Source: an uncultured Ignavibacteria bacterium (GTDB lineage Bacteria > Zixibacteria > MSB-5A5 > CAIYYT01). From it: DNA of 64,000 nt. The translations under genes were made by a program, and so were the position numbers. Numbering within the stretch: the first letter of the stretch is position 1; each line of letters begins with the position of its first letter. Below are positions 1-64,000 of the stretch, piece by piece. The notes below the pieces were generated by a model. It did not search any database. It was not told where the DNA came from and worked only from the letters and a program-made list of their open reading frames with translations. The stretch lies in contig CAZTYE010000013.1 of the NCBI GenBank assembly GCA_964617645.1, positions 3,956 to 67,955 on the forward strand. Direction: 5' to 3'.

Positions 1-169
1 CCTTTAACGCCACCAATAGTGAGTTGGAGACAACGGATACCAAGGCGGCAATCGAACTTCGGTTCAACATGATCGATTCGGCTCTACACTCACAATCAAT
101 TACTCAACTCGCGAAGATAACGCAAATTCTCGTCAGGAAACAAGCAGGAAGTGTCGACTTTTATCGACA

Positions 170-556
170 ATGGCGACGATTAAATGTATAATATCCGGCA
201 TGTGTGAGATGCAGACGCACGGCAAGACCCTTCTCTTCGGGACTGTTGAAGAGGTCCGCTGTGCACACAAAGCGCGGCGGCAGGAATCCCTTCCTGCCGT
301 AACTAATGCGGTTAGGAAAGGATTCCTGACCACGCCGATCCTGGCTATCCAAGGCTCTTCGGCAGTCCTCTTCGTAGGGATCATCGCCGTTCTTGTGGGG
401 CTGGCCTTGATGTTCGCGGACAAGATTCCGTTCTTGGGGCGGTTGCCGGGAGACTTCGTCGTCAGGAAGAAGAGCTTCGCGCTATACTTCCCCATTGTTA
501 CCTGCTTGCTGCTGAGCGGGGTGGCTTCGATCGTGTTGTATCTTTTCCGGCGATGA
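170..556 (+). CDS. DUF2905-family small membrane protein (true start probably downstream of 170)
   Basis: C-terminal ~65 aa KIPFLGRLPGDFVVRKKSFALYFPIVTCLLLS..LYLFRR match the GRLPGD...YFP pattern of DUF2905. The stop overlaps the next ATG (ATGA at 553-556). Confidence 0.7.
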   Translation: MATIKCIISGMCEMQTHGKTLLFGTVEEVRCAHKARRQESLPAVTNAVRKGFLTTPILAIQGSSAVLFVGIIAVLVGLALMFADKIPFLGRLPGDFVVRKKSFALYFPIVTCLLLSGVASIVLYLFRR

Positions 557-1050
557 AGGTAAGATCGACTGTCGTGGTCCTGATGACGCTGCAATGGTCG
601 CTGCTTGCGGCGTTTGGCACACTGCTGTTCATCCTTCCGACTCGGTCGTTTTTTCCCGCACAGAGCTGGGTAGGCGCGGGCCTGATAATCCTCGGATTTG
701 TGATGTTTGTGCTCGCGATCATTGCCCATCGGTCGCGCAACCGCGACGTGATGATCCGCACGGTTCCGATTCCTCATGACAAAGCCGAATTAGTTAGCGG
801 CGGGATCTACGGATTCGTTCGGCATCCGATGTACCTTGCGACAGTGCTCGCCGCCATCGGCGCCGCGATCGCGCGAGGTCAGGCTTGGCTGCTCGTATTC
901 ACAGCGGTCATAGCGATACACTTGTACGTCAAGTCGCGCTACGAAGAGCGGTTGCTGCGAGCGCGGTATCCCACTTACCGTGAATACATGAACCGAACCG
1001 GACGAATCATCCCTCGATTCCGACGCGTTCGCCGAAGAAATCGATCTTAA
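553..1050 (+). CDS. Isoprenylcysteine carboxylmethyltransferase (ICMT/PEMT)-family membrane protein
   Basis: Multiple TM segments, GIYGFVRHPMYL motif and C-terminal EERLL..RYPTYREY..RT.R.IP. Confidence 0.85.
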   Translation: MKVRSTVVVLMTLQWSLLAAFGTLLFILPTRSFFPAQSWVGAGLIILGFVMFVLAIIAHRSRNRDVMIRTVPIPHDKAELVSGGIYGFVRHPMYLATVLAAIGAAIARGQAWLLVFTAVIAIHLYVKSRYEERLLRARYPTYREYMNRTGRIIPRFRRVRRRNRS

Positions 1051-1282
1051 CGCGAAAGTCAGTCGTTTTTTGATCGACGCAGCGGGCACCGGTGTACAAG
1101 GAGATTGAAGCGGCGCCGAAGTAATCCGCACCGCGACTGAAAGGGCTTGGTTGACATTGATGTGATTGATTACTTAGCGTCTAAGGGGTTGGCAATGGCA
1201 GGAGTGGAATCTTGCGCACGCTTTCTATGGCATTCTTAGAAACAAGAGATAGGCGGATGCTCTTATCCGCCGGGGAGTTTAT

Positions 1283-4200
1283 ATGAGAAAAGATCGGGGC
1301 GCGATCAGCTATGGCGTACTGTACGGGGTTATCGCCATTTTGAGTTTAGTCGTCGTAATCGGCGTCATCTACTTCAACACCGACCGCGGCGACGTGGTCA
1401 AGGTCGAAATGATTTCGCCGACCAACGAAGTGACACAAGCTACGAATTTCACGGTGGTGTTTTCGCGCGAACTGGCGCCCGATTCGGTCGTGGGACAAAG
1501 TTCCGACGCGGCGCTCATCAGCTTTCAACCGGAGCTTCCGGGCAAGTTCGAGTGGATAGCGCGCGACAAGTTGCGCTTCTATCCGGAAGTGGCGTTGGCG
1601 CCGTCGACGCGCTATACGGCCGAGATCAGCGGGAAGATCGCCGCTGAGCAGGGTTATCGCCTTGGCGGTAACCGCAAGTTCGAGTTCTACACAACGCCGC
1701 TGCGCGTCGAGTCGGCTCAACTCAATTATGAACTTCGCAGCGGCGATGACCAACAAGCGGACTTGATCGCGACTATTGACTTTAACTATCCGGTCGATCC
1801 GCCGGAAATCAAGCGCTTCGTTTCGATTCAGTACGAAGGCGGCCGAGCGCTAAATTACGACGCGCCCGTGCAAGCCGGACGGCAGATTGTGCTTCGTTCG
1901 ACGGGCGTCAGCCGCGCGCCGACGGAGAAACAGCTCCAACTCCGCATTGGCAAGGGCTTGATGTGCATCGGCGGACAAATCGCCTTGGCGGACGATTTTG
2001 TCGCGCCGCTCACTCTGCCGGGGCGAACCGACCTGCGGGTTGAGAGTTTGCTGCCCGAGTCCGGAACCGAGGGCCAGCGCGGCGCGCGCATCGTATTCAA
2101 TTTGCCGATCGACCCGGCGACGGCGGCGAGCTATGTCAGTATCCAGCCGGATACGAAATACAGCCTGCGCGTCGCGCATAATGCGATTTATTTACAGAGC
2201 GATTTCGACCTCAAGCAAACTTATCAAGTGCGTCTCGCGCCGGGGCTGCGCGCGGTCGACGGCGCGACGCTCAAGCGCGAATATCTCGGGACACTCGACT
2301 TGCAGCGCGCGGACATCCCGCCGCAGCTTTCGTTCGTCGGCGACGGCTATTATCTCTCCCGCACCGGGGAGTTCAAAGTCGGACTGGCGACAATCAATGT
2401 TGATCGGGTCGTACTGGAAGCGCAGCAGGTGTTCGCCAACAATCTGTGCTACCTGTTGACCGGAAACGATCTTGCCGAATCGGGACAGTGGCGCGATTGG
2501 GTTTACAATTTCGAAGGCGTTGGCCGGACGGTGAAAGAGTGGGAACTCAAGATTGCCGGCGCGAAAAATCAGGAAACGGTCACGCCGCTCAATGTCCGCG
2601 ATCACTTCAGCGCCGAGCAGCGCGGCGTCTACCGCATCATCGCCCGCGAATACGAGCGGCGCTGGCAATCGGCGACGCGCTGGATCGTCGCGACCGATTT
2701 GGGAATCGTCGCCAAGCGGAGCCAGGGCGAACTCTGGGTGTGGGTCAATTCGCTGGCGACGCTCAAACCGATTGCCGGCGCGCAATTGACGCTGCTCAGC
2801 CGCAACAACCAGAAGTTAGCGGAAGTCAAGACCGACGCCGACGGGATCGCGATTTTCAAGAACTACGCGCCGAAGGAGAGCGGCCTCGATCCGTTTCTGC
2901 TAACGGCGAGCCTCGGCGATGATCTGTCGTTTCTCGAATTGACGCGGCGGCTGATTCCGACGACCGATTTCGATGTTGCCGGCGTACCGCCACTGCGCGG
3001 CGGGTATGAAGCTTTCGTTTACTTCGAGCGCGACATCTATCGACCGGGCGAAACGGTAAATCTCGCGGCCGTCGTTCGCGGCGTCAACGCCGCCACGCCG
3101 ACACCATTTCCGATTCGCTTGCGGGTAACCGCGCCGGACGGAAAAATCATTGTCGAAGAACGGGCCATCTTAAACGAACAAGGCGCCGCTCAGTTTCGCG
3201 TACCGGTCGCCGATTACGCGCTGACCGGCCGCTATGCGGCGGAGATCCTGATCGGCGACAACGATCCGATCGGACGCGGGCTTTTCGCAATCGAGGAGTT
3301 TATTCCCGATCGCATGAAAGTGACACTTTCGACCGCACAGAAATCGATCAACACCGGCCACACGCTGGCGATCAAGATCGACGCCATCACGCTATTCGGA
3401 CCGCCGGCGTCGGGCCGAAGCGTCTCGGGTAAGGTCGAGATCGAAGCGTTCGATTTTGCGCCCGACAAGCATAAGAGCTTTAGTTTTCGTGACGACACCA
3501 AGTCGTTTGCGACTCAGACTCATGAACTCGCGGCGGCGCAACTTGACGACAACGGGAGATTCGAGTATCGCTTCGCCGTTCCATCGCCGCTGGCGCCGCC
3601 ATCGGCGCTGCGCGGTGTATTGTCCGCGACTGTCCTCGAACCCGGCGGGCGCGGTGTCACCGACTACGGTGGCGTTGAGATTCATGCGTATCCCGCTTAC
3701 GTGGGGCTGCGTCCGGCGCAGGCCGGTTATGCCGAGCCGAATTCGCCGACACGATTCGATATTGTCGTCGTCGATCCCGCCGGCGAGCCGGTCGGCGGCC
3801 GTCAAGTCGAAGTTGTTCTGCAGCGTATCTACTGGAACAGTATCATGCGCTTCGACGAATCTCAGTGGCGCTATCGCTGGGTATCGGAACAAGTCGCGCA
3901 GGAAGTCGACCGCTTCACGGTTACCTCGTCCGCAACCAGCGGCGATTTCAGCGTGACGCCGCTTGACTACGGCAAATATCGGGTCATCGCTCGCGATCTC
4001 GCGGGCAGCGGTTCGGCGAGCTACGATTTCTACGCCTCGGGGTGGGGTTACGCGCCGTGGGCGCTCGATAATCCCGACCGCATCGAGATCGATCTCGACA
4101 AGTCAGAATATACCGCCGGCGAAACGGCGGTTGCACAAATTCGCTCGCCGTTCGCGGGAAAGCTCCTGCTCACGATCGAGCGCGATCAAGTTTACTCGCA

Positions 4201-6742
4201 CCAGATCCTGACGCTCAAGGAGAACACGGCGACGATTCGCATCCCGATCAAGCGCGACTGGCAGCCGAACGTTTACGTGTCGGCGCTGCTCATTCGCTCG
4301 ACTGACAAACTGGAACGCGACATGCCGGTGCGGGCGTTTGGAGTTGTGCCGCTTGCGGTGAACACGGAAAGTCAACGGCTGAAAATCAGCATCGACGCGC
4401 CGAACGAAATCCTGCCGCGACGGGAGCTGGCGGTGAACTTCCAAGTCAGCGGCGCGCACGCGGCGCCGTATGTCACGATCGCCGCCGTTGATGAAGGGAT
4501 TTGTCAACTCACCGACTATCAAACTCCCGATCCGCACGGCTTCTTTTTCGCAAAGAGACAGCTTGGAGTTGAATCGTTTGATATTTACAGCCAGATTTTG
4601 CCGGAGGTGATTCTCGGCAAGTCGCCCGCCGGCGATATCGAAGCCAAGCGACGGCGGCAACTATCACCGACCAGCATGACACGCGTTCGGCCGGTGTCGT
4701 ATTGGTCGGGATTGCTCAAGGCGAACGCCGACGGCTCCGGTCGCGTGACGATTCCCGTTCCGCAGTTCAGTGGCCAGTTGCGCGTGATGGTCGCGGCCAT
4801 CGAGGGTAATCGCTTCGGCGCCGCGGATAAAAATATCTTCGTGCGTGAGCCGATTGTCTTGACGCCGACGTTTCCGCGCTTTGTCGGGCCGACTGATGCA
4901 TTCGTCGTTCCGGTCAGCGTTTACAACGGCACCGGCAGCGACGGCCGTTTCGAAGTGCGGCTCAATATTGACGGCGCGGTGTCGCTGACCGGTGATGCGA
5001 CACAACAGGTGGCTGTTGCGGCGGGGCGAGAACTGCCGGTGTTTTTCAGTCTCAGGGCCGGAATGGCGACGGGAGTTGCGAAGTTTACAGTCATGGCGAG
5101 CGGTAACGGAAAGTCGACGCAGCATCAAGAAGAGGTTCCGATTCGCCCGCCGGTGCCGATGGTCACGCTGGCCGGTATGGGATCAGTCAGCGCCGGCGCT
5201 CCGGTAACGATTAGCATGCCGGCAGAATTCGTTGACGGGACGACTGATTTCCGCCTGACAGTCGCGCCGTTTCCGGCGGTGCGGTTCGCGGGGAGTTTGC
5301 AGTATCTGCTGGGCTATCCGCACGGCTGCCTCGAGCAGAAGACCTCAAAGGTGTTTCCGCTGCTCTATTTCGATGATTTGGCGCGCATCGCCGAACCGAA
5401 TCTCTTCCGGAAAAACAGCGTCGATTACTTCGTCGAGGCAGGAATCACGGCGCTTGCGCAGATGCAGCAGAGTTCCGGGGCGTTCGTCTACTGGCCGAGC
5501 GGCGGTTACCAGCACAATTGGAGTTCGGTGTACGCAACGCACTTTCTGGTTGAAGCGCGCCGCGCCGGATATACGGTGCCGGATCGCGTCTTCGACCGCG
5601 CTCTCGATGCACTCGAGCGCTTCGCCAGGCAGTATGACAATGCGAACGAGTCGCGACGAAACCAAGGCGAGCCGTTTGGCGACTACGATGATCCCTCGCC
5701 GCGGCTGCCGACGGCGGTGTACGCCAACTATGTGCTGGCGCTGGCCGGCAAGCCGGATCGATCGGCGTTATCGTACCTGAAAACGACGGCGCTGCCAAAA
5801 CTTCCCAACGATTCCCGCTTTCTTTTGGCGACGGCACTGGCGCTCAGCGGTGATCGGGCTTCTGCTGTGAATCTGCTCCCGACGGCGCTCGCGCCGCGCG
5901 ACACAACCGACCGTTGGCAAAGCGGCGGACACTTCAGTTCACCGGCGCGCACGCAGGCGATTCTGCTCGACGCGTATGCGACCATTGATCCGCAAAGTCC
6001 GATGATTCCGAAACTCGTGGAAAGCATCGTTGCATCCGCCAACAGTCATGGCGCGTGGAGCACGACGCAGGAAAACGCTTTCATCTTGTTGGCGCTGGGA
6101 AAGGTGTTCAAACGCGCGCAAGCGACCGACTATTCCGGCAGCGTGAAGCTTGGCGGTTCGACGCTCGGTGTCTTGTCGGCAAAGTCGCAGGACTTTGGCG
6201 ACAAAGACTGGGGCGGCAAGACCATTGAATTGGCCATTACGGGCAGCGGCACGGCCTACTACTACTGGCGCGCCGACGGGTTGCCGTCGACACTGCGCGT
6301 GGATGAATCGGACAACACTTTGCAAGTCCGACGTCGCTATCTCGATCAGAGCGGCAATGCCATAAACCTTGACGCGCTGAAGCAGGGTGATCTGATCGTT
6401 GCCGAAGTGTCGATTAAGTCCATCGATCAGGACGTACAGAACGTCGCGATTGTCGATCTGCTGCCGTCGGGATTGGAAATCGAAAATCCGCGATTGCAGT
6501 CGCGCGCGGCCATTAAATGGATCGGCGAAAATCTCTATCAGCCGCGCTATCTTGATATCCGCGACGACCGGCTGATTGCTTACGGCGATCTGCGTGGCGG
6601 CCGGCAGGAGAAATTCTATTACGGCATTCGCGTGGTGAGCGAGGGGACGTTTATCCTTCCGCCCGTCACCGCCGAAGCGATGTACGCGCCGATGATTTCG
6701 TCGCGCGCGTCATCGGGACAAATTCGCGTCGGGAGGCCGTAA
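1283..6742 (+). CDS. Bacterial alpha-2-macroglobulin (YfhM-like), N-terminal membrane anchor
   Basis: 1819 aa; RDIYRPGETV MG2 motif; AAVDEGI; intact thioester motif GYPHGCLEQ; WSTTQEN; C-terminal receptor-binding region ending AEAMYAP; adjacent to pbpC. Confidence 0.95.
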   Translation: MRKDRGAISYGVLYGVIAILSLVVVIGVIYFNTDRGDVVKVEMISPTNEVTQATNFTVVFSRELAPDSVVGQSSDAALISFQPELPGKFEWIARDKLRFYPEVALAPSTRYTAEISGKIAAEQGYRLGGNRKFEFYTTPLRVESAQLNYELRSGDDQQADLIATIDFNYPVDPPEIKRFVSIQYEGGRALNYDAPVQAGRQIVLRSTGVSRAPTEKQLQLRIGKGLMCIGGQIALADDFVAPLTLPGRTDLRVESLLPESGTEGQRGARIVFNLPIDPATAASYVSIQPDTKYSLRVAHNAIYLQSDFDLKQTYQVRLAPGLRAVDGATLKREYLGTLDLQRADIPPQLSFVGDGYYLSRTGEFKVGLATINVDRVVLEAQQVFANNLCYLLTGNDLAESGQWRDWVYNFEGVGRTVKEWELKIAGAKNQETVTPLNVRDHFSAEQRGVYRIIAREYERRWQSATRWIVATDLGIVAKRSQGELWVWVNSLATLKPIAGAQLTLLSRNNQKLAEVKTDADGIAIFKNYAPKESGLDPFLLTASLGDDLSFLELTRRLIPTTDFDVAGVPPLRGGYEAFVYFERDIYRPGETVNLAAVVRGVNAATPTPFPIRLRVTAPDGKIIVEERAILNEQGAAQFRVPVADYALTGRYAAEILIGDNDPIGRGLFAIEEFIPDRMKVTLSTAQKSINTGHTLAIKIDAITLFGPPASGRSVSGKVEIEAFDFAPDKHKSFSFRDDTKSFATQTHELAAAQLDDNGRFEYRFAVPSPLAPPSALRGVLSATVLEPGGRGVTDYGGVEIHAYPAYVGLRPAQAGYAEPNSPTRFDIVVVDPAGEPVGGRQVEVVLQRIYWNSIMRFDESQWRYRWVSEQVAQEVDRFTVTSSATSGDFSVTPLDYGKYRVIARDLAGSGSASYDFYASGWGYAPWALDNPDRIEIDLDKSEYTAGETAVAQIRSPFAGKLLLTIERDQVYSHQILTLKENTATIRIPIKRDWQPNVYVSALLIRSTDKLERDMPVRAFGVVPLAVNTESQRLKISIDAPNEILPRRELAVNFQVSGAHAAPYVTIAAVDEGICQLTDYQTPDPHGFFFAKRQLGVESFDIYSQILPEVILGKSPAGDIEAKRRRQLSPTSMTRVRPVSYWSGLLKANADGSGRVTIPVPQFSGQLRVMVAAIEGNRFGAADKNIFVREPIVLTPTFPRFVGPTDAFVVPVSVYNGTGSDGRFEVRLNIDGAVSLTGDATQQVAVAAGRELPVFFSLRAGMATGVAKFTVMASGNGKSTQHQEEVPIRPPVPMVTLAGMGSVSAGAPVTISMPAEFVDGTTDFRLTVAPFPAVRFAGSLQYLLGYPHGCLEQKTSKVFPLLYFDDLARIAEPNLFRKNSVDYFVEAGITALAQMQQSSGAFVYWPSGGYQHNWSSVYATHFLVEARRAGYTVPDRVFDRALDALERFARQYDNANESRRNQGEPFGDYDDPSPRLPTAVYANYVLALAGKPDRSALSYLKTTALPKLPNDSRFLLATALALSGDRASAVNLLPTALAPRDTTDRWQSGGHFSSPARTQAILLDAYATIDPQSPMIPKLVESIVASANSHGAWSTTQENAFILLALGKVFKRAQATDYSGSVKLGGSTLGVLSAKSQDFGDKDWGGKTIELAITGSGTAYYYWRADGLPSTLRVDESDNTLQVRRRYLDQSGNAINLDALKQGDLIVAEVSIKSIDQDVQNVAIVDLLPSGLEIENPRLQSRAAIKWIGENLYQPRYLDIRDDRLIAYGDLRGGRQEKFYYGIRVVSEGTFILPPVTAEAMYAPMISSRASSGQIRVGRP

Positions 6743-6748
6743 TCGCCA

Positions 6749-9073
6749 ATGCTTGATTTGGAACGCATCTGCAAATTGGTGCGAGTGGTTGCGGCGCTTC
6801 TGATCGTTACCGTGTTGTCGTTTATGGGCGCGGATCTGGCGTTTCCGCTGCCGAAAGATCGACTCTATCCGCCGTCATCGCAGCAAATACTCGACAAGGA
6901 CGGGCGGATCCTGCGCGCCTTTCTGGCGCCCGACCAAATGTGGCGGCTGCGGGTGACGAGCGAGCAGACTTCATCACAGCTCAAGCTGGCAGTGTTGGCC
7001 TACGAGGATCGGCATTTCTACGTTCATCCGGGAATCAACCCGGCAGCGCTGCTGCGCGCCGCGTCGGCGAACATTCGCGCCGGACGAATCATCCAAGGCG
7101 GCTCGACAATCACCATGCAGGTGGCACGGCTGATCGAACCAAAAGAGCGCACGGTGGCGAGCAAGCTGATCGAAATGTTCCGGGCGCTGCAGCTTGAGCT
7201 GCACTTGACCAAAGACGAAATCCTCACCTGCTACTTCAATCTGGCGCCTTACGGCGGCAATATCGTCGGTATCGGCGCCGCGGCGCGTTCGTACTTTCAG
7301 AAGGCGCCGGATGCGCTCAGCCTCGGCGAAGCCGCGCTCCTTGCGGCGATACCGAACTCGCCCAACCGCTATCGACCGGATGTGAATCCGGAGGCGGCGG
7401 CGCAAGCGCGCGCCAAGATTCTGCGGATCATGCGTGACCGCGGAGCCATTACCGAGCAACAACGGGAAGAGGCGCAGCAGGAAACGATTCCGCGACGCCG
7501 CTTCGATCTGCCCTTTAGCGCGCCGCATTTCGCAGAGCTAATTCGCGAAGCCTACCCGGACCAGGAGATAGCGGGCACGACGCTGGATTCGCGGGTTCAG
7601 GAACTGGCCGAGCACGCGCTCGACCGCCAACTGGCGCAATTATCGCCGCTCGGAATTCATAGCGGCGCGGTAGTGGTGGTCGACAACCGATCCGGCACGC
7701 TTTTGGCCTTGGTGGGGTCGCAGGAATACTTCGACTCACTGCACTCCGGGCAAGTCAACGGCGCAACAGCGCCGCGTTCGCCGGGCTCGGCGCTCAAGCC
7801 GTTCGTATACGCGCTGGCGCTCGATCGGGGAGTAATATCGTCGCGAACCTTGATCTACGATGTACCCGTCGAATTCGCCGGCTACAAACCGGTGAACTAC
7901 GACGAAACCTTCAACGGCGCCGTGGCCGCCGAAGACGCGCTGATCCGCTCGCTGAACGTGCCGGCAATCAACCTCGCTGCGCAAACCGGCGGGGAGAAGA
8001 TTTTCGAAGAATTGAAGCGCTGCGGCCTGACAACGCTCAATCGCCCCTGGTCGCAATACGGCTTGCCGCTGGTGTTGGGCGGATGCGAAGTCAAGCTGCT
8101 CGAATTGACGAACCTCTACGCCGCGCTGGCGAACAGCGGACGATATCGCAGATTGCGTTTCCTAAAAAGCGACTCGGCAACCGGAGAACATGAACTCGTG
8201 GATACCGCTGCGGCATTCATCGTGAGTGAGATTCTGAGCCGCGTGCGGCGTCCGGAGCTGCCGTCGGCCTGGGAAGCCGCCACAAATGTTCCGAAGGTGG
8301 CGTGGAAGACGGGAACTTCATTGGGCAAGCGCGATGCCTGGTCAATCGGCTACAATCGTGATTATACGATCGGCGTCTGGATCGGCAATTTCAACGGGCG
8401 CGGCCACCCGCAACTGATCGGAGCCGAAGCGGCGGCGCCGGTTCTGTTTGATTTGTTCGAAACACTGGCCACCGGCGCCAGCGCCGGCTGGTTCGAACAG
8501 CCGCCGAATGTCGCGTGTCGACAGGTCTGCGCGTTATCGGGCATGCTTGCAACTGAATTTTGCACCGTCGTCGAGGACGAACCGGCGATTGTCGGGGTTG
8601 CGCCGAATCAACCCTGCTCGATGCACGAGGCCATCATCGTCGACCAAATTACGGGTCAGCGTTTGTGCAAACACTGTCGCGCCGGACATGCGACCCGGGA
8701 GCGAATCGCGGTGCGCTGGCCGACGGCGATTGCCACTTGGATGCAGCGCAACGGACGCGTGATCGACGCGATCCCGGCGCACAATCCGCAGTGCGGCGTG
8801 TTAGCCTCGGGAGACGGGCCGGTGATCGTATCGCCGATCGACGAATCGGATTTTCAACTGCGTCCGGAAGTGGCGCGGCGGTATCAGCGAATCCGGCTCG
8901 ATGCCTCGGTGGCAAACGAGACGCGGACGATTTACTGGTTTCTCAATCAAAAACTGATTTACTCGGGAGCGCCGACGCAGCAGGTATTTTTCGATCCAAC
9001 GCCGGGGAAACACGTGATCGTCTGCATGGACGATCGGGGACGTTCTTCGGAAGTCGAAGTATCGGTGCGGTAG
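6749..9073 (+). CDS. pbpC: Penicillin-binding protein 1C
   Basis: Transglycosylase motifs EDRHF and GGSTITMQVARL; transpeptidase motifs GSALKP, SLN and KTGTS; C-terminal BiPBP_C-like region; canonical pairing with alpha-2-macroglobulin. Confidence 0.93.
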   Translation: MLDLERICKLVRVVAALLIVTVLSFMGADLAFPLPKDRLYPPSSQQILDKDGRILRAFLAPDQMWRLRVTSEQTSSQLKLAVLAYEDRHFYVHPGINPAALLRAASANIRAGRIIQGGSTITMQVARLIEPKERTVASKLIEMFRALQLELHLTKDEILTCYFNLAPYGGNIVGIGAAARSYFQKAPDALSLGEAALLAAIPNSPNRYRPDVNPEAAAQARAKILRIMRDRGAITEQQREEAQQETIPRRRFDLPFSAPHFAELIREAYPDQEIAGTTLDSRVQELAEHALDRQLAQLSPLGIHSGAVVVVDNRSGTLLALVGSQEYFDSLHSGQVNGATAPRSPGSALKPFVYALALDRGVISSRTLIYDVPVEFAGYKPVNYDETFNGAVAAEDALIRSLNVPAINLAAQTGGEKIFEELKRCGLTTLNRPWSQYGLPLVLGGCEVKLLELTNLYAALANSGRYRRLRFLKSDSATGEHELVDTAAAFIVSEILSRVRRPELPSAWEAATNVPKVAWKTGTSLGKRDAWSIGYNRDYTIGVWIGNFNGRGHPQLIGAEAAAPVLFDLFETLATGASAGWFEQPPNVACRQVCALSGMLATEFCTVVEDEPAIVGVAPNQPCSMHEAIIVDQITGQRLCKHCRAGHATRERIAVRWPTAIATWMQRNGRVIDAIPAHNPQCGVLASGDGPVIVSPIDESDFQLRPEVARRYQRIRLDASVANETRTIYWFLNQKLIYSGAPTQQVFFDPTPGKHVIVCMDDRGRSSEVEVSVR

Positions 9074-9091
9074 CCGGGCGGCGTTGTTCGG

Positions 9092-9805
9092 TCAAGCGTT
9101 GGAGTCAAGCTCGCCGCGCGGCGTAAATTTGTAGCCGGCGCCGCGCATCGTGTGGATGTAGCGCGGGTTGGATTGATCCGGTTCAAAGATCTTTCGCAGC
9201 CGCAGAATGAAATTATCGATCGTGCGCGATGACGGGAAAACGTGGTATCCCCAGACGGCGTCGAGCAGCATGTCGCGTGTGACAACTTCGTTGGCGTGTT
9301 CGACGAGAAACTTCATCGTCATGCACTCTTTCTGGGAAAGCTCGACTTCCCCGCCGGTCCCTTTTGCGCGGTAAGTTTTGAAGTCGACCCAGTTGGCGTC
9401 GAAGGCAAAGCGCGATTTGTCAATCGCGATGGTCCCATACCAAACCTGACGGCGAAAGATCGCCGCAACGCGGAGGAGCAATTCCTGCAAGTTGAACGGT
9501 TTGGTAAGGTAGTCGTCGCCGCCGGAGAGAAACCCCTCAATGCGATCCGATTGCCGGTCACGCGCCGTCAAAAAGAGCACCGGTACCCGGCCGCCGGCAT
9601 CGCGGATTTCTTTGCAAACCGTGAGACCATCTTTGCCGGGAATCATGATATCGAGAATCAGCAGATCGAACTGCCCTTTGTGATATGTTTCCAGCGCCAC
9701 AATGCCGTCGCCCGCGACCGCGACCTCGTAGCCTTCGGCTTCAAGGTTGATTTGCAGTCCTTCGGCAATGTGCTCTTCGTCTTCGACGACCAAAATTCGC
9801 TTCAT
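9092..9805 (-). CDS. OmpR/PhoB-family response regulator
   Basis: ILVVEDE...LLILDIMIPGKDG receiver and winged-helix RTIDNFILRLRK...IHTMRGAGYKF. Confidence 0.95.
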   Translation of the reverse strand: MKRILVVEDEEHIAEGLQINLEAEGYEVAVAGDGIVALETYHKGQFDLLILDIMIPGKDGLTVCKEIRDAGGRVPVLFLTARDRQSDRIEGFLSGGDDYLTKPFNLQELLLRVAAIFRRQVWYGTIAIDKSRFAFDANWVDFKTYRAKGTGGEVELSQKECMTMKFLVEHANEVVTRDMLLDAVWGYHVFPSSRTIDNFILRLRKIFEPDQSNPRYIHTMRGAGYKFTPRGELDSNA

Positions 9806-11169
9806 CGGCGCCTCACTAACGGCAGTTTGATAATAAACGTCGTGCCTTTGTCAAGCCCTTCCGAGCGAGCTTCGACTGCGCCTCCGTGTTCCGTGACAAT
9901 TTGCCGGACGAGAAACAGCCCGATGCCGGTGCCTTTCACCGAGCGCGTGCTCTCCTCGCCGGTGCGATAAAAGCGGTCGAAGACTTTCTTGATCTCGTAG
10001 CGTTCGATGCCGATGCCCTGATCGGCGAAGGCGACTTCCACCGCGCGACCGATTCGGCGGGCGGTGATGGTCAGATGACGGCGATGCTCGGGCGAGTATT
10101 TGATGGCATTGTCGACGAGCGCCGTGACGACGCGCCGCAACGCGTGGTAGTCGGTGCGCACCGGCAACTCGGGACCGATCTCGGCGGAGATTTGCATTTG
10201 ATAGCGGTCAAGATGCGGTTGCAGGTCTTCGATATATTCGCGCAGATCGGTCGCCAGATTGGTTTCGACGAGATTGGCATGGTGGCCGCGCGTCCCGATG
10301 CGACCGGCCTCCAGAACATTGTCGACCAGGCCTTCCAGCCGCGCGCAATCATCGAGCATCCGCGGGATGAACCCTTTCACTTTCTCCTGATCGAATTTCC
10401 CGGACGCCATCGTTTCGAGATAAAGTTTGATCGAAGCGAGCGGAATTTTCAGTTCATGCGTAACGGCATGGATGAAGTTCTCCTGTTGCATCTTAAGCTC
10501 TTCCGATTGGCGCAATGTGCGGTAGATCATGAACGCGCCGAAGAGCGTCAACAGCACGAAGAACGAGCCTTCCATCGTAAACATGAAGACACGCCGGCGA
10601 CCGCGCTCCTCGACATCGGCGAGCACCTGCGGCTGGACGGAGAACATCTCCGGCGCGAACCAAGGCGACTCGTAGCGTCCGCGTCGCGCCGCCGCGAATT
10701 GCAGGTCGGCGTTGACGGTTGAGGTGAGTTGTGCCGGATAGGCGGCGTCGAGGAAGACGAGCGCACGATAGCTGGAGCGAACGTCGAGGTAGAATGTCGA
10801 GTCGACCGCGCCGGAAGTGATCAATAAACCGCCCTCAGGATCAAATAGCTGATAGCCAATGACAGCGGGGTCTTCGCGCAGCAGTTCAAAGGCGGCCTCG
10901 AGATGGCGGATGTTGTCGACCGACACGAACGATGCGGCTTCGCGCTCGAGACGGGCATATGAGCGATTAAGAATGGCGGCCGCGAGTTCGGCAGACGCCT
11001 GCGCCTGCCGTTCGTGAAACGCGAGTTGCTCCCTCGAGATCGTGACCTGAAAGTAGATCCACCAGACGATCTGCGCAACGGCGACAACGGCGATGGCGAC
11101 GAAGAGCGCCAGCGCGAGACCGGTGGGTCGGGCCAATTTGCGTTTGATACGATCGATAGCGAACCTCAA
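9802..11169 (-). CDS. Membrane sensor histidine kinase (probable TTG start at 11169)
   Basis: Two TM segments; H-box VTHELKIPL; N-box LVDNAIKYS; G-boxes DQGIGI and GTGIGL. The ORF-track extension to 11280 runs through the REP-like repeat and is likely spurious. Confidence 0.92.
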   Translation of the reverse strand: MRFAIDRIKRKLARPTGLALALFVAIAVVAVAQIVWWIYFQVTISREQLAFHERQAQASAELAAAILNRSYARLEREAASFVSVDNIRHLEAAFELLREDPAVIGYQLFDPEGGLLITSGAVDSTFYLDVRSSYRALVFLDAAYPAQLTSTVNADLQFAAARRGRYESPWFAPEMFSVQPQVLADVEERGRRRVFMFTMEGSFFVLLTLFGAFMIYRTLRQSEELKMQQENFIHAVTHELKIPLASIKLYLETMASGKFDQEKVKGFIPRMLDDCARLEGLVDNVLEAGRIGTRGHHANLVETNLATDLREYIEDLQPHLDRYQMQISAEIGPELPVRTDYHALRRVVTALVDNAIKYSPEHRRHLTITARRIGRAVEVAFADQGIGIERYEIKKVFDRFYRTGEESTRSVKGTGIGLFLVRQIVTEHGGAVEARSEGLDKGTTFIIKLPLVRRR

Positions 11170-11182
11170 TCTTGGACGAATG

Positions 11183-11341
11183 TTGGGTTGGGCGCACTGC
11201 CGTGCGCCTCTACGCGACGTGGCCATGCTTCGGGCGCAAAGTATTGCGCCCCTACCGGCGCAACTTTGGGTTGGGCGCACTGCCGTGCGCCATTACGCAG
11301 CGCAGTCACGCCTCGGGCGCAAAGTATTGCGCCCCGACCGG
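11183..11341. repeat. Two tandem copies (period 83 bp) of a composite REP/BIME-like element, four hairpins in total
   Basis: Copies at 11183-11258 and 11266-11341. Each contains GGCGCACTGCCGTGCGCC and GGGCGCAAAGTATTGCGCCC palindromes. The minus strand reads GTAG/GTCG/GTAA-N-GGCGCA..., the GTAG-type REP signature. Confidence 0.8.
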
Positions 11342-11388
11342 CTCGGGGGATAGATATCCCTTCCGCTTACGCAATATATTATTCCCGA

Positions 11389-12267
11389 TTAGAAACGAAA
11401 GTTGAACTGCAGAAAGAGCGGCGTTTGGCGGTTTGAGTCTGAGGTGACAAAGTCATCGCCGAGCGAGTACATCAGTTCAGCGATCAACCAGCCAACGAGA
11501 GCGCCGGCGGCGACATCGGAAAGATAATGCTGGTGCGCATGGATTCGCGACCACGCGACAAACGACGCCCACGAAAACAGCGCCGTTGGCGGCGCCCAAT
11601 TCCAGTTGCGGAAGTCGCGGCAGTTCAAACGATCGCGCATGACTTGGCGCAACCGCAGATTGAGGTAGGCGGTCGCAAAAAACGCGCTGGAGGCATGGCC
11701 CGATATGAACGATTTGCGGGCATCATCATTGTTGAAGCCTTCCTCGTTTTGAACTTCCGGATGGAAATAGAGCATGGGCCGGGGTCGAGCGAATGCCCAC
11801 TTGAACAAGCCGGTAACGCCTTTGGTGGCGATCAGGCCGCTGCTATATAATAGTATATCCTGCGCGGCGTCTTTTCCGGAACGTTGGGCCGGCCAGCGGA
11901 AATCCGCACCGACCAGAGCGACGCCGCAGAGCGCCGGCGTAATCGCGGATCCGAAAGAGCCATCGATGAAATTCGTCTTGCCCGCGTAGTAGCGACCGCC
12001 GAGCAGTTTCAGCGCCGAACGGTCGAAAAGCACGGGGCCGTTGATCAGCGCTTTCCGCTGGGGCGAGATCGACGGCGTCATTTCGTAGAGGGCGAGCGGA
12101 GCCATTGATGCCGCAAAAACGGCGACAGCTTCGCCGCCGGAAAGATAGTCGCGTTGCGTTGCCGCTCTTCCCGCCGCGGAACTGTCAGCCGCAAAAACGC
12201 TCAGCAGCAGAAGACAAATCAAGAAGACATGCTTGCCCAGAGAGGGGTGACGGCGCCCGCAAATCAA
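11389..12267 (-). CDS. PAP2-superfamily phosphatase with signal-like N-terminus
   Basis: K..FARPRP, SFISGHAS and SRIHAHQHYLSDV..G motifs. The TTG start overlaps the upstream TGA (TTGA). Confidence 0.88.
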   Translation of the reverse strand: MICGRRHPSLGKHVFLICLLLLSVFAADSSAAGRAATQRDYLSGGEAVAVFAASMAPLALYEMTPSISPQRKALINGPVLFDRSALKLLGGRYYAGKTNFIDGSFGSAITPALCGVALVGADFRWPAQRSGKDAAQDILLYSSGLIATKGVTGLFKWAFARPRPMLYFHPEVQNEEGFNNDDARKSFISGHASSAFFATAYLNLRLRQVMRDRLNCRDFRNWNWAPPTALFSWASFVAWSRIHAHQHYLSDVAAGALVGWLIAELMYSLGDDFVTSDSNRQTPLFLQFNFRF

Positions 12268-13964
12268 TGTTCTATCCCGACGATTTCGAACTCGTTACGG
12301 TCCGCATGGTACCAAAGCCAGACGCGCGCCGATTTGCTCCAGCCTCCTTCGGAATGGCGACTCGAAATCTTAAACTCGAGCGGCTTCGGTGCCGCCGTTT
12401 GCGCGCCGATTGTGAAACGTGATTTGATGTTAGCGAGCGCCGAAGCTGCTAAGATCACGCTCGCGCTTGCCGCATCTCCATCGGCGATTGATTTGCCGTC
12501 GTGGCGCAGTGACCAGCGATATTTGTCGGCTCGCGCCGGAGTCCAGCCGTGATCCGCAGCCAAGTCGACGAAAACGATACGAATGCCCTTGGCGTCGGTC
12601 ACGATCTCGAAATCTTCGAGCGGACTCACCTTGGAGAACCAATAGCGGCCAATCTTCTCGCGGCGCGCGATTAGAGTCTGCAACAGATAATCGGCGGCGG
12701 CGGGATCGGAGTATTCGCCGGTTTTGACCAGCGCCGCCAGACGATCATCCGACCACTCCATGACGATCTTCGCGCCCCAGTAGCCGTCACGATCGGTGAG
12801 GTTTTCGAATGCGGAATTCGGGACGATGGGATCGAATTTGTTCGGCGCGAAAATCTCCGACTCGAAGTAGCCGATGGATGCATGCTGAGCCGGTTTGGCG
12901 TCTTCCCAGCCCCATTTTTTGAGTCCGAATGTCAGCCACGAGACGACGACATCGCGCAGGTCAAAGATATTGGCGTAGCCTTGTCTTGGCCCTTTGGGGC
13001 GGTCGCCATTGGCGCCGAAGGTCGAGCCGAAATCGATGAGATAGTGCTTGAGGTAGTTTCGACCGCCATCGTTAACGTATAGATCGAGCGTGTTTTGATC
13101 TTTGGTGTCGTAGTGGTTTACGAATGAAGCGATGACGTAAAGACCCCGAAGTTCGCGTCGATGCTCGTGCGGGCACCAGTCGTTCGGGTCATCTTTGCGG
13201 CGACCGTCGTAAGAGAACGGTCCAACTACCTTGCCGGCGAGGACTTTGGACGCCAATGAACGAATACGGCCGTCCGGTTGATGCGCGACACGAGCAAGAA
13301 TGTCGTCGAGGTCTTGGCGGGTGAACTCGCGCTTGACGCCTTCGCGGTCGGTAAACATCACGCCGGTCTGAATCTGCAGATTCTCCGGCCGCCAATGCAC
13401 AATGGTTTCTTCGGGGACGTTGTATCCGCAGGCATAGAAAAAGCGCGCGCCCATGGCGGCGGCGCCGGTTGCCAGCTCCGGCGCAGACGGCGGGTCGAAT
13501 TTGATTATATACTGCTCGCCGCGGGAATCCTTAATCCAGAAGCCCGGCGTTGCGCCTTGAACCTTGGGACGAAACACGAGCCACGGCTGTGAGGTGTCCG
13601 GGCCGCTGCCGGAGCCGGCGCCGCGCGTGATTTCCGCCGCTGTCATCGGCGATGTGCCGAGTCGATTGGTGAACCACGAAGAGTTGGCGACACCGTCGAA
13701 GCGGGTGATGTTGTAAGATTCTTTGGGCCGACCGACGAGCTTGCGGAAGCTGCGGTCGAGATCAGTGAGTTCTTCCCCCTGACGCCAGAACGTGTTGTCG
13801 ATCGACTGCCAGGCAAGAACCGGATCGACCGCCGCCGGCTGCGCGATGGTGGCGGTGTCGTGTTCGTGAACGCGGTCAGGGCCGGGGCGATAGACGACAT
13901 GATGCCGTGCGCAGCCGATCAGTCCGATTCCGACGGCAATGGTCAAAATCCGCAGAGCGATCAC
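12264..13964 (-). CDS. Lipoprotein with predicted PI3/PI4-kinase/HipA-like fold (probable GTG start at 13964)
   Basis: Lipobox LIG-C; GATPGFWIKDSRGEQYIIKF, PELATGA..GYNVPEETIV, NHYDTKDQN and YLIDFGSTFG line up with the ATP-loop/Lys, catalytic-loop and DFG-like elements of atypical kinases. GTGA overlap with the Omp85 stop. Confidence 0.65.
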   Translation of the reverse strand: MIALRILTIAVGIGLIGCARHHVVYRPGPDRVHEHDTATIAQPAAVDPVLAWQSIDNTFWRQGEELTDLDRSFRKLVGRPKESYNITRFDGVANSSWFTNRLGTSPMTAAEITRGAGSGSGPDTSQPWLVFRPKVQGATPGFWIKDSRGEQYIIKFDPPSAPELATGAAAMGARFFYACGYNVPEETIVHWRPENLQIQTGVMFTDREGVKREFTRQDLDDILARVAHQPDGRIRSLASKVLAGKVVGPFSYDGRRKDDPNDWCPHEHRRELRGLYVIASFVNHYDTKDQNTLDLYVNDGGRNYLKHYLIDFGSTFGANGDRPKGPRQGYANIFDLRDVVVSWLTFGLKKWGWEDAKPAQHASIGYFESEIFAPNKFDPIVPNSAFENLTDRDGYWGAKIVMEWSDDRLAALVKTGEYSDPAAADYLLQTLIARREKIGRYWFSKVSPLEDFEIVTDAKGIRIVFVDLAADHGWTPARADKYRWSLRHDGKSIADGDAASASVILAASALANIKSRFTIGAQTAAPKPLEFKISSRHSEGGWSKSARVWLWYHADRNEFEIVGIEH

Positions 13965-15280
13965 CAGTCGCCGCCCATCTCGAAGTAGACACGCCAACCT
14001 TCATCGGAACGCGCGACTTGCACGCTGAGCGCGACGCCGCTTTCATTCCAGAGCCGCAGGCCGGTCCCGTATCCTTCGTGCCAATTACGGAGAGTGAACT
14101 CGTCGCCGATGGCGGCAAAAACGCGGCCGGCTTCGGCAAAGATGAAGGCATCAATGACGTCCCAAATTGGATAACGGTACTCGAGGACCGCCTGAACGCG
14201 ATCGTAGTCGACATATCTGCTGCTGACGAAGCCGCGCAGGTCGTCGCGGCCACCGAGGCGACTTTTGAGATAAAAGGGGATTGTCGCGAGCTCTTTGTCG
14301 GCATCCACCGATTCGGCGAGCAGTTTCAGCGCCAACACGCGCTTATGATAGAGATTGAGATACTGTGTTAGCTCCAGCGACGCGCGCGTGAACCGGACAT
14401 CTTCGTCTTTCCCGATTCCGTCGGCGACGATCAACTCGACCAACTCGCGACCGCCGGCGGTTGGCTGTCCGCGCTCATTGCGCCAGTCGTGGTCGAAGCT
14501 CAGGCCGCCGGAAAGAACGCGGCTGCGACGGAGATCGGCAGGACGCAGGTCGAATTTCTCCAAGATGTCGTCGAGATCCCCGGTTAAGTCCGGCGTCTTG
14601 CCGCCGTAGATGTTCGTCGCGCGATACGCGGCGATAACGCCAACGGTGATGTTCTGAGCCAGCAGCCAGCGGTTCATGGCTTTGACCTCAAACCACTCCG
14701 TCGTGTACGCGACTTTGTCCGATTCGTGAGTGTCGTTGCCTAATCCGTAGAAATTTTCGCGCGGACGACGGCGATAAGTGATCTCCAAGTCCAGACCGCT
14801 GCGTGACGAAAACAGTTGCGGCGCTCGATAAGACAGGCCGTGCCGGTGATAGCTATGGGTCGAATAGGTGCTGATGATGCGCAAATGTCCCTGCGGCGAG
14901 AACGCCTGCGGCTTCACGAACTCGAAGCCGTAACGCAAACCGGGATTTGTGCCGTAGGAGACGGCGGGAATAATTCCCGACGGTGACTTGAACGAGAAAA
15001 CACGCCGCGCCACGCGATATACGGCCGGATTGCGGTAGATCCCGTGCACGACCGCCCAGTTGAGGCCTTTGCCGACATAGAGCGGGACGCGAAGAACGGT
15101 CTCCGGAGCATCGAGCAGGTAATCGCCAAAGTTCTTGCGGGGCGCTTCGGGCCGTTGGGTCAACGCCGTATCGATGTCGGCTACTGCTGCAGGCTGCGCC
15201 GCCGCGACATTAGTTGCGAGGATGAAGCCGGCCAAGATAAATGTGGCCAAATTCAGTCCGAGATAGATAGTCGACTTCAT
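13961..15280 (-). CDS. Omp85 (BamA/TamA-family) outer-membrane barrel, apparently without POTRA domains (probable ATG at 15280)
   Basis: Signal peptide MKSTIYLGLNLATFILAGFILATNVAAA; LGGRDDLRGF loop-6 motif; FAEAGRVF; GYGTGLR; terminal Trp; only ~440 aa. Confidence 0.85.
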   Translation of the reverse strand: MKSTIYLGLNLATFILAGFILATNVAAAQPAAVADIDTALTQRPEAPRKNFGDYLLDAPETVLRVPLYVGKGLNWAVVHGIYRNPAVYRVARRVFSFKSPSGIIPAVSYGTNPGLRYGFEFVKPQAFSPQGHLRIISTYSTHSYHRHGLSYRAPQLFSSRSGLDLEITYRRRPRENFYGLGNDTHESDKVAYTTEWFEVKAMNRWLLAQNITVGVIAAYRATNIYGGKTPDLTGDLDDILEKFDLRPADLRRSRVLSGGLSFDHDWRNERGQPTAGGRELVELIVADGIGKDEDVRFTRASLELTQYLNLYHKRVLALKLLAESVDADKELATIPFYLKSRLGGRDDLRGFVSSRYVDYDRVQAVLEYRYPIWDVIDAFIFAEAGRVFAAIGDEFTLRNWHEGYGTGLRLWNESGVALSVQVARSDEGWRVYFEMGGDW

Positions 15281-15392
15281 GGTGTGGGGGAATATATTCG
15301 CGGCGTCGACCGGCGTCAAGTATCGGCTCGGAATAAATGGCTGTTGCCGCCGGCTGGTCATGCGGGTATTATTTCCGTAATCGAGTTGAGGT

Positions 15393-18185
15393 ATGGCAGA
15401 GATCAGATTATTACTTGTCGAGCCCGATCCGGAGAGGCGCCGCCGAACGGCACAGCAGTTGCGCCGGCGCGAGTTCCAAGTTACGATGGCGCGATCCGGC
15501 GCGCAGGCGCTCACGCTCAGCCGCGCTTCGGTCTTCGACGCCGTCGTCGCGAATTTGAGCGCCGTCGCCGCTGAAGCGGATCAGGTAATCGAAGGACTTC
15601 GAGCAGCGCTGCCCCAGTCACCGATCTTGCTGCTGACTCCGCGAAAAGCCGAGTCTCGGGCGCTGGCGGCGATTGCGCGCGGCGCCTATCAGTTTCTCTT
15701 TTTGCCGGTCAGCATTGACAACTTGGAATTGACGATCCGGCTGGCGGTCGAACATCAGCGGTTGCGCCGGCGGCTGCAAACGCACTCGCGCGAGCTGGAA
15801 CGGAAGACGGATTCGCTGGAACGCCGCACGGCGGAGCTCTCGCAAGCGCTGAGAGAGTTGGAGGCAAGCCGGGATGAATTGCAGGCGGTGTTCGACAGTT
15901 CGCATAGCCTGCTGCTTTTTGTCGACAACGCCGATTGCATCGTAAGCTGTAATCCGCGCGTACGCGAATACTTCGGTTTGTCGCCGGAAGATGTCGCGCA
16001 CCGGCCGTTTACCGAATTCATCGGCAAGGTCGGCCGCCTGCTCCAAAATCCGGAAAATGCCGAGCGGGCGCTCAGCGACCCGGCATTCTACAAGGCCGAC
16101 CAGATGTCGAATGACGACGCGCACGCGATGTTCCGGCGCGCCTGGGTGGTTGCCGAATCGCAGCGCGTGATCGCGCCCTGGGTCGTCGATGTCACGGCGC
16201 GCGACGGGCACAAGCTGGGGCGCTTTTGGGGATTTTCGGACATCACCGGCGTCAAACAAGCGGACGATCATATCCATGCGGTGATTGAGGCGGCGCCGAT
16301 TCCGCTGATCATTACACGCTTTCCAGAGGGGACGATTCTGTTCGCGAACGAGCGGATGTCGTCGATTGTCGGATTGAAGCCGAAAGATCTCGTCGGGCGA
16401 CGCGCGCCGGAGTTCTACGCCGACCCCAGCGAGCGCGAGAATCTTCTCAAGGAGTTGACGGCGACCGGCCGCGCGCAACAGGAAATGCGCGTGCGCCATG
16501 TTGACGGCAGCGAAATCTGGATGATCTTCATGGTCGCATTGGCGGAGATCAATCGCCAGAAGGTGATCATTGGCGGGCTCTACGACATTTCCGAGCGCAA
16601 GTCGATTGAAGAGCAATTGCGGCGGGAGCGCAACTTCGTGGCGGCGGTGATTAATACGGTCGACGCCCTGATCATCGTCCTCGACACCGAGGGCCGGATC
16701 GTGCAGTTCAACCGCGCCTGCGAGAGCATCAGCGGCTACGAAAGCTTCGAAACGCGGGGGCGTTTCGTTTGGGATTTCCTGTTGCCGCCCGAGGAAGTCG
16801 CGGCGGTGCAGGCGGCATTCGCCGATGTCCGGGCACAAACCCTGAGCGGCACATTTACGAATCACTGGCTGACACGCGACGGACGCAAGCGACTGATCGA
16901 ATGGTCGAACACCGTCCTGAGCGACGCCGACGGCAAAATCGAATATGTGATCGGCACCGGCATCGACGTGACGGAAGAACGAGCGGCGCTCGAGGCACTG
17001 CGAGTTTCGGAAGAACGATTCCGCACGATCGTCGAAAATGCCAACGACATCATCTATCTGCTCGACGACGACGGCGTCTTCCGCTACGTTTCGCCAAATT
17101 GGACGCAGTGGCTCGGACACGAAGTCGCCGAGGTCGTCGGGCAACCTTTCTCGGATTTCGTTCATCCCGATGACCGGCAGCTCTGTCAAGAGTGCTTTAT
17201 TCAGATACTGACGTCGCAGCGTCGTCTAAGCGGGATCGAACACCGCGTTCGACATAAGAACGGCAGCTATCGCTGGCACAACACGAGCGCGTCGCCGTTG
17301 CCGAGCGCAAGCGGTCGATCATCGCAGTATGTCGGGATTTCTCATGACGTCACCGAGCGCAAGAAGACGCAGGACGAACTGGCGGCGGCTTACAAAGACC
17401 TAAAAAGCACGCAGAGCCAATTGGTGCAGTCGGAGAAGATGGCCTCTTTGGGCATGCTGGTGGCGGGGATTGCCCACGAGATCAACACACCGATCGGCGC
17501 GGTGGCGAGCATGCACGATACGCTGGTACGCGCCGTCGACAAATTGACCCGCTCGCTGGACTGCATCGGCGAACAATCCGGCGCCGACACCGAGAGTATC
17601 GCCGAAACGCTGCGACTCATCGAAGACGCCAACCGCGTGATCGTCTCCGGCACCGAGCGCGTGGTGAATATCGTCCGGCGTTTGCGCAGTTTCGCGCGTT
17701 TGGATGAAGCGGAAATCAAGCGCATCGATATCCATGAGGGACTCGAAGACACGTTGACGCTCATCCACCATGAGATCAAACACAACATCAAGCTGGAACG
17801 GCGGTTCGGCGCGGTGCCGCGTCTGGCGTGCTACCCCGGACGATTGAATCAAGTTTTTCTCAATTTGCTGATCAATGCGAAACAGGCGATCGTGGACAAG
17901 GGCACGATCACGATCACGACCGGCACACAGGGCATATTTGCTTTCATCGAATTCGCGGATTCCGGCGTCGGCATCCCGCCGGAAAATCTACAGCGCATCT
18001 TCGATCCGGGATTCACGACGAAAGGCGTCGGGGTCGGCACCGGCTTAGGGCTGTCGATCTGCTATCAAATCGTGCGCGATCATCGCGGAACGATCGAAGT
18101 GGCAAGCGAGGTTGGCGTCGGGACGACGTTTCGCGTGTTGCTGCCGCTGAACCTTGACGAAATCCTCGGAGTGTCGGCGGGTTAG
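15393..18185 (+). CDS. Cytoplasmic hybrid histidine kinase: receiver, coiled coil, four PAS domains, NtrB-like HisKA/HATPase
   Basis: N-terminal LLLVEPD receiver-like domain; four PAS-like repeats; SEKMASLGMLVAGIAHEINTP; NLLINAKQA; FTTKGVGVGTGLGL. Confidence 0.92.
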   Translation: MAEIRLLLVEPDPERRRRTAQQLRRREFQVTMARSGAQALTLSRASVFDAVVANLSAVAAEADQVIEGLRAALPQSPILLLTPRKAESRALAAIARGAYQFLFLPVSIDNLELTIRLAVEHQRLRRRLQTHSRELERKTDSLERRTAELSQALRELEASRDELQAVFDSSHSLLLFVDNADCIVSCNPRVREYFGLSPEDVAHRPFTEFIGKVGRLLQNPENAERALSDPAFYKADQMSNDDAHAMFRRAWVVAESQRVIAPWVVDVTARDGHKLGRFWGFSDITGVKQADDHIHAVIEAAPIPLIITRFPEGTILFANERMSSIVGLKPKDLVGRRAPEFYADPSERENLLKELTATGRAQQEMRVRHVDGSEIWMIFMVALAEINRQKVIIGGLYDISERKSIEEQLRRERNFVAAVINTVDALIIVLDTEGRIVQFNRACESISGYESFETRGRFVWDFLLPPEEVAAVQAAFADVRAQTLSGTFTNHWLTRDGRKRLIEWSNTVLSDADGKIEYVIGTGIDVTEERAALEALRVSEERFRTIVENANDIIYLLDDDGVFRYVSPNWTQWLGHEVAEVVGQPFSDFVHPDDRQLCQECFIQILTSQRRLSGIEHRVRHKNGSYRWHNTSASPLPSASGRSSQYVGISHDVTERKKTQDELAAAYKDLKSTQSQLVQSEKMASLGMLVAGIAHEINTPIGAVASMHDTLVRAVDKLTRSLDCIGEQSGADTESIAETLRLIEDANRVIVSGTERVVNIVRRLRSFARLDEAEIKRIDIHEGLEDTLTLIHHEIKHNIKLERRFGAVPRLACYPGRLNQVFLNLLINAKQAIVDKGTITITTGTQGIFAFIEFADSGVGIPPENLQRIFDPGFTTKGVGVGTGLGLSICYQIVRDHRGTIEVASEVGVGTTFRVLLPLNLDEILGVSAG

Positions 18186-18210
18186 TCGGTTAGCCCGGCG
18201 CAACGCAAGC

Positions 18211-19734
18211 ATGAAGCGATTCCTGCTAAAAACGTTCGATGTCCGGCCCGAAGAGCGTCGCCTGACATCGCTGTTGGCGGTCAACTACGCGTTACTGCTG
18301 GCAACCTTTTACCTGCTTAAACCGGCGCGCGACAGTTTATTCCTCGTCAAACTGACTCCCGACCAACTGCCGCTGGTGTTCATTCTTTCGGCGTTTGCGA
18401 CGCTGCCGGTAGCCGCGCTGTATGCGCGCGCCGCGAGAAGGTTTGGGCCGGTGGCGTTGACGAACGGCACGACGATCTTCCTGATCGTCAACCTGGCGGC
18501 GCTTCGCTATCTGGTGACGGCCGGCGGCGAGTGGGTGTACTACGTGTTTTACGCCTGGGTCGGGATTTACGGGATTCTGGTTACGGCGCAATTCTGGCTT
18601 CTGGCAAACGCGCTCTATGACGCGACGCAGGCTAAGCGTTTGTTTTCGCTGCTCGGCGCGGCCGGAATCGTCGGCGCCTTTCTCGGCGGTGAGTTGACCG
18701 CGTTCTTAGTCGCGCGCCTGCATCTGGGGACGGAGAACTTGCTGTTGGCTACTATGGGACTCCTGACTTTGAGTGTCCTTGCCGTTGGCATGATCGCCCG
18801 CAGCCGCCGACACGAGTTGGCCCGAAGACAAAGCGCGCGCCAAACTCGAGAACCGACCGCATTGCCAATTATTGATGCGGCGCGCACCGTCGCACGATCG
18901 CGCTTGCTGGTGGCCATTGTCGCTTTGATCGCCGTTGCGGTGATGGTATCGACACTCATCGATTATGTCTTTAAAGATATCTGCTATCGGGAATTGGCGG
19001 GCGACAAGCAGAGCCTGACCGCATTTTTTGGCACATTCTATGGCCGCGTCAGCCTGATCGCGCTGGCGATTCAATTGCTGGCGACTTACCCGCTGCTCAG
19101 GCGGTTCGGCGTCGGCGGTGTGTTAGTTTTCATGCCGCTGGCGATTATCGGGGGTGACGCCGCGATCATGCTTACTCCGACGCTCATCGGAGCGATGCTG
19201 CTCAAAGGATCGGAAGGATCGCTGGAATACTCGCTCGATCGCGTCGGCCGTGAACTGCTTTTTCTGCCGGTGCCGATACAGGTCAAGGCGCGGGTCAAGA
19301 TTCTTGTCGATATCTTCGCCGACCGATTCTTCCGCGGCGTGGCGGGAATCATTCTGTTGGTGCTGCTGGCAATCGCGGCGGCGACAACCGAGAACATCGC
19401 GCTGATAATCGGCGGATTGGCGCTAATCTGGGTGACGATCGGATTTTGGGTTCGCCGCGAATACATTGACTCGTTTCGCCACGCCATGGAGCGGCGCGAA
19501 ATCGATCTTGAAGACCAACGATTGCGGATCGATGATGATGCCACGCTACAAACTCTCGTCGTTTCCCTTGCGAGCCTGAACGAACGCCAAGTCAGTTATG
19601 CGCTTGAGTTGCTCAAATCCGCGCGCAAGCCGGCGCTCGTCGCGGAAGTCGGTCCGCTGCTGAAACATCGCTCGCCGGAAGTTCGGCGCAGGGCGCTCGA
19701 ACTGCTTCAGGAGTATCATGAACTGGTTGGCTGA
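18211..19734 (+). CDS. Npt1/Npt2 (ATP/ADP translocase-like) MFS transporter with the start of a HEAT-repeat region; 5' part of a split gene
   Basis: YLLKPARDSLF, QFWLLANALYD..QAKRLF, EYSLDRVGRELLFLP and K..VDIFADR motifs; about 12 TM segments; HEAT-like tail LLKHRSPEVRRRALELL. Confidence 0.8.
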   Translation: MKRFLLKTFDVRPEERRLTSLLAVNYALLLATFYLLKPARDSLFLVKLTPDQLPLVFILSAFATLPVAALYARAARRFGPVALTNGTTIFLIVNLAALRYLVTAGGEWVYYVFYAWVGIYGILVTAQFWLLANALYDATQAKRLFSLLGAAGIVGAFLGGELTAFLVARLHLGTENLLLATMGLLTLSVLAVGMIARSRRHELARRQSARQTREPTALPIIDAARTVARSRLLVAIVALIAVAVMVSTLIDYVFKDICYRELAGDKQSLTAFFGTFYGRVSLIALAIQLLATYPLLRRFGVGGVLVFMPLAIIGGDAAIMLTPTLIGAMLLKGSEGSLEYSLDRVGRELLFLPVPIQVKARVKILVDIFADRFFRGVAGIILLVLLAIAAATTENIALIIGGLALIWVTIGFWVRREYIDSFRHAMERREIDLEDQRLRIDDDATLQTLVVSLASLNERQVSYALELLKSARKPALVAEVGPLLKHRSPEVRRRALELLQEYHELVG

Positions 19735-20974
19735 CATCAATGCGCTGCTCGACGACCCCGACCTCGGCGTGCGGCGCGAAGCGCTCCACCTTCTGTATCT
19801 CCGCGCGGGCAGCGAACGGATGCGGTTTGTGGAGGAGCAACTGAATCACTTTGACCCTCGACGGCAGACCGCCATGCTGGCGTGTATGGCCCGGCATCGG
19901 CTACCGGAATCCGAGAAGCTGCTCGACGAAGAGCGCCTCGAGACTTTCCTGGTGCGGCAGGATGCTGACGCCGAGGCCGGTCGCATCGAGGTGGCGCGAG
20001 TCATGGGCGTGCTCAGCGCCGAGCACTATCGTATTTTCCTCGCGCAACTGCTGGCGGATTCGTCGGTCAACGTCGTGCACGCCGCGATCGCGGCGGTTGG
20101 ACATCGTCGCGATGCCGATTTTATTCCCACGCTTTACGACTTTCTCGCCAGTCCCCGGTCACGGAATGCCGCCAAGGAGGCGCTCGCCGAGTTCGGTACG
20201 CCGATTCTGCCGTTTTTGCGGGACGGACTGTTGTCGGCGCAAACGGCGCCGCGTCTGCGCGAACAAATTCCCAGCGTGATTTATCGCATCGTCGCGCCGG
20301 AGTCCGTGGCGCTACTCGTTGACTGCGCCGCCCAATTACCGCCGCCGCTACGCTGGCGCACAATCCGGGCCTTGAACAAGCTGCTGTCGACATCGAGTCG
20401 GCTGAAATTTCCCGCAACACGAATCGACAAGTTGATAGTTGCCGAATGCGAAGAGCTGTTTCGATACATCGAGATGTTGGCGATCCTTGCCGAAGGCGCC
20501 GACACGGAGGCGAATCGGCTCCTGATTCGGGCAATCGCCGAACGCAAGCGGCTCGGACGCGAGATGGCTTTCCGCCTGCTCGGGCTGCGTTTTGACCGGG
20601 TAGCAATCTACAACGCCTATCTCCGCATCAGCGACCCGCGTCACGACGCGCGCGCCGGAGCGCTGGAGTATCTGAGCAACGTCTTGCCCGCTCAGTATCG
20701 GTCGCAGCTTCTTGCCGTGATTGAGGAACATGCGCCGCAGGAGGCCTTGCGCCGCGCATCATTGTACTACGACCGCCGGATCCGGGACCGGGAGGCGCTG
20801 GTCGAGACGCTGCTCACGGGCCGTGATGACTGGCTCAAGGCCTGCGCGGTCAATACGCTCACGGCAACAGAGACGAGGGCGACAGTCGACCGGGTACGCA
20901 CATTGTGCCAGGATCGCGACGCCGTCGTACGGGAAACGGCGCTTGCCGTCACCGCGGAAAATGGCTATCAATAG
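19718..20974 (+). CDS. HEAT-repeat protein, probably the 3' continuation of the Npt-HEAT gene
   Basis: LLDDPDLGVRREAL, LLADSSVNVVHAAI and D.DAVVRETA HEAT repeats; overlaps the upstream ORF by 17 nt in the +1 frame. Confidence 0.75.
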   Translation: MNWLADINALLDDPDLGVRREALHLLYLRAGSERMRFVEEQLNHFDPRRQTAMLACMARHRLPESEKLLDEERLETFLVRQDADAEAGRIEVARVMGVLSAEHYRIFLAQLLADSSVNVVHAAIAAVGHRRDADFIPTLYDFLASPRSRNAAKEALAEFGTPILPFLRDGLLSAQTAPRLREQIPSVIYRIVAPESVALLVDCAAQLPPPLRWRTIRALNKLLSTSSRLKFPATRIDKLIVAECEELFRYIEMLAILAEGADTEANRLLIRAIAERKRLGREMAFRLLGLRFDRVAIYNAYLRISDPRHDARAGALEYLSNVLPAQYRSQLLAVIEEHAPQEALRRASLYYDRRIRDREALVETLLTGRDDWLKACAVNTLTATETRATVDRVRTLCQDRDAVVRETALAVTAENGYQ

Positions 20975-21007
20975 TTGCGCCCGGCGGGTACGCGGAGCAG
21001 AACGCAA

Positions 21008-21451
21008 GTGCTGACGACGATCGAAAAAGTGATACGACTTCAGGATGTCGACATCTTCGCCAACGTCGCCAGCGGCGATTTGGCTTACGTCGCGGCAATC
21101 GCGGAGGAAGTCAATATCGCCGCCGGAGCGCAGATTTTCGCGGTGGGTGACGCCGCCGATGCGATGTATCTGGTGCTTGAGGGCCGAGTGCGGTTGCATC
21201 GTGACGGCGAAGAGATCGCGCTGGCCGATGCCGGTGTCGCGTTCGGCACCTGGTCTTTGTTCGACGAAGAGCAGCGCGTCGTCGGCGCGACAGCGGTAAT
21301 CGAAAGCCGGCTGTTGTGCATCACGCGCGAAGCGTTCGTCGATATTCTCGCCGATCACGGGGAACTGGCGCAAGCAATATTACGTACACTGTCACGACGG
21401 CTGCGGAACATCGTTGAGCGCGTTCACTGGGATCGTCCCGCCGGAAATTAA
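21008..21451 (+). CDS. Stand-alone cyclic-nucleotide-binding (Crp-like cNMP) domain protein
   Basis: GTG start MLTTIEKVI.LQ.VDIF; GDAADAMYLVLEGRV; FGTWSLFDEEQR..GA.A. Confidence 0.85.
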   Translation: MLTTIEKVIRLQDVDIFANVASGDLAYVAAIAEEVNIAAGAQIFAVGDAADAMYLVLEGRVRLHRDGEEIALADAGVAFGTWSLFDEEQRVVGATAVIESRLLCITREAFVDILADHGELAQAILRTLSRRLRNIVERVHWDRPAGN

Positions 21452-21479
21452 CTCTTGCGACACTCGCGGCAAGGAATCG

Positions 21480-22703
21480 ATGGAAATCGCCCGAGACAAT
21501 AATGCGGCAGCGCGCAGCGCGACGGTGATGATCGTCGACGACGAAGAAATCGTCCTGTCGAGCTTGCGGGCAATGCTGCAGCTTGACACCGATTATCGCG
21601 TGTTGACTTATCGCTCGCCGGTCGAGGCGCTGGCATTCTTGCAGCGCCAGCCGGTAGACATCGTGATTTGCGATTTTCTGATGCCGGAAATGAACGGATT
21701 GCAGTTTCTCGGGCAACTAAAGAAGCTCTATCCGAACGTGCCGCGCATCCTGCTCACCGGTTATGCCGACAAAGGCAACGCGATACTGGCCATCAATGAG
21801 ATCGGGCTGTACCAATACATCGAAAAGCCGTGGGATAACCATCACATCAAACTCGTGCTGCGCAACGGTCTGGCGACCAAAACGCTGGAAGACACTTTGC
21901 AACTCAAGCTGCGCGAGCTTGACGAAGTGTTGCGTTCACGCGACTTGATCGCTTCCCGCGAAGAGTCACTCCGGCAGGAGATGGATTTGGCGCGCCAGGT
22001 GCAGCAGAATCTGCTGCCGAAACCGATGAGCGCACGCACCGACTTGACGGTAGCCGCCAATTATCTGCCGGCACTGGAGATCGGGGGCGATTTTTATGAT
22101 TGGCGCTGGATGGATGAGCATCGCTTGGCGGTATTGGTTGCCGACGCTACCGGGCACGGCGTGCAGGCGGCGTTATCAACGGCACTGCTCAAATTCGCTT
22201 TTGTGTCGCTGATTGACTCCGGTCGCGTTCTGCCGGAAATCGTGCGCGGCATGCACGAAATCCTCGATCGCGGGTTGCCGCCGAACACCTTCGTCGCCGC
22301 GGCTCTGGCGATCATCGATACGAATTCACGACGGGCCGAAATCGTCAATGCCGGACTCCCGCATCCGTTGATTTACCGGCGGAAAGCCGATTGCGTCGAA
22401 CGCGTGCCGATCAGCGGCCTGTTCCTCGGGCTTGATCTTCCCGGGCATTTCAGCCCCGGCGAACCGGCGACGGTAACTCTTGGCGCCGGCGACCGACTTC
22501 TGTTATATTCAGACGGGCTGGCCGAGATCAGCGACGATCAGGGCCGGCTCTTTGGCGACGGTCCGCTGTCGGACGCCATCGCGCAACATTGCAGTCATCA
22601 GCTAAACGAGATGATCGAACGGCTGCCCGAAGTTGCCGCCCGCTTCGGCAGCTCACCGCATGAAGCCGACGACATCACACTTGTCGGCGTCGAAACGCTC
22701 TAA
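21480..22703 (+). CDS. Receiver domain fused to PP2C/SpoIIE (RsbU-like) phosphatase
   Basis: MIVDDEE and ICDFLMP receiver; IGGDFYD, VADATGHG, LYSDGL and DDITL PP2C motifs. Confidence 0.92.
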   Translation: MEIARDNNAAARSATVMIVDDEEIVLSSLRAMLQLDTDYRVLTYRSPVEALAFLQRQPVDIVICDFLMPEMNGLQFLGQLKKLYPNVPRILLTGYADKGNAILAINEIGLYQYIEKPWDNHHIKLVLRNGLATKTLEDTLQLKLRELDEVLRSRDLIASREESLRQEMDLARQVQQNLLPKPMSARTDLTVAANYLPALEIGGDFYDWRWMDEHRLAVLVADATGHGVQAALSTALLKFAFVSLIDSGRVLPEIVRGMHEILDRGLPPNTFVAAALAIIDTNSRRAEIVNAGLPHPLIYRRKADCVERVPISGLFLGLDLPGHFSPGEPATVTLGAGDRLLLYSDGLAEISDDQGRLFGDGPLSDAIAQHCSHQLNEMIERLPEVAARFGSSPHEADDITLVGVETL

Positions 22704-22721
22704 GAAGGAGAATCGCTGATC

Positions 22722-23222
22722 GTGGCAGATAAAAAGCAAGCGCCGAACGCCGAGCGCACGGAGGTAATCGTACTGGTGGACGATGAGGAAATGGTCCTCT
22801 CCAGTTTGTCGTCCTTTCTCCGCCTCGAAACCAACTACGTCGTCAAAACGTTCGTTTCCGCCAATCAGGCACTGGATTTCGTAAAGAACAACGAAGTCGA
22901 TCTTGTGCTGTCTGACTATTTAATGCCCGAGATGGATGGAATCACGTTTTTGGCGCGCGTGCGCGATTTGCATCCACAGGTTCCCCGGATTATTCTCACC
23001 GGATATGCCGACAAAGAGAATGCGATCAAGGCGATCAATGAAGTGGGGTTATTCCAGTATCTCGAGAAGCCGTGGGACAACGACGATATCTTGATTGTGC
23101 TGCGCAACGGTCTGGAGCGCAACAAGCTGATGAAGAAGTTGCAGGAGAAGATCGACGAGATCAATCGAGCCTATGGCGAGCTGCAATTGCTGCAGAAGGA
23201 AATCGTCAAAGCATTTGTGTAA
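22722..23222 (+). CDS. Response regulator (receiver plus coiled coil, no output domain)
   Basis: LVDDEE, LSDYLMPEMDG and EKPW; closely similar to the receiver of the upstream gene. Confidence 0.9.
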   Translation: MADKKQAPNAERTEVIVLVDDEEMVLSSLSSFLRLETNYVVKTFVSANQALDFVKNNEVDLVLSDYLMPEMDGITFLARVRDLHPQVPRIILTGYADKENAIKAINEVGLFQYLEKPWDNDDILIVLRNGLERNKLMKKLQEKIDEINRAYGELQLLQKEIVKAFV

Positions 23223-23508
23223 TTCTCTTTCATAATTTTATAAACGATTGAGCCGTTCGCCGGTATCCATTCTGCCTATCCTGCGATGTGTCAGCGCACT
23301 CCTGTACCTTTTATCTACAAAGGAGTTAGGGTCGCAACCTAAAGTGTCACACTAATCAAGCATCCGCGTGGTTTTCTCCGCCATTCAAAGATTATTTTGA
23401 ACCTAATAAAGCCTTAACCATTCCCGGTACCTTCCCCAGAAACTCGTAAGGGCGAGTTTCGAGAGCAAGTAAGGCAAGGACTAACACAGTTAGGGAAGGA
23501 AACGGGAA

Positions 23509-26451
23509 ATGAGAAAGTTCGAGACGAACCAGCGATCTCGATCGCACGCCAGACGGTGGGTTGTTGCCGTCATCTATATTCTGATCTTGGGGCCGGCTTT
23601 AGAGACGGTATCAGCCCAGAATGTCCAGACTGGGCGCATCATCGGGAAGATCGTACAGAAAGAAACCGGTGAGGCCCTCATCGGTGCGGTCGTGACCGTC
23701 GAGAACACAAAACTCGGAGCGCAGTCCGACCTTGATGGAAACTACATCATCAACAACGTTCCGGTCGGTACGTACCGTCTGATCGCGCAGTCGGTTGGAT
23801 TCACGCGGATCATTGTTGAGAACGCCGCTGTCACCGCCGGTCAAGCCATGAAGATGGACTTCGCCATGCAATCGGAGGCGATTGTCGGTGACGAAGTCGT
23901 CGTCGAAGCGTCGCGTCTCAAAGACTCCGAATCCTCACTGCTCAGCTTGCGGCAGCAGGCGCCCGCCGCGCAGGATGCGATCAGCTCCGAGGCGATCTCA
24001 CGCGCCGGAGCCGGAGATGCTGCGGCGGCAATGACCCGAATTACAGGGGCATCGGTGGAAAGCGGCAAGTACGCGGTGATTCGCGGACTCTCCGGCCGCT
24101 ATTCGAGCACATCTCTGAACGGCTCTCAGCTTCCATCGACTGATCCGGATCGTCCGGCGGTGCAAATGGACTTAATGCCGACGGGGTTGCTCGACAATAT
24201 CGTCGTGCAGAAGACTTTCACGCCCGACCAGCCGGGTAATTTTTCCGGCGGTGCGGTCAATCTCAATACGAAGGACCTGCCAGAGAAGCTGAGCGTGAAG
24301 CTTTCCAGTTCGGTGTCTTACAATGATAACGTGACGTGGCGCGACGACGTCATCAGTCACAATGGTGCTTCGTCCGAAAAGTTTGGATACGACAACGGAT
24401 TTCGCGATCCGCCGGCGATCATCGCGGACTCTTCTTTCCGGGTGCCGGGCTACTCGACGGTCCGGACAAGTCCCGAAGGCGCCCGCTATCTCGATCAGGC
24501 CGCCAAGTCGCTGAGCCGCGACTTCAGTTTCAACAAGAGGTCGATTCCGCTCAATCAGGGCTATTCCCTTTCGTTCGGCAATCTCTATCAAATGTTTGAC
24601 CGCCCGCTCGGCGTGATCGGGTCGCTGACATACAATCGCAGCTACTCGTACACTCCGGACGGCGTATACCGGCGCTTCGAGACCAACGCTCAGGACGGAA
24701 AGCTGCTGGGTCTGGGGATCTTTCAGGACTACGCCGATGAAAAGGCGTCGGAAGAGGTTCTCTGGGGTGGACTATTCTCAGCCAATTTTGCGCCAAGCTC
24801 GAATCACAAGCTGCGCTTTACTTTCAATCGCAACCAACACGGCGAGAAGGTTTCCCGCCGTCTCGAGGGCCAGTACCGCACGTACACGGAATCAGAGTCG
24901 CAACTCTTGCGCAGCTACGCCTGGCAGTACACCGAGCGCTCGATGCAGGCGTTTCAGTACGGCGGCGATCACTCGTTGAACTTACCGGCTCTCAATCGTA
25001 CGCGCTTGGAATGGAATGCCAGCTTTAGCACCAACCAACAGGACGATCCGGATCTCCGCTACTGGACGGATATTGCCAATTACGATGACACCGGCGCGTT
25101 CGTCGACGCCGGCATCGTGACCGGATTTCCATTCCCGACGCACTACTTCCGCTATCTGACCGAGAAAAATCGCGAACTCAAAGCGGACTGGTCGATTCCG
25201 CTCTCCCGGAGCGGCAGTTCGGTCAAGATTGGCTCGGCGCTAATCGAAAAGTCGCGCAATCAGGACAACTGGATGCTGCGCCTGAATCCGACGCAATCGC
25301 CGCAGTTTTTCTCGAGTTACAACGGCGATCCGGCGAGCATTTTAGTCGATGACAAGCTGGGCATCGTTGACTCGACATTCGATTCGTTCAGCAACAAGTG
25401 GACTTATCGCTTCGGCATCGTGCCCGAAAATCTTTCACGCAAAACCGACACTTACAGGGGTGAGCAGAATGTTGCCGCCCTCTACGGAATGTTCGATTGG
25501 AAGTTGTCTTCCAAGTTTGACGTGATTGCCGGCGCCCGCTGGGAAGAAACCGATCAGTGGGTCGAATCGTTAGATTCATCCTCACGGGATTTCCGGGGCG
25601 CCTATGAGGTTTCCGATTGGTTGCCGTCGGTAAACTTGGTCTACCATGCGTTGCCCAACATGAATTTGCGGGGCGCTTTCAGCATCACGACCGCGCGCCC
25701 GACGATTCGCGAGATGGCGCCGTTCTACAGCTTCGAATTCCTGACCGGCAACAACAACATCGGCAATCCGCGTTTGACCCGCACGCTGATTCGCAATTAT
25801 GACTTGCGTTGGGAGTGGTTCACGCGACCGGGTGAAGTAATCGCGGTGAGCGGGTTCTTCAAGAACTTCACCGATCCGATCGAGCGGTTCAATATCTCGG
25901 ATAACAGCGACGTGAGCTTTCTGAATGTGCCCAAGGCGCAGGTTTACGGCGCGGAAATTGAATTCCGTCGCCGCCTCGACCATACCGGCATCGGACTACT
26001 CAAGCACTTTCAAATCGGCGGCAACCTGACGCTGGTGCAGTCGGAAGTTGATATCGACCCCACCGAACTGGCCTACCGCGTTGGTCGCGGCCTGCTCGAT
26101 TCGACCGAAACGAAACGCGCCTTTGGCGGTCAATCTCCCTACGTCGTCAACTTCGAGATCATCTACTCCAGTCCGAGCCGTTCGACAGAGATCGCGCTGC
26201 TCTACAATGTTTACGGCGATCGCTTGGCGGAGGTCGGTTACCGCGCGCCCGATGTTTACGAGCAGGAGCGCCACGTTTTGGATCTGACGTTGTCGCGGTC
26301 GTTGCTGGGCCTTCTGACCGCGAAGTTGACGGCCAAGAATCTGCTTAACGAAGATCGCTTCATGACGCAAGAAGCGGGCGGCACGCAGTACACCCGTTCG
26401 CTGGTGCGTGAAGGGCGATCGTTCTCACTGGGGCTGAGCTACTCGCTGTAA
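23509..26451 (+). CDS. TonB-dependent receptor with N-terminal carboxypeptidase-regulatory-like domain
   Basis: Signal peptide; GRIIGKIV..ETGEALIGA; plug motifs IRGLSGRYS and KTFTPDQPGNFSGG..NL.TK; terminal GRSFSLGLSYSL. Confidence 0.92.
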   Translation: MRKFETNQRSRSHARRWVVAVIYILILGPALETVSAQNVQTGRIIGKIVQKETGEALIGAVVTVENTKLGAQSDLDGNYIINNVPVGTYRLIAQSVGFTRIIVENAAVTAGQAMKMDFAMQSEAIVGDEVVVEASRLKDSESSLLSLRQQAPAAQDAISSEAISRAGAGDAAAAMTRITGASVESGKYAVIRGLSGRYSSTSLNGSQLPSTDPDRPAVQMDLMPTGLLDNIVVQKTFTPDQPGNFSGGAVNLNTKDLPEKLSVKLSSSVSYNDNVTWRDDVISHNGASSEKFGYDNGFRDPPAIIADSSFRVPGYSTVRTSPEGARYLDQAAKSLSRDFSFNKRSIPLNQGYSLSFGNLYQMFDRPLGVIGSLTYNRSYSYTPDGVYRRFETNAQDGKLLGLGIFQDYADEKASEEVLWGGLFSANFAPSSNHKLRFTFNRNQHGEKVSRRLEGQYRTYTESESQLLRSYAWQYTERSMQAFQYGGDHSLNLPALNRTRLEWNASFSTNQQDDPDLRYWTDIANYDDTGAFVDAGIVTGFPFPTHYFRYLTEKNRELKADWSIPLSRSGSSVKIGSALIEKSRNQDNWMLRLNPTQSPQFFSSYNGDPASILVDDKLGIVDSTFDSFSNKWTYRFGIVPENLSRKTDTYRGEQNVAALYGMFDWKLSSKFDVIAGARWEETDQWVESLDSSSRDFRGAYEVSDWLPSVNLVYHALPNMNLRGAFSITTARPTIREMAPFYSFEFLTGNNNIGNPRLTRTLIRNYDLRWEWFTRPGEVIAVSGFFKNFTDPIERFNISDNSDVSFLNVPKAQVYGAEIEFRRRLDHTGIGLLKHFQIGGNLTLVQSEVDIDPTELAYRVGRGLLDSTETKRAFGGQSPYVVNFEIIYSSPSRSTEIALLYNVYGDRLAEVGYRAPDVYEQERHVLDLTLSRSLLGLLTAKLTAKNLLNEDRFMTQEAGGTQYTRSLVREGRSFSLGLSYSL

Positions 26452-26700
26452 CGGCGGGCGCCGAACAGAACCAGAGGAACACAGAGATGTTGATGACAGC
26501 AGAAACAAGATTCCATCGACTGGTTGAACGTTTATCATACATCGTAGCACGTTTTCGTCTTCCTGGATTCCGAACTTGCTTCGCTGAGCAGCTCGGCAAG
26601 AACATGGTGCCTCGGGCATCACACGTACTTAACCCATCTACTTTCCTACAGGCAAACAACCAAACCCAAAACATGCACCGATCCTTTAAGGAGGTAACCA

Positions 26701-29700
26701 GTGCAGCGTAAGTCTCTACTGTCTCTTCTGGTGTTGTTGATGATTTCGACCGCGGCGGCGTTCGGCCAGTGTCTGAGCGAGCCGGGGCGTACTTTGGTAT
26801 TCGTGCCCGTCGGCGACATCGCAGTCAACACGCTTTGGACGAACAACAATGTCTATGTGCTGCAGGGCCCGACTTATGTCGTCAGCGGCGTCACGCTGAC
26901 GATCGAGCCGGGAACTGTGATTAAGGGCATCACCGGCCTGCCGCCGGGTTCCGTCGCGGCGCTCGTTGTCGAACGCGGTGGCAAGATTATCGCGGACGGC
27001 ACCGCCGCGCAGCCGATCATCTGGACGGCCTGCACCGACGATGTCAGTAACCCGAACGATCTTGGCCGTTCCGACCGCGGACTCTGGGGATCGCTGATCA
27101 TTCTGGGTCGCGCGCCGATCAACGGCACCGTGACTCCGCCGGAAATCTGTCCGACGGCATTGATTGAAGGATTGCCGCCGTCAGCCAAGCACACCTACGG
27201 CGGATGCGATCCGACCGACAATTCCGGCATCATTCGCTACAATCAGTTCAAGCACGGCGGCTCGATCATCGGCGCCGCGAACGAAATCAACGGGCTGACT
27301 CTCGGCGGCGTCGGCTCCGGCACGACCATCGAGTACGTCGAAGTGTTCGCGAACCTCGACGACGGATTTGAGTGGTTCGGCGGCAACGTCAACTGCAAAT
27401 ACCTCGTCTCGGCTTTCAATGACGACGATGACTTTGACTGGGACCAGGGTTACCATGGCAAGCTTCAGTTCCTGTTCGCGATTAAGGATTCGACGAACGG
27501 CGACCGGCTGTTTGAGTCCGACGGTGACGACGGCAACGCCGACACGGATCCAACGGCTCGCCCGGTCGTCTATAATGTGACGTCGATTGGTCGCGGCCAG
27601 CTTCCGAGCTCACCGTCAAATGCCAATGCGGCATTCCACTTCAAGGAGAATTCCGGCGGTCATATTCGTAATGCGATCGTGGTCGACTGGCCACGTAACG
27701 GCGTCTTTATGGAAGACCAGTCTTCCCCGTCGTTCAGCTTGACCTATCCGGACTGCGCGATCTTGACGCAAAAAGACGTGGAATACCGCAGTCGCTGCTG
27801 GACAGGATCGTACAATACGAACTTCTCGCCGGCGGCACCGGCCTACGCGAACCCGATTTTCGCAGGCGGCGCGGGCATCGGTTCCGACTTGACCATGTAC
27901 GGCGTGATCTTCTGGAACATTGGCCGCAACGCCAAGCTGCTTCCGAACGAACTCACTGCCGGTCAATCGTGGACCGAGAAGCGTCTCTTCACCGACTATC
28001 CGGCTTTGGCCGTCAGTTTGACGGGTCAAAGCTGGCGCAATGTGATCGATAACCCGCTGCTCTACGGCACAGACTTCGCGCGCTGCCGTTTTGCGGGCCA
28101 AAACGCGCTTGATCCGCGCCCGGCGCCGAATTCACCGGCGTTCACCGAAGCCCGTACCGATGCTCCGGCGGAAGATGCGTTCTTCTCGTCGGCGCCGTAT
28201 GCGGGCGCGTTTGACGCGACCAATAACTGGTTGTGTGGCTGGACGAATATTGACGATCAGAATTATCTTCGTCCGTGCGCGCCGCGTGTGACTACTTGCC
28301 TTGATGAAACCGGCAAGACGACGATTTCGGTTCCGGCGGGAGACATCAATAGAAACGTCAATTGGACGAACGAGAACATCTACGTGCTTCAGGGGCCGGT
28401 TTACGTTACCGACTCCGCGCGCATCACGATCGAGCAGGGCACGATTATCAAAGGCGTAACCGGCCTGCCGCCGGGTTCGGTGGCGACGCTTACGATCGAG
28501 CGCAATGCGCAGATTTATGCTCTCGGCGATAGCTGTTGCCCGATCGTGTTCACGGCGCAAACCGACAACGTGAATAATGCGAATGATCTGACCCGGTCGG
28601 ATCGCGGTCTCTGGGGTTCGCTGATCGTGCTCGGCAACGCGCCGATCAACGGCACTGTGACGCCACCCAATCTTTGCGCGACCAATTTCATTGAAGGTTT
28701 GACACCGTCGCCGAAGACCGAGTACGGCGGTTGCGACGCGTTCGATAACTCCGGCGTGATTAAGTGGATTCAGCTTAAGCACGGAGGCTCGATTATTGGC
28801 GCCGCGAACGAGATAAATGGTCTCACGTTGGGTGGAGTTGGTTCCGGAACCGAAGTGCACCATGTCGAAGTGTTCGCGAATCTTGACGACGGTTACGAGT
28901 GGTTCGGCGGCACGGTAAACTGTCGGTATCTGGTTTCGGCTTTCAATGATGACGACGATTTCGACTGGGACCAGGGTTACAGCGGCAAGCTGCAGTTTCT
29001 GTTCTCGATCAAGGACTCGACCAACGGCGACCGCGCCTTCGAGTCTGACGGCGACGACGGCAACGTCGACACCGAGCCGTACTCCCGTCCGATTGTCTAC
29101 AACGTGACATCTTTTGGTCGCGGCGAGGTGTTCGCTACGGCGCCGTCAAACGAAGACGCCGCGCTGAAGTTCAAAGAGAATTCCGGCGGTCACATCCGCA
29201 ATTCGATTTTCTACGAGTGGCCGCGCGGCGGCGTCGATATCGAAGACCAATCGAGCCCGTCGTTCAGCTTGGCCGCGATTCCCGATTGCGCGGTGCTGAC
29301 GCAGATCGATTGCGAATATCATAGCCGCTGCGAGACCGCTACGTTCACTAACCCGAACTGGGTTGGTGGCTATAGCAACACCAATGCGGCGTACGCGAAT
29401 AGCAATCTCTCGATCTACGGCACGTTGTGGTGCGCGATCAACGCGGCCGCGATCACCCCGAGTATCGTCGCACGCAGCCAGAGCTATACGGAACAGCGTC
29501 TCTTCACCGACTACCCGAGCATCGGCGGTTCGCTTGCCGGTGTGGCCGGTGGCAAGTGGGACAATCGCATAAGCGATCCGGTGTTCAAAGGCAACAAGCG
29601 CAATCTTAGCCGTTTCGCAGGCAACAACGCGCTCGATCCGCGCCCGGCGGCCGGAGAAGCAGCGTTTACGCTTCCGATCAAGGACGCCCCGGCGGAAGAT

Positions 29701-30030
29701 TCGTGGTTCTACTCGGCTCCCTATGCTGGCGCCTTCAATGCCACCAATAATTGGATGCTTTGCTGGACCGCGCTTTGGCAGGCCGACTACCTCAACGAGA
29801 ACGCGCCAGCGGCGTGCAGTGGGAAGTGCGGAGATGTCGACGGCAACGGCGCGTGGAGTATCGCGGATGCGGTATACATGATCAATTACATCTTTGCCGG
29901 CGGATCGGCGCCTTGCTCGACGCGCAATGGTGATGCCGACGGCAACGGCGCCTTGAGCATAGCCGACGCCGTCTATCTGATCAATTACATCTTCGCGGGC
30001 GGCTCGGCTCCGGCGTGCCCCTGCGTCTAA
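26701..30030 (+). CDS. Secreted protein with two tandem ~509-aa beta-helix-like domains and a C-terminal dockerin-like module
   Basis: Signal peptide; two near-identical units (GLPPGSVA.L...RGLWGSLI.LG.APING...EINGLTLGGVGSGT...DDG.EWFGG.V...DDDFDWDQGY); GGCCTGCCGCCGGGTTC recurs at 26935 and 28462; paired GD.DGNGA.SIADAVY.INYIF.GG motifs. Confidence 0.8.
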   Translation: MQRKSLLSLLVLLMISTAAAFGQCLSEPGRTLVFVPVGDIAVNTLWTNNNVYVLQGPTYVVSGVTLTIEPGTVIKGITGLPPGSVAALVVERGGKIIADGTAAQPIIWTACTDDVSNPNDLGRSDRGLWGSLIILGRAPINGTVTPPEICPTALIEGLPPSAKHTYGGCDPTDNSGIIRYNQFKHGGSIIGAANEINGLTLGGVGSGTTIEYVEVFANLDDGFEWFGGNVNCKYLVSAFNDDDDFDWDQGYHGKLQFLFAIKDSTNGDRLFESDGDDGNADTDPTARPVVYNVTSIGRGQLPSSPSNANAAFHFKENSGGHIRNAIVVDWPRNGVFMEDQSSPSFSLTYPDCAILTQKDVEYRSRCWTGSYNTNFSPAAPAYANPIFAGGAGIGSDLTMYGVIFWNIGRNAKLLPNELTAGQSWTEKRLFTDYPALAVSLTGQSWRNVIDNPLLYGTDFARCRFAGQNALDPRPAPNSPAFTEARTDAPAEDAFFSSAPYAGAFDATNNWLCGWTNIDDQNYLRPCAPRVTTCLDETGKTTISVPAGDINRNVNWTNENIYVLQGPVYVTDSARITIEQGTIIKGVTGLPPGSVATLTIERNAQIYALGDSCCPIVFTAQTDNVNNANDLTRSDRGLWGSLIVLGNAPINGTVTPPNLCATNFIEGLTPSPKTEYGGCDAFDNSGVIKWIQLKHGGSIIGAANEINGLTLGGVGSGTEVHHVEVFANLDDGYEWFGGTVNCRYLVSAFNDDDDFDWDQGYSGKLQFLFSIKDSTNGDRAFESDGDDGNVDTEPYSRPIVYNVTSFGRGEVFATAPSNEDAALKFKENSGGHIRNSIFYEWPRGGVDIEDQSSPSFSLAAIPDCAVLTQIDCEYHSRCETATFTNPNWVGGYSNTNAAYANSNLSIYGTLWCAINAAAITPSIVARSQSYTEQRLFTDYPSIGGSLAGVAGGKWDNRISDPVFKGNKRNLSRFAGNNALDPRPAAGEAAFTLPIKDAPAEDSWFYSAPYAGAFNATNNWMLCWTALWQADYLNENAPAACSGKCGDVDGNGAWSIADAVYMINYIFAGGSAPCSTRNGDADGNGALSIADAVYLINYIFAGGSAPACPCV

Positions 30031-30062
30031 ACAAGCCCCTTACTTGTTAGTCCGAAAGCAAG

Positions 30063-30088
30063 CGACGGTTCTCCGGAACCGTCGTTTT
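30063..30088 (+). terminator. Intrinsic terminator
   Basis: CGACGGTTC-TCCG-GAACCGTCG perfect 9-bp stem followed by TTTT. Confidence 0.8.
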
Positions 30089-30137
30089 GCCTTGGTGTTG
30101 GGTCGTTGCCGCCGAACACCAAAAATGCCCGCGAGAT

Positions 30138-30155
30138 TTGCGTAAAATTTCACAA
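30138..30155. promoter_or_regulatory. Rex-type operator (2 mismatches)
   Basis: TTGCGTAAAATTTCACAA versus consensus TTGTGAA-N4-TTCACAA. Confidence 0.5.
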
Positions 30156-30208
30156 AGATTATCCGATATTTTTCAATAGTAAGATGGGAGTTTTTGTCAT
30201 GTTTGTGC

Positions 30209-30237
30209 TTGACAAGGCTGCGCCCGTTGATTAATTA
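30209..30237 (+). promoter_or_regulatory. Sigma70-type promoter of the HybAB-like operon
   Basis: TTGACA (30209-30214), 17-nt spacer, TAATTA, in an AT-rich intergenic region. Confidence 0.5.
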
Positions 30238-30268
30238 TGCTCCGAGAGATGTTTACGTGCGTCGGTGA

Positions 30269-30286
30269 TTGTGAAAAAAATCACAA
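30269..30286. promoter_or_regulatory. Rex-type operator (1 mismatch; also fits CRP-type TGTGA-N6-TCACA)
   Basis: TTGTGAAAAAAATCACAA between the promoter and the start codon. Confidence 0.7.
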
Positions 30287-30319
30287 TTAAACTACCGGCG
30301 CGCTCCAAATAGACGAGGA

Positions 30320-31228
30320 TTGCCGATGACGAATACTCGACGAGAATTGTTCAAATGGGCAGCCGTCGGCGCGGTAACCGCTGTTGCCGGGCGAGCCGAG
30401 GCCAAGGAAGAGGAATTCCCTCTCGATTGCGCGCAAACGTACGGCGTACTGGTTGATACGGTCGTCTGTATCGGCTGTCGCAAGTGCGAGTGGGCGTGCA
30501 ACAACGAGCACAAACTCTCGAATACCGATCTCAAGACATTTGAAGATCGCACGGTTTTCCGAAAGCATCGCCGGCCGACGGACCAGTCGTATACGGTGGT
30601 CAATGAGTTCCGCAATCCGGCCACTCAAAAGCCGTACACGATGAAGGTCCAGTGCATGCACTGCAACCACCCGGCCTGCGTGTCCGCCTGTATCGTCGGC
30701 GCCTTGACCAAGAGCAATTCCGGCTCGGTGGATTATGATGCCTGGAAATGTATCGGCTGCCGGTATTGCATGGTAGCCTGCCCGTTTCAAGTGCCGGCAT
30801 ACGAGTACAGCGAGGCATTCAAGCCGCGGGTGATGAAATGCACCTTCTGCGCCCACCGCTTGGCCGAAGGCAAAAAGCCGGCGTGTGTGGGCATCTGCCC
30901 CAATGAGGCGTTGACGTTCGGGACCCGGCAGGAATTAATCGAAATCGCCAAAGAGCGGATCAAGATCAAGCCGGATGTTTACTATGACCATGTCTACGGC
31001 GAAACGGAGGTCGGCGGCACCAGCTGGATGTACCTGGCGCCGGTCGAGTTCAAGCACACCGAGCTGCCGACTTTGGGCGAGAAGCCGATTCCCAAGCTAA
31101 CCGAGACGATTCAACACGGCATATTCAAGTCGTTCGTTCCGCCGCTGGCACTTTACGGCTTATTGGGGCTGGTCATGTACTCGCTGCGCGAGAAGGATGA
31201 GAAGGAGTCGCACAATGAGCACGCATGA
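30320..31228 (+). CDS. Tat-exported 4Fe-4S dicluster protein (HybA/HmcB-like)
   Basis: Twin-arginine TRRELFK; Cys clusters CIGCRKCEWAC, CMHCNHPACVSAC, CIGCRYCMVACP and KCTFC...PACVGICP; EVGGTSWMYL; C-terminal TM anchor. Confidence 0.9.
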   Translation: MPMTNTRRELFKWAAVGAVTAVAGRAEAKEEEFPLDCAQTYGVLVDTVVCIGCRKCEWACNNEHKLSNTDLKTFEDRTVFRKHRRPTDQSYTVVNEFRNPATQKPYTMKVQCMHCNHPACVSACIVGALTKSNSGSVDYDAWKCIGCRYCMVACPFQVPAYEYSEAFKPRVMKCTFCAHRLAEGKKPACVGICPNEALTFGTRQELIEIAKERIKIKPDVYYDHVYGETEVGGTSWMYLAPVEFKHTELPTLGEKPIPKLTETIQHGIFKSFVPPLALYGLLGLVMYSLREKDEKESHNEHA

Positions 31229-32468
31229 AATTCCGGCCCCGATTCAGCGCGTTCCGTTTTTCACCAAGGGCACGATTATCCTCTCGATCTTGGCCGGACT
31301 CGGGATTTCCGCCTACATCTATAGATTGCTGTTCGGACTGGAAGCCGCGACCAACCTCGACGATCAATTCCCGTGGGGCATCTGGATTGCGATTGATGTC
31401 GCTTCGGGTGTGGCGCTGGCGGCCGGCGGATTTACCAGCGCGGCACTCGCCGACATTTTTCACAAAGACAAATACCACGTGATCACGCGGCCGGCGCTTT
31501 TGACGGCGATGCTGGGATACACGTTTGTCGTGATCGGCCTGCTTGCGGATCTGGGACGCTATTATAATGTGTGGCACCCGATGCTTCCGAGCATGTGGCA
31601 AGGCAATTCGGTGCTGTTCGAAGTCGGCATGTGCGTGATGGTTTATCTGACCGTGCTGTATGTCGAGTTCCTGCCGATCGTGGCGGAGCGATTTATCGGT
31701 CGTGTCAAACTCCCCGGAATATTGCGCGTTTTCAATAGTCTGGTCGACGGCTGGCTGCGAGTCTGCAAGCAGTTCCTCGGGCGATTCCTGTCGCTGTTCA
31801 TCATTGCCGGTGTGGTGCTCTCGTGTTTGCATCAGTCGTCGCTGGGAACGTTGATGGTGATCGCGCCGACAAAAATGCATCCCCTCTGGTGGTCGCCGAT
31901 CTCACCGCTGATGTTCCTGTTGTCGGCGATTGCCGTCGGTTTTCCGATGGTGATTTTTGAATCACTGGTGGCGTCGCGCTCGTTCAAACTCAAGCCGGAG
32001 ATTCCGGTGCTTTCGTCGATCGCGGCCTACACGCCGATTCTTCTGGGGGTCTACCTCGCCGTGAAGATAGGCGATTTGACGATGCGCGATGCGTGGCCGT
32101 TCCTGTTCGAGGGTTCGCTGCAGTCGTTCATGTTCATGATCGAAATCGGCCTGGGCGTGATCGCGCCGCTGTTGATGCTCGCCAATCGCAAGCTGCGACA
32201 AACGGCGAAGGGGCTGTTCATCTCGGCGTCGCTGGTGATCTTTGGCGTGCTGCTCAATCGCATCAATGTCTTTCTTGTCGCCTACGAACCGCTGTATCCG
32301 CAAACGACATACTTCCCTTCGGTGTTCGAGATCATGGTGACGGTCGGACTGGTCTGCGCATTGGTGCTGGTGTATCGGTTCCTGGTGCTCCATTTCCCGG
32401 TGATTGCGCAACCGGCTCATGAAGTGAAGGCCGACAATCCGTCGCCGGCAATCGTAAAGACGGCTTAG
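31215..32468 (+). CDS. NrfD/PsrC-family membrane subunit (HybB/HmcC-like)
   Basis: TNLDDQFPWGIWIAIDV..GVALAAGGF, DLGRYYN.WHP, SVLFEV..C and LHQSSLG; about 10 TM segments. Confidence 0.9.
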   Translation: MSTHEIPAPIQRVPFFTKGTIILSILAGLGISAYIYRLLFGLEAATNLDDQFPWGIWIAIDVASGVALAAGGFTSAALADIFHKDKYHVITRPALLTAMLGYTFVVIGLLADLGRYYNVWHPMLPSMWQGNSVLFEVGMCVMVYLTVLYVEFLPIVAERFIGRVKLPGILRVFNSLVDGWLRVCKQFLGRFLSLFIIAGVVLSCLHQSSLGTLMVIAPTKMHPLWWSPISPLMFLLSAIAVGFPMVIFESLVASRSFKLKPEIPVLSSIAAYTPILLGVYLAVKIGDLTMRDAWPFLFEGSLQSFMFMIEIGLGVIAPLLMLANRKLRQTAKGLFISASLVIFGVLLNRINVFLVAYEPLYPQTTYFPSVFEIMVTVGLVCALVLVYRFLVLHFPVIAQPAHEVKADNPSPAIVKTA

Positions 32469-32483
32469 GTGGAGGTGGATGAA

Positions 32484-33602
32484 GTGAAGAAATATACATC
32501 GATTGCATTCAATGTCCTCGTAGCGTTGTTGCTCAGCGGATCGATATTCGCGCAGAGTAAGCCGAAGGCGGTCAATTGCAGCGAGTGCCATACGTGCCCG
32601 TCCCCGACAGTGGCGAACCCGTGTTTGAAAGCTTGTCCACGAGCGCAGGCGGTTCACCAAGCAACCAAGCACGAAGTCGCCGATGCGCCGGACTCGATGC
32701 TGCTCGGCGACATCGCGGATTTGTATCAACCGGTGCATTTCAATCACAAGCTGCATGCGTCGATGGCGCAAATGGGCGGTGACTGCGCGACGTGCCATCA
32801 CTTCAGCCCACCGGGAAGAATCCCGCCCTGCAAGGAGTGCCATAGCCCGTCCGGTGAATCGAGCGATCTGCGCAAGCCGAACCTCAAAGGCGCCTATCAC
32901 CGCCAGTGCCTGGCCTGTCACCGCGAATGGAGCCATGAAACGCAGTGCGTGCTTTGTCATATTCCTTCGGAAGGCGGCGCGATTGCGCAGTCGGCCAAGG
33001 ATCCGACGGATATCATCGGCACACCGCACCCGAAAATCGTCGCGCCGGATAAGCGGCTGTACACGACGCCGTACAAGCCGGGACCGATGGTGACTTTTTA
33101 TCATGAAGAACACATTCAGCTTTTCAATCTGCGCTGCGTCGATTGTCACAAGCAGGAGAACTGCGGCTCGTGTCATGACATGAAGCGCGAAGTGAAAATC
33201 GCCAAGACGCAGGAAGAAGTGCACGCGATCTGCAACGATTGCCACAACAAGGACGCCTGCGCCAAGTGCCACGACACCAAGGAACGTTCGGCGTTTTCGC
33301 ATGCCGACACCGGTTGGCCGCTCAGTCGTTTCCATCAGAAGCTTGAGTGCCGCGCGTGTCATCCGACGGGCAAGAAGATTGCGCGCTTGAACAATAACTG
33401 CTCCGGTTGTCACGGCGGTTGGAACCAGGCGAATTTCAAGCATGCAATTGTCGGTTTGCAGCTTGACGAAGTGCATATCGAGCTGGAGTGCAGCGACTGT
33501 CACGAAAACAAGAATTTCGCGGCGACGCCGAAGTGCGACGGTTGTCATGATGACGGCCGCACGCACAAGGATGCGCCGCCGGGCGAATTGATCCGCAAGT
33601 AG
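32484..33602 (+). CDS. Multiheme cytochrome c, cytochrome c3-like, 13 CxxCH
   Basis: Signal peptide; 13 CxxCH counted; c3-type V.F.H..H and AYHRQCLACH; GGAGG RBS before GTG at 32484. Confidence 0.9.
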   Translation: MKKYTSIAFNVLVALLLSGSIFAQSKPKAVNCSECHTCPSPTVANPCLKACPRAQAVHQATKHEVADAPDSMLLGDIADLYQPVHFNHKLHASMAQMGGDCATCHHFSPPGRIPPCKECHSPSGESSDLRKPNLKGAYHRQCLACHREWSHETQCVLCHIPSEGGAIAQSAKDPTDIIGTPHPKIVAPDKRLYTTPYKPGPMVTFYHEEHIQLFNLRCVDCHKQENCGSCHDMKREVKIAKTQEEVHAICNDCHNKDACAKCHDTKERSAFSHADTGWPLSRFHQKLECRACHPTGKKIARLNNNCSGCHGGWNQANFKHAIVGLQLDEVHIELECSDCHENKNFAATPKCDGCHDDGRTHKDAPPGELIRK

Positions 33603-33628
33603 TAACTGACGATAACGACGCGAGTACG

Positions 33629-33666
33629 AGCCGCCGGGGATTGACTTTTCCGGCGGCTGCTTTTTT
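33629..33666 (+). terminator. Intrinsic terminator
   Basis: AGCCGCCGG...CCGGCGGCT stem followed by GCTTTTTT. Confidence 0.8.
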
Positions 33667-33777
33667 GTAAACCAAAATCGGCAGGGGGAAGTGATTCACA
33701 CGATTTTTCGAAATAGCGATTGACAAATCGACGATAGTGACGTCATATTGTTAAGGTCAATCTTGGAGAGGAAAACT

Positions 33778-36015
33778 ATGCGGGCGATACGAATTGTCGC
33801 TGTGACTCTGGCGTTGAGCCTTCTGGCAATCGCGCCGGGGAGTTTGGCCATCGAATTCGAGCACGTGGCGTCGATTCATTTGGGGAGTCGGTATCAGAAG
33901 ATCGTCGAGCGAGACGGCTACTGGTACTTGGCGGGCGAATGGGGGCTGGAATGCTGGCGGTTCAATGAGCAAGGGGAGTTTATCCGGCTGTCAGAGGTTG
34001 CTACCCCGGGCATCGCGCAGTGGGTGGCTTTGGAAGGCGACTACGCTTATGTCGCCGACGGCTGGGAGGGGCTCACGATAGTGGATGTTTCGGACCCGAA
34101 CAATCTGCGGTTTGTTAGCAACACACAACCGAGTGGATTCGATGGTGCAGACTACGCTGATGAAGTCTCCTACGTCTGTGTGAGCAATGGAACGGCTTAC
34201 TTAAGTGGTAGACATGGGGTCATCGCGGTCGATGTGTCGAACCAAGTACTGCCGATCCCAGCGATTAGGTTGTCCTATCCAGATCCTGATGCCGATTTGA
34301 TAAGCACAACGGGGATGACGCTGCGATTGGGACAGCACCTTTGGGTTGCTCGTGCCGATGCGCCATTTCACGGTGACACAACCTTTTTCGGCATCTATCA
34401 ATATGATCTCGCAAACCCTAACTACCCCACCTATGTTGGCTACTATCCGACCGCATTCTACTCCCCGAGATTCTTAGCGGTTCAGGATTCGGTACTGTAC
34501 GTAGCAGGCAATTGGGCTTTGCATTCGTACCGCTTGCTGCCAAACGGTGGGCTCGCTGCGCTTGATTCGCTAATTGATCTGCTCTTCATGATCAGCGACC
34601 CGCAGGACATTGCCATGGAAGACGGCACTCTCTATCTTGCCGGCCGGGGGAGCCCCACGACCGGTGGAATCGCCGTAGTTGACATTCTTGACCCCGCAAA
34701 CCTGGCGATCCGAGAAATAAGTCGGCAGATGAAGAAATTCAATTGTCTTGCGAGTAATGGCTCAGAGGTGGTAGCCGGCAGATGGGATAACGATCTGCTG
34801 ATCCTCAATCGAGGAATCGACGGCTTCTTGGATTCGACGCAGTTTATCGAGACGTCATCGCAAGCCCGCGACTTGGTCCAATCCGACGACTTCCTCTACG
34901 TCGCGGATAAAGAGAAAGGCGTTTTGTGCTTCGACCTGTCGACTCCGACCATTCCTCAGCAATGTGAAACACTCAACTTAACTTCTCCAGTTTGTATCGA
35001 TTACATGGGTACACGCCTTCTCGTCGGCCACGAAACATCGTCATACCTCAAAGTCTACGATTGTTCAGAACCGTCAAACCCGAAGATCGTTGACTCATTG
35101 CTGCTCGAAACGGGCACTACGCCGTCGGCGCTGACCCATCGAGATAGCGTCTTGAGAATCTGTTCCGGAAGACTGCACACGGTCGTCAGTTCCGAGGGTG
35201 AGTATAAACAGCTCAATCCGGTATCGGCGCTTCAAGCGGTCGCAGTTGCAACAAACTCCGAATTTGTCGCTACACCTCGTTCACTTTTTGCGATCCAGCC
35301 CGATGTGAGCATCAGTCACGTCGCCGACTTTGGGAACGTAGGTTATCCAGTCACCGGGATTGCGCTCTGCGATAGCCTGATTTATACGGCGGATTGGTTC
35401 CAAGGACTGGGAGTGTTCCGTGTCAACGGCAGTTCGAACGTGGAATTCGTTTCGAGGTGGGACACTGTTTCGAGCTCCGGTTATCCGGGCAGCGCGAACG
35501 ACGTTTGCATCTTCAGCGATAGCCTTTTGCTTCTTGCGCATGGCGAACTTGGGATCGAGATCATTGACGTTGCAGATCACACTAATCCGCGGCACACGGG
35601 CCGCCTGCCGACTTCGGCCTACGCGCAAGCGTTATCGCTCGGCCCAGAGTATCTTTGCGTCGGCGACTTGTTGGGTGTAGAGGTGTTTTCACACGACGGT
35701 CTCATCGCTGTCGATGATGCGGAGGATCCGCTCCCCAGAGAATTCAAACTGCATCAGAATTACCCAAATCCATTCAACTCTTCCACGGTATTGAGTTTCG
35801 ATGTCTTTAGCGCGGCGGAGATAGAGCTTGAAATCTATAACACTTCGGGGCAAGCAGTGGGCCGGCTCGCTTCTGCGCCATACCGCCCAGGCAGCTATGA
35901 AGCGCAATGGAATGGGACCGACGGGCACGGAAAGGAGGTGGCCAGTGGTGTATACTATGCACGTTTGAGATCAAATCATCAGTTACAGACAGTAAAGCTC
36001 ATCATAGTTCGTTAG
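33778..36015 (+). CDS. LVIVD-repeat beta-propeller protein with C-terminal T9SS type A/FlgD-Ig sorting domain
   Basis: Signal peptide; repeats such as YAYVADGWEGLTIVDVSDP and LYVADKEKGVLCFDLSTP; tail FKLHQNYPNPFNSST...WNGTD..G..VASGVYYARL. Confidence 0.85.
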   Translation: MRAIRIVAVTLALSLLAIAPGSLAIEFEHVASIHLGSRYQKIVERDGYWYLAGEWGLECWRFNEQGEFIRLSEVATPGIAQWVALEGDYAYVADGWEGLTIVDVSDPNNLRFVSNTQPSGFDGADYADEVSYVCVSNGTAYLSGRHGVIAVDVSNQVLPIPAIRLSYPDPDADLISTTGMTLRLGQHLWVARADAPFHGDTTFFGIYQYDLANPNYPTYVGYYPTAFYSPRFLAVQDSVLYVAGNWALHSYRLLPNGGLAALDSLIDLLFMISDPQDIAMEDGTLYLAGRGSPTTGGIAVVDILDPANLAIREISRQMKKFNCLASNGSEVVAGRWDNDLLILNRGIDGFLDSTQFIETSSQARDLVQSDDFLYVADKEKGVLCFDLSTPTIPQQCETLNLTSPVCIDYMGTRLLVGHETSSYLKVYDCSEPSNPKIVDSLLLETGTTPSALTHRDSVLRICSGRLHTVVSSEGEYKQLNPVSALQAVAVATNSEFVATPRSLFAIQPDVSISHVADFGNVGYPVTGIALCDSLIYTADWFQGLGVFRVNGSSNVEFVSRWDTVSSSGYPGSANDVCIFSDSLLLLAHGELGIEIIDVADHTNPRHTGRLPTSAYAQALSLGPEYLCVGDLLGVEVFSHDGLIAVDDAEDPLPREFKLHQNYPNPFNSSTVLSFDVFSAAEIELEIYNTSGQAVGRLASAPYRPGSYEAQWNGTDGHGKEVASGVYYARLRSNHQLQTVKLIIVR

Positions 36016-36026
36016 GGGAGGTCACT

Positions 36027-37696
36027 ATGTGGTGCCTAACTCGTGGCATCGGCTTGGTCTTGGCAGCATTGACGCCGGTGTTGAGCAGTGATGCTTCAGC
36101 CCAGACTGAGTCAAAACTGCTGCAAGGCAGAGCTTCTGTGTTATTCACGTTCGTTCCAGTAGTTCAAAGCGGGGCAAACAGCATAAGCGTCGGCGAGCCC
36201 TCGATCGATTCTCTGCTGCAAAAGTTTGGCGTACAGGATATGCGCGCGGTATTCGCGCGACCGGGTGATCCGAAACACCTTGCCGTTTATCAGCGTCTTG
36301 GCATGGATCGAGTTTTTGAAATTCGATTCGACTCAATGAATACAGTGACTTCAGTCGTTGAGGAGTTCGCCCTGAACCAACTGGTCGAGTTCGTGGAAGC
36401 GGTGGGAATTGTTGACGCCTACGACATATCACCGGGAGATGAGAATTTCGCCGATCAATGGTATCACTCGCAGCCGAATGATGTGGACCTGGACTCGCCG
36501 GGTGCATGGGCGTTCGATACGACAATGATTCTGACGAAAATCGCCGTGATTGACGCGGGGATAGACTCGCTGCATCCGGAATTGCGTCCGAATCTCTGGA
36601 AGAACCAAGGAGAATTCATTGGCAATCCGCCATTGCCAACGCAGGACGGGCTGGACAATGACGGAAACGGCTATGTCGACGACATATTTGGGTGGGATAC
36701 AGGGGAGCTTGACGGTGATCCTGTACCGGGTTATCGTCGACTGGGCCAAGACTGCAGCCGGATTGACTGGTTTCACGCGCATGGATCGCGGATCGTTGGT
36801 CCGCTGATGTCGGTCGACAACAACTTCTTGGATATAATTGATCAGAATATTGTGGGTGTCATCTGGCACGGTTCGATCATAAACGTGAAGTGCCTATCGG
36901 ACGCCGGTGCGGCCAGCGCCAATACATTAGCTGCGGGAATCCAATACGCTGCCGATGCCGGAGCGGAGATAGCGAGTATAAGCCGCGGCTATATTGGCTC
37001 GATAGGAACGCTTGGAATGGCTGTTAACTACGCCGACGCGCTCGGCGTTGTCATGGTCGCCGCTGTCTCATACGACACGTCCGCCGAAGGTTATCCGGCA
37101 GGCGACATTCCTTGATCAGCGTCGGCGCGATAAGCCCGAACGGAGCCATAGCGTTTGATCACATCGCATTTGACACTTCTGCAGTCGTGGCGCCTGGATC
37201 TGAAATACTGACAACAGAGGCCCCGGTTGATGTGTGCTTCGAGACCACACACACGGTGCGCGCTGGAACATCGTACGCTACTCCGATGGTCGCCGGTGTG
37301 GCTGGCATAGCGATGGGGCGACGTTGGATGCTGACGAATTCTCGGCCAACGGCGCACGACATTCGTCAGGTCATTTGGAATGCTATTGACGATCAGACTC
37401 ACCCAACGGATCCGCACGGCTTCGATCCGCTTTATGGTCGCGGCCGAGTGAACTTCGAGAAGGCGATCTACGCGGTCAGTCGGGGCGATGTCGACGACAA
37501 TGGCTCTTTGTCAATTGCGGATGCCGTCTACCTAAACAACTGGATTTGGGCGGGCGGTCCGGCTCCGAAGCCGAAGATCGGGGTCGGCGATTGCGATTGC
37601 AGCAGCAACGTGTCGATGAGCGATGTCGTCTATCTTGCCAATTACATCTTCTCCGGCGGACCGCCGCCGAAGATTTGCTTCAATTTCAATTATTAG
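36027..37696 (+). pseudogene. S8 subtilisin-family protease with C-terminal dockerin-like module, frameshifted at ~37111
   Basis: IAVIDAGID (Asp) and HGSRIVG (His) lie in frame 1, which stops at 37115; GTSYATPMVAG (Ser) and the dockerin lie in 37112-37696. One extra base after ATTCC restores YPAGDIPLISVGA. Confidence 0.8.
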
Positions 37697-37906
37697 GAAC
37701 TCATTCACGAGTGCCGGGGCCGATGCACGTCTGTTTGTAGCGGCCCCGGTTCTGAATTGAGTTAGGGGGACAAAGCGCTGTCACCACTACGTTCTGTTCC
37801 GAAACAGGGATTGCCGGATGATCGCCGCAATTACCCGCCACGAAAATGTTCGCGCTGGCTTATCAAGTGGGTAAGCGCTACGGCACTTGGCGTCGATAAA
37901 GAATAG

Positions 37907-38746
37907 GTGATTACACGCATCAAAATCGGGTTGTTGACGCTGCTGGCGGGAATCGCGTTTTACTACTTTGGTCGGGGCTTGCCGGATGGGAGGGCGGATT
38001 TCGAGAAGGGGCATCCGCATGAAGAGGTCAATTGCGAGTTGTGCCACAAGTTCGACGGCAACATGCGCGGCTTTGGCGTGAGCGTGGCGCGCAACGCGAT
38101 GTGCCTGACTTGTCACACGACGGCCAAGCTTCATGATGTCAAACTGCGTTCGTTCCACGCGGCGACGACACCCAATTGCAACGAGTGCCACAGTTTTCAC
38201 GCGCCGAGCCGGGTGATTGCCAACGGCGACACGACGACGATGGCGATCGTGGCTGGCCTCGACGAGATTTGCGCGGACTGTCACAACAATCCGGGTCGGC
38301 CGGTGGTGTCGGTCGGTCATGAGGCGGCGGCGCGATTAATTCACGGATCGCTCGATCCGGCCTGGGTGGCGCAGCCGTCGCAATACTGTATGGCGTGTCA
38401 CGACGCGGACGCCGCACCGCGTGGTGATGCCAATACCGGGCAGGTGACGCCGAGGATCCACACGGTCGGCGGCCACGCGATTGGAATTCCATTGATTCCC
38501 GGCTTTCAGCGGGCGGGTGCGGACAATAAGATCCGCGATCAGATACCCGAGTTCGTCCGTACGATCAACGGAAATATCGAGTGCCTGACCTGCCATTCAC
38601 TGAGTTCGGGCAGCGCGTTCCTGCTGGTGACCGGGCACCAGAACGACTTGTGTAACGGCTGCCACAATGTCGATCCGAACATTCCAGAAACAAGGCCACC
38701 GGTCTTCACTCAGCGTTCAGCGAACGGCGACCGGGTGCGTCCGTAA
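37907..38746 (+). CDS. Multiheme cytochrome c, 7 CxxCH, N-terminal membrane anchor or signal
   Basis: CELCH, CLTCH, CNECH, CADCH, CMACH, CLTCH, CNGCH; the last pair has the doubled-CXXCH pattern. Confidence 0.85.
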   Translation: MITRIKIGLLTLLAGIAFYYFGRGLPDGRADFEKGHPHEEVNCELCHKFDGNMRGFGVSVARNAMCLTCHTTAKLHDVKLRSFHAATTPNCNECHSFHAPSRVIANGDTTTMAIVAGLDEICADCHNNPGRPVVSVGHEAAARLIHGSLDPAWVAQPSQYCMACHDADAAPRGDANTGQVTPRIHTVGGHAIGIPLIPGFQRAGADNKIRDQIPEFVRTINGNIECLTCHSLSSGSAFLLVTGHQNDLCNGCHNVDPNIPETRPPVFTQRSANGDRVRP

Positions 38747-38892
38747 AAACGACCACGATATCGACCTTTTCGATAGATTTTAATGTAGACCTTACTGGTC
38801 GATTCTGCATTTTGTAACCCACTGTCGGGCTGTCAGATAGTTTTCTCAAGATAGTAGACATTAACTTTCTTCAGGGGAATCGAAAATATCCC

Positions 38893-38928
38893 TTGACAAG
38901 CAGACTAATCTTGTTACCTTTTTCACAA
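38893..38928 (+). promoter_or_regulatory. Sigma70 promoter with extended -10 overlapped by a Rex-type operator
   Basis: TTGACA (38893-38898), 16-nt spacer with TG, TACCTT; operator TTGTTACCTTTTTCACAA at 38911-38928. Confidence 0.7.
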
Positions 38929-38969
38929 TCTTAGACGCGCCGCTTAGAGCTATGGCGTTGTGAGGCAAT

Positions 38970-39494
38970 ATGAAACGGATAATGACCGTACTTGTGATAG
39001 GGGCAATCTTCTGGGCGGCTACCGAATCCTTCGCCGGCGAAATTTCCAAAGACAGCACTTTTAGATCCGACACACTGACGGCGCCGCTTCCGGGCTGGAA
39101 AGTCGGAATCGACTCGACCAATATCAAGGATACAACCTCGTTTTTTGTTATCGAGACCCGACACAAGGTTTTCGGGAATTTCCGGCAGGTCGACACGGTC
39201 AGGTTTGGAAGGCAATTCGAGTTGGGTGAAGGCGAAGAAGTGGCGGTGGTGATGGCCTTCAATCCGCACTTGGCGATTTCGACGAAGGGCACGGCGATTG
39301 CGTTTTCGGACACGCTCTGGAATCCGGCGGCGCGAGTGCGCGTTCTCGACAAGAGCGGAAAGGTCATCCAAGAAGGCTGGGCGTTTCACTACACCGACGC
39401 GCCGCACTACCCGCGCAACCACCTGTTTGGATTTCGATTGCTGGCCTACAAAGTAGACTCACAGTTTATCATTCCCCCGGTTGAGAAGAAGTAG
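38970..39494 (+). CDS. Secreted hypothetical protein, possibly ResB-subdomain/DUF2155-like
   Basis: Signal peptide; FNP...NPAARVRV...EGWAF segment recalls a periplasmic region of ResB-type proteins (by memory, not aligned); first gene after the promoter. Confidence 0.55.
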   Translation: MKRIMTVLVIGAIFWAATESFAGEISKDSTFRSDTLTAPLPGWKVGIDSTNIKDTTSFFVIETRHKVFGNFRQVDTVRFGRQFELGEGEEVAVVMAFNPHLAISTKGTAIAFSDTLWNPAARVRVLDKSGKVIQEGWAFHYTDAPHYPRNHLFGFRLLAYKVDSQFIIPPVEKK

Positions 39495-39509
39495 TTATCG
39501 GAGGCCTTC

Positions 39510-42500
39510 GTGCGACACGGACGATGCTTTGGGATCATTGCACACATCATTTTGGGGGTCGGCGCTTTTCTGGCATTTTCATCGTCCGCTCAGGCGGTCA
39601 AGACTTGCTACGATTGCCACCAGAATCTTAAAGCGGCCTTCGAAGCAAAAAAGGTCGTTCACAAGCCGGTAAAGGACAACGACTGCGAGTCGTGTCACAA
39701 ACGTCATGGGTTCGCCAATACTCTAATTCTCGTCGACAATAGTTCGGAACTGTGTTTCACATGCCATGCGGACTTGAAAGAGAAATTCGCGGTTGGGACG
39801 AAGCACGCGCCGATGGAAGTCGGCAAATGCTGGGATTGCCACGAACCGCACGCCGCCGACAAGAAGGGGCTGCTTCGCAATTACGAAGGCGTGATCGACG
39901 ATCCCGGCTCCTGCCTGGCGTGCCACGGCAAGGAACTGGAATCGGCGCTTGACGGAACAGTTCCCCATCCGCCGTTTACGAAACTGGATTGCGCGGCCTG
40001 TCATGATCCACATAACAGCGAGCACGCGGGATTGCTCAAGAAGGACGTCAGTGCGCTTTGCGCCGATTGCCACGATCCGAAGGACAAGAAGACGCTGGCG
40101 GCACATGAAGGCAAAGCGATCGCCGGCTTGGAGTGCGCCGAATGTCACAGCGGCCATTCGACGAACAGCGCGGGGCTGATGTCAGGAAATTCGCATGCGC
40201 CTTTTTCCGAAGGACAATGCGATGTTTGTCATGCGCCGGTGACCGATCCGGCGGCGATTCAGTTCACCGATGGCAAGAAACCGGGAGAACTTTGCGGCGA
40301 ATGCCACAGCGAACAGGTCGACGCAACGGCGTTGGCGATTCCGCATGCCGCGGTGGAGAAGGTCAACTGCGATGCCTGCCACCAGCCGCATTCATCGCGG
40401 CACGGCAAGCTACTGAAGGAAAATCAGGCCAACTTGTGCGGCGAATGCCATGACGATCTTCTGACCGGCGACAAGATGGTTGCGCACGCGCCGGCGATTC
40501 TCGGAGACTGCTCCGGCTGTCATGAAGTTCACGGCTCGAATAAGGAGCATCTGCTCGCCGCAACGGATTCGAGTCTTTGCCTGGGATGCCATGGCGAATT
40601 CGCAGTAAAGCGGGATTCCGCCGAAGTCGTGCATCCCGCGATCGCCGACTGCAATGGTTGTCACGCTCCGCACGAGGGCCACACACAGGCGATCTTGCGC
40701 ACTTCACCGGAAGACGCCTGCCGCAAATGCCATGAACCGTCGGGCGCGGATCGCGCGGCAGAGTCGGTCCACCCGCCGTATCTCAGATCGGATTGCAGCG
40801 CTTGTCATAATTCCCACTTCGGCGACGAGGCGCATCTCGTTAAGGCCGGTGGGAACAAACTTTGCGTCAATTGCCATCCGGAAATCGGGAATCGAACAAC
40901 ATTGGCGGTTCAGCACGCGCCGGCGCAGGAAGATTGCCAAACCTGCCACAGGCCCCACACCGCCGGAAGTGATTTTCTCTTGGCAGCGCCCGAGGGTGAG
41001 TTGTGCGGCCAGTGCCACGACCGGGCCGATTTTAATGGCAACAAGACTTTCGTGCATACGCCGGTACTGAAGGGCGATTGCAGCGGTTGCCACAATCCGC
41101 ACGGCTCGATGAAGGAACATCTGGTCGCCGGTCGTGCGGTGCGGATGTATGTCAACGGGATTCCGATCAGTAAAACACCGGCCCTGGGTGACAAGATCGC
41201 CGACCTTTGCTTCACCTGCCACGATGACCTGAAAGAGAAATTCCGCCAAGGCGTACCGCATACGCCGGTCGAAAGCGGCGATTGCCAGGTATGCCATGAT
41301 CCGCACGGCGGCGATGTCTACGGCATGCTAAAGGACGAGCCGGCCAAGGTTTGCGGGACATGCCATACGATCGACGCGGATTTGGCGACGAAACATGAAA
41401 ACTACGATCTGACGGCCGCGAACTGCCTTGATTGTCACAATCCGCACACGGCTCCGGAAAAGGGACTGATGCGGGCGAACTTGCATCCGCCGTTCGCCGA
41501 AAAGTCTTGTGACGGCTGCCATGAGCGCGGTGCGGACGGCAAGGTTGTCATGGCGGGACCGGAAGCCGAGGTTTGCGGCACTTGTCACGAGGATTTGCTG
41601 GGCCTCGCGAGCAAGAAGTCGCAGCATGGGCCGTTTGCCGCCGGCGAATGCACGGCCTGCCATAGTCCTCATGCGGGCGACGACAAGAAGTTTCTGCTTC
41701 GCGCCGGTAATGATCTGTGCACTAACTGCCACTCCGACATTCATGAACTGGTGAATCAGCCGGTGCAGCACCGCCCGTTTGCGGATGGCGCCTGCGTTGA
41801 CTGCCACGGACCGCATGCGACGGACAATCCGGTATTGACGGTCAAGGCGAAGGAAGGATTCTGCACGAGTTGTCACGAAGACATCAAGAAGGAGCTGGCT
41901 TCCGGCGAAGTCCACGCGCCGACAAAGACCGGCGATTGCACCCAATGCCATCTGCCCCACGCCGGCGCCGCACCAATGCTTCTGGCGAAAGACAAACAAG
42001 CACTCTGCTCGGGATGTCATGATTACACTTCGGTGGCCGTGAAAACAGCGCATGGCGGGTTCGACATTTCCGGCGCCGACTGCCAGAATTGCCATGTCGC
42101 GCACGCCACGAAGCGCGGTGTCAAGGGGCTGCTGCTGCCGAACGCGCACGAGCCGTTCCGCAGCGGCACGTGCGACCAGTGCCACGCCGGGCAAGCGCCT
42201 CTACCGCTGGTTGCCGAGACCAAGGAGTTGTGTCTGACCTGCCACGACGACTTTGCAAAGCAACTTGCGCAGGCCGTGGTGCATGCGCCGATCCTGAGCG
42301 GTGATTGCACCGGTTGTCACGGCCCGCACGTCGGCTTCGGTAAGTCACTTCAGGTTCGCGAAGGATTCAAGGCCTGTGTCACCTGTCACGACTCGCGTGA
42401 GTTTTCCGGCAGCGTCAAACATCCGGTGGCGTTCGAAGATTGCGGCAACTGTCATGATCCGCATGCGGCGCCGAATAAGGGACTTCTAAATACGACGGAT

Positions 42501-42704
42501 ATACAAGGCTTGTGTCTCGGCTGTCATGAAGACGCCAAGAAGTCGCATTTTCATCCGATGGGCGATAGTGTCATTGATCCGCGCACCAAGACGCCGGTGA
42601 ACTGCGTCAGTTGCCACTCGGCACACTCATCCGACTGGCCATCGATGCTGGTTGCCGATAAAAACCGCAAGTTGTGTGTACTGTGCCACGACGTCAGCCA
42701 CTAA
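39510..42704 (+). CDS. Very large periplasmic multiheme cytochrome c, 42 CxxCH
   Basis: Sec signal ending AQA; 42 CxxCH counted, mostly as H.P...CxxCH.PH....LL......CxxCH paired repeats. Confidence 0.93.
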   Translation: MRHGRCFGIIAHIILGVGAFLAFSSSAQAVKTCYDCHQNLKAAFEAKKVVHKPVKDNDCESCHKRHGFANTLILVDNSSELCFTCHADLKEKFAVGTKHAPMEVGKCWDCHEPHAADKKGLLRNYEGVIDDPGSCLACHGKELESALDGTVPHPPFTKLDCAACHDPHNSEHAGLLKKDVSALCADCHDPKDKKTLAAHEGKAIAGLECAECHSGHSTNSAGLMSGNSHAPFSEGQCDVCHAPVTDPAAIQFTDGKKPGELCGECHSEQVDATALAIPHAAVEKVNCDACHQPHSSRHGKLLKENQANLCGECHDDLLTGDKMVAHAPAILGDCSGCHEVHGSNKEHLLAATDSSLCLGCHGEFAVKRDSAEVVHPAIADCNGCHAPHEGHTQAILRTSPEDACRKCHEPSGADRAAESVHPPYLRSDCSACHNSHFGDEAHLVKAGGNKLCVNCHPEIGNRTTLAVQHAPAQEDCQTCHRPHTAGSDFLLAAPEGELCGQCHDRADFNGNKTFVHTPVLKGDCSGCHNPHGSMKEHLVAGRAVRMYVNGIPISKTPALGDKIADLCFTCHDDLKEKFRQGVPHTPVESGDCQVCHDPHGGDVYGMLKDEPAKVCGTCHTIDADLATKHENYDLTAANCLDCHNPHTAPEKGLMRANLHPPFAEKSCDGCHERGADGKVVMAGPEAEVCGTCHEDLLGLASKKSQHGPFAAGECTACHSPHAGDDKKFLLRAGNDLCTNCHSDIHELVNQPVQHRPFADGACVDCHGPHATDNPVLTVKAKEGFCTSCHEDIKKELASGEVHAPTKTGDCTQCHLPHAGAAPMLLAKDKQALCSGCHDYTSVAVKTAHGGFDISGADCQNCHVAHATKRGVKGLLLPNAHEPFRSGTCDQCHAGQAPLPLVAETKELCLTCHDDFAKQLAQAVVHAPILSGDCTGCHGPHVGFGKSLQVREGFKACVTCHDSREFSGSVKHPVAFEDCGNCHDPHAAPNKGLLNTTDIQGLCLGCHEDAKKSHFHPMGDSVIDPRTKTPVNCVSCHSAHSSDWPSMLVADKNRKLCVLCHDVSH

Positions 42705-42723
42705 ATGGACTGAGGGAACTCTG

Positions 42724-43611
42724 ATGATCAGGCACCGACTCTATGCTCCGATTCTTGCCGCGACGATCTTGTTCACTGCCGCATATGCGACGGCGTTGCA
42801 GCTCTACAAGAGCATCAAAGTACTCGACGGTGAGCGGCAATTGGTCAAGCCGACGCAGGTGGTTACGTCGCCCTCCGGCGCCCGCTATGCGGTTGTCGAC
42901 CAGTTTGCCAACCGAATTTATGTCTTCGACATTCCCGATCAACTGGTCTGGGAAGTCGGCACGCTGACGCCGCTGGTGCTGCCGACGTCGGCGTGTTTTG
43001 ACGGCGAAGACGCATTATTGTTCGCGGTGCAAAATCGCAATCAGGTTTATCGAACCCGCAGCGACGAACCGGACAAGTACGACAGCGTAACGACAATCAA
43101 GGACGGCGGAATCCGCAATATCGACGCCATCCGCCGGACGCCGGAGAACCAATATATCGTGCTTGATCGCAAGAATGGACGAGTCGCGCAATTCGATCAC
43201 AAGTGGCGATTCGTGCGCGTAGTCGCCGATCAGGGCCAGGGTCGAGGCAAGCTGTGGGCGCCGGTTGAAGTGGCGGTTTTGCTCGGCGGTGGTTTGGCAA
43301 TTTCGGATGCCGCGAATATGCCGCTGCAGATATTCTCCAGCCAGGGGAAATTCCTCAACTCTGCCGGCTGGAATAATCCGACGCAAGACCGTCAATGGAA
43401 GGGCGGCGCTGTCACGGTGGGATTGGACGAAACGATTTGGGTTGCCGATATGAGTGCGCGCCGGTGGCGGCGTTTCGACCGCGCCGGAGTGGAAGTCAGC
43501 AGTGAGAGCTTCACCCTGCCGCCGATGCATCCGCTGAGCGCGGCATTCACCGCCGATGGCCGGTTAATCGTGGTGGATGAGTTAGGGTCGCTGCACATCT
43601 TCGAACCATAA
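42724..43611 (+). CDS. NHL-repeat beta-propeller protein
   Basis: Signal peptide; repeats PTQVVTSPSG..YAVVD, GKLWAPVEVAV..GG.L.ISD, VTVGLDETIWVAD. Confidence 0.75.
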   Translation: MIRHRLYAPILAATILFTAAYATALQLYKSIKVLDGERQLVKPTQVVTSPSGARYAVVDQFANRIYVFDIPDQLVWEVGTLTPLVLPTSACFDGEDALLFAVQNRNQVYRTRSDEPDKYDSVTTIKDGGIRNIDAIRRTPENQYIVLDRKNGRVAQFDHKWRFVRVVADQGQGRGKLWAPVEVAVLLGGGLAISDAANMPLQIFSSQGKFLNSAGWNNPTQDRQWKGGAVTVGLDETIWVADMSARRWRRFDRAGVEVSSESFTLPPMHPLSAAFTADGRLIVVDELGSLHIFEP

Positions 43612-43625
43612 TTACTGAGGATCTT

Positions 43626-44579
43626 GTGAAACGCATCGCGTCGTTGCTGATCGGAATCACTCTCTGGCCGCTCGTTAACGTGGTCGCGGGCGAATGGCAC
43701 ACCGAGGGCAACCTGCGCTGCGCGGATTGCCATCTATCGCATGCTTCGGGCGAAGAGATCGGCGCCTATGAGGGGCCCTACCTGATCCTGCTCAAGAAAG
43801 ACTCGATCAACGAATTGTGCCTGTCTTGCCACGACGGCAGCGATCTGGCCGCGCCAGATGTGCTGACGCCGGTTGAGATGTACGCCGCGACGAGCGCCGG
43901 CGAGAGCACTGCGGGGCATCTGCAACTTCCCAGCTATGATCACGCTGGCGGGCACAATCTGGGTCTGATCGCGCCGACGCCGCTGCAGTCCGCCGGCAGC
44001 GCCATAGAACTCAGTTGCATCAGTTGTCACGCGGCGCACGGCAATGCCAATTACCGCAATCTGTCGGAAGATCCGGCACGCATCGGCAGCAATCTTTCCG
44101 TTGTTGACGGCATTCAAGTGTTCACCGATCAGAAGCCGTCGCGGCCGCCAAATTCGGTGTCAACGATTGCGGCTTATCAGCGCGACAATGTCGGTTACGT
44201 TTCCGGCCTCGACGAGTGGTGCACATCCTGTCACAATCAGTTGGAGAATAACGCACCGGCTTCAAGTCCTGCGCATTTTGCGGGTCACCCGTCCGGCGTG
44301 GCGCTCAATCAGTTTGTCAGCGAGTATCATGCGGATCCGCAACATTGGATCGGCGGAAGTGGCGAGGGATTTACGCTCGATGGGATTAGCCGGTTGCCGA
44401 TCCTGTCGCCGAGCGCGACGAGTTTCATCGCCGCCCGCACGCCGCAGACATCCGATCGCGTGAGTTGTATCAGTTGCCACCGCGGACACGGCGGCGATCG
44501 GCGAAAGAATCTCCGGTGGCCGGCGGTTGAAGGCGGCGCCACCGCGATGGCCGGATGCCAACAGTGCCATAACAAGTAG
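43626..44579 (+). CDS. OmcS-like hexaheme cytochrome c (paralog 1)
   Basis: 6 CxxCH; mature WHTEGNLRCADCHLSH; GGHNL, YRNL, GLDEWCTSCH and VSCISCHRGH in OmcS order. Confidence 0.75.
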   Translation: MKRIASLLIGITLWPLVNVVAGEWHTEGNLRCADCHLSHASGEEIGAYEGPYLILLKKDSINELCLSCHDGSDLAAPDVLTPVEMYAATSAGESTAGHLQLPSYDHAGGHNLGLIAPTPLQSAGSAIELSCISCHAAHGNANYRNLSEDPARIGSNLSVVDGIQVFTDQKPSRPPNSVSTIAAYQRDNVGYVSGLDEWCTSCHNQLENNAPASSPAHFAGHPSGVALNQFVSEYHADPQHWIGGSGEGFTLDGISRLPILSPSATSFIAARTPQTSDRVSCISCHRGHGGDRRKNLRWPAVEGGATAMAGCQQCHNK

Positions 44580-44586
44580 TGAGCAG

Positions 44587-45681
44587 ATGATGAGTCAGCG
44601 CACAACAGGTGTGAGTTTAGGAGTAGCGTCGCTGTTAATCGCGGGGGCAGCGTTGCTGCTCGCCGATGGCGGCCGGTTCCGCAATTCACCACACGGCTCT
44701 GCCGAAAGCGGCGTGTGGCGAACCGGAGATTATCCTCGCGGAAGCTGCCTGCAATGTCATGGCGCGCACCAAGGAGGCACGCCGGAACCGTTCGGACTAT
44801 TCCAGCCCAATAGCAATGAACTCTGCCTCGGCGCCTCGATGGGCGGCTGCCATGCCGATCAACCGAGCGGTGCGACGGCGGGCTATCCGGCGCAAGAGAC
44901 GGACCGGATGCCGATCGGATCGAGCGACGCCGGTTATTTCGAGTTCAATTCCGGCGGCACACGGATTCCCGGAGTCAGTAATCATGTCCGCTGGCCGGGT
45001 CGTCAGGTTTGGAAGGATCTCGCGTATTCACCGCATAATACCGACCCCGATATGCCGCTTAAGGATTTCTTCGGCGACGGCGACTGCGGAAATTGCCACA
45101 ACATACACGGTGGCGCGGGATCGCACGATTTACTTGATACGACCTACAGCAGCATCGTAGGTTCGCAATTCGGCGCGTGGCCGGACAACTACGAATTGTG
45201 TTTCTCCTGCCACTCGCAATTCGGCCCGGTCGGGATGAACGAAAGCGGCAAACGCATTCGCGACTACTACGACCGCTCGATTAATCCGAGCAACCGCGCG
45301 GGCCATGGTATCGGCGACGGCGGCGGATACGTGCCGTCCGGCGCGCGGCTGTCGTGCTCGGATTGCCACAATCCGCATGGATCGCGTGGGAGTCAAGCAG
45401 GGGGTCCGAACGCGTTCTTGCTCAGCGATCAGCGCCCGGGCTGGCACGGACTCACCGATATTCGCAACGACAACGCTCAGGTTCGCCGATTTTGCTTCGG
45501 TTGCCATGTATCCTCCGATAACCAAGCGGGGGGAACTATCCATGGACTCAATCTGGAGCGGCTTCCCGACGAAGTCGCGGCGCATGAATTCATGGGCACG
45601 ACACATTGCTACGACTGTCACGGACGCGACTATTCGACGTCGAACGGCTTCAATGTTCATAACCCAGCGGAGGGTGAATAA
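44587..45681 (+). CDS. Multiheme cytochrome c, 6 CxxCH plus one CX7CH
   Basis: CLQCH, CLGASMGGCH, CGNCH, CFSCH, CSDCH, CFGCH, CYDCH; hydrophobic N-terminus. Confidence 0.85.
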   Translation: MMSQRTTGVSLGVASLLIAGAALLLADGGRFRNSPHGSAESGVWRTGDYPRGSCLQCHGAHQGGTPEPFGLFQPNSNELCLGASMGGCHADQPSGATAGYPAQETDRMPIGSSDAGYFEFNSGGTRIPGVSNHVRWPGRQVWKDLAYSPHNTDPDMPLKDFFGDGDCGNCHNIHGGAGSHDLLDTTYSSIVGSQFGAWPDNYELCFSCHSQFGPVGMNESGKRIRDYYDRSINPSNRAGHGIGDGGGYVPSGARLSCSDCHNPHGSRGSQAGGPNAFLLSDQRPGWHGLTDIRNDNAQVRRFCFGCHVSSDNQAGGTIHGLNLERLPDEVAAHEFMGTTHCYDCHGRDYSTSNGFNVHNPAEGE

Positions 45682-47381
45682 TGTTGCGGGTCGTATTGGT
45701 GCCGGCGCTTCTGACCATTCTGGCCTGCGACGTTGACGCCGATCGGCTGTACGGGAATCTCAATTTGCTGGGAGAGCACTCGCGACAAGCCGGGGCCGTT
45801 GCTTTCAGCGACAACTCCTCGCAGGCAACGCTCACGCTTAACTACGAAGACGCTCTTTTCGTAAAAAACCGAATGCGGCTCGGACTTCAGGTTTCGCGAC
45901 GCGACTATCCGAATTCGCCGCAGCGGGACCTGAGGCCGATTTTTACGCTCGACCTCAAGAGCTACGGTTATGCACTGAATCTGAGCTACTCCCCGTACCG
46001 GCGGCTGACGACAGACGCGATCGGCGCGAGCACGTACTATTTGTATTCGCGTGATTGGCGCTCCAACCTGGCCCTCAACTACGATCGCTACCCGCCCGTG
46101 AACATCACCTACAACCGGACGCGAAAATTCGACCGCCAGACCCAGCGCCGCTTCGATAGCTCCGGCGAGACGTTTTTGATCGACACCCGCCACGCGGTCG
46201 GTGGCGTTGCGGTGCGCGGGTCTTATGGCCGGGTAACGAGCGAGAATTTTCTGATCGGCGGCTCGAATTCGGTTTCGGAAAACGTCGCGGCGGCAGCGAC
46301 TCTAACCAAGAATTACGACGGCATCGGCTACCTGAACGCGCTCTATTCGTACTATGCCTCGGAGATCGACCGCCGGTCGTTGGCGGTGCGCAATCGCACG
46401 GAGTTTTCGGCGCACACGATCAACGCCCTGTTGTCTTCCGACCGGTTTTATGGACTGACCGCGACGACTACCTATTCCGGGCGCTGGGCGGAGTCACAAA
46501 CGAGCACAATTCGCGCCCAAAACGACAATCACAACGCTACGGCGCAGTTGTCGTTCCTGCCCCTATCGTATTTATCGTTCGATGTCGCGAAATCGTACCA
46601 AACCACCGAAGAAGGCGGCCCGCGGCAAACGGTAGAATTCGTCAGCATCTCCGGCTCCGCATCGCGTTATCTGCGGCAAGGCGTCGACACGCGGTTGGGC
46701 GCCACCCGGACGTTTTTCCAGAAATCAAACAAGTCGCTGGAGAGCGGCGAGGGCGGTTCGGGAGCTTATAATTACGACAACATCTATGCTTCAGTCGGAC
46801 TGACGCCGCTGAATTATGTCCGTACCTATTTCGACGTCTCGGTAGCGCACGATTCAAAGCCGATCTTGAAAACCCAGCGGTATCAGGTCTTTCGTTCTTT
46901 GAATGCGCAGCTTCAACTCAGCCGCCGCATCGAGAGCCGCATCGGCTTTACCGCGGTTTATCAGGGCGCGAACTTGAATTTTGACCAGAGTATCTCGCGA
47001 AACTACAACCTCGGGCTGACGTGGATTCCAACCGGCAATCTTAGCCTGAACGCAAACTACATTCGGACGGAAAGCGCGACCGACATCGCGCTGAGCACCG
47101 ATTCGTGGAACGGCTACGCGTCGTACTCATTCCGGCGCGCTTTCACGCTATTCGTCAACGGCGTTTGGCAGGAACAAAAGACGTCGGCGATATCGCCGGC
47201 GCTGCTACCGTCGGAAGTCAATCGCACTTCGCGGCCGCGGTCGATCAATAGCCAGATTCTGATTTACCTGACGCCGTCAATTACACTCACCGGCGGATAC
47301 TTGTACTCCCTGGTTGAAGTGCTGGGCGGATCGTACACCTTGATCGAGTCCTATCAGTTATCCTTGAATTTTCGGATTTAG
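45681..47381 (+). CDS. Outer-membrane beta-barrel protein (porin of a porin-cytochrome or secretion system)
   Basis: Signal-like N-terminus; alternating amphipathic strands rich in Y/S/T/N; terminal strand SYQLSLNFRI; TAATG coupling to the upstream cytochrome. Confidence 0.7.
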   Translation: MLRVVLVPALLTILACDVDADRLYGNLNLLGEHSRQAGAVAFSDNSSQATLTLNYEDALFVKNRMRLGLQVSRRDYPNSPQRDLRPIFTLDLKSYGYALNLSYSPYRRLTTDAIGASTYYLYSRDWRSNLALNYDRYPPVNITYNRTRKFDRQTQRRFDSSGETFLIDTRHAVGGVAVRGSYGRVTSENFLIGGSNSVSENVAAAATLTKNYDGIGYLNALYSYYASEIDRRSLAVRNRTEFSAHTINALLSSDRFYGLTATTTYSGRWAESQTSTIRAQNDNHNATAQLSFLPLSYLSFDVAKSYQTTEEGGPRQTVEFVSISGSASRYLRQGVDTRLGATRTFFQKSNKSLESGEGGSGAYNYDNIYASVGLTPLNYVRTYFDVSVAHDSKPILKTQRYQVFRSLNAQLQLSRRIESRIGFTAVYQGANLNFDQSISRNYNLGLTWIPTGNLSLNANYIRTESATDIALSTDSWNGYASYSFRRAFTLFVNGVWQEQKTSAISPALLPSEVNRTSRPRSINSQILIYLTPSITLTGGYLYSLVEVLGGSYTLIESYQLSLNFRI

Positions 47382-47396
47382 CAACGGATAAGAGTT

Positions 47397-47981
47397 ATGA
47401 AATCACTGACCCGAATCACACTGCTTTTGACTTTGCTGCCGCTGCTGTCTTGCGGCAGTTATCGGGCGTACACCAATCCCGAAGCCGACTTTGGGTTCTA
47501 CGAGCGCGTCGGTGTCATCCCCTTCGCCAATCTTACCAACGACCGCAATGCGTCGGAGAAGGTGACTTCGGCGTTCGTGATCGAGCTCCTCATCGGGGAC
47601 GCGCTGGAAGTGGCGCCGATGGGCGACGTCTACAAGGCGGCGCGCGCGGTACTTAAAGACGAAAAGACGAATCTGCCCGATCAGTTGACGGGCGAGGAAG
47701 CGCGCGCCCTCGGCGAAGCGGCGCAAGTCCAGGCGCTCTTTGTCGGCGCGGTCCGCGATTACGGCATGGTGCGCTCGGGACAAGAGGAGTTTCCGCTGGT
47801 GTCGGTCAGCGTGCGCTTGATCGACTGCGGCACCGGCAAGGTGGTTTGGACGCACGAAGTGACGCGCAAGGGTGGGCCGAAATTCCCGATCTTCTCGTTC
47901 GGCGAGACGCATACGCTCGGTGACATGACCGCCAAGGTTTGCCGCGAGGTGGCACGAGATTTCCTCGGTAAGGTGCGATAG
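47397..47981 (+). CDS. Lipoprotein, DUF799/GNA1162 (CsgG/PelC/TolB_N-like fold)
   Basis: Lipobox LLS-C; RVGVIPFANLT...ALGEAAQVQALFVGAVRDYG...VSVSVRLID..TGKVVW. Confidence 0.7.
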   Translation: MKSLTRITLLLTLLPLLSCGSYRAYTNPEADFGFYERVGVIPFANLTNDRNASEKVTSAFVIELLIGDALEVAPMGDVYKAARAVLKDEKTNLPDQLTGEEARALGEAAQVQALFVGAVRDYGMVRSGQEEFPLVSVSVRLIDCGTGKVVWTHEVTRKGGPKFPIFSFGETHTLGDMTAKVCREVARDFLGKVR

Positions 47982-47983
47982 CC

Positions 47984-48568
47984 ATGCGTTCGGCGGCGAT
48001 TTTTGTTGTGGTAGCGGTTGTGGCGCTCGCGATGTTGGCCTGCAGCCCGGGAATGGTCAGCAAGCGCTCGGCACGAATCGAGCTGCCGCAGAAGCCCCGC
48101 GTGGCGGTGCTTCCCTTCGAGAATTATTCCGGTGAGGAAGGCGCCGCGACGCGCATTACGGATTACTTCGTTACGCTGATGACGGCCAGCCCGGACTTTG
48201 AACTGATCGAATTCGGCAGTTCATACGAGGCGATGCGCCGACTGCGGATCCGCTCATCGAATTCGATGTCGAGCGAGCAAATCGACAGCCTGGCGGCGAT
48301 TCTGGGCGCCGACGTGCTGTTTTCAGGCACGGTGGTAGAATACAATACTGTCGACAACTCGTATCTCGGCAAAGTCCCGCGCGTGGCGTTCAACGCACGT
48401 GCCCTGGCGACGCGCGAACGGCGCACAGTTTGGTCGGCGGCGGTTAGCGGCCGCGGCGACAAAGGCGAGTTTCTTTTCGGAATTGGCGTAATTCGATCCG
48501 CGGAGAAGCTGTCGGAAAAGCTGGTTGAAGCGGCGGTAAGAGAGTTCGCGGATGAAATTCGCAATTGA
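47984..48568 (+). CDS. Lipoprotein, second DUF799/CsgG/PelC-like paralog
   Basis: Lipobox MLA-C; RVAVLPFENYS...LGADVLFSGTVVEY...VAFNARAL....RTVWSA. Confidence 0.7.
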   Translation: MRSAAIFVVVAVVALAMLACSPGMVSKRSARIELPQKPRVAVLPFENYSGEEGAATRITDYFVTLMTASPDFELIEFGSSYEAMRRLRIRSSNSMSSEQIDSLAAILGADVLFSGTVVEYNTVDNSYLGKVPRVAFNARALATRERRTVWSAAVSGRGDKGEFLFGIGVIRSAEKLSEKLVEAAVREFADEIRN

Positions 48569-49532
48569 TCGCCGGCTGCTACTGCTCGCTATTCTGGTGG
48601 GAGTTACTCTCAGCAGTGTCGCGGTCCTTGCCGAACACCCGGCGCAGCGGATTTCGATAGCCGCGATCGGCGATCAAGACGCCACCGGCAAACAATTGCG
48701 CTCGCCGGTGTCGATTCACTTTGATCGCTACGGCAACGAGGTGTTTGTCGTCGACCCGGGCGGAAAAAAGGTGGTGATCTTCGACCCCGACCTCAACCCC
48801 CGCTTCGAGTTCCAGCATCGGGTGCCGTCGCTTCAGGGCGGACAACTCGAGCCGGGAGAACCCAAGCGTCTCGTGACCAATCGGCACGGCGAGATTCTCC
48901 TGATCGATAATGTCGCGGATTTCATCGACATCCTTGACTTCCGCGGCAGACCCGTTGATCGCATTTATCCCAATCGGCTCCTGGGCGACACGACGCTCAA
49001 AATTCGGGCAGACCTGATCGCTACGGATGAACGGGACAATGTTTATGTATCGATCGACGGAGACCTTCAGGCGGTGCTGGTGCTTGACGGCAATTTGCGG
49101 CTCAAGCGCCGCTTCGGGCAGAAAGGCGACCGGCCGGAAGACTTCAATACAGTAGTTGGGCTTTACGCCAGCGAGGGCAAAATCTACATCGCCGATGTAT
49201 ATGGCGAACCGGCAATTAAGGTCTACGACACCCTCGGTACTTACCTGTTTGGGTTTGCCCGCCATGAGATCGACCCCGGTGATCTTTCGATGGCGCAAGG
49301 CATTGCGGTGCACCGCGACACAGCCGGAATCCAGACGATTTGGGTCACCGATGCTCTGCGGCAAGTCATAAAAGTCTACTCAGACAGTGGAGTTTACATC
49401 GCGACCGTCGGTGGCTTTGGCGAAAAGCCAGGAGAGTTTATGTATCCTTCCGGAATCGCGGTGTCGGAGACCGGCTCGTTCTATATTGTGGAGCGTGGAT
49501 CGGCCCGAATTCAGCGTTTCGACTACCGCTAA
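48552..49532 (+). CDS. NHL-repeat beta-propeller protein
   Basis: LRSPVSIHFD..GNEVFVVD; FGQKGDRPEDF; GGFGEKPGEFMYPSGIAVSETGSFYIVERGSARIQRF. Confidence 0.85.
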   Translation: MKFAIDRRLLLLAILVGVTLSSVAVLAEHPAQRISIAAIGDQDATGKQLRSPVSIHFDRYGNEVFVVDPGGKKVVIFDPDLNPRFEFQHRVPSLQGGQLEPGEPKRLVTNRHGEILLIDNVADFIDILDFRGRPVDRIYPNRLLGDTTLKIRADLIATDERDNVYVSIDGDLQAVLVLDGNLRLKRRFGQKGDRPEDFNTVVGLYASEGKIYIADVYGEPAIKVYDTLGTYLFGFARHEIDPGDLSMAQGIAVHRDTAGIQTIWVTDALRQVIKVYSDSGVYIATVGGFGEKPGEFMYPSGIAVSETGSFYIVERGSARIQRFDYR

Positions 49533-49604
49533 GTTAATGCCACTAACTTACTAAGCATTGCACGAAAATTGACCGCGAAAATCGATTTGGTACGAAGAAT
49601 TTCC

Positions 49605-49640
49605 TTGACAAACAATACGAGATTGCTATCTTTTTCACAA
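49605..49640 (+). promoter_or_regulatory. Sigma70 promoter with extended -10 overlapped by a Rex-type operator
   Basis: TTGACA (49605-49610), 16-nt spacer with TG, TATCTT; operator TTGCTATCTTTTTCACAA at 49623-49640; aligns without gaps to 38891-38930. Confidence 0.7.
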
Positions 49641-49717
49641 ACTTTTGAAGCGCTGAAAGCCTTCATATAAGGAACGAGCCGAATGCACCTGCGAAGAGCC
49701 AAATCGACAAACAGGAT

Positions 49718-49735
49718 TTGTGAAGTTTTTCACAA
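49718..49735. promoter_or_regulatory. Perfect Rex-type operator
   Basis: TTGTGAA-GTTT-TTCACAA. Confidence 0.8.
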
Positions 49736-49952
49736 TCACGACAGTCTTTGGGGACAATCGGCCGAGTTAAAGATCGCCAGAACTCAGCCTCTATTTACAT
49801 CTGATCAAAGTCAAATTAGCTCGAATGAACAATTGATGAAAGGAGTGATGCCAGATCACCGACGCGGATCGCGAGAATCTGCGATCACAAAAGACGGGCT
49901 GAACGTTCACAAGTACTTTCACCTTAATTCAACCACTAAGGTAGGTTCTACA

Positions 49953-51032
49953 ATGAAGAAGCTCACCTTGCTTGCTTTTGCCATGGTGTTCGCGCTTGTT
50001 GTCGCGGCGATGGCGGGCGACTATCATTCCGGCGCGAATCTGAATTGCGCGGAATGTCATGTGATGCACTATAGCCAGACCCATGGCTACAACAGCAATG
50101 GCGGCGGGATCACCGTCGACCTGGGCAACGCAGGCCCGTATCATTACTTGCTGCGCAACGAAATCAACGATCTCTGCCTGACTTGCCACGATGGCCAAAC
50201 ATTCGCGCCGGACGTTTTTGAAGTCGGTACTGGCGCTCCGGCAAACGGCCGTCTCGCCGGCGCTCTGAATCGTGATAACGTTTCGCCGTACTTTGATGCT
50301 ACCGGCCACACCCTCGGCTCGACCGACGATGCCCCGGGTGGCACTTGGGACAATCCGGACGGCCTTAACTGCACGAACTGCCACACCCAGCACGGCCGCG
50401 GCGGCTCGTGGGGTGGCGTGTCGTACAGCCTTTATCGCAATGCGAACATCTTCATCAACGGCACCCCGACAACCCCGCTGATGACCTATGCCATCGGGAC
50501 CAATGATCTCACTCGCGACATCTTTGAGCGTTCGGCGACTTACGGCGGCACGCACTATGACTTGCTGAACGTCGACTACAATGAGCCGGATCCGACGCAG
50601 TCTGGATACGGTCGTTTCTGCGGCCAGTGCCACACCAATTTCCATGGAACCGTTGGTTCCGCGGAGATCGGCGGCACGGGTACGCCGGCCAGCGAATTCC
50701 TGCGTCACCCCACCGCCGGCGCCAATATTGGAGCGCTTGGTGGCGGGCACTCAAGCCTGACCCGCAAGTATGACGACATGCTCTATCGTCTCAAGGTCAT
50801 GAGCCCGACCGGTAACTGGGGAACGTGGGGCGTTGCGTTCGGCGGAACCTCGACGGTCTCCAATGCTCCGACCGATCATACACCGTCTTGCATGACCTGC
50901 CACAAGGCGCACGGCACGACCCGCGCCTTTGGTCTGATCTGGGCCACGGGCACGACTCCGTACGGTGAAAACGGCGACGGCACCCGCTACGATCAGCAGT
51001 GCGGCCAGTGTCACGCGCAGGTCGCCTTCTAA
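49953..51032 (+). CDS. OmcS-like hexaheme cytochrome c, likely the major subunit (paralog 2)
   Basis: ATG at 49953 after AAGGTAGGT; signal peptide; YHSGANLNCAECHVMH; 6 CxxCH; APGG...LNCTNCH..HG, FCGQCHTNFH, RHP and SCMTCHKAHG; own promoter and terminator. Confidence 0.8.
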   Translation: MKKLTLLAFAMVFALVVAAMAGDYHSGANLNCAECHVMHYSQTHGYNSNGGGITVDLGNAGPYHYLLRNEINDLCLTCHDGQTFAPDVFEVGTGAPANGRLAGALNRDNVSPYFDATGHTLGSTDDAPGGTWDNPDGLNCTNCHTQHGRGGSWGGVSYSLYRNANIFINGTPTTPLMTYAIGTNDLTRDIFERSATYGGTHYDLLNVDYNEPDPTQSGYGRFCGQCHTNFHGTVGSAEIGGTGTPASEFLRHPTAGANIGALGGGHSSLTRKYDDMLYRLKVMSPTGNWGTWGVAFGGTSTVSNAPTDHTPSCMTCHKAHGTTRAFGLIWATGTTPYGENGDGTRYDQQCGQCHAQVAF

Positions 51033-51067
51033 TTCAGAAGTCACGCCTGTTCATAGTCTGCAATTGA

Positions 51068-51091
51068 GAAGAGGAGCTTCGGCTCCTCTTC
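51068..51091 (+). terminator. Strong hairpin (terminator or RNA stabiliser) after the major OmcS-like gene
   Basis: GAAGAGGAGC-TTCG-GCTCCTCTTC, 10-bp stem with UUCG loop; the U-tract is weak. Confidence 0.7.
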
Positions 51092-51122
51092 CGTTCTTGC
51101 TAATGCTAATCGGGAGCATTCA

Positions 51123-52250
51123 ATGAAGCCGAATTCTTCAATTACTACTTTCCTCATGTTATTTGCTCTTACCTGCTGCTCAAGCTCATTCGCCTTCGAT
51201 CCCAATGATGCGGCGGCAAACCTTCAGTACATTCATCCCGGAGCGACGATCAAGACGCCCGCGGCGGCATTCAAAGCCACCGGTCAAATGGACGTTCCGA
51301 CATTTCATAGCGGTACGACTCTGTATTGCTCGCAGTGCCATGTCATGCACGCCAGTCAACAACATGCGCATGAAGGCGTGGGCGCAATCGATCCCTTCGG
51401 CCCCTACCCACGCACGTTCGACCCATCGCCGAAGCTGCTCAAAGCTCCGGATCCTGTTGCGCTCTGTTTGACCTGCCATGACAATGTGCCCGGCGTCCCG
51501 GATGTCGTCGGAGCAGACGTCAACGGCCTCGTTGAGCGTTCAGCGGGCTTGTTCGAGCTACCCGGCGAGCCAAACCCCAGAGGACACAAGCTCGACTACG
51601 GTCTTGATACGGATCCGGGGTTTGGTCTTTGCATGAGATGCCATTTTGGAGGAACGTTTGAGGATGCGGCAGTCTCCTGTATCGACTGTCACAATCCACA
51701 CGGAAACGGTCGAGCGAGAAACCTTCAATGGGCGTCATACCCCGGCGGCGAGCCGCAGTTTGGATTGTACAACTCCGTCAATAGCGGTTTGGCCAAGTAC
51801 GAACGCGGCAACGTGGCGTATGGTACAGACAACTCAGATTTGGCACGCGAAGTCACGAACATGTGCAATGACTGCCACCATGTGTTCACCGGTCAGTATT
51901 ACAACGACCCGGACGCGGATGGTATTCACAACCTGCACCCGAGTTACGACTCGGAACGGTCAAATCCGAATAATATAGCGCAGGGCAACTCGGAAGGCAC
52001 GACCAGCAGCCAGCATTGGATCGACGGCACGGGAACCGGCTATCAGGCTACGCCGCGGGTCAACTTCGTCAACTACCCGGCTACCGACTTCGCATCGGCG
52101 TCGACCGTGAATGCCGGCAGCAACGGAGTATTCTGCCTATCGTGTCACAAGGCTCACGGCGGGACAAGCTCGTTTGCTTTGCTATGGGATCCTGTTGGCA
52201 GTTTTAATGGAGAAGGATGCGATCAGTGCCATCTCAAGATGGGCGAATGA
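51123..52250 (+). CDS. OmcS-like cytochrome c with N-terminal extension and a seventh CxxCH (paralog 3)
   Basis: Signal peptide, ~35-aa extension, then FHSGTTLYCSQCHVMH; CSQCH, CLTCH, CMRCH, CIDCH, CNDCH, CLSCH, CDQCH. Confidence 0.75.
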   Translation: MKPNSSITTFLMLFALTCCSSSFAFDPNDAAANLQYIHPGATIKTPAAAFKATGQMDVPTFHSGTTLYCSQCHVMHASQQHAHEGVGAIDPFGPYPRTFDPSPKLLKAPDPVALCLTCHDNVPGVPDVVGADVNGLVERSAGLFELPGEPNPRGHKLDYGLDTDPGFGLCMRCHFGGTFEDAAVSCIDCHNPHGNGRARNLQWASYPGGEPQFGLYNSVNSGLAKYERGNVAYGTDNSDLAREVTNMCNDCHHVFTGQYYNDPDADGIHNLHPSYDSERSNPNNIAQGNSEGTTSSQHWIDGTGTGYQATPRVNFVNYPATDFASASTVNAGSNGVFCLSCHKAHGGTSSFALLWDPVGSFNGEGCDQCHLKMGE

Positions 52251-52292
52251 CGGCGCCCGGTGGCAGGCGCTTCGGTTCTTGAAGCTATCATG

Positions 52293-52718
52293 CTAAGCCA
52301 GAAGCGTGCTGATAATTCCTTCGACTTGACCGGCAAGTAGTTTCCACGACATCTTCGTGTAGATGCAACTGAAGGTGTAACCGCGACCATTGAGGATCAG
52401 ATAGGTAAATTGATTGAAGGTGATCGATTCATCGGCGGCAACAGACTTGTAGACCCACTCCCAGGCGCGGACACCGCTGGGCAGGGTCTTCACCTCGTTC
52501 TTTAGTGTCTCGACCATACCCATGGGGCTGGCGGTCGTAAGCTGGATGCGCTGCCGGGCGAATGATTCGAGGGTTTCCCCGGTGGCGACCGCCGGATCGA
52601 TCACCAGCCGCAGCATGTGCTTGATACCGTGCGATTCGGGTCCGGAGTAGACAAAGATCGATTGGTCGCTCCAACCGGCGGGGAGACTAAGTCGAAATTG
52701 ATGATTGTTCGAACTCAT
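52293..52718 (-). CDS. DcrB/DUF1795-like (PsbP-fold) protein
   Basis: FRLSLPAGWSDQSIFVY...LESFARQRI...GRGYTFSC pattern; last gene of the PAAR cassette. Confidence 0.65.
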   Translation of the reverse strand: MSSNNHQFRLSLPAGWSDQSIFVYSGPESHGIKHMLRLVIDPAVATGETLESFARQRIQLTTASPMGMVETLKNEVKTLPSGVRAWEWVYKSVAADESITFNQFTYLILNGRGYTFSCIYTKMSWKLLAGQVEGIISTLLA

Positions 52719-52737
52719 ATTCGTGTCCTCTCATCCG

Positions 52738-53955
52738 TTAGCGCACGCAGAAGATTCCATTGGGTCCGCCGACGTAGATTCGACCGGAGGCATCAACGAT
52801 CGGCCGACAAGTCAAACGCGAGCGCAACGGGCGGTTGCGCAACATCTGACCGTCGGGTCCGACAAGAGTCAGATTCGAATCGACAGCAAGCAGTGACAAT
52901 CCGCCGTCAAGCACGGTCAGGAGCGGCGAACCTGCCGCCGGAACGCTGAAATTCCACTTCTTTAGACCATTGTGAAAGTGAAGCAACTCCCTGCCCCAGA
53001 CCAACCAGACGTTTCCACCGGGCGACGACGCCGGCGGCTGGTTCAGTGTTTGCTCGCCTTCGAGGCGGAATGTCCATATGTCATTGCCCTCAAGGCCAAG
53101 CGCTCGCAGGCGTAGGCCATCGTCATCTTTGTCGACGACGAGGATTTGGTTTTCGGCGTTGATCGAGAAGGAGCGCAGTTCACCGGTTTTGATTTCGCGG
53201 CCGCGATCGTAGCCCGCGACATCCGCCGGAATTACATCGAGCAGCGAGTCCGATCCGAGCACGACTGTGCCAAAATCGGGAGAAGTACAGACACCGCGCC
53301 CCACGCCTTGGCGTTGAAACACGAAGATCACTTCTTCAGTCTTGGGAAGGGCGCGACCATAGCAGATCGTTCCGGGAATATTCGCGGCGTGCGATCCGTG
53401 GCCGGGAATCGGGCTGGCGGTGTAGGCGTAGCGCAGTTCCGGTCCGGCGGATGTTGCCCAGTGCAACCGGGTTCGTTCGCCGAGATAGGGCAAATGAATA
53501 ACCTCACTTCGCTTCCCGGCGAGACTTACCCACTGGGCCAGCCCCGACGGTTCGACAACAAGAACTCCCGCTGAGTCGATTTGAAAATCGACGAAGGGCA
53601 TTATTTCGGTTTTCAGTACTTCGCTGCCGTCGGCGGCACGCAAAATCTGAATGAAGTCCGCATACCGAACCACGAGGAGGTCTCCGGCCAAAGCCAGATT
53701 CAACGGTACGCCAAGCGTCGGGATGGTCTTGTCGGCGGTCGGCCAAATCTGTTCGCCAAGAAGCCGGGTCGACGCCGGTATGAAGCTGGAACTTTGCAGA
53801 TCACCGAAAGGATGCGGATTGATGAACTCGGCGTTAGACATGGTCGCCTTCCCGGTCTCCGGCTGTGATTGCGGCGCCGGCGCCTGCCCGCATGCCGAGC
53901 AGATCAATAGTAGCAGCGGCGCAATGATTCTGGAGAAAAAGCACTTCTTCCGCAT
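52738..53955 (-). CDS. Lipoprotein with PQQ-like beta-propeller; candidate immunity protein
   Basis: Lipobox ICSA-C; propeller-like repeats PPASSPGGNVW, KWNFSVP and RPIVDASGRIYVG. Confidence 0.6.
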   Translation of the reverse strand: MRKKCFFSRIIAPLLLLICSACGQAPAPQSQPETGKATMSNAEFINPHPFGDLQSSSFIPASTRLLGEQIWPTADKTIPTLGVPLNLALAGDLLVVRYADFIQILRAADGSEVLKTEIMPFVDFQIDSAGVLVVEPSGLAQWVSLAGKRSEVIHLPYLGERTRLHWATSAGPELRYAYTASPIPGHGSHAANIPGTICYGRALPKTEEVIFVFQRQGVGRGVCTSPDFGTVVLGSDSLLDVIPADVAGYDRGREIKTGELRSFSINAENQILVVDKDDDGLRLRALGLEGNDIWTFRLEGEQTLNQPPASSPGGNVWLVWGRELLHFHNGLKKWNFSVPAAGSPLLTVLDGGLSLLAVDSNLTLVGPDGQMLRNRPLRSRLTCRPIVDASGRIYVGGPNGIFCVR

Positions 53956-54002
53956 GATTGACCACGAGAGTCCTTTCCGTTTCGGCGTCCATCATCTCCG
54001 GC

Positions 54003-57000
54003 TCACACAATTCTTTCCATCGTGAAGTTGTCGCCGGTTTGCGCGTTGACCCAATCACGAATATAGTCCAGAGCGACCAGATGATCCTGTCCGGAAGCGA
54101 TGTGAAGCAGATATTCCTGAATCTGGGTCATCGTGGCGTTCCGATGAATGCGCAGCTTATCGGCGCCAATGAGCGGCGAATGGAACGTGATTCTTGAGTT
54201 GGTTCCGCTTGGCTGCGAGCGACGAAACTGGGTGCGATAGTTGTTCAAGTCGTCATTGTCGCCGTCGGCTTTGAATCCCGGCACAAAGTGAATGAAGATG
54301 CGTTGAATGCCGCGCGTGCCGCCGATCAAACGGTACTTGCCGCTGCGATCAAGCCAGGCGGCCTGAACCCGGGAGAGGATCGTCGCTTTCTCGCCTTCGG
54401 TCCAATTGCCGTCATCGTCGTCCCACTCGACTTCCATGAGCACGCCAATTGTCAGTACGGCTTGATACTCGAGATCATTCTGATTGAGATGAAAGCCGCG
54501 CCGCGAAGACAAGTCGGGGCCGACATGAAATAGACTGAGCCGGAGTTGTTTGTGGTCGACGCCGGGAATGTTGAAGTGCGCGTCGATGGCCATCGGCCGC
54601 GTCAGGTGCGTCGGCACCTGATGACTTCCCAGAGTCAGGCGACGCGAGTTATCCGGCTGAATCGTAAACACGCCGCGATGGTAAGTGAGATCAACGCCGC
54701 CGCGCACGAGGCGGGCATTGAATCGGCGCCCCGCCGGATGAAACGCCGCGATAGTTCCGGCGGCGATTTCCGCATTGAGCTTATAGAGGTAGTACCACAA
54801 CTGGTGTAACCGCGGGGCGACATTGCCTTTCATCATCGAAGTCTTGTTGGCCTGCATCGAGTAGCATTCGAAGTCGCGGCGATAGCTGCCGAAGATGTGC
54901 CGTTGCGTGCCGCCGCCGGCAATCGGCTCGACGATCGCGAATTCGCGATAAAAATACTCGTCCGCATTGCCGATGGCGTGGCCGATCTCGTGTGCCAGCG
55001 TGAAAACGCCAATGGTATCGCCCAGTTCGGTGACCGTGGCGCCGACATCGCCGATGGTGCCGACGTCGTGATACGCCGAACGGTTCATGCGGAAAAACGA
55101 GTAGGTTCTTCCCCACTTGCGTCGTTGATGCTGATAGGCGGCGCCATAGGGGAATCCCGGCGCTTGATCGGCGCAGACGACGGCAAGAAAAATCGACTTG
55201 CCGCCGAGGGCATTCGCGCGCGCCGTGCTGACCGCGGCATTGTTGGTGATCGGTTCGGCGTCAACGTCGGGGTCCCAGTCAATATTATTGGGCGTGTTCG
55301 CGTCGCTGATGACAAAAGTCTCGCGCTCATCGAAGAAGAAGAAGAGATGGACACGCTCCGATACCGTATCCGGCGACGTTTCATCGAAGAAGAACTCTTT
55401 CAGATTCCAGCGATCCATGGCGTTGTACATGCCTTCATCGACGAATTTTAGTACGTCGCCGCCGGTAGGCTTGGGATCGACGTCCGCCGTGCCGGCGGGG
55501 CGCGTGTCGCGCAGGAAAGAAATCGAAATATACGGAATCAAGTAGGAGACCGGGTTTTCGGCGTCAAGTTCAAGGTGATGAAAGTAGTGCAGCTCATAGT
55601 CGCCCGAGAAAGAAAACTCCTGGTTGACTGCGTCTCCGCCCATAACCCACATCCGATGATAGTCGGCATCGGAACGAATCGCCGCGCGCGCGCCGACGAC
55701 GAACAGCTTCTCCTGCCAACCCGGTTCTTCGACGGTTCGCTTGTGGCCGACGGGATAGAAACCGTCACGGAAGTGCACGAGGCGAGTTAGGTTTTGGTAT
55801 TCCATTTGTTCGACGAAGAGATTGCGGTAGACGGTATTCCCGCCGATAGTCTCGCGCCGGAACGGAATGCGCGCGGTCTTTTGATCGCTGAAGTCGCGAC
55901 AATAAAGGGCCAGATGATGGTTCGGCTTGCTGTAAAGCAACTTCGCCCGCGACTTCTCGGCCAGTTCCTTGTTGACGGGCGGCAGGCTGTGATCGCTGTC
56001 TTTGATATCCTGCGTGCCGCCGACGGCATCGAGAAGGACGATGTCGTCGAAACTGAACACCATCGGCGAGTCGGCATTGGACGCTTCCCCGCCAAACGGT
56101 TTCATCTGCAGCTCGCCGTCGATCATGTCTCTGAACCGCATACCGGAATCGTGATCGTGATCAAAGCGCGTCCAATAGTTGATCGACGACCACTTCGCCG
56201 GCAGATCGTAGTAGCGCTTCTGCTCGGTCAGCGGCATGCCCATCACCGTTTGCGCCGTTGCGTCGGCGATCTGCGCATCCTCACTGTCGACCGGCACGAA
56301 GAGCCACTTGTTCGGCATCTCGATCTCAAAGTGGATCGACGTGCGCGCCGCGTCGTCTTGAATCTTGAGTTGGTAAACGCCATCACGATAGCGTTTGCGC
56401 ACCGCCGAAATTGGTCCGTTCTGGTCATAGACCTTGATGTCAAGCCCGTCGGGAACGGCTTTCACCGTTTCCGATAACCTGTCGAAGTAAACAAACTTGA
56501 GGTGGTAGGCGATTGCCGTTAGGTCGGCAGGATCGATATGCACGGGAATAAAGTGCAGGCTGTGCCAGATCGGACATTCCGCCGGCGTATGAACGCTCGT
56601 TGTTCGCGTGGGACAATTGATTTCCGGCGCTTGATTTTGGTTGAAGAATAGCAGTTCGACGCGGCGGTTTAACTGCGAGCGATAGTTGTCGCGGCCAACG
56701 TTGTCGAGAGGAAACGACTCACCACACGCCACGAATTTCTTCTCGTCATTCACCCAGCCGACCAGGGCACGATACCAGCCCATTTCGTCACGGGCGACAC
56801 CGAGCACGCGCGCGAGTTCGTCGATGTAGAGATCGAATACGGCGCGCCACATTTCGATCGGCCACTTGTGCTGGCCGTGGTTGACGATTTGCGCCATGAC
56901 ATTGCCGGGAATCTGCTCGGAGCCGGCCGGGGCCAATCCGGCCAGCACCCAGAGGTTGTATTTTTCGATGAAGGCGTTTGTCGCATTGCGCGTGTTGTCG

Positions 57001-57536
57001 CCCCATTTGTCGTCAACACCAAGAGGATCACAATCCCAGCCCATGCGCGAATTGGCAAAGGTGAGAATTTGCTGATAGTCTTCGATCCGATGACGACCGG
57101 CGCTGAGAGCGGCCCATTCCTCGCGATTGCCTTCGATCAAGAGCTGGACACCCTGTGCCCGTAGCGCCGACAACTCGAAGTTCATTTGCGCGGCGCCGGA
57201 GGTATCGGTGTGGCCGGCAATCAGGAGCCGCTTCTCCCGGTCAAACTCGAATTGCCGATAAGCCAACGCCAGAGCGGCCAAACCCGAGGCTTGCTCCTGT
57301 TCCTGTTGCGTTTGAGCATCGGTAGCATCATCACCGACGCCTTGCGTGGAAGATCGCCCCTCCGGGCGCTCGGGCATCATGACGGCGCTGTCGAGATGGA
57401 ATAACACATCTTCCATCTCGAGGATTTGGACTTCGATCTGCTCGTGAGTGTAGGTCGTCGGCGTTCCGGTCATGGTGCCGTAACGCGCCAGCCAATCGGA
57501 AAAAGTCCCGGTGATATCGTTAGTTTCGTCAGCCAC
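54003..57536 (-). CDS. OmpA-like peptidoglycan-binding domain plus metzincin-type zinc peptidase; candidate secreted effector
   Basis: LLIAGHTDTSG...NFELSALRAQGV and NRRVELLF (OmpA_C-like, with an insertion); LAHEIGHAIGNADEY (HExxHxxGxxD) followed by SMM; no signal peptide. Confidence 0.65.
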   Translation of the reverse strand: MADETNDITGTFSDWLARYGTMTGTPTTYTHEQIEVQILEMEDVLFHLDSAVMMPERPEGRSSTQGVGDDATDAQTQQEQEQASGLAALALAYRQFEFDREKRLLIAGHTDTSGAAQMNFELSALRAQGVQLLIEGNREEWAALSAGRHRIEDYQQILTFANSRMGWDCDPLGVDDKWGDNTRNATNAFIEKYNLWVLAGLAPAGSEQIPGNVMAQIVNHGQHKWPIEMWRAVFDLYIDELARVLGVARDEMGWYRALVGWVNDEKKFVACGESFPLDNVGRDNYRSQLNRRVELLFFNQNQAPEINCPTRTTSVHTPAECPIWHSLHFIPVHIDPADLTAIAYHLKFVYFDRLSETVKAVPDGLDIKVYDQNGPISAVRKRYRDGVYQLKIQDDAARTSIHFEIEMPNKWLFVPVDSEDAQIADATAQTVMGMPLTEQKRYYDLPAKWSSINYWTRFDHDHDSGMRFRDMIDGELQMKPFGGEASNADSPMVFSFDDIVLLDAVGGTQDIKDSDHSLPPVNKELAEKSRAKLLYSKPNHHLALYCRDFSDQKTARIPFRRETIGGNTVYRNLFVEQMEYQNLTRLVHFRDGFYPVGHKRTVEEPGWQEKLFVVGARAAIRSDADYHRMWVMGGDAVNQEFSFSGDYELHYFHHLELDAENPVSYLIPYISISFLRDTRPAGTADVDPKPTGGDVLKFVDEGMYNAMDRWNLKEFFFDETSPDTVSERVHLFFFFDERETFVISDANTPNNIDWDPDVDAEPITNNAAVSTARANALGGKSIFLAVVCADQAPGFPYGAAYQHQRRKWGRTYSFFRMNRSAYHDVGTIGDVGATVTELGDTIGVFTLAHEIGHAIGNADEYFYREFAIVEPIAGGGTQRHIFGSYRRDFECYSMQANKTSMMKGNVAPRLHQLWYYLYKLNAEIAAGTIAAFHPAGRRFNARLVRGGVDLTYHRGVFTIQPDNSRRLTLGSHQVPTHLTRPMAIDAHFNIPGVDHKQLRLSLFHVGPDLSSRRGFHLNQNDLEYQAVLTIGVLMEVEWDDDDGNWTEGEKATILSRVQAAWLDRSGKYRLIGGTRGIQRIFIHFVPGFKADGDNDDLNNYRTQFRRSQPSGTNSRITFHSPLIGADKLRIHRNATMTQIQEYLLHIASGQDHLVALDYIRDWVNAQTGDNFTMERIV

Positions 57537-57547
57537 GGATCAGCATC

Positions 57548-58660
57548 CTACTGCTTCCACTGTTCATCCTTGAGATCGAAATAGACGCGCACCCGGCCCG
57601 CCGGAACGTCGGTCTCTTTGGCATAGCCGGAACCGTCCAAGTTGCCGGATTTGATTTCGCCATTGGGGAGAAATAGCTGGTACTTCCGATTAGGGATGGC
57701 GTTGCCCTGCTTGTCTTTGAGGTAGATTTCGACGTCGTCGACCACGGTGAGCATATTCGAACGCTTATTGAAATTGTCCGCTTCGACCGTGAAATAATAG
57801 CTCGGCGACGAGTAACGCTTGAGCGCTTCCTTTTGCTCAATGATCTCGACCATGCGTTCATCAATCTCGATCTTCCACTCGCCTTGAATCTTGTCTCCGG
57901 ACACGTCGGTCTCGATAATCTTGAGCTGACGATTGGAGAAGTTCGGGTCATGCATCCAGATTTCGATGCGGGCTTTCGTTCCGGCGGCGATTCCCGCGGT
58001 GTCGATATTCATTTTGACGGTTTCGCCGACTTTCGCCCGACTCTTCTCCCAAAGGGCGCTGACAATGCCAAAGACTGAAATCTCGTAGGCTCCGGGTTCG
58101 ACGTTTTGCAGAGAGATACCACCGGCGGTCAGGCCGGAGCTTTCGTTCCCCTTGGGGTCTTTCATCTTGTACTTTGAGTCCGTGATCGGGAAATTCGCAT
58201 TGTCAACTATCTTAACGTTGAGATAATGGCTGTCGTCCTGATCGCTGGAGCTTCCGCCTCCCGACTGGGCGGCGCCAATCTCCGTACCGCTGCTCTTGTT
58301 GGCCGAGCCGTCAACGTCTTTGCCTTCGCCCGATCCTTGTCCCGGCATGGCGGAGACGGCTCCTTCACCGATCAAAACGGTCGGGCAGCCCTTCGCGATT
58401 GTATCCGGCGGTCCGACGCAGACACACATATCGCCCATTCGCGCGGCCGGCATATTTCCGATCAGAACGCCCATCGAGCCTTTGGAAATTGGCCCGCCGA
58501 CGTGCGGAATCGGCGGTGTCCCCGGGGTCTGCATCGGACAAGTGTGCATGTCACCCATGCGCGCCGCCGGTTGGCCTCCGATGAGAACCATAGGAAAGCC
58601 CATGACGATCGAGCCGCCGTGTACGGTCATGTCACCTTGTCGCGCTGCCGGTTGTCCCAT
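57548..58660 (-). CDS. PAAR-domain spike-tip protein with C-terminal transthyretin-like extensions
   Basis: Three PAARxGD motifs with HTCP, H.GG.I and CVCVGPPD metal ligands; Gly/Ser linker; two D..G.PI.N..Y.L..P.G..SG-type repeats. Confidence 0.88.
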   Translation of the reverse strand: MGQPAARQGDMTVHGGSIVMGFPMVLIGGQPAARMGDMHTCPMQTPGTPPIPHVGGPISKGSMGVLIGNMPAARMGDMCVCVGPPDTIAKGCPTVLIGEGAVSAMPGQGSGEGKDVDGSANKSSGTEIGAAQSGGGSSSDQDDSHYLNVKIVDNANFPITDSKYKMKDPKGNESSGLTAGGISLQNVEPGAYEISVFGIVSALWEKSRAKVGETVKMNIDTAGIAAGTKARIEIWMHDPNFSNRQLKIIETDVSGDKIQGEWKIEIDERMVEIIEQKEALKRYSSPSYYFTVEADNFNKRSNMLTVVDDVEIYLKDKQGNAIPNRKYQLFLPNGEIKSGNLDGSGYAKETDVPAGRVRVYFDLKDEQWKQ

Positions 58661-58751
58661 AGTGGCCAGTCCTCATTGAAGTCTTACACGCTAACTGTCG
58701 GAATCGACCGGTCAGCGTTCGCAAGAATCGGGTAATCAAGTTGTGGCGGGA

Positions 58752-58780
58752 AATTTACCGGAAGTGCGCAGCGGAGTCAA
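58752..58780 (-). promoter_or_regulatory. Sigma70-type promoter of the PAAR cassette
   Basis: Minus strand TTGACT-N17-TAAATT, about 90 nt upstream of the PAAR ATG. Confidence 0.55.
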
Positions 58781-58797
58781 TAATCAAACCGCAGTGG

Positions 58798-59430
58798 CTA
58801 CGGTTTGTACTTTTCAAGATTGGCGCCGCAAAGCGGGCAACTGCGGCGATCTTTCTGCTGCAGCCACTCATGGCCGGATCGGCAGCGCAGAATCGCCGTG
58901 TCGGGATCGATATAGTTGGTGTCCCAATCGGCAAGTACGGTGAATTTAAGATTGCCCTCGCTGATCCGCAGCGCCAGAGTCAGCGGGTCGATCTTCTTGA
59001 CCATGTCGCCTTCGCAATCGAGACGAACCTCGAATTCTTCCTGGTGCACCTGCTTCTCGATCTTGCGCAGGTTATTGCGTTCGACCACCCTGGATTCGAG
59101 CAGGGCGATATTGTCGTGCTTGATCCCCATAAAGCGCAAAGAGCTTTCGGTTGTGATGCTATCAACGGTGAGCCGCCATTGAGCCATGACGATGTTGGGG
59201 CGGGCGGTCATTTCGACGCCGCCCTCGTAGCGCTTGCCAATGACAATCCGCTCAGCGGCTTCGCCGACATGAACGAATCCCAAGAACGAAAATCCGACGG
59301 CAATGATTGCGGCAATGGTCTTACGCACGAAGTTCACCAACACTTCCTTGACGGGCGCCTCCCTATACCATTGTCGGTCTAACGTGGTCGACATCGCTGC
59401 AATATAGCAAAGTTCGAACGAATCGCGCAT
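58798..59430 (-). CDS. Hypothetical exported protein with a C-terminal zinc-ribbon-like motif (start uncertain)
   Basis: Hydrophobic segment TIAAIIAVGFSFLGF; tail CRSGHEW...CPLCG. Confidence 0.55.
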   Translation of the reverse strand: MRDSFELCYIAAMSTTLDRQWYREAPVKEVLVNFVRKTIAAIIAVGFSFLGFVHVGEAAERIVIGKRYEGGVEMTARPNIVMAQWRLTVDSITTESSLRFMGIKHDNIALLESRVVERNNLRKIEKQVHQEEFEVRLDCEGDMVKKIDPLTLALRISEGNLKFTVLADWDTNYIDPDTAILRCRSGHEWLQQKDRRSCPLCGANLEKYKP

Positions 59431-59703
59431 GCCCTGAACAGGAGAGGTTTGGACTTACACAGAATCTCCGATTTGTGCGCAGGCACCACTGCTTAGGCGC
59501 GCAATGCAGGATTGAAGCGGGAAGGCGTCATAAGAATGCACCAGACATTTCCGAACGTCAGCCAATAAATCGCGACGAGTCGGACGCCGGCCGATGCTTT
59601 TGAGAGGAACCGAACAGCGTCGATTGGCCAGCGACCTAAGAGTATTGGCGCCGCCCGATAGTTTTCGCAAAAATCGTCGCTGTTCAGAAAAGGTGTCCGG
59701 TTT

Positions 59704-59751
59704 TGAAACATGTTTCATTGTTGTAATTGCCTGAACAACAACAGATTACAA
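59704..59751. promoter_or_regulatory. Palindromic operator-like sequences in a divergent intergenic region
   Basis: Perfect 14-bp palindrome TGAAACATGTTTCA (59704-59717) and TTGTAAT...ATTACAA inverted repeat (59721-59751). Confidence 0.4.
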
Positions 59752-59875
59752 ATATGCGCCTCGATTGTACGCTCAGAAGTCAGAATTGGCAACGACCTTG
59801 CAATTACTCACCGCAGTTATGAATCGCTGGATATCAACAGGGCACTCCACAGAAGGTGCCGGTAAGGAGGAAAGC

Positions 59876-60109
59876 GTGAAGAAGGTGAGAAGCTCAAAGT
59901 GGTACCGCGTCGTCTTGGCGGCGATGCTGGTCGCGGCGGTAATGATGTTCGTTGGCTGTTCGAGCAACAAGATCGCTGACAATAATGATGACAAACTGCT
60001 GATCGAAGAGAACGACGAGTTTGCCCGTCCGCCGGCAACTTCCGGTAGCGCCGATGTCGCTCCGGCGCCGGGTGGCGACGATGTAAGCGGCAAGCCGTCC
60101 GAGAAGTAG
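59876..60109 (+). CDS. Small acidic lipoprotein (77 aa)
   Basis: AAGGAGG RBS, GTG start, basic N-region, lipobox FVG-C, low-complexity tail. Confidence 0.7.
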   Translation: MKKVRSSKWYRVVLAAMLVAAVMMFVGCSSNKIADNNDDKLLIEENDEFARPPATSGSADVAPAPGGDDVSGKPSEK

Positions 60110-60201
60110 AATCCGTTTCCGCGGCCGGCATCAGCAAGGTTGCCGGCCGCCCGTTTCGCTTGTTCGTTGACTTCCCTGAGCAGGAGGTTATCAGAGTAGT
60201 A

Positions 60202-60238
60202 CACAAGGCTCCGGTGGATCGTCGGAGCCTTGTGCTTT
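60202..60238. terminator. Hairpin terminator between convergent genes
   Basis: CACAAGGCTCCG...CGGAGCCTTGTG, perfect 12-bp stem followed by CTTT. Confidence 0.7.
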
Positions 60239-60323
60239 CATCGCTCTTCGGTTCGCAAGCTGGTAACAGGTTTCCTCAAGCCCACTATGCCGGTGGGACA
60301 CAGAGCTAACCTTCTGAACGAAA

Positions 60324-61283
60324 TCAGCGGGAGATTAGGCGCGCGGCAAGCGGATGGCTGCGGTCGTTGAAACCAATCGCCTTAGCTTCGCGGATATCGT
60401 GGGCCAGAGCTACTGAAGGGCGGGCATCAGCCAGTCCGAAACCGTTGCCGGAGAGAATATCGCGATAGACGACCGTATGTAAGTCGGTAAAGCCCTCCGA
60501 AAATTCGATTTCCGAGCCGTCGATGGTGATTGACCGAAAGGTGCGCTGCCCTTTGGTGGCGACTTCAGCCGGCAAGTCGTTCTTGTCGATCGACAAAAAC
60601 CAGCGGACGATCGCATTCTTAAGCTCGATGAATCCCGCCGCCTTCCAATTAGAAGCGTGATGCACTTCAGATTTTTGCACATCCCCGAATAGCCAGATGA
60701 GCAGGTCAAAGAAGTGAATGCCGATGTTCGTCACTAACCCGCCCGACCGGTCGATCTGACCTTTCCATGATACCAAGTACCAGCCGCCGCGAGATGTGAT
60801 ATAAGTCAGATCGATCTGGCGTTTGCGGTCGGCAGGAGTCTTCATGATCTCCGCCTTGAGCGCAACCAATGATGGGTGGACGCGAAGCTGAAGCACAGTG
60901 AAGACCCGATTTCCCGTCTCCTGCTCGATCTCTTGTAGCGCGTCGATGTTCCAAGGGTTGAGTACGACCGGTTTCTCGCAGATGGCGTCGGCGCCGACGC
61001 GCAGCGCGAAGCGCACATGGGCGTCATGAAGATAATTCGGCGAGCAAATCGTCACCCAGTCGACGCGCTTGTCATCGCCCGAGCGCCGCAGTTTTTCGAC
61101 ATGGCGGTCGAAGCGTTCGAACTCCGTGAAGAACTTGCAATCGTCGAAGTAACTGTCGAGGATGCCGACGGAATCGCTGGGGTCAACCGCCGCGACAAGG
61201 CGATTGCCGGTATCTTTGATGGCACGAAGATGGCGCGGGGCAATATAGCCGCCGACGCCGGTCATGGCAAAGTTCAGGGGCAT
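60324..61283 (-). CDS. wbpB: Gfo/Idh/MocA oxidoreductase, UDP-GlcNAcA 3-dehydrogenase (WbpB/WlbA-like)
   Basis: GVGGYIAPRHL.AIKDTG, DSVGILDSYF, SPNYLHDAH, ICEKP, TNIGIHFFD and EFSEGFTDLH. Confidence 0.85.
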   Translation of the reverse strand: MPLNFAMTGVGGYIAPRHLRAIKDTGNRLVAAVDPSDSVGILDSYFDDCKFFTEFERFDRHVEKLRRSGDDKRVDWVTICSPNYLHDAHVRFALRVGADAICEKPVVLNPWNIDALQEIEQETGNRVFTVLQLRVHPSLVALKAEIMKTPADRKRQIDLTYITSRGGWYLVSWKGQIDRSGGLVTNIGIHFFDLLIWLFGDVQKSEVHHASNWKAAGFIELKNAIVRWFLSIDKNDLPAEVATKGQRTFRSITIDGSEIEFSEGFTDLHTVVYRDILSGNGFGLADARPSVALAHDIREAKAIGFNDRSHPLAARLISR

Positions 61284-61354
61284 GAACAGAAGCCTCGGTG
61301 CGAAACGAACCCGATCATCGGCATAATCATATCAAAATCTCCGCGGCGGTCAAT

Positions 61355-62590
61355 CTAATACTCCATCCAGTTGCGTTCGACGTTGGCGATGATGCCAATG
61401 AGCATCCAACTGACGAGAAGCGACGAACCGCCGTAACTGACGAATGGCAGCGGTACGCCGGCCACCGGCAGAATGCCGACCACCATACCGATATTGACGA
61501 ACATCTGAAAGGCGAGCGCCGCCGTGGCGCCGACGACAATCAGTTGCATAAAGTCCGAACGCGCCTTCATGGCGGTCATCACGCCGCGCGCAAAAAGAAA
61601 CGCGAACAGGCCGATGATTATCATCGCCCCCAGCATGCCGAATTCCTCCGCGCCGACCGAGAAGATGAAATCGGTGTGCCGCAGCGGCAAATAGTCGAGC
61701 TTGTTCTGGCTCCCCGACATGTAGCCCTTGCCCAACAGTCCGCCCGAGCCGATTGCGACCTTCGATTGAATAATCTGATAACCGGCGCCCAGCGGATCTT
61801 GTCCGGGATCGAGGAAGATCTTGATGCGCATCTGCTGGTAGTCATGCAATTGGTTCCAGGCGATCGAACTCCCGGCGCCGACGATGAGATTCAGCGTTAC
61901 CAGCAGGATAGTAAACGCCGGCGAACGGCGGACAATGATGATCGCCGCGACAATCAAGAGCGCGAAAAATACGATCCACGCCCACATGCTCGAGGAGGCG
62001 ATCATGCTGATCAGCGGCGTGAAAAACAACAAGAGGTACCGCGCCGGTAATCCGGCCCAGAACATCATAGCCGAGAACACGACAGTGAAGATCATCGCCG
62101 ATCCGAGGTCGGGCTGACGCAGCACCAAGAATGTGATGAAGCCGCACATCAAGCAGGCGGTGATAATCTTGCGCAGACTCGATATCGGGCGGCGGCTGTA
62201 ACTCAAATAGCGGGCGAGCGCAAAAATGAAGGCGACCTTGGCGACTTCGGAAGGTTGGAAACTGAAGAAACCGAGATGATACCAGCGCGTCGCGCCGAAC
62301 ATTGATGCGCCGGCGACGATCAAACCCAAGAGCAGGACACAGGCGACGGCGTAATAGACATAGGCGAACGCCTCATGGAATCGCAGCGGGATTTTCATCG
62401 CCGCGACAAAAATGACGATCCCGAGGAACAGCCAAATGACCTGCTTGATCCAGTCATCGGCTAAGCGCGGGTCGCTGGCGACATGATTGGCCGAGTACAC
62501 CAGCACGACGGAGATCACCGTCAACAGCAGGGCGGCCAAAAAGATGGTGAGGCTGCCTCTATTGAATAGATCGAGGCTGATATTCTTCAA
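61355..62590 (-). CDS. rodA: Rod shape-determining protein RodA (probable TTG start at 62590)
   Basis: GATRW..LG.FSFQPSE.AK, QPDLGSA, AGYQIIQSK.AIGSGG, HTDFIF and LPFVSYGGSS; directly downstream of mrdA. Confidence 0.93.
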   Translation of the reverse strand: MKNISLDLFNRGSLTIFLAALLLTVISVVLVYSANHVASDPRLADDWIKQVIWLFLGIVIFVAAMKIPLRFHEAFAYVYYAVACVLLLGLIVAGASMFGATRWYHLGFFSFQPSEVAKVAFIFALARYLSYSRRPISSLRKIITACLMCGFITFLVLRQPDLGSAMIFTVVFSAMMFWAGLPARYLLLFFTPLISMIASSSMWAWIVFFALLIVAAIIIVRRSPAFTILLVTLNLIVGAGSSIAWNQLHDYQQMRIKIFLDPGQDPLGAGYQIIQSKVAIGSGGLLGKGYMSGSQNKLDYLPLRHTDFIFSVGAEEFGMLGAMIIIGLFAFLFARGVMTAMKARSDFMQLIVVGATAALAFQMFVNIGMVVGILPVAGVPLPFVSYGGSSLLVSWMLIGIIANVERNWMEY

Positions 62591-64000
62591 AGTAAACCAA
62601 ATCCTCGAAACGGGCCGGCGCCGGCGGCGCCAAGAATCCACGCTTCTGTAACTGGCGAACGAATACTTCCCGGACAATCGGAGCCGCCGCAACGGAACCA
62701 TGACCAGCCTGCTCGACGATTACGCATCCGCAGATAACCGGATCATCGTAAGGCACGAAGCCGCAAAACCAGGCATGCTCGTTGCCGTGGGGATTTTGCG
62801 CCGTTCCGGTCTTGCCGCCCATCGGAATTCCGGGGATTCGCGTGCGCGTCGCCGTCCCGGCGCCGCCTTCAACGACCCGGCGGGCGCCTTCGCGGATAAT
62901 CGCCAGTGTGCGCTGCGAGAACGGAAGCTGGCGCACGACCTCCGGTTGGGTCATTGTGATTTCGCCATTCGGCGACTTGATATAGCGGGTCAGATGAGGC
63001 TTCATCACGATCCCGTTGTTCGCGACGCCGGCGTAGAATTGCGCCAAACCCAACGGCGTGGTGAGCACTTCCCCCTGACCGATCCCCAGGTTAAGGAGCA
63101 CAGCCTTTGTCCACCCGCTCTTGCCGAAGACGCGGTTGTACCACGCTTCATCGGGAAACGAACTGGGTTTTTCGGCGGGAATGTCGATACCGGTGACTTC
63201 GCCGAAACCGCAAGCATGCGCATATTTGCTAAAATTGTCGAGGCCGAGCTTCAGGCCAACCTGATAGAAATAGGTGTCGCAAGAGACCTCAATGGCGCCA
63301 TAGACATCCTGGCTGCCGTGACCGGATTTCTTGTGGCACTTGAAAAAGCGATTGCCAAACTGGAAGCCGCCATAGCACGGGCGAAAGTGCGAATGGGGTT
63401 CGATAAGGCCCAGCTCGAGCGCTGCGCCCGCCGTGACGAGCTTCCAGGTCGATCCCGGCGGGTAGAGACCGCGAATCGTGCGATCGAGCAGCGGTTTGCG
63501 CTCGTCGGTTGACAGCCTCTGATATTCGTCACGCGGCACGAAACCGGAAAAGAGGTTGGCGTCGTAATTGGGCTTTGATACCATTGCGAGGACCTCGCCG
63601 GTCTTGGGGTCGAGGAAAACCCCGGCTCCGGCGAGCGAGTCAGCGAACAGCGAATCGCAGAGCAATTGCAGGTCGAGATCGAGAGAAAGCCCCAGTTCGC
63701 TTCCGGGTACCGGATCTTTGTTCGGGCGCGACTCGAGCGCACCGAGAATACGTCCCGATGCCGTGACCTCCAGATAGTCGACGCCATCGATGCCGCGCAA
63801 CGGCTGATCATAGGTCTTCTCGACGCCGGCGCGACCGATCATCGATCCGATACGATATTGCAGCTTGGTCTCGGCCTCGTTGACTTCACCGGTGTAGCCG
63901 AGAAGATGCGCTGCGACCTGACCGTAGGGATAGACTCGAGCGTGATCGAGCTGGTACATGACGCCGGGAAAGAGTTCGTTGGACTCCTCAATCACGCAAA
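62559..64000 (-). CDS. mrdA: Penicillin-binding protein 2, 5'-truncated by the window edge
   Basis: RVYPYG, YPPGSTWK, SCD.YFY and GKTGTAQNPHG..HAWF; upstream of rodA. Confidence 0.93.
   Translation of the reverse strand, partial: CVIEESNELFPGVMYQLDHARVYPYGQVAAHLLGYTGEVNEAETKLQYRIGSMIGRAGVEKTYDQPLRGIDGVDYLEVTASGRILGALESRPNKDPVPGSELGLSLDLDLQLLCDSLFADSLAGAGVFLDPKTGEVLAMVSKPNYDANLFSGFVPRDEYQRLSTDERKPLLDRTIRGLYPPGSTWKLVTAGAALELGLIEPHSHFRPCYGGFQFGNRFFKCHKKSGHGSQDVYGAIEVSCDTYFYQVGLKLGLDNFSKYAHACGFGEVTGIDIPAEKPSSFPDEAWYNRVFGKSGWTKAVLLNLGIGQGEVLTTPLGLAQFYAGVANNGIVMKPHLTRYIKSPNGEITMTQPEVVRQLPFSQRTLAIIREGARRVVEGGAGTATRTRIPGIPMGGKTGTAQNPHGNEHAWFCGFVPYDDPVICGCVIVEQAGHGSVAAAPIVREVFVRQLQKRGFLAPPAPARFEDLVYFEEYQPRSIQ

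Follow-up and report, generated by a model that had tools for sequence, protein, structure and literature searches.

Results

Six multihaem cytochrome genes lie on the + strand between positions 37907 and 52250 of the window, the whole 64,000-nucleotide stretch of DNA analysed here, together with genes for an outer-membrane β-barrel, two PelC-like lipoproteins, two NHL-type propellers and a small secreted protein. The first-pass annotation had proposed this inventory, describing the lipoproteins as CsgG/PelC-like and the secreted protein as unknown, and each part of it is borne out by the evidence given below. Recounting in the ORF translations confirmed 74 CxxCH motifs, distributed as 7 (37907-38746), 42 (39510-42704), 6 (43626-44579), 6 (44527/44587-45681), 6 (49683/49953-51032) and 7 (51123-52250), with none in the remaining ORFs of the window (17,645 aa). 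At the Cys and His frequencies of these other ORFs, 0.007 motifs would be expected in the six cytochromes (2,868 aa). Scanning the translated + strand ORFs detected no CxxxCH, CxxxxCH or CxxCK motif. Between 38970 and 49532 the genes follow one another at intergenic distances of -17 to +16 nt, as in an operon. Differences between the window genes and a strain contig (L082) that is 98% identical are chiefly synonymous, which indicates purifying selection on the cluster genes.

The first cytochrome, cytA (37907..38746), carries seven haem motifs and, at its N-terminus, a hydrophobic stretch that probably serves as signal peptide or membrane anchor. It matches Pfam Paired_CXXCH_1, Cytochrome_C7 and c3, resembles the OmcS-like proteins at the level of the haem motif only (hhalign) and has homologs at the equivalent upstream position in FCB loci. 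We regard it as a candidate for the site at which electrons arrive from the inner membrane or periplasm. The packed operon opens with the small secreted protein (38970..39494; 174 aa), which has a signal peptide and no family match in Pfam or NCBIfam. In loci of Zixibacteria, Ignavibacteria and GN15, genes for 40-53% identical homologs immediately precede that of the 42-haem cytochrome, and the amino acid sequence of the window protein is unchanged in L082. The 42-haem periplasmic cytochrome cytB (39510..42704; 1064 aa, ∼25 aa per haem) has its CxxCH motifs at a spacing of ∼23-28 aa and contains 20 Pfam Paired_CXXCH_1 repeats (E = 1e-190). Full-length homologs with exactly 42 haems were found in >25 loci of at least six phyla, and other loci encode 26-haem versions. 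We propose that cytB is a periplasmic electron relay or store, analogous to the large multihaem OscI of Geobacter (GSU2495), for which 26 haems are given (PMC12977616).

Both propellers are predicted to be secreted. NHL1 (42721..43611), whose position is kept in FCB loci, shows weak Pfam NHL/DUF5128 matches, and NHL2 (48552..49532), which closes the packed operon, matches Pfam NHL at E = 1.4e-8 in addition to DUF5128. The two families are homologous in profile-profile comparison (hhalign 99.9%), and NHL2 homologs occur in most related loci, including the Geobacteraceae locus L039. OscH carries a prolyl isomerase domain; a Pfam search detected no such (PPIase) domain in any cluster protein, NHL2 included, which counts against the osc-type reading given below.

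Three of the six cytochromes, cytC, cytE and cytF, belong to the OmcS family as judged from sequence, and the OmcS similarity claimed in the first-pass annotation therefore stands for these three. The compact hexahaem cytC (43626..44579; ∼294 aa when mature) occupies the core position immediately 5' of cytD and the barrel gene. As a single sequence it matches OmcS in the PDB at E = 8e-6 (phmmer), and its family profile (A1) does so over three collinear segments (E = 1.8e-13); cytC has six haem motifs and all of the six invariant distal His. The AlphaFold2 monomer of cytC is a poor model (pLDDT 61), with a weak fold match to OmcS (E = 9e-3, TM 0.22). The hexahaem cytE (49953..51032), a full-length homolog of both cytC and cytF, represents the family scoring best against OmcS among the OmcS-family paralogs of the window, its profile (A3) matching in a single stretch over OmcS residues 1-346 (E = 1.6e-17) and all motifs and distal His aligning with those of OmcS. 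The third member, cytF (51123..52250), matches over OmcS residues 1-353 (profile A4, E = 1.6e-10) and has seven CxxCH, the extra motif being at C170, an N-terminal extension of ∼40 aa and, at the end of the signal peptide, LTCC, which may be a lipobox of non-canonical form; cytF is possibly a variant anchored at the surface. Homologs of cytF are found in GN15, Zixibacteria, Spirochaetota, Nitrospinota and Poribacteria loci.

An alignment of 125 OmcS-like sequences shows ≥98% conservation of five haem motifs and of six His outside the motifs, the latter equivalent to OmcS H2, H16, H110, H147, H257 and H335; the sixth haem motif is located C-terminally. All five motifs and all six His are present in cytC, cytE and cytF. 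In Geobacter, OmcS is the sole known wire-former and its paralogs share the same conserved histidines (PMC12977616). Thus, these residues do not discriminate filament-formers, as OmcS is known to polymerise but its His-bearing paralogs are not. In a neighbor-joining tree without support values, cytC falls in a core clade with the same-position genes of Geobacteraceae L039 and Nitrospiraceae L029. By this sequence grouping, the cytochrome encoded amid the machinery genes is probably a GSU2501/OscC-type member, apart from OmcS itself.

The remaining hexahaem cytochrome, cytD (44587..45681), belongs to a separate family, with only ∼35 columns of haem motif in common with the OmcS-like families (hhalign). 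An extra C-x7-CH (C80-x7-C88-H89) is invariant in the cytD family, members of which have 9-12 haems in other phyla. Searched against the PDB, the family profile did not match OmcS and gave weak local matches to 9yuq_N, 6r2q_A and OmcE. The gene overlaps the start of the barrel gene by 1 nt, and cytD is a candidate barrel partner. The barrel (45681..47381) has a lipobox-like N-terminus (ILAC) and yields a confident AlphaFold2 model (mean pLDDT 88.6, pTM 0.73) of 28 strands with loops of ≤14 aa and no plug domain. Its sequence has no match in Pfam (MtrB/PioB-type families included), NCBIfam or the PDB, and only 33 cluster representatives among 1.84 billion are related to it at E ≤ 1e-3. Its positional counterparts in Nitrospirota, Deltaproteobacteria and Geobacteraceae loci, proteins of ∼600 aa, are homologous to it (hhalign 99.7%, E = 3e-25, 509 columns). 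Foldseek returned MtrB (6r2q_B) as the best match (E = 4.4e-12, TMq 0.54), with TonB receptors, LptD and FimD ranking next. We propose that the barrel is the channel or sheath of the system.

Downstream of the barrel are the paralogous outer-membrane lipoproteins lipo1 (47397..47981; lipobox LLSC, Cys19) and lipo2 (47984..48568; lipobox MLAC, Cys20), related to each other at E = 1e-13 (blastp) and 1.5e-47 (hhalign). Family profiles match PelC structures in the PDB at E = 4e-11 (9h80_C, lipo1 family) to 1e-8, GNA1162 at 8e-7 and LpoB weakly; Pfam LpoB, CsgG or GNA1162 is matched in 12-20 of the 38 family members. lipo1 is 39% identical to its homolog in Geobacteraceae L039.

Because the best structural match of the barrel is MtrB, a porin-cytochrome conduit without a filament is a live rival, although we regard it as rather unlikely. 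The barrel would enclose cytD or a portion of cytB in the manner of MtrB around MtrA, with the OmcS-like proteins docking on the barrel as monomeric or oligomeric surface cytochromes, like MtrC. The PelC-like lipoproteins would act on the barrel as LptE acts on LptD, as a plug or by stabilising it. The MtrB match is ∼300-fold better in E-value than the next, and MtrB sheathes a cytochrome conduit rather than serving in secretion; large barrels look alike, however, a TM of 0.54 is modest, and the Pfam MtrB/PioB-type match is lacking. Since the plug is absent and the loops are short, something must fill the barrel, and cytD, overlapping the barrel start codon, is placed such that the order OmcS-like, cytD, barrel mirrors mtrC-mtrA-mtrB. 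The profiles of cytD and cytF weakly and locally match 6r2q_A, which we read as MtrA despite the different label given by the depositor, but the likeness of cytD to MtrA is at the motif level only and, at ∼60 aa per haem, cytD is unlike the peptide-minimised MtrA. It has been suggested that the cluster may have had a pre-nanowire function (PMC12977616), whereas osc mutants of Geobacter are described as losing nanowires in PMC13194489, which cites Shen 2025 for this. The conduit and filament readings are not mutually exclusive.

Promoter-like sites precede both the main operon (38893..38929; CTTGACA-N16-TACCTT then TTTCACAA, read directly) and cytE (49605..49640; TTGACA-N16-TATCTT with TG, then TTTCACAA), the latter being the best sigma-70-type match of the region (10/12). 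The cytE leader is AT-rich and 420 nt long, a leader of ∼370-510 nt is kept 5' of cytE in 12 FCB loci, and TTGACA and TAT..TT..CA are invariant across 11 FCB leaders. Matches to the CTTTTTCACAA motif exceed expectation in the window (6 observed, 0.7 expected). The architecture common to the two sites recurs at both equivalent positions in four other genomes (L004, L006, L010, L017), and this conservation argues for co-regulation of the main operon and cytE. Within the cytE leader, a perfect CRP-type palindrome (49719..49734; TGTGA-N6-TCACA), a candidate regulator site, is kept in 8 of 11 aligned leaders; such palindromes with ≤1 mismatch number 6 in the window against 1.2 expected. A terminator-like hairpin 3' of cytE (51068..51091) has a 10-bp stem with 6 G-C pairs and a weak T tail and, with the promoter-like site, fits the pattern of a separate transcription unit.

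An OmcS-like gene followed by cytD-like, barrel and two lipoprotein genes, accompanied by NHL and 42- or 26-haem cytochrome genes, is also the arrangement in Zixibacteria (CP070756), Nitrospiraceae, Deltaproteobacteria, a Geobacteraceae MAG and further lineages, and our scan found the module in ∼15 phylum-level lineages. Every cluster protein has its best relatives, at 45-65% identity, in Zixibacteria, Ignavibacteriales, GN15 or FCB MAGs. Together with a T9SS-tailed protein and a TonB receptor of the CarboxypepD_reg type encoded nearby, this supports the proposed placement outside the Geobacterales. The suggested relation of the accessory genes to Geobacter also holds, the barrel and lipoproteins being homologous to those encoded beside an OmcS-like gene in the Geobacteraceae MAG.

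The cytochromes could also be periplasmic respiratory enzymes, multihaem proteins resembling nitrite or sulfite reductases, with the barrel and lipoproteins as unrelated neighbours. This reading derives from weak matches to octahaem and pentahaem nitrite reductase and NrfB/NrfH models, all of which are far under the curated cut-offs and cover single motifs. CxxCK or another catalytic-haem motif is absent, and the cytochrome genes show translational packing with those for the barrel, lipoproteins and NHL proteins, with which they co-occur across phyla. On these grounds it is disfavoured and considered very improbable.

Discussion

The locus is probably an FCB-superphylum (Zixibacteria/Ignavibacteria-like) version of the OmcS-companion, or osc-type, cluster for extracellular electron transfer. 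An OmcS-type locus in a non-Geobacter genome, as first annotated, is thus upheld in its OmcS-family members, barrel and lipoprotein homology and FCB placement, but its conductive-filament reading is overstated, and cytC groups apart from OmcS in the tree. The cluster genes may map one by one onto OscD-K, an assignment that we make from gene functions, position and the Geobacteraceae MAG.

In the osc-type system that we favour, the twelve proteins would be exported by Sec, judging from their N-termini, and the cytochromes loaded with haem in the periplasm by a maturation system encoded elsewhere. Electrons would enter through the membrane-proximal cytA and the periplasmic cytB, and the NHL propellers may be periplasmic chaperones or scaffolds. 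The unplugged 28-strand barrel and the two PelC-like lipoproteins, identified individually, would assemble into an outer-membrane station, of which cytD, with its overlapping gene, is probably part. Through or on this station the OmcS-family cytochromes would reach the cell surface. Our first candidate for an abundant extracellular subunit, possibly one that polymerises, is cytE, which has its own transcription unit; like OmcS, it may form head-to-tail polymers, with the His16-equivalent, seen here as a conserved residue, ligating haem 5 of the next subunit.

The same components could serve electron uptake rather than export, in Fe(II) oxidation for example, or from minerals or partner cells. 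Multihaem bis-His chains conduct both ways and the direction of flow is not fixed by any feature of the window; however, to our knowledge OmcS-family proteins have been characterised only in reduction by Geobacter, and Cyc2, MtoA/PioA-type markers and a downstream oxidase context are absent within the window. Among Zixibacteria, MAGs have been named as potential iron oxidisers as well as potential iron reducers (PMC8478452). We consider uptake improbable.

For the osc operon, roles in the folding (OscH), secretion (OscEFG) and shaping (OscD) of OmcS nanowires have been proposed (PMC13194489), and the conserved unit in Geobacter comprises a GSU2501-type hexahaem gene and the GSU2500-2493 block (PMC12977616). 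Large β-barrels are present in most OmcS and OmcE regions, and a porin-mounted model has been put forward (bioRxiv 10.1101/2025.10.22.684050). The title of Shen et al. 2025, as cited in PMC13194489 and PMC12977616, calls the osc machinery 'widespread and ancient'. This publication and the ∼15 lineages detected here weaken the lineage-specific surprise that the first-pass annotation had seen in the locus. As the cluster occurs in many phyla and is published as widespread, the locus is a new example of a known cluster type.

Gene organization and haem-motif content

Twelve plus-strand genes are located between 37907 and 52250, six encoding c-type cytochromes and six encoding other proteins. The cytochromes, cytA to cytF, carry 7, 42, 6, 6, 6 and 7 CxxCH motifs, respectively, all canonical, a recount which reproduces the total of 74 recorded by the first-pass annotation, while 0.007 motifs would be expected in their 2,868 residues from the Cys and His frequencies of the other ORFs in the window. 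No CxxCH was found in any of the remaining ORFs of the 64-kb window. Nine genes, extending from that for a small secreted protein (38970-39494) to that for the propeller protein NHL2 (48552-49532), follow one another at intervals of -17 to +16 nt and therefore form one operon (38970-49532). cytA (37907-38746) lies 223 nt upstream of this operon, the true start of cytE is at 49953 and is preceded by a 420-nt AT-rich gap, and a hairpin precedes cytF (51123-52250).

The same genes are present in L082, a contig from a 98%-identical strain (run SRR16938233), from which the window differs mostly at synonymous positions, and the genes are therefore under purifying selection. The two copies of cytB (39510-42704), the 42-haem gene, differ by 79 nucleotides and 25 amino acids, and those of the small secreted protein by 3 nucleotides and no amino acids. 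The latter protein, noted previously as an unknown secreted protein, gave no family match.

Directly upstream of the cytochrome cluster, at 35907-37696, is a gene for an S8 peptidase that is subtilisin-like and has a tail resembling a dockerin. The gene is broken into two overlapping frames with the junction at 37110, where the window has one base fewer than L082, owing to a frameshift or to an assembly error. The other fetched loci yielded no homolog of the peptidase. Maturation of the Geobacter cytochrome OmcZ requires a serine protease, OzpA (PMC12307469). Beyond the cluster, four consecutive minus-strand genes (52293-58660) look, taken together, like a PAAR-associated effector cassette. 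They encode a protein with a PAAR domain (57548-58660), a protein of 1177 aa that has a weak OmpA-like match and an HEIGH metallopeptidase-like motif (54003-57536), a lipoprotein of 405 aa (52738-53955) and a small DcrB-like protein (52293-52718).

Three cytochromes of the OmcS family

cytC (43626-44579), cytE (49953-51032) and cytF encode full-length paralogs, related at blastp E-values of 1e-23 to 1e-28 and, as families compared by hhalign, at E = 1e-49 to 1e-65 over 280-336 columns. When single sequences were searched against the PDB, cytC matched OmcS (6EF8) at E = 8e-6 and no match was obtained with cytD, cytE or cytF, the OmcS matches of the last two being obtained by profile. OmcS was recovered with the cytC family profile (42 sequences) at E = 1.8e-13 in three collinear stretches starting from OmcS residue 1, with the cytE profile at E = 1.6e-17 in a single stretch covering OmcS 1-346, and with the cytF profile at E = 1.6e-10 over OmcS 1-353. 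The similarity to OmcS proposed earlier is significant for these three proteins, which we assign by profile similarity to the OmcS family; no Pfam or NCBIfam model for this family was found.

Conservation of the haem ligands was followed by rebuilding OmcS residues 1-353 from the HMMER alignments and aligning them with OmcS-like proteins (about 125 sequences). The OmcS haem motifs at C9, C47, C140, C239 and C328 are aligned in cytC, cytE and cytF, as are the non-motif histidines H2, H16, H110, H147, H257 and H335, both sets in columns at least 98% conserved, and the sixth CxxCH lies at the extreme C-terminus of all three proteins. Bis-His ligation of six haems needs six motif and six distal histidines, and H16 is reported by Wang et al. 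2019 to ligate haem 5 of the adjacent subunit in the OmcS filament. This cross-subunit histidine has also been described elsewhere (PMC12307469), and the conserved histidines also occur in Geobacter paralogs without known wire formation (PMC12977616).

The three proteins are compared with OmcS (GSU2504; PDB 6EF8/6NEF), OmcT, OmcJ and GSU2501/OscC, with which they have in common six CxxCH in the same order, a mature N-terminus opening just before a conserved His (F1-H2 in OmcS, E-W-H or D-Y-H here), the CxxCHxxH signature containing the His16 equivalent and a mostly coil structure. In contrast, identity to OmcS is only ∼23-27% and the mature proteins are shorter, ∼294-340 residues compared with 407. 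cytF departs further from OmcS in having a seventh CxxCH, and hence a seventh haem, and an N-terminal extension of ∼40 residues, as well as a doubtful lipobox. The AlphaFold2 model of cytC, built without haem, is poor (pLDDT 60.9, pTM 0.62), and although its top Foldseek match in the PDB is OmcS, this is at E = 9e-3 and TM 0.22.

In a neighbour-joining tree without support values, cytC groups with position-conserved, GSU2501-type genes located directly upstream of cytD-like genes in all the lineages that carry the cluster, including L039:9956-11128 from a Geobacteraceae MAG, unlike OmcS, which falls in another clade with 'peripheral' paralogs; cytE is nearer to the OmcS side and cytF forms its own clade. 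Assignments of OmcS and its paralogs do not carry over between genera (PMC12977616). Among the fetched loci, the best OmcS relatives are in Abyssubacteria-type MAGs and not in L039, with 35-36% identity over 353 residues (L002:7597-8751, Abyssubacteria; L028:6908-8032; L035:7544-8695). A search with a rebuilt 145-aa OmcS fragment returned only short fragments of ≤253 aa, OmcS not being among them.

The remaining cytochromes

cytA and cytD (44587-45681) are not OmcS-like, sharing only ∼35 columns of haem motif with the OmcS-family cytochromes, and the cytD family profile did not find OmcS in the PDB. On these two results cytD was rejected as a fourth OmcS paralog. Its similarity to 6r2q_A (E = 7e-5) is at the level of the motifs only. 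Beside its CxxCH sites, cytD contains the element C80-x7-C88-H89, invariant in 21/21 members of its family (alignment A5), and this Cys-x7-Cys-His arrangement may represent an atypical site of haem attachment with a long spacer.

The 42 haems of cytB are spaced at ∼25 residues per haem. Homologs in more than 25 loci contain exactly 42 CxxCH in ∼1040-1070 aa (for example L011:5814-9008, L029:15442-18576, L024:15714-18839 and L059:16098-19247), and this form spans Zixibacteria, Nitrospirota, Deltaproteobacteria, Thermoanaerobaculia and Eisenbacteria at an identity of only 33-37%. Other lineages have a 26-haem form in the same cluster type, to which cytB is 31-34% identical over ∼650 aa. The fixed haem number hints at a constraint on length, for example a distance to be spanned. 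A role as catalytic multihaem reductase was rejected for the cytochromes of the cluster, as CxxCK is absent from all six and all matches to such enzymes were sub-threshold and confined to the motifs.

A predicted 28-strand barrel with PelC-like lipoproteins and NHL propellers

The protein of 566 aa encoded at 45681-47381, annotated at first pass as an outer-membrane beta-barrel, is predicted to be one, its high-confidence model (pLDDT 88.6, pTM 0.73) consisting of 28 antiparallel strands without a plug domain and with all loops ≤14 residues. MtrB (6R2Q chain B), which in the Mtr complex of Shewanella forms a barrel around the decahaem MtrA, was the top Foldseek match in the PDB (E = 4.4e-12, TMq 0.54), followed by TonB-dependent receptors, LptD and the FimD usher at E-values at least 300 times weaker. 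No sequence-level relative was found in Pfam, NCBIfam or the PDB, and only 33 cluster representatives among 1.84 billion were detected at E ≤ 1e-3. Proteins of ∼600 aa encoded at the equivalent position in loci from Nitrospirota, Deltaproteobacteria, Armatimonadota and Geobacteraceae are nevertheless homologs of the barrel (hhalign 99.7%, E = 3e-25, 509 columns). We infer that a barrel of this size, being open, has to be filled in some way.

The structural match to MtrB supports the main rival to a filament, namely that the locus encodes a porin-cytochrome conduit and no wire. The order cytC-cytD-barrel also supports it, as it parallels mtrC-mtrA-mtrB, so that MtrCAB (Shewanella, PDB 6R2Q) resembles the locus in the succession of an extracellular cytochrome, a second cytochrome and a barrel, and its function in electron transfer across the outer membrane would, by analogy, be similar. 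Against such a conduit, the barrel has neither a sequence-level nor a Pfam relation to MtrB, no sequence relation to the Mtr proteins was found, and no peptide-minimised, MtrA-like decahaem was found beside the barrel, the adjoining cytD having 6 haems at a low density of ∼60 aa per haem. The locus also differs from MtrCAB in that 28 strands are predicted where MtrB has 26 and in that the two lipoproteins and the NHL propellers are without Mtr counterpart. The conduit and filament readings can be combined, the conduit doubling as the socket of a wire.

lipo1 (47397-47981) and lipo2 (47984-48568) encode paralogous lipoproteins of 194 aa each, with the lipobox cysteine at Cys19 and Cys20. Their family profile matched four PelC structures in the PDB (E = 4e-11 to 1e-8, ∼125-160 residues), GNA1162 at 8e-7 and, weakly, LpoB, and the Pfam LpoB, CsgG and GNA1162 models were matched by 12-20 of the 38 family members. 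Because of these matches the label 'CsgG/PelC-like' given previously is right, GNA1162, LpoB and CsgG being the more distant relatives of the domain. PelC, a ring-forming lipoprotein beneath an outer-membrane porin, is itself a small outer-membrane lipoprotein with the same domain, and its PDB entries (9H80, 5T10, 5T11, 5T0Z) contain 4 to 12 chains. The Pel system differs, however, in having one PelC, compared with two paralogs here without other pel genes, and in exporting a polysaccharide where the cargo here would be a haem protein; the partner here is a large barrel without a PelB-like TPR region. The two NHL propellers noted previously, NHL1 (42721-43611) and NHL2, are both present and are homologous to each other.

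Relation to the osc and OmcE clusters of Geobacter

According to the passages of PMC13194489 that cite Shen et al. 2025, omcS of G. sulfurreducens sits in the osc (omcS companion) operon, and it is proposed that OscH folds the OmcS nanowires, that OscE, F and G secrete them and that OscD shapes them. The cluster comprises GSU2504-GSU2493 (Shen et al. 2025, Cell Chem Biol 32:239, as quoted in PMC13194489 and PMC12977616). The constant unit in Geobacter is the OmcS-like hexahaem gene GSU2501 with the eight-gene block GSU2500-2493, in which GSU2495 (OscI) has 26 haems, and omcS itself is often absent (PMC12977616).

The locus resembles osc in that a GSU2501-type hexahaem gene is followed by an accessory block (cytC, then cytD, barrel, lipo1, lipo2 and NHL2) with a channel-like set, here the barrel and two lipoproteins, with NHL/propeller proteins and with a very large multihaem cytochrome, here cytB. 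Gene order is rearranged, however: cytB and one of the NHL genes precede the block, and the additional OmcS-like genes follow it on separate transcripts. cytB has 42 haems where OscI has 26, the locus also encodes a small secreted protein and a probably anchored cytochrome with 7 haems, and the host is an FCB-superphylum bacterium. OscH reportedly contains a prolyl isomerase, whereas no prolyl isomerase (rotamase/PPIase) domain was found in the twelve cluster proteins or in the eight L039 proteins scanned, a 952-aa NHL protein included. In this picture cytC would be the core gene of GSU2501 type, the channel-like set would consist of the barrel and lipoproteins, cytB would be the counterpart of the 26-haem GSU2495, and cytE and cytF would be extra OmcS-family paralogs. 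A tentative gene-by-gene mapping to OscD-K follows from gene position, the Geobacteraceae MAG and the abstract of Shen et al. 2025.

Geobacteraceae locus L039 contains the same genes, with a 152-aa ORF and the 952-aa NHL protein between the cytC-like and cytD-like genes. Its OmcS-like gene is 31% identical to cytC, its cytD-like gene is a 9-haem form, its barrel homolog has 607 aa and its lipoproteins are 39% and 26-28% identical to those of the window (lipo1 39%); NHL proteins and a second OmcS-like gene are also present. A search with the L039 lipoprotein returned 66 relatives, none of them named as G. sulfurreducens. The barrel, lipoproteins, NHL proteins and cytD are homologous to those of L039, and the barrel and lipoproteins may correspond to the channel-like OscEFG components (GSU2499-2497).

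The OmcE cluster comprises the subunit, two multihaem cytochromes, two beta-propeller lipoproteins and a large beta-barrel, large barrels and propeller lipoproteins adjoin both OmcS and OmcE genes, and a model of porin-mounted wire assembly has been proposed (bioRxiv 10.1101/2025.10.22.684050). The overall parts list is that found here, with a subunit, propellers, a large barrel and extra cytochromes. OmcE (7TFS) came second among the PDB matches, at E = 2.6e-5 with the cytC profile and at 8e-7 with the cytF profile, but it is a tetrahaem protein of another length and the likeness is limited to the N-terminal two-haem region.

Distribution of the module and host lineage

In the protein collection, 290 relatives of the cytC family were detected at E ≤ 1e-3, and among the best 120 of these the named ones are labelled Zixibacteria, FCB group or Abyssubacteria. 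In a lineage scan using one genome per species, relatives were detected in Zixibacteria, Ignavibacteriales, GN15, Planctomycetota, Nitrospirota, Thermodesulfovibrionia, Acidobacteriota/Thermoanaerobaculia, Anaeromyxobacter, Geobacteraceae, Armatimonadota, Spirochaetota, Nitrospinota, Poribacteria, Eisenbacteria, Verrucomicrobiota, Calditrichota, Krumholzibacteriia and Alphaproteobacteria. The module of an OmcS-like protein, a cytD-like protein, the barrel and two PelC-like lipoproteins is present in most lineages in which the fetched contig was long enough, usually accompanied by a cytochrome of 42 (or 26) haems and by NHL proteins. In CP070756, a complete chromosome from Zixibacteria, the genes are ordered as in the window, including that for a 1064-aa 42-haem protein, and the packed order cytC, cytD, barrel, lipo1, lipo2, NHL2 is matched in CP070756, Nitrospiraceae locus L029 and Deltaproteobacteria locus L024.

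Among species-representative genomes, no relative of the cluster proteins exceeds 54-67% identity, and the nearest are divided about equally between Zixibacteria, Ignavibacteriales, GN15 and 'FCB group' MAGs. The window also encodes, at 33748-36015, an LVIVD-repeat protein that carries a C-terminal sorting domain for type IX secretion and whose tail has matches in loci from Zixibacteria, Krumholzibacteriia and Eisenbacteria; a TonB-dependent receptor containing a CarboxypepD_reg domain is encoded as well. Type IX sorting domains and CarboxypepD_reg TonB receptors are typical of the FCB superphylum, and the LVIVD-repeat tail with its matches supports an origin there. Together, the lineages of the nearest relatives, the type IX domain and the CarboxypepD_reg receptor exclude, for practical purposes, that the contig belongs to Geobacterales. 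Ordinary chromosomal genes, namely RodA, PBP2, PBP1C and alpha-2-macroglobulin, are present, and G+C content is 53-61%. At 1283-9073 the alpha-2-macroglobulin (1819 aa) adjoins the PBP1C-type penicillin-binding protein, a classic pairing in an ordinary chromosomal context.

Promoter-like and regulatory sites

A promoter-like element, CTTGACA-N16-TA(T/C)CTT followed directly by TTTCACAA, is located upstream of both the main operon (38893-38929) and cytE (49605-49640). The same architecture occurs twice in each of L004, L006, L010 and L017 and once in each of L009, L013, L016, L027 and L082, its conservation extending over genomes of Zixibacteria, Ignavibacteria and GN15. Its occurrence at both positions in the window and four other genomes argues for co-regulation of the main operon and cytE and suggests that they form a dedicated transcript pair; TTTCACAA is possibly bound by some factor.

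In addition to the conserved promoter-like site of its own, the cytE unit has a leader that is long and a hairpin resembling a terminator. A perfect CRP-type palindrome, TGTGA-N6-TCACA, is present in the cytE leader (49719-49734), where it is kept in 8 of 11 related leaders, and another at 30270-30285, just upstream of a gene for a Tat-signal 4Fe-4S protein (30320-31228). Six CRP-type sites with ≤1 mismatch occur in the window compared with 1.2 expected, and these may mark a CRP/FNR-family regulon joining respiratory genes. No known RNA was found by Rfam in the window or the cytE leader, indicating that neither contains a riboswitch of a described family.

A possible wire, its mounting and its significance

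From the parts, homologies, operon packing and haem-ligand conservation observed at the locus, a route of assembly can be proposed. All parts would be exported by Sec, with haem attached in the periplasm, and electrons would enter via cytA and the 42-haem cytB. The 28-strand barrel and the two PelC-like lipoproteins, probably with cytD, would form an outer-membrane station, the NHL propellers would act as periplasmic chaperones or scaffolds, and the OmcS-family cytochromes would be set on the cell surface. The first candidate for the abundant subunit is cytE, because of its family score against OmcS, the best of the three, its own promoter-like site, leader and hairpin, and the promoter architecture common to cytE and the main operon.

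A more specific combination of these elements appears to us possible but unlikely, namely that the core of OscC-type cytochrome, cytD, unplugged MtrB-like barrel and PelC-like pair is a trans-outer-membrane electrical socket and not a secretion channel, and that the separately transcribed cytE polymerises on this conduit, so that the wire would be mounted and charged at one complex. If this were true, uncultured Zixibacteria/Ignavibacteria-like bacteria would possess a compact OmcS-type filament with ∼300 residues per subunit, the first cytochrome nanowire of the FCB superphylum. No paper characterising a cytochrome wire was found in the literature on Zixibacteria, a group listed as possible iron cyclers in FeGenie-type surveys (PMC8478452, PMC7005843).

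The interpretation of the locus as a nanowire and its assembly machinery is partly supported: membership of cytC, cytE and cytF in the OmcS family and the homology of the machinery stand, one of the three paralogs may polymerise, and the system is already published as widespread. The cluster is an uncharacterised example of that published type and is not categorically new, and the picture of a widespread machinery is unchanged by it. The OmcS-like subunits fall short of OmcS in length by about a quarter, a single operon encodes the compact machinery, and two transcription units have one conserved promoter, traits which make the locus a tractable candidate for heterologous reconstitution and suit it to asking which paralog, core or peripheral, forms the wire. 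How a wire is mounted on the outer membrane is still debated, and the model of an MtrB-like, 28-strand barrel without a plug, taken with the PelC-like lipoproteins, offers a structural hypothesis for it. If the role of the cluster is that proposed for its Geobacter relatives, uncultured FCB-superphylum bacteria, of common occurrence in sediments and in the subsurface, could make electrical contact with minerals or partner cells, which would have a bearing on models of iron and carbon cycling.

Follow-up and report, generated by a model that had tools for sequence, protein, structure and literature searches.

Predicted Rex operators superimposed on the extended -10 elements of two cytochrome-locus promoters in an uncultured Zixibacteria bacterium

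The DNA examined here, referred to as the window, is a stretch of 64,000 nt from the 3.45-Mb genome of an uncultured Zixibacteria bacterium (G000 in comparisons with other genomes). It contains a nine-gene transcription unit, delineated from open reading frames and Pfam matches, and a separate gene for a six-haem cytochrome, which are preceded by the promoter-like elements P1 and P2, respectively. The features concerned are as follows.

30138..30155, + strand: Rex box with 2 mismatches, upstream of an HmcB/HybA-like operon
30269..30286, + strand: Rex box with 1 mismatch, 34 nt ahead of the HmcB/HybA-like gene
38882..38889, + strand: A/T-rich tract GAAAATAT, putatively UP-element-like, just upstream of the P1 -35
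38893..38898, + strand: P1 -35 hexamer TTGACA, invariant across 9 orthologous promoters
38911..38928, + strand: predicted P1 Rex box TTGTTACCTTTTTCACAA, 12/14 specified positions, right half perfect, at about -16 to +2
38912..38920, + strand: P1 extended -10, TG-t-TACCTT (TG at 38912-13, TACCTT at 38915-20), after a 16-nt spacer
38919..38928, + strand: first copy of TTTTTCACAA
38927, + strand: predicted P1 transcription start (A), placed by standard -10-to-start spacing 7 nt past the -10, within the right half-site
38970..49532, + strand: nine-gene P1 transcription unit
49605..49610, + strand: P2 -35 hexamer TTGACA, inside CCTTGACAA; CTTGACAA is kept in every P2 orthologue examined
49623..49640, + strand: predicted P2 Rex box TTGCTATCTTTTTCACAA, 11/14 specified positions, right half perfect
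49624..49632, + strand: P2 extended -10, TG-c-TATCTT (TG at 49624-25, TATCTT at 49627-32), after a 16-nt spacer, 10/12 matches plus TG
49631..49640, + strand: second copy of TTTTTCACAA, identical to the first
49718..49735, + strand: perfect leader Rex box TTGTGAAGTTTTTCACAA, 14/14, at about +80 to +97 relative to the predicted P2 start
49953..51032, + strand: six-haem cytochrome gene, OmcS family
51068..51091, + strand: terminator-like hairpin 3' of the cytochrome gene

The first five genes behind P1 encode a 174-aa protein, a 1064-aa multihaem cytochrome, an NHL propeller and two further multihaem cytochromes, and are followed by genes for a 566-aa protein, two 194-aa proteins (all three without Pfam matches) and a second NHL protein. 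This gene order recurs in G029, G041, G042, L015, L022, L023 and L024. The 566-aa protein gave no matches in locus searches of genome and metagenome collections, and a homologue search with the 174-aa protein recovered just one relative. The leader of the unit is about 42 nt long when counted from the predicted start, with GAGG at 38962-38965 and ATG at 38970. The cytochrome behind P2, which has a predicted leader of about 314 nt counted from a predicted start near 49639, starts MKKL, carries a signal peptide and has six CxxCH motifs. A single-sequence phmmer search with this protein gave no matches, and its AlphaFold model (mean pLDDT 50) is too poor for comparing folds; for a profile of 30 homologues, on the other hand, the top PDB match was OmcS (6ef8; E = 9e-7), and the N-terminal (F/Y)HSG...CxxCHxMH motif aligned in the profile comparison with 6ef8. 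The terms 'assembly operon' and 'major subunit', applied to these genes in the sequence-only reading, are putative functional labels whose support is this remote OmcS profile match. A riboswitch or structured leader ahead of the cytochrome gene was considered and rejected (best Rfam E = 0.87, at noise level; fold z-score -0.46).

The sequence-only reading had drawn attention to two 40-mers, at 38891-38930 and 49603-49642, as promoters sharing a gapless architecture. Both are present as quoted and are identical at 29/40 positions, while their flanks on either side are essentially unrelated to each other, and the common layout proved to be TTGACA, 16 nt, TGnTAyCTT and then the identical TTTTTCACAA. 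Both show what is looked for in sigma-70-type extended -10 promoters (TTGACA, a 16-18 nt spacer, TGn and TAnnnT), and in a consensus scan P2 was the top sigma-70-like site within 36-54 kb, with 10/12 matches plus TG. P2, like P1, has a putatively UP-like A/T tract, and orthologues of P1 carry an A-rich stretch at the place of the P1 tract (consensus line 'aaa.a'). The -10 profile of the genome itself, built from TTGAC[AT] sites between genes that have a 16-nt spacer and a TA-start -10, is T-A-T(0.64)-A/C(0.48/0.30)-T(0.73)-T(0.84), that is, TAT(A/C)TT, with which the hexamers of P1 and P2 agree; TAyCTT is thus not a weak -10 in this genome. Within the window, the 18-position pattern TTGACA-N16-TANNTTTTTCACAA, with up to one mismatch, matches at P1 and P2 only, and 100 dinucleotide shuffles gave 0.00 matches, such that a chance origin of the layout is excluded. 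TTGACA-N16-18-TA..TTTT occurs at 7 sites in the whole genome, of which P1 and P2 alone continue into TCACAA, and no other site in the 3.45 Mb has their layout. A possible third composite lies at C1:346802, where the -35 is weak and a downstream gene is absent. A Bacteroidetes-type -7 element (TAnnTTTG) was rejected as the source of the T-run, promoters of this genome having no T preference past the hexamer.

The operator that the sequence-only reading had placed at the -10 elements is an 18-bp inverted repeat, the Rex box, with consensus TTGTGAAnnnnTTCACAA. TTTTTCACAA contributes a perfect right half of this genome-wide operator at both promoters, and the degenerate left halves (TTGTTAC at P1 and TTGCTAT at P2) fall exactly on TGn and the -10, which bears out the fusion of operator and -10. 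In the predicted arrangement, box positions 2-3 would serve as the TG of the extended -10 and positions 5-10 as the -10 hexamer, and the right half TTCACAA would span the discriminator and the start site. With a matrix trained without the P1 and P2 boxes, P1 scores 20.1 bits, a value attained genome-wide by 29 intergenic and 6 coding positions, and P2 scores 18.1 bits, reached by 36 intergenic and 8 coding positions, part of each score coming from bases that the -10 requires in any case. The left halves are poor, in that box position 5 is not G in either and position 4 is not T at P2, and some orthologous left halves (TAGTTAC, TAATTAT) score only 7-17 bits; because of this, Rex occupancy of some sites may depend on a single half-site. 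Reading TTCACA of the right half-site as the -35 of second promoters yielded 7 candidates, which by a rough estimate is not clearly above chance.

G000 has one Rex gene, which occupies C8:77218-77871 and was identified by a PF06971 match at C8:77230. The protein scores 266 bits against an NCBIfam Rex cut-off of 126, matches solved Rex structures in the PDB at 1e-46 and contains the motifs GVGNIG and QVRKDL, and its own promoter, TTGACC-18-TATGTT, is directly followed by the Rex box TCGTGAAAGTTTTCACAT. Genome-wide, TTGTGAAnnnnTTCACAA occurs with up to 2 mismatches in 33 intergenic copies as against approximately 0.9 expected, a more than 30-fold enrichment, and with 3 mismatches in 39 intergenic copies as against approximately 11 expected; Rex sites with 1-2 mismatches are bound better than those with 3 (PMC5355995). 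The resulting consensus, TTGTGAAAATTTTCACAA, favours A at position 7 and T at position 12, which is the 7+4+7 form of a Rex box, and boxes other than those at P1 and P2 retain the TTGTGAA half-site. Boxes lie upstream of two glutamate dehydrogenases (gdh), citrate synthase, thiolase, atpB and sucC, as well as an HdrB-like gene, hemA, the HmcB-like gene, multihaem cytochromes and both nuoA genes, a set that is, as predicted from these boxes, a typical Rex regulon. The HmcB-like gene, at 30320 in the window, matches HmcB at 2e-98, under that model's curated cut-off, and HybA at 2.7e-73.

Conservation in related genomes, named in the sequence-only reading as a check, was found at both promoters. 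The composite is kept in register at the orthologous P1 of eight other genomes (L028, L029, L032, L041, L048, L051, L058 and L073), with GTTA..TTTTTCACAA invariant in 9 genomes, and at the orthologous P2 of five (L031, L049, L071, L075 and L021), with the P2 block TTGCTATCTTTTTCACAAA identical in L031 and L071, whereas the DNA around the composites is unalignable. Two of these genomes have both composites, about 10.9 kb apart. Other relatives differ at P2: four without a fused box there (G041, G042, L022 and G029) have leader Rex boxes at comparable places, G000 has fused and leader boxes together, and L015 has no Rex box of any kind at P2. In G029 both promoters are plain TTGACA-17-TATCAT, with a fused box at neither. 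Rex itself is present in 11 of the 12 relatives that carry the cluster, and in 8 of those 11 a box (up to 2 mismatches) lies just past the rex -10. A scan of 596 Gb of sequence with CTTGACAA-N15/16-TANNTTTTTCACAA returned 52 stretches, as against approximately 2 expected by arithmetic assuming uniform base composition, 19 of them from MAGs of Zixibacteria and 2 from a MAG of candidate division GN15; others lie upstream of nuoA (7), a Zn-dependent dehydrogenase (4), rex (3), aprB and gdh. Box positions 1-4, which the query left unconstrained, read T43, T38, G43 and T36 of 51 in these matches, an agreement with the left half of the Rex box that goes beyond the TGn requirement.

Two ideas in the sequence-only reading stand in part. 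The left half-site is indeed fused with the extended -10, but drift into that role is just one possible direction: the fused state also occurs in those orthologues that are most distant, and could be ancestral. A cytochrome orthologue tree, drawn up for the polarity of fused versus leader boxes, was too poorly resolved for this purpose, with the two states interspersed. Similarly, the suggestion that both units switch on together is upheld insofar as co-regulation of the operon and the cytochrome gene by one factor is well supported by the shared right half-site and its conservation at orthologous promoters. The thresholds need not be identical, however, given that the fused P2 box is not universal, that four relatives have leader boxes instead and that G000 carries both.

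On this evidence the feature is real, and it is quite probable that P1 and P2 are Rex-repressed promoters of a strong, housekeeping-sigma type with the predicted operator built in. The repressor control is of a conserved, ordinary kind, and the target is new. The consensus TTGTGAAnnnnTTCACAA is shared by P1 and P2 with the ROP sites of Streptomyces coelicolor and S. avermitilis, known from the promoters of cydA1, nuoA1, atpI and rex-hemA (PMC5355995; Ravcheev et al. 2012, cited through PMC8457756). Streptomyces Rex is an autoregulated repressor, released from DNA by NADH, with nuo, atp, hemA and respiratory cytochromes as targets (PMC5355995; PMC8457756), all of which is predicted here too, and its operators likewise overlap elements of the core promoter, the footprints covering -39/-17 and -3/+25 (PMC5355995). 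Unlike the Streptomyces sites, the left half-site at P1 and P2 is rewritten as TGnTAnnnT, the extended -10 itself, and the host is an uncultured member of the FCB group (Zixibacteria), in which a porin/propeller/multihaem operon and the gene for an OmcS-family cytochrome are targeted. A half-site variant TTGTTAA is on record (PMC8457756), and the Clostridiaceae motif TTGTTAAnnnnTTAACAA (Ravcheev et al. 2012, again through PMC8457756) replaces the G of box position 5 by T, a change shared with the TTGTTA of P1 and most composites; in Clostridia, however, the change affects both halves and reflects the specificity of that Rex clade, whereas here it is confined to the half bearing the -10. In Calderihabitans maritimus, Rex-like motifs precede three extracellular multihaem cytochrome genes (PMC7306483), a similar case of predicted Rex control with derepression under reducing conditions, but this organism is a Firmicute with unrelated cytochromes, and PMC7306483 describes neither operator/-10 fusion nor cross-genome conservation.

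Control of these sites by a different regulator has to be weighed, since the core TGTGA-N6-TCACA, of which the genome has 17 distinct perfect copies, is a CRP-type consensus as well as being common to Rex boxes. G000 encodes a single HTH_Crp_2 protein, at 86593-87267 (approximately 86.6 kb) on the same contig (C13) and next to a multihaem cytochrome gene, which might repress or activate P1 and P2 in place of Rex; among NCBIfam models it comes closest to FtrB, CRP and Fnr, in each case under cut-off. CRP/FNR class II activation was in fact considered first, and was dropped on account of the Rex gene, its autoregulatory box, the content of the regulon and a site centre near -8, which is not an activator position. 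CRP/FNR activator sites are centred near -41.5 or -61.5 with a -10 of their own, an arrangement that P1 and P2 lack, and neither they nor their orthologues have a conserved -10 20-25 nt downstream. Moreover, the preference for A at position 7 and T at position 12 gives the Rex form TTGTGAAAATTTTCACAA, the rex promoters of G000 and of 8/11 relatives carry the motif, and the targets are classical Rex targets. The recognition helix of the Crp/Fnr-family protein reads SETLSR, which we take to be FNR-like (E--SR, with TTGAT-type sites) as opposed to CRP-like, and which would also count against this protein. Its control of P1 and P2 is accordingly unlikely.

A further alternative involves no regulator. 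P1 and P2 are each close to consensus, 5 box positions are accounted for by the -10 and TG, and the orthologous promoters of G029 are simply TTGACA-17-TATCAT, such that TTTTTCACAA could be a promoter-intrinsic T-rich discriminator with a CA start, kept for strength and resembling an operator as a by-product. Against this, TTGAC[AT]/TA-start promoters of the genome have no base preference past the hexamer (positions 6-13), positions 1 and 4 of the box, dispensable for the promoter, are T in 43/51 and 36/51 scan matches, the composite precedes Rex-type targets, including rex, across phyla, and a canonical leader box is present where P2 orthologues lack the fused element; this explanation appears very unlikely. 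The gapless identity of 29/40 might alternatively reflect recent copying of one promoter from the other, or chance likeness. Yet P1 of G000 is identical to its orthologue in L048 at 33/38 positions and to P2 of G000 at just 28/38, the identity between P1 and P2 is limited to functional elements and the spacer differs, each has its own orthologues in other genomes, and the shuffles gave no matches, so that copying or coincidence is scarcely credible.

LexA and TrpR are examples of repressors that occlude promoters from operators overlapping the -10 and the start site. Rex would most likely act likewise, by steric competition with RNA polymerase at -10/+1, although its protein family and signal differ: the box is superimposed on the extended -10, discriminator and predicted start, so a Rex dimer and RNA polymerase would compete for the same 18 bp, from roughly -16 to +2. 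At low NADH/NAD+, Rex would be bound and both units off. Build-up of NADH, for example when electron acceptors are scarce, would remove NADH-bound Rex from the DNA, consistent with the release by NADH described for Rex (PMC5355995), and the nine-gene cytochrome/porin-like operon would fire together with the OmcS-family cytochrome gene, which has a promoter of its own, P2 being additionally guarded by the perfect box in its leader. Through the Rex binding site within each -10 box, the putative cytochrome-filament gene and export operon are thus probably co-induced on over-reduction. The HmcB-like quinone module, hemA, both nuoA genes, atpB and several central-carbon genes are further predicted members of the regulon.

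A broader proposal, which we put forward tentatively and regard as rather doubtful, is that across Zixibacteria Rex directly gates production of the OmcS-family cytochrome together with its envelope machinery, that operator strength orders derepression and that the fused box is readily kept. The machinery operon, with a single weak fused box, would then open first as NADH climbs, and the subunit gene, with a weak fused and a perfect leader box, only at higher NADH. The persistence of the fused box would follow from the single base change, TTGTGAAnnT to TTGTTAAnnT, that separates a Rex box from an extended -10. If this is true, promoters could easily join or leave the Rex regulon, an ease suggested by the turnover of boxes between the fused and the leader position.

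The promoter design of P1 and P2, a very compact promoter-operator that recurs in several phyla, may be usable as an NADH-responsive expression switch and as a handle to induce such gene clusters in enrichment cultures or heterologous hosts. For the organism itself, one predicted regulon would tie the cytochrome apparatus to haem synthesis, complex I, ATP synthase and a quinone-coupled Hmc-like module.

The sequence-only reading had described two promoters sharing an ungapped 40-bp block, and both 40-mers are present, P1 at 38891-38930 and P2 at 49603-49642, with 29 of 40 positions identical in an ungapped alignment and with identity dropping off directly beyond the block when the two are compared side by side. 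Their elements are as follows:

38893-38898, + strand: -35 element TTGACA of P1, read from the sequence
49605-49610, + strand: -35 element TTGACA of P2, read from the sequence
P1 and P2 alike: spacer of 16 nt, then TG one base 5' of the -10 hexamer
P1: -10 hexamer TACCTT
P2: -10 hexamer TATCTT
P1 and P2, same in both: TTTTTCACAA

Within the window, P1 and P2 are the sole matches to TTGACA-N16-TANNTTTTTCACAA with up to one mismatch, and no match arose in 100 dinucleotide-preserving shuffles. The looser pattern TTGACA-N16-18-TA..TTTT occurs at seven sites in the 3.45-Mb assembly of the source genome, and is followed by TCACAA at P1 and P2 only. A promoter profile built from intergenic TTGAC[AT] sites of this genome gave T-A-T-(A/C)-T-T as the -10, with spacers of 16-17 nt and no base preference 3' of the hexamer, so TAyCTT is a consensus -10 in this host. 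The T-run and CACAA that follow the -10 of P1 and P2 accordingly read as extra to the promoter. Comparison of the P1 spacer (38899-38914) with those of L028, L029, L032, L041, L048, L051, L058 and L073 revealed little or no variation across the nine genomes in 'GAC' (TTGACAAGCAGAC / TTGACAACAGGAC) and in the 'ATTT(T/A)G' preceding the -10, within unalignable flanks; the spacer may be bound by a second factor, or its shape may be constrained.

The source genome encodes one Rex, the NADH-sensing repressor, and no more; the protein scores above the cut-offs of the Rex models in NCBIfam, its matches to Rex proteins of solved structure reach 1e-46, and the promoter of its gene, TTGACC-18-TATGTT, is followed directly by TCGTGAAAGTTTTCACAT. 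Counting with the 14-position consensus TTGTGAAnnnnTTCACAA revealed 33 intergenic boxes with up to two mismatches, against ~0.9 expected, and 39 with three mismatches, against ~11 expected. The genes behind these boxes (two glutamate dehydrogenases, citrate synthase, acetyl-CoA acetyltransferase, ATP synthase subunit a, succinyl-CoA ligase, an HdrB-like protein, glutamyl-tRNA reductase, an HmcB/HybA-like operon within the window, multihaem cytochromes and both nuoA genes) are the classical Rex repertoire. Of 12 relatives with the cytochrome cluster, 11 have Rex, and in eight of these 11 a box (≤2 mismatches) lies just 3' of the rex -10. When a matrix was trained on the other boxes, leaving out P1 and P2 (consensus TTGTGAAAATTTTCACAA), P1 scored 20.1 bits and P2 18.1 bits, levels that only ~35-45 positions in the genome reach. 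The operator had initially been taken for a CRP/FNR site, on the basis of 17 perfect TGTGA-N6-TCACA palindromes in the genome, a reading displaced by the Rex evidence. An unlikely alternative is that the single Crp/Fnr-family regulator of the genome binds the P1 and P2 boxes instead of Rex, its gene being on the same contig as the cluster; the evidence for Rex weighs the other way. This regulator (224 aa, recognition helix SETLSR) is encoded head-to-tail with a 437-aa multihaem cytochrome bearing eight CxxCH motifs (C13:85117-88323, locus L019), outside the window and ~29 kb past P2.

Box positions 2-3 provide the TG of the extended -10 at both promoters, position 4 the spacer base and positions 5-10 the -10 hexamer, while positions 12-18 (TTCACAA) span the discriminator up to the predicted start, an A located 7 nt past the -10. 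Since the canonical box already reads TG-n-GAAnnT, one G-to-T change at position 5 gives a good extended -10. The box centre lies near -8 relative to the predicted start, which is a repressor position as opposed to an activator position. P1 and P2 alone among the boxes of this genome have the -10 inside the box; the others mostly begin 6-36 nt past it. Ahead of one nuoA copy (C4:~103990-104020) a three-mismatch box, TTGACTTTGTGAAAAATATCTCTA, shares its first bases with the -35, TTGACT, a third way of fusing box with promoter in this genome. The 18-mer TAGTTATTTTTTTCACAA, the same as the P1 box of genome G042, occurs at C1:346802-346819, where the genes on either side are on the minus strand; its -35 (GCGACA) is weak, and no gene follows it on its own strand.

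Conservation in related genomes, set in advance as a check by the sequence-only reading, was borne out, the layout being kept at orthologous promoters in eight other genomes for P1 and five for P2. The P1 orthologues sit 5' of the 174-aa/1064-aa gene pair; all eight keep TTGACA and GTTA..TTTTTCACAA in register, with unalignable DNA on either side. P1 shares 33 of 38 positions with its L048 orthologue and 28 of 38 with P2, so the two promoters are not recent copies of each other. The P2 orthologues, located after the last NHL gene and ahead of the OmcS-family gene, keep the fused box in L031, L049, L071, L075/L023 and L021; L031, L071 and the source genome share one identical block, TTGCTATCTTTTTCACAAA. 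In two genomes, candidate division GN15 FeB_12 and Zixibacteria MAG CAWDXE01, a single contig holds both composites at a distance of 10.9 kb, in line with the 10.7 kb of the source genome. In G041, G042, L022 and G029, P2 is without the fused box and a canonical box lies 140-215 nt 5' of the start codon; P2 of the source genome has fused and leader boxes together, L015 has no box at P2, and G029 has a plain TTGACA-17-TATCAT at P1 and P2 alike. The fused and leader-box states are interspersed on a poorly resolved protein tree, which points to repeated site turnover under constant Rex control and is compatible with change in either direction.

P1 precedes nine closely packed genes in the same direction (38970-49532), encoding:

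P1 unit: 174-aa protein
P1 unit: 1064-aa cytochrome with ~40 haem motifs
P1 unit: two NHL propellers
P1 unit: two further multihaem cytochromes
P1 unit: 566-aa protein and a pair of 194-aa proteins, all three lacking Pfam hits

The gene behind P2 (49953-51032) encodes a six-haem cytochrome whose true start, at 49953, is marked by its MKKL signal peptide, giving a leader of ~314 nt, and is followed by a terminator-like hairpin and then a paralogue. A long ORF from ATG 49683 in the cytochrome frame spans the leader and a perfect Rex box, but as orthologues begin at the MKK signal peptide this extension (49683-49952) is probably non-coding. The leader matched no Rfam family and its folding is not unusual. 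The right half of its box, TTCACA, with 18 nt and GACAAT, scores promoter-like (49729-49758) and could be a Rex-occluded inner promoter of the cytochrome gene; TTCACA is similarly placed as a -35 at six other boxes of the genome, possibly by chance. A single-sequence search with the P2 cytochrome gave no match and its AlphaFold model was too low in quality for use. With a profile of 30 homologues the top solved-structure match was Geobacter OmcS (6ef8; E = 9e-7), with which the N-terminal YHSG...CxxCHVMH motif aligns, and membership of the OmcS family is supported at this level. Homologues bear Zixibacteria names. Twelve other species of the genus (G001-G012) lack the whole cluster (38970-52250), but other families of the class do carry it, as do bins labelled GN15, Ignavibacteria and Calditrichaeota, a patchy distribution consistent with loss or lateral transfer.

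A scan of species genomes (596 Gb) for CTTGACAA-N15/16-TANNTTTTTCACAA returned 52 stretches against ~2 expected (our own arithmetic for uniform base composition; several-fold more for AT-rich genomes): 19 in Zixibacteria MAGs, two in one GN15 MAG, ten in Ignavibacteria-labelled bins, and another ten in bins of Syntrophaceae or other deltaproteobacteria. Besides the cytochrome cluster, the composite lies 5' of nuoA in seven genomes, of a Zn-dependent dehydrogenase in four and of rex itself in three, and also precedes aprB, glutamate dehydrogenase, an HmcB-like gene and further multihaem cytochromes. In 51 distinct matches the free box positions were T in 43, T in 38, G in 43 and T in 36, which spells the Rex left half, beyond TGn alone. 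These results indicate that the fused promoter-operator is a recurrent Rex design, not peculiar to this locus. In L026, L039 and L055 (Syntrophaceae and deltaproteobacterial MAGs) the rex promoter is TTGACAA-N15/16-TAnnTTTTTCACAA, with a further TGTGAA a few bases past the composite, suggesting tandem operators on an autoregulated promoter.

The fused Rex layout at P1 and P2 is real, conserved and mechanistically sensible, and extends known Rex control as opposed to representing a new kind of system. It resembles Streptomyces cydA1, nuoA1, atpI and rex in placing a Rex operator on the core promoter, but differs in its compact variant layout and its new target class; predicted Rex motifs 5' of extracellular multihaem cytochrome genes have been the subject of one report, in a Firmicute (PMC7306483). 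Rex dimers occupy DNA at low NADH/NAD+ and are released by NADH, bind operators with one or two mismatches better than three-mismatch ones, and contact half-sites too, weakly (PMC5355995, PMC8457756). At P1 and P2, Rex would block the stretch from -16 to +2, and it would additionally occupy the P2 leader box. On a rise in NADH the OmcS-family gene would then be freed at the same time as the export/cytochrome operon, and the same rise would free haem synthesis, complex I and the Hmc-like module.

Follow-up and report, generated by a model that had tools for sequence, protein, structure and literature searches.

A 42-heme cytochrome as the one-piece form of Geobacter OscI and OscJ: a candidate electron wire of the periplasm

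The window, by which we mean the whole 64,000-nucleotide stretch of DNA analysed here from an uncultured Ignavibacteria bacterium, encodes at positions 39510..42704 a c-type cytochrome of 1064 aa with 42 hemes (~136 kDa with hemes, 24.6 aa per heme). It is the one-piece form of two adjoining Geobacter cytochromes, OscI and OscJ, and belongs to a kind of system that is already known. We lean towards the view that it serves as a secreted, soluble periplasmic heme wire, linking inner-membrane donors to an outer-membrane conduit of the OmcS type. All features described below are encoded on the + strand.

Fused and split forms of the family

The gene starts with GTG, preceded by GGAGG 6 nt upstream. 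The original prediction had counted 42 CxxCH motifs in 1064 aa, and this number proved exact, while shuffles of the protein's own composition contained on average 0.6 and at most 5 such motifs. No CxxxCH, CxxxxCH or CxxCK was found in a motif scan of the protein, and 84 of its 85 cysteines lie within heme motifs, with the remaining one in the signal peptide. Most hemes form regular pairs, as had been noted, in which a 'B' type (LCxxCH, then HxP ~13 residues on) alternates with an 'A' type (CxxCHxPH) at spacings of 23/25 residues. The protein is a member of the doubled CXXCH domain family according to both PF09699 (20 matches, E 1e-190, 617.7 bits vs a cut-off of 20.6) and TIGR01905 (569.7 bits vs a cut-off of 25.2). 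An exact-sequence look-up of the protein returned no identical record, and a full-text literature search on 42-heme or giant cytochromes returned nothing relevant.

The regular pairs are interrupted three times by the module H....(I/L)...CxxCH..H...GL...N.H.PF....CD.CH, which was found where it had been predicted, at hemes (7)-8-9, (24)-25-26 and (33)-34-35. Module 1 is located at 40104..40232 (residues 199-241; hemes 8-9, singlet heme 9), module 2 at 41394..41522 (residues 629-671; hemes 25-26, of which singlet heme 26 is the final OscI heme in split forms), and module 3 at 42051..42185 (residues 848-892; hemes 34-35). Every junction adds one singlet heme (9, 26 and 35) and shifts the pair register, resulting in blocks of 9+17+9+7 hemes. 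In a family-averaged self-comparison the junctions are reciprocal best matches of one another (7~24~33, 8~25~34, 9~26~35 and 10~27). The segmental duplication that had been proposed for the protein is thereby upheld for all three junctions. There is weak support for a 9-heme supermodule (blocks 1-9, 18-26 and 27-35), with the 9-heme blocks scoring 369-419 vs 273-332 for alignments to a plain 8-heme block; duplication of higher order than the junctions is weakly resolved, largely because all pair units are alike. Judged from sequence, and unlike what had been proposed, the main architectural event is instead the fusion of a 26-heme and a 16-heme cytochrome. The three conserved triheme junctions may represent kinks or docking points.

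A comparison with the large cytochromes beside Geobacter omcS, as had been suggested, identified the 42-heme protein as a homolog of OscI (GSU2495) and OscJ (GSU2494) in one chain. It was aligned over its full length, by tblastn and blastp, with several split pairs, among them those of Geobacter sp. AOG1 and Anaeromyxobacter oryzisoli; across its entire length it is about 30-34% identical to the AOG1 pair. That this pair corresponds to GSU2495/GSU2494 was concluded from heme count in the literature and gene order rather than from direct alignment; GSU2495 has been described as a ~70 kDa protein with 26 hemes (bioRxiv 10.1101/2025.11.06.686851; PMC2996986). In OscI and OscJ, 26 hemes with irregular spacing past hemes 8 and 25 are followed by 16 hemes with irregular spacing past hemes 8 and 14. 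The window protein displays the same pattern, with spacing anomalies at hemes 8, 25, 34 (=26+8) and 40 (=26+14). The irregular spacing past heme 40 (28-33 residues) is present in nearly all family members, and an additional one past heme 4 (28 residues) in closer relatives only.

The family occurs in one- and two-piece forms. Among 80 species-level loci, 22 carry one 42-heme ORF and 47 carry adjacent ORFs for 26 and 16 hemes. The split loci, which belong to Geobacter, Anaeromyxobacter, Nitrospirota and others, have the same irregular spacings as the fused chain. Exactly 42 hemes were counted in 68 of the 70 full-length clusters, and this number (or 26+16) is constant across phyla at about 30% identity, which fits a length constraint. 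The OscI-like part with hemes 1-26 (39597..41522; blocks 9 + 17) corresponds to a separate ~650-aa protein in split-form genomes, where it ends 4-6 residues past heme 26. The OscJ-like part with hemes 27-42 (41574..42701; blocks 9 + 7) corresponds to a separate protein of ~390-440 aa with its own signal peptide. While OscI and OscJ are thus two polypeptides, each with a signal peptide, the window protein is a single ORF without an internal signal peptide and therefore a fused variant. Where split forms have the stop codon of OscI and the signal peptide of OscJ, the fused chain has a 17-aa joint ERGADGKVVMAGPEAEV (41523..41573), which is similar to the mature OscJ N-terminus K(F/L)KLKPGAxGKxC. 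Trees of the OscI and OscJ halves are congruent, with fused forms arising in at least 4 places. Following a Rosetta-stone argument, recurrent fusion and congruent trees suggest that OscI and OscJ join end to end, and the repeated natural fusion predicts a docking of heme 26 to heme 27.

Genes with repeats are easily misassembled, and the long ORF might have arisen from two genes that an assembly or frame error joined, or it might be a decaying repeat protein. In one family member, P0080, an apparent fusion of a rotamase (prolyl-isomerase) with the 26-heme protein indeed looks like merged ORFs and is probably just that, as an internal signal peptide is retained. We nevertheless reject an artefact for the 42-heme chain as next to impossible: the uninterrupted ORF lacking an internal signal peptide is found in 22 independent genomes at the species level and in 68 protein clusters, all 42 motifs and the distal histidines are invariant, and the gene has a good RBS and an operon-like position. 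Had the P0080 fusion been genuine, it might have suggested inner-membrane anchoring.

Heme ligation, fold and conserved tips

All 42 heme motifs are invariant in 69 aligned relatives. Among the histidines outside these motifs, 38 are invariant and another 5 reach 78-99% conservation in the same alignment, so that 42-43 conserved histidines are available as distal ligands for 42 hemes. No conserved Met ligand was found across the aligned relatives, the best candidate being M1017 at 67%. All hemes therefore appear to be bis-His ligated. A reading as a multiheme enzyme (NrfA, HAO or octaheme reductase) was ruled out by the lack of CxxCK and by the at least 42 conserved distal histidines.

The AlphaFold model of the protein (pLDDT 86.3, pTM 0.67) had MtrA as its sole convincing match in a fold search against the PDB (233 columns, TM 0.57, rmsd 4.9 Å), and MtrA was also the strongest of two matches in a sequence search (E 1e-16). 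The window protein is like MtrA/DmsE (6R2Q chain A; TIGR03508) in its doubled-CXXCH blocks, bis-His hemes and minimal peptide, with an MtrB-like barrel nearby. It differs in size, as MtrA/DmsE proteins hold 10 hemes in about 300-330 aa vs 42 in 1064 aa, in its three inserted singlet-heme junctions, and in the position of its gene relative to the barrel gene, which lies 3 kb downstream rather than next to it. The TIGR03508 cut-off of 192.2 is exceeded (score 407.6) only by summing 8 stretches. Taken together, the 20 doubled-CXXCH domains, the conserved histidines, hemes at both termini and the MtrA match support the intramolecular wire that had been envisaged. In MtrA, 10 hemes span 80 Å (PMC7198977). 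By this measure, 42 hemes would extend over ~36 nm if straight. The periplasm is typically roughly 20-30 nm wide; a straight chain would exceed this, so the wire must bend or enter a barrel.

Export would proceed by a Sec (type I) signal peptide (39510..39596), MRHGRCFGIIAHIILGVGAFLAFSSSAQA followed by VKT, which is modelled as a helix at residues 2-23. The arrangement of AxA and then AK(T/K)C, with no lipobox, is common to 66 of the 69 family members, and neither a lipobox nor a T9SS or other sorting domain or signal was found in the 42-heme protein. Following the logic of its signal sequence, the protein would be periplasmic, and oscI and oscJ are given as periplasmic members of the osc operon in Geobacter (PMC13194489).

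At either end of the mature chain, the nearest heme is 2-8 residues away. Ligands apart, conservation is highest at the N-terminal tip (39597..39752; 0.65 for the heme 2 segment), which comprises hemes 1-2 and a beta-hairpin formed by strands 63-66 and 71-74 of the model and is a candidate site for electron entry or docking. The C-terminal tip (42513..42701; hemes 40-42) is a candidate exit or docking end, carrying the motif K(T/S)HxHPMG....DPRT and one surplus histidine, both conserved; heme 42 is similar to the first heme of the junction module. The 18-aa heme-free insert AGRAVRMYVNGIPISKTP (41127..41180) was located between hemes 21 and 22 as originally predicted, at residues 540-557 with a heme spacing of 43 residues, and it is modelled as a lower-confidence beta-hairpin. 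Its proposed function as a docking site found no support. The insert is clade-specific, being confined to the closest ~50 clusters, and it is among the least conserved segments (0.39 vs 0.54-0.65 for tips and junctions), with only L538, R542 and G550 kept. In the alignment, it is the two tips and the junctions that are conserved, and not the insert.

This pattern bears on another possible function, a periplasmic reservoir or capacitor, in which the 42 low-potential hemes would store charge and exchange it by diffusion, with no bridging of membranes. The protein is soluble, exported and without anchor, it has a very high heme density, and large multiheme cytochromes, PCC3 among them, have been considered as capacitors (PMC10734462). 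Moreover, a table in PMC9248073 that cites Aklujkar 2013 lists a GSU2494 mutant with wild-type phenotype on Fe(III) oxide, which would be in line with a reservoir, and which for a wire means that it may be redundant or serve another purpose. We still regard a reservoir as rather unlikely. It is not apparent why a store would require a precise number of hemes, and yet the count of 42 (or 26+16) does not vary across phyla, and a focus of conservation on two tips and junctions would be expected for defined contacts. The recurrent fusion keeps the chain order end to end, and the gene shares a tightly coupled operon with parts of an outer-membrane conduit.

Operon neighbours and related systems

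The cytochrome gene is followed after 19 nt by an NHL beta-propeller gene (42724..43611; OscK-like) and then by an OmcS-family hexaheme cytochrome of 317 aa (43626..44579; profile vs 6ef8, E 1.5e-19), whose invariant H39 is aligned with OmcS His16. The next gene (44587..45681) encodes a hexaheme cytochrome that is not OmcS-like; its stop codon overlaps the start of a gene for an outer-membrane beta-barrel of ~28 strands (45681..47381), and it is possible that the hexaheme protein is the partner inserted in this barrel. MtrB is the best structural match of the barrel (model pLDDT 84.7; 6r2q_B, E 4e-11). It was found by fold search only, as the barrel had no match in Pfam or in a sequence profile search against the PDB. 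Further downstream are two paralogous LpoB/CsgG/GNA1162-like lipoproteins of 194 aa each (47397..48568), homologous to the proteins at the OscF/OscG position in Geobacter sp. AOG1, a second NHL beta-propeller (48552..49532; OscD-like), and two further OmcS-family cytochromes (49683..52250), one with 6 hemes and one with 7 hemes and the lipobox LTC. The window's three OmcS-family members are encoded by the genes at 43626, 49683 and 51123.

With its NHL propellers, LpoB-like lipoproteins, OmcS-family cytochromes and a large outer-membrane protein, the locus resembles the osc cluster of Geobacter, and OscF/G-like lipoproteins and NHL propellers co-occur with the 42-heme family in most loci. The gene order is unlike that of the Geobacter cluster, with the large cytochrome being first in the operon, an OscH-type prolyl isomerase is absent within the window, and no sequence similarity could be detected between the barrel and the large Geobacter proteins in the corresponding place. 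The upstream neighbours, a heptaheme cytochrome with N-terminal hydrophobic anchor and a 174-aa secreted protein of no assigned family (37907..39494), are clade-specific. A Cbc/NrfCD-type quinol module (30320..33602), consisting of a TAT Fe-S protein, an NrfD-like membrane protein and a 13-heme cytochrome, is a possible electron source. It is not syntenic with the 42-heme family in relatives and thus provides weak evidence for a dedicated donor.

Several other known systems share features with the window protein. The c7-type polymers GSU1996 (12 hemes) and GSU0592 are peptide-minimised 'nanowire' cytochromes that repeat a small unit and have about as many residues per heme. A reading of this type was ruled out, as the unit here is a diheme pair and not a triheme c7, and no conserved His-Met heme is present. 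Likewise, the 42-heme protein is not a nanowire subunit of the OmcS type, which is hexaheme and about 300-430 aa long; it scored 15 bits against an OmcS-like profile. For the periplasmic PCC3 cytochromes with 21-27 hemes, spanning of the periplasm has already been proposed (PMC10734462). By its description in the literature, PCC3 of Gallionellaceae is likewise a giant, predicted-linear periplasmic cytochrome accompanied by a porin and extracellular multiheme cytochromes, but it differs in heme number and in having a conserved inner-membrane protein, where the window instead has NHL, LpoB-like lipoproteins and OmcS-like subunits. The Uet cluster (UetA-J) of Tenderiales similarly combines a barrel, two NHL propellers and multiheme cytochromes predicted to be linear wires (bioRxiv 10.1101/2022.05.06.490989). 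Its largest cytochrome, however, is an 11-heme protein with a predicted extracellular location, and its triheme c7 proteins, cupredoxin and prolyl isomerase were not found in the window.

The barrel raises the possibility that the C-terminal, OscJ-like part threads it in the way MtrA threads MtrB, or that the whole protein is exported via an OscEFG-type channel as an extracellular, monomeric nanowire of ~36 nm. This would agree with the ~28 strands and MtrB-like fold of the barrel and with the local MtrA-like fold of the cytochrome, as well as with the lengths of the two parts, the 16-heme part (~13 nm) exceeding the membrane thickness and the 26-heme part (~22 nm) being close to the periplasm width. 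The polarity would match that of MtrA, whose C-terminus faces outward (PMC7198977), large cytochromes of D. ferrophilus predicted to be periplasmic were found in the outer-membrane fraction (PMC9769857), and the osc machinery has been tied to secretion (PMC13194489). On the other hand, the hexaheme protein encoded at 44587-45681, whose gene is translationally coupled to that of the barrel, would more usually be expected as the barrel insert, the 42-heme protein has no lipobox, T9SS or other sorting signal, and the Geobacter annotation places oscI and oscJ in the periplasm (PMC13194489). We thus consider a trans-outer-membrane or extracellular wire improbable.

Proposed role in the cell envelope

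A bridging of the periplasm by the 42-heme protein is plausible and fits the type I signal, the invariant heme number and the operon with its MtrB-like barrel and OmcS-like subunits. Once exported by Sec and loaded with heme, the chain would fold into a thin, largely linear wire, ~36 nm long if straight. The N-terminal tip would accept electrons near the inner membrane, supplied by a quinol-oxidising cytochrome module or by small periplasmic cytochromes, and the electrons would then hop through the 42 hemes. At the C-terminal tip they would be passed on to the outer-membrane conduit, which may comprise the MtrB-like 28-strand barrel, the adjacent hexaheme protein and the OmcS-family cytochromes, while the NHL propellers and LpoB-like lipoproteins might act as scaffold.

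A more speculative idea, to which we assign a low likelihood, is that the OscI+OscJ chain is a fixed-length 'root cable' from the inner membrane to the base of an OmcS-type filament. Its 26-heme part (~22 nm) would span the periplasm and its 16-heme part (~13 nm) would cross the outer membrane via the MtrB-like barrel, with the heme count serving as a ruler for envelope width. If true, this would answer how cytochrome nanowires get charged and anchored.

How electrons cross the roughly 25-nm periplasm to reach nanowires is still debated, with diffusing Ppc-type cytochromes on one side and fixed wires on the other. The 42-heme family is a concrete candidate for a fixed wire, having exactly 42 hemes, a genetic tie to OmcS-like subunits and an MtrB-like barrel, and one- and two-piece forms. 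For structural biologists, the fused protein would be useful as a single-chain construct of a complex that would otherwise need co-expression.

Heme arrangement and fold of the giant cytochrome

The open reading frame at 39510-42704 (+) has a GTG start with GGAGG 6 nt upstream and a terminal stop codon, and its product is 1064 aa long. A motif scan over all 1064 aa found exactly 42 CxxCH motifs, the number given in the original prediction, and no variant heme motifs. The motifs hold 84 of the 85 cysteines, shuffling of the protein's own residues yielded 0.6 motifs on average (maximum 5), and only 24.6 aa of peptide are used per heme. The regular heme pairs noticed earlier were recovered as two alternating sequence types with a spacing of 23/25 residues, namely LCxxCH followed by HxP about 13 residues on, and CxxCHxPH. 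The module described as interrupting the pairs three times lies at residues 199-241, 629-671 and 848-892, and in a self-comparison averaged over 23 family members each copy finds the others as reciprocal best hits (7~24~33, 8~25~34, 9~26~35, 10~27). Each of these junction modules carries a singlet heme (9, 26 and 35) that shifts the pair register, resulting in blocks of 9+17+9+7 hemes.

The heme-free insert is also present (18 aa, residues 540-557), where it forms part of a lower-confidence beta-hairpin in the AlphaFold2 model. It is confined to the closest ~50 clusters, while the remaining relatives have another insertion after heme 20 or none, and its conservation (0.39) is among the lowest of the protein. 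The docking role that had been suggested for it is thus not supported, as a clade-specific and weakly conserved stretch is a poor candidate for such a site.

A large protein search retrieved ~70 full-length relatives (33-53% identity, 986-1100 aa) labelled Zixibacteria/GN15, FCB group, Gemmatimonadaceae and Krumholzibacteria. Exactly 42 motifs were found in 68 of them, and in these the spacing is irregular at the same places, after hemes 8, 25, 34 and 40. Related giant cytochromes with other fixed heme counts of 52 (1629 aa), 38, 35 and 28 form separate length classes (database proteins P0072-P0075 and P0095-P0120; locus L065), which suggests that such wires come in several "sizes".

Pfam assigns 20 doubled-CXXCH domains to the protein (PF09699, E 1e-190), and the NCBIfam DmsE/MtrA decaheme model matches it in eight stretches. 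MtrA (PDB 6R2Q chain A) is the stronger of two PDB sequence matches (E 1e-16) and the sole convincing PDB fold match (233 aligned columns, TM 0.57 normalised to MtrA, rmsd 4.9 A) to the AlphaFold2 model, which was built with 69 relatives as input (mean pLDDT 86.3, pTM 0.67). All 42 heme motifs are invariant in the alignment of these 69 relatives, together with 38 non-motif histidines; five more are 78-99% conserved, and no methionine is conserved except M1017 (67%). The distal ligand assignment proposed as a check therefore yields 43 conserved distal-type histidines for 42 hemes, which fits 42 bis-His hemes with one ligand to spare near the C-terminal tip. The same pattern rules out an enzyme-like catalytic heme. 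The tip itself (residues 1002-1064, 42513-42701) carries a strongly conserved K(T/S)HxHPMG....DPRT motif with H1013, H1015 and M1017, and the spare histidine could reach the heme of a partner.

A signal peptide of type I forms the N-terminus (…SSSAQA, cleaved before VKT). Heme 1 comes 2-4 residues into the mature chain, and 4-8 residues follow heme 42. A lipobox is missing in 66/69 relatives and no sorting domain was found in the protein, for which the periplasm is the default predicted destination; a partly or wholly extracellular location is a possible alternative.

A 26 + 16 heme fusion

In Geobacter sulfurreducens, GSU2495 is a 26-heme cytochrome of ~70 kDa that is conserved in Geobacter (bioRxiv 10.1101/2025.11.06.686851; PMC2996986). 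It is currently named oscI and its neighbour GSU2494 oscJ, both listed as periplasmic in the omcS-companion operon (PMC13194489). An OmcS-like hexaheme is always found with the eight-gene block GSU2500-GSU2493 (bioRxiv 10.1101/2025.11.06.686851), and the proposed roles of OscH, OscEFG and OscD are the folding, secretion and shaping of OmcS nanowires (PMC13194489, after Shen et al. 2025).

One genome per species was scanned, and reading frames were taken from the best 80 loci. A single 42-heme frame occurs in 22 of these, and since these are independent genomes, an assembly artefact is very unlikely. Adjacent 26-heme and 16-heme frames occur in 47, including those of Geobacter sp. AOG1, Anaeromyxobacter oryzisoli, Desulfuromonadales, Nitrospirota, Desulfobulbaceae and many Acidobacteriota. 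The irregular spacings of the split form, (8,28),(25,28) and (8,28),(14,30), coincide exactly with those of the window protein, the first set in hemes 1-26 and the second in hemes 27-42. The comparison with cytochromes near Geobacter omcS suggested in the original prediction leads to the split pair of AOG1, whose locus shows the GSU2500-GSU2493 type of gene order: OmcS-like cytochrome, NHL, two large proteins, two LpoB-like lipoproteins, prolyl isomerase, 26-heme, 16-heme, NHL. PDB 28pb chain A ("Cytochrome c", 278 aa, recently deposited) matches residues 906-1039 with hemes 36-41 (E 9e-7) and, among solved structures, may be nearer to the OscJ-like part than MtrA is.

In split forms, the 26-heme protein ends 4-6 residues past singlet heme 26, and the 16-heme protein carries a separate signal peptide; its mature form begins with K(F/L)KLKPGAxGKxC, a sequence which the 17-residue joint of the window protein (ERGADGKVVMAGPEAEV) still resembles. 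Neighbour-joining trees built from each half agree with one another. They place the fused forms, including that of the window, in one large clade, with at least three more fused cases nested among split forms (L028; L034, sister to split L078; L013/L018/L027), although the number of fusion events is approximate as the trees carry no support values. The joints of the nested cases are of unequal length (16-27 residues). Such recurrent fusion at the same two ends is classically read as a sign that the 26-heme and 16-heme proteins work end to end. An apparent prolyl-isomerase + 26-heme fusion (P0080) retains an internal signal peptide and was rejected as probably two frames merged by gene calling.

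Genomic context

Between 38970 and 49532 gene gaps are -17 to 19 nt. The 42-heme gene is followed by an NHL propeller and a 317-aa OmcS-family hexaheme (43626-44579, +), whose family profile gives an OmcS match along almost the full chain (E 1.5e-19) and whose invariant H39 aligns with OmcS His16. A second hexaheme gene overlaps the start of that for a 566-aa protein (45681-47381, +), a predicted outer-membrane barrel of ~28 antiparallel strands. The latter has no Pfam match and only 15 sequence relatives in 5.8 billion proteins; its model (pLDDT 84.7) has MtrB as best PDB fold match (E 4e-11), at only 8% identity. Two lipoproteins homologous to Geobacter proteins at the OscF/OscG positions, a second NHL propeller and two further OmcS-family cytochromes (49683-51032 and 51123-52250, +), one a lipoprotein, complete the series. 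The lipoprotein among the three OmcS-family cytochromes has 7 hemes and a lipobox. Their conserved CxxCHxxH histidine aligns with the inter-subunit ligand His16 of OmcS, so that all three might build filaments in a bacterium outside Desulfuromonadota.

Lipoproteins, NHL proteins and OmcS-like cytochromes co-occur with the giant cytochrome in most of the 80 loci, counts that are lower bounds as many contigs are cut. The OscH-type isomerase is found in 33/47 split loci vs 5/22 fused loci, and is absent within the window. Directly upstream (37907-39494, +) are genes for a heptaheme cytochrome, whose hydrophobic N-terminal anchor looks uncleaved, and for a secreted protein of 174 aa without family. 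Both are limited to the closest clade (5/22 fused loci), and they might serve as a donor anchored in the membrane. A Cbc/NrfCD-type quinol-cytochrome module (TAT-signal Fe-S protein, NrfD-like membrane protein and 13-heme cytochrome; 30320-33602, +) lies 6 kb upstream, with no synteny in the relatives examined.

Just upstream of the cytochrome cluster, a subtilase (peptidase S8; 35907-37696, +) is split into two overlapping frames (Pfam profile positions 4-151 and 174-288) by a frameshift, pseudogenization or sequencing error. It is reminiscent of OzpA, the protease maturing OmcZ in Geobacter. Surface proteins adjoin the cluster, namely an LVIVD-repeat protein with a T9SS C-terminal sorting domain (33748-36015, +) and a 1109-aa dockerin-ended protein (26701-30030, +); the Uet model from Tenderiales likewise mentions an LVIVD protein. 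A TLC-type ATP/ADP transporter-like protein, unusual for a presumably free-living sediment bacterium, is followed by a HEAT-repeat protein (18154-20974, +). The remaining genes are ordinary (Omp85, SusC-like receptor, PBP1C with alpha-2-macroglobulin, T9SS-sorted protein), and the host is, on its predicted genes, a diderm, FCB-like bacterium.

A putative periplasmic wire

Four elements are already known: the doubled-CXXCH domain, the principle of an MtrA-like wire, the genes for OscI and OscJ, and the concept of a giant cytochrome that spans the periplasm, which was proposed for the Gallionellaceae cluster PCC3 with 21-27 hemes (PMC10734462). We found no literature description of the single-chain 42-heme form, of its recurrent fusion origin with singlet heme 26 as the fusion point, of a heme count held strictly at 42 (= 26+16) in different phyla, or of Zixibacteria-like genomes in which an osc-type cluster combines OmcS-family genes with an MtrB-like barrel.

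As judged from its sequence, the protein is a secreted, peptide-minimised chain of 42 bis-His hemes in MtrA-like units, with hemes at both tips, a fixed heme number and a genetic tie to an outer-membrane barrel and OmcS-type subunits. We posit that it would act as a periplasmic wire. Ten MtrA hemes span 80 A (PMC7198977). At this pitch, 42 hemes correspond to ~36 nm, the 26-heme part to 22 nm and the 16-heme part to 13 nm. Since 36 nm exceeds the typical width of a periplasm, the chain would bend at its junctions, or its C-terminal part would enter the barrel like MtrA and with the same polarity. A diffusible electron store is also possible, and a GSU2494 mutant is reportedly without phenotype on Fe(III) oxide (PMC9248073); however, the invariant heme count and the concentration of conservation at the N-tip (0.65), C-tip (0.54-0.60) and junctions (0.51-0.58) argue for a length constraint over simple charge storage. 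The value of the 42-heme form lies mainly in what it predicts for the split pair, namely that OscI and OscJ would together make up one continuous wire, which can be tested.
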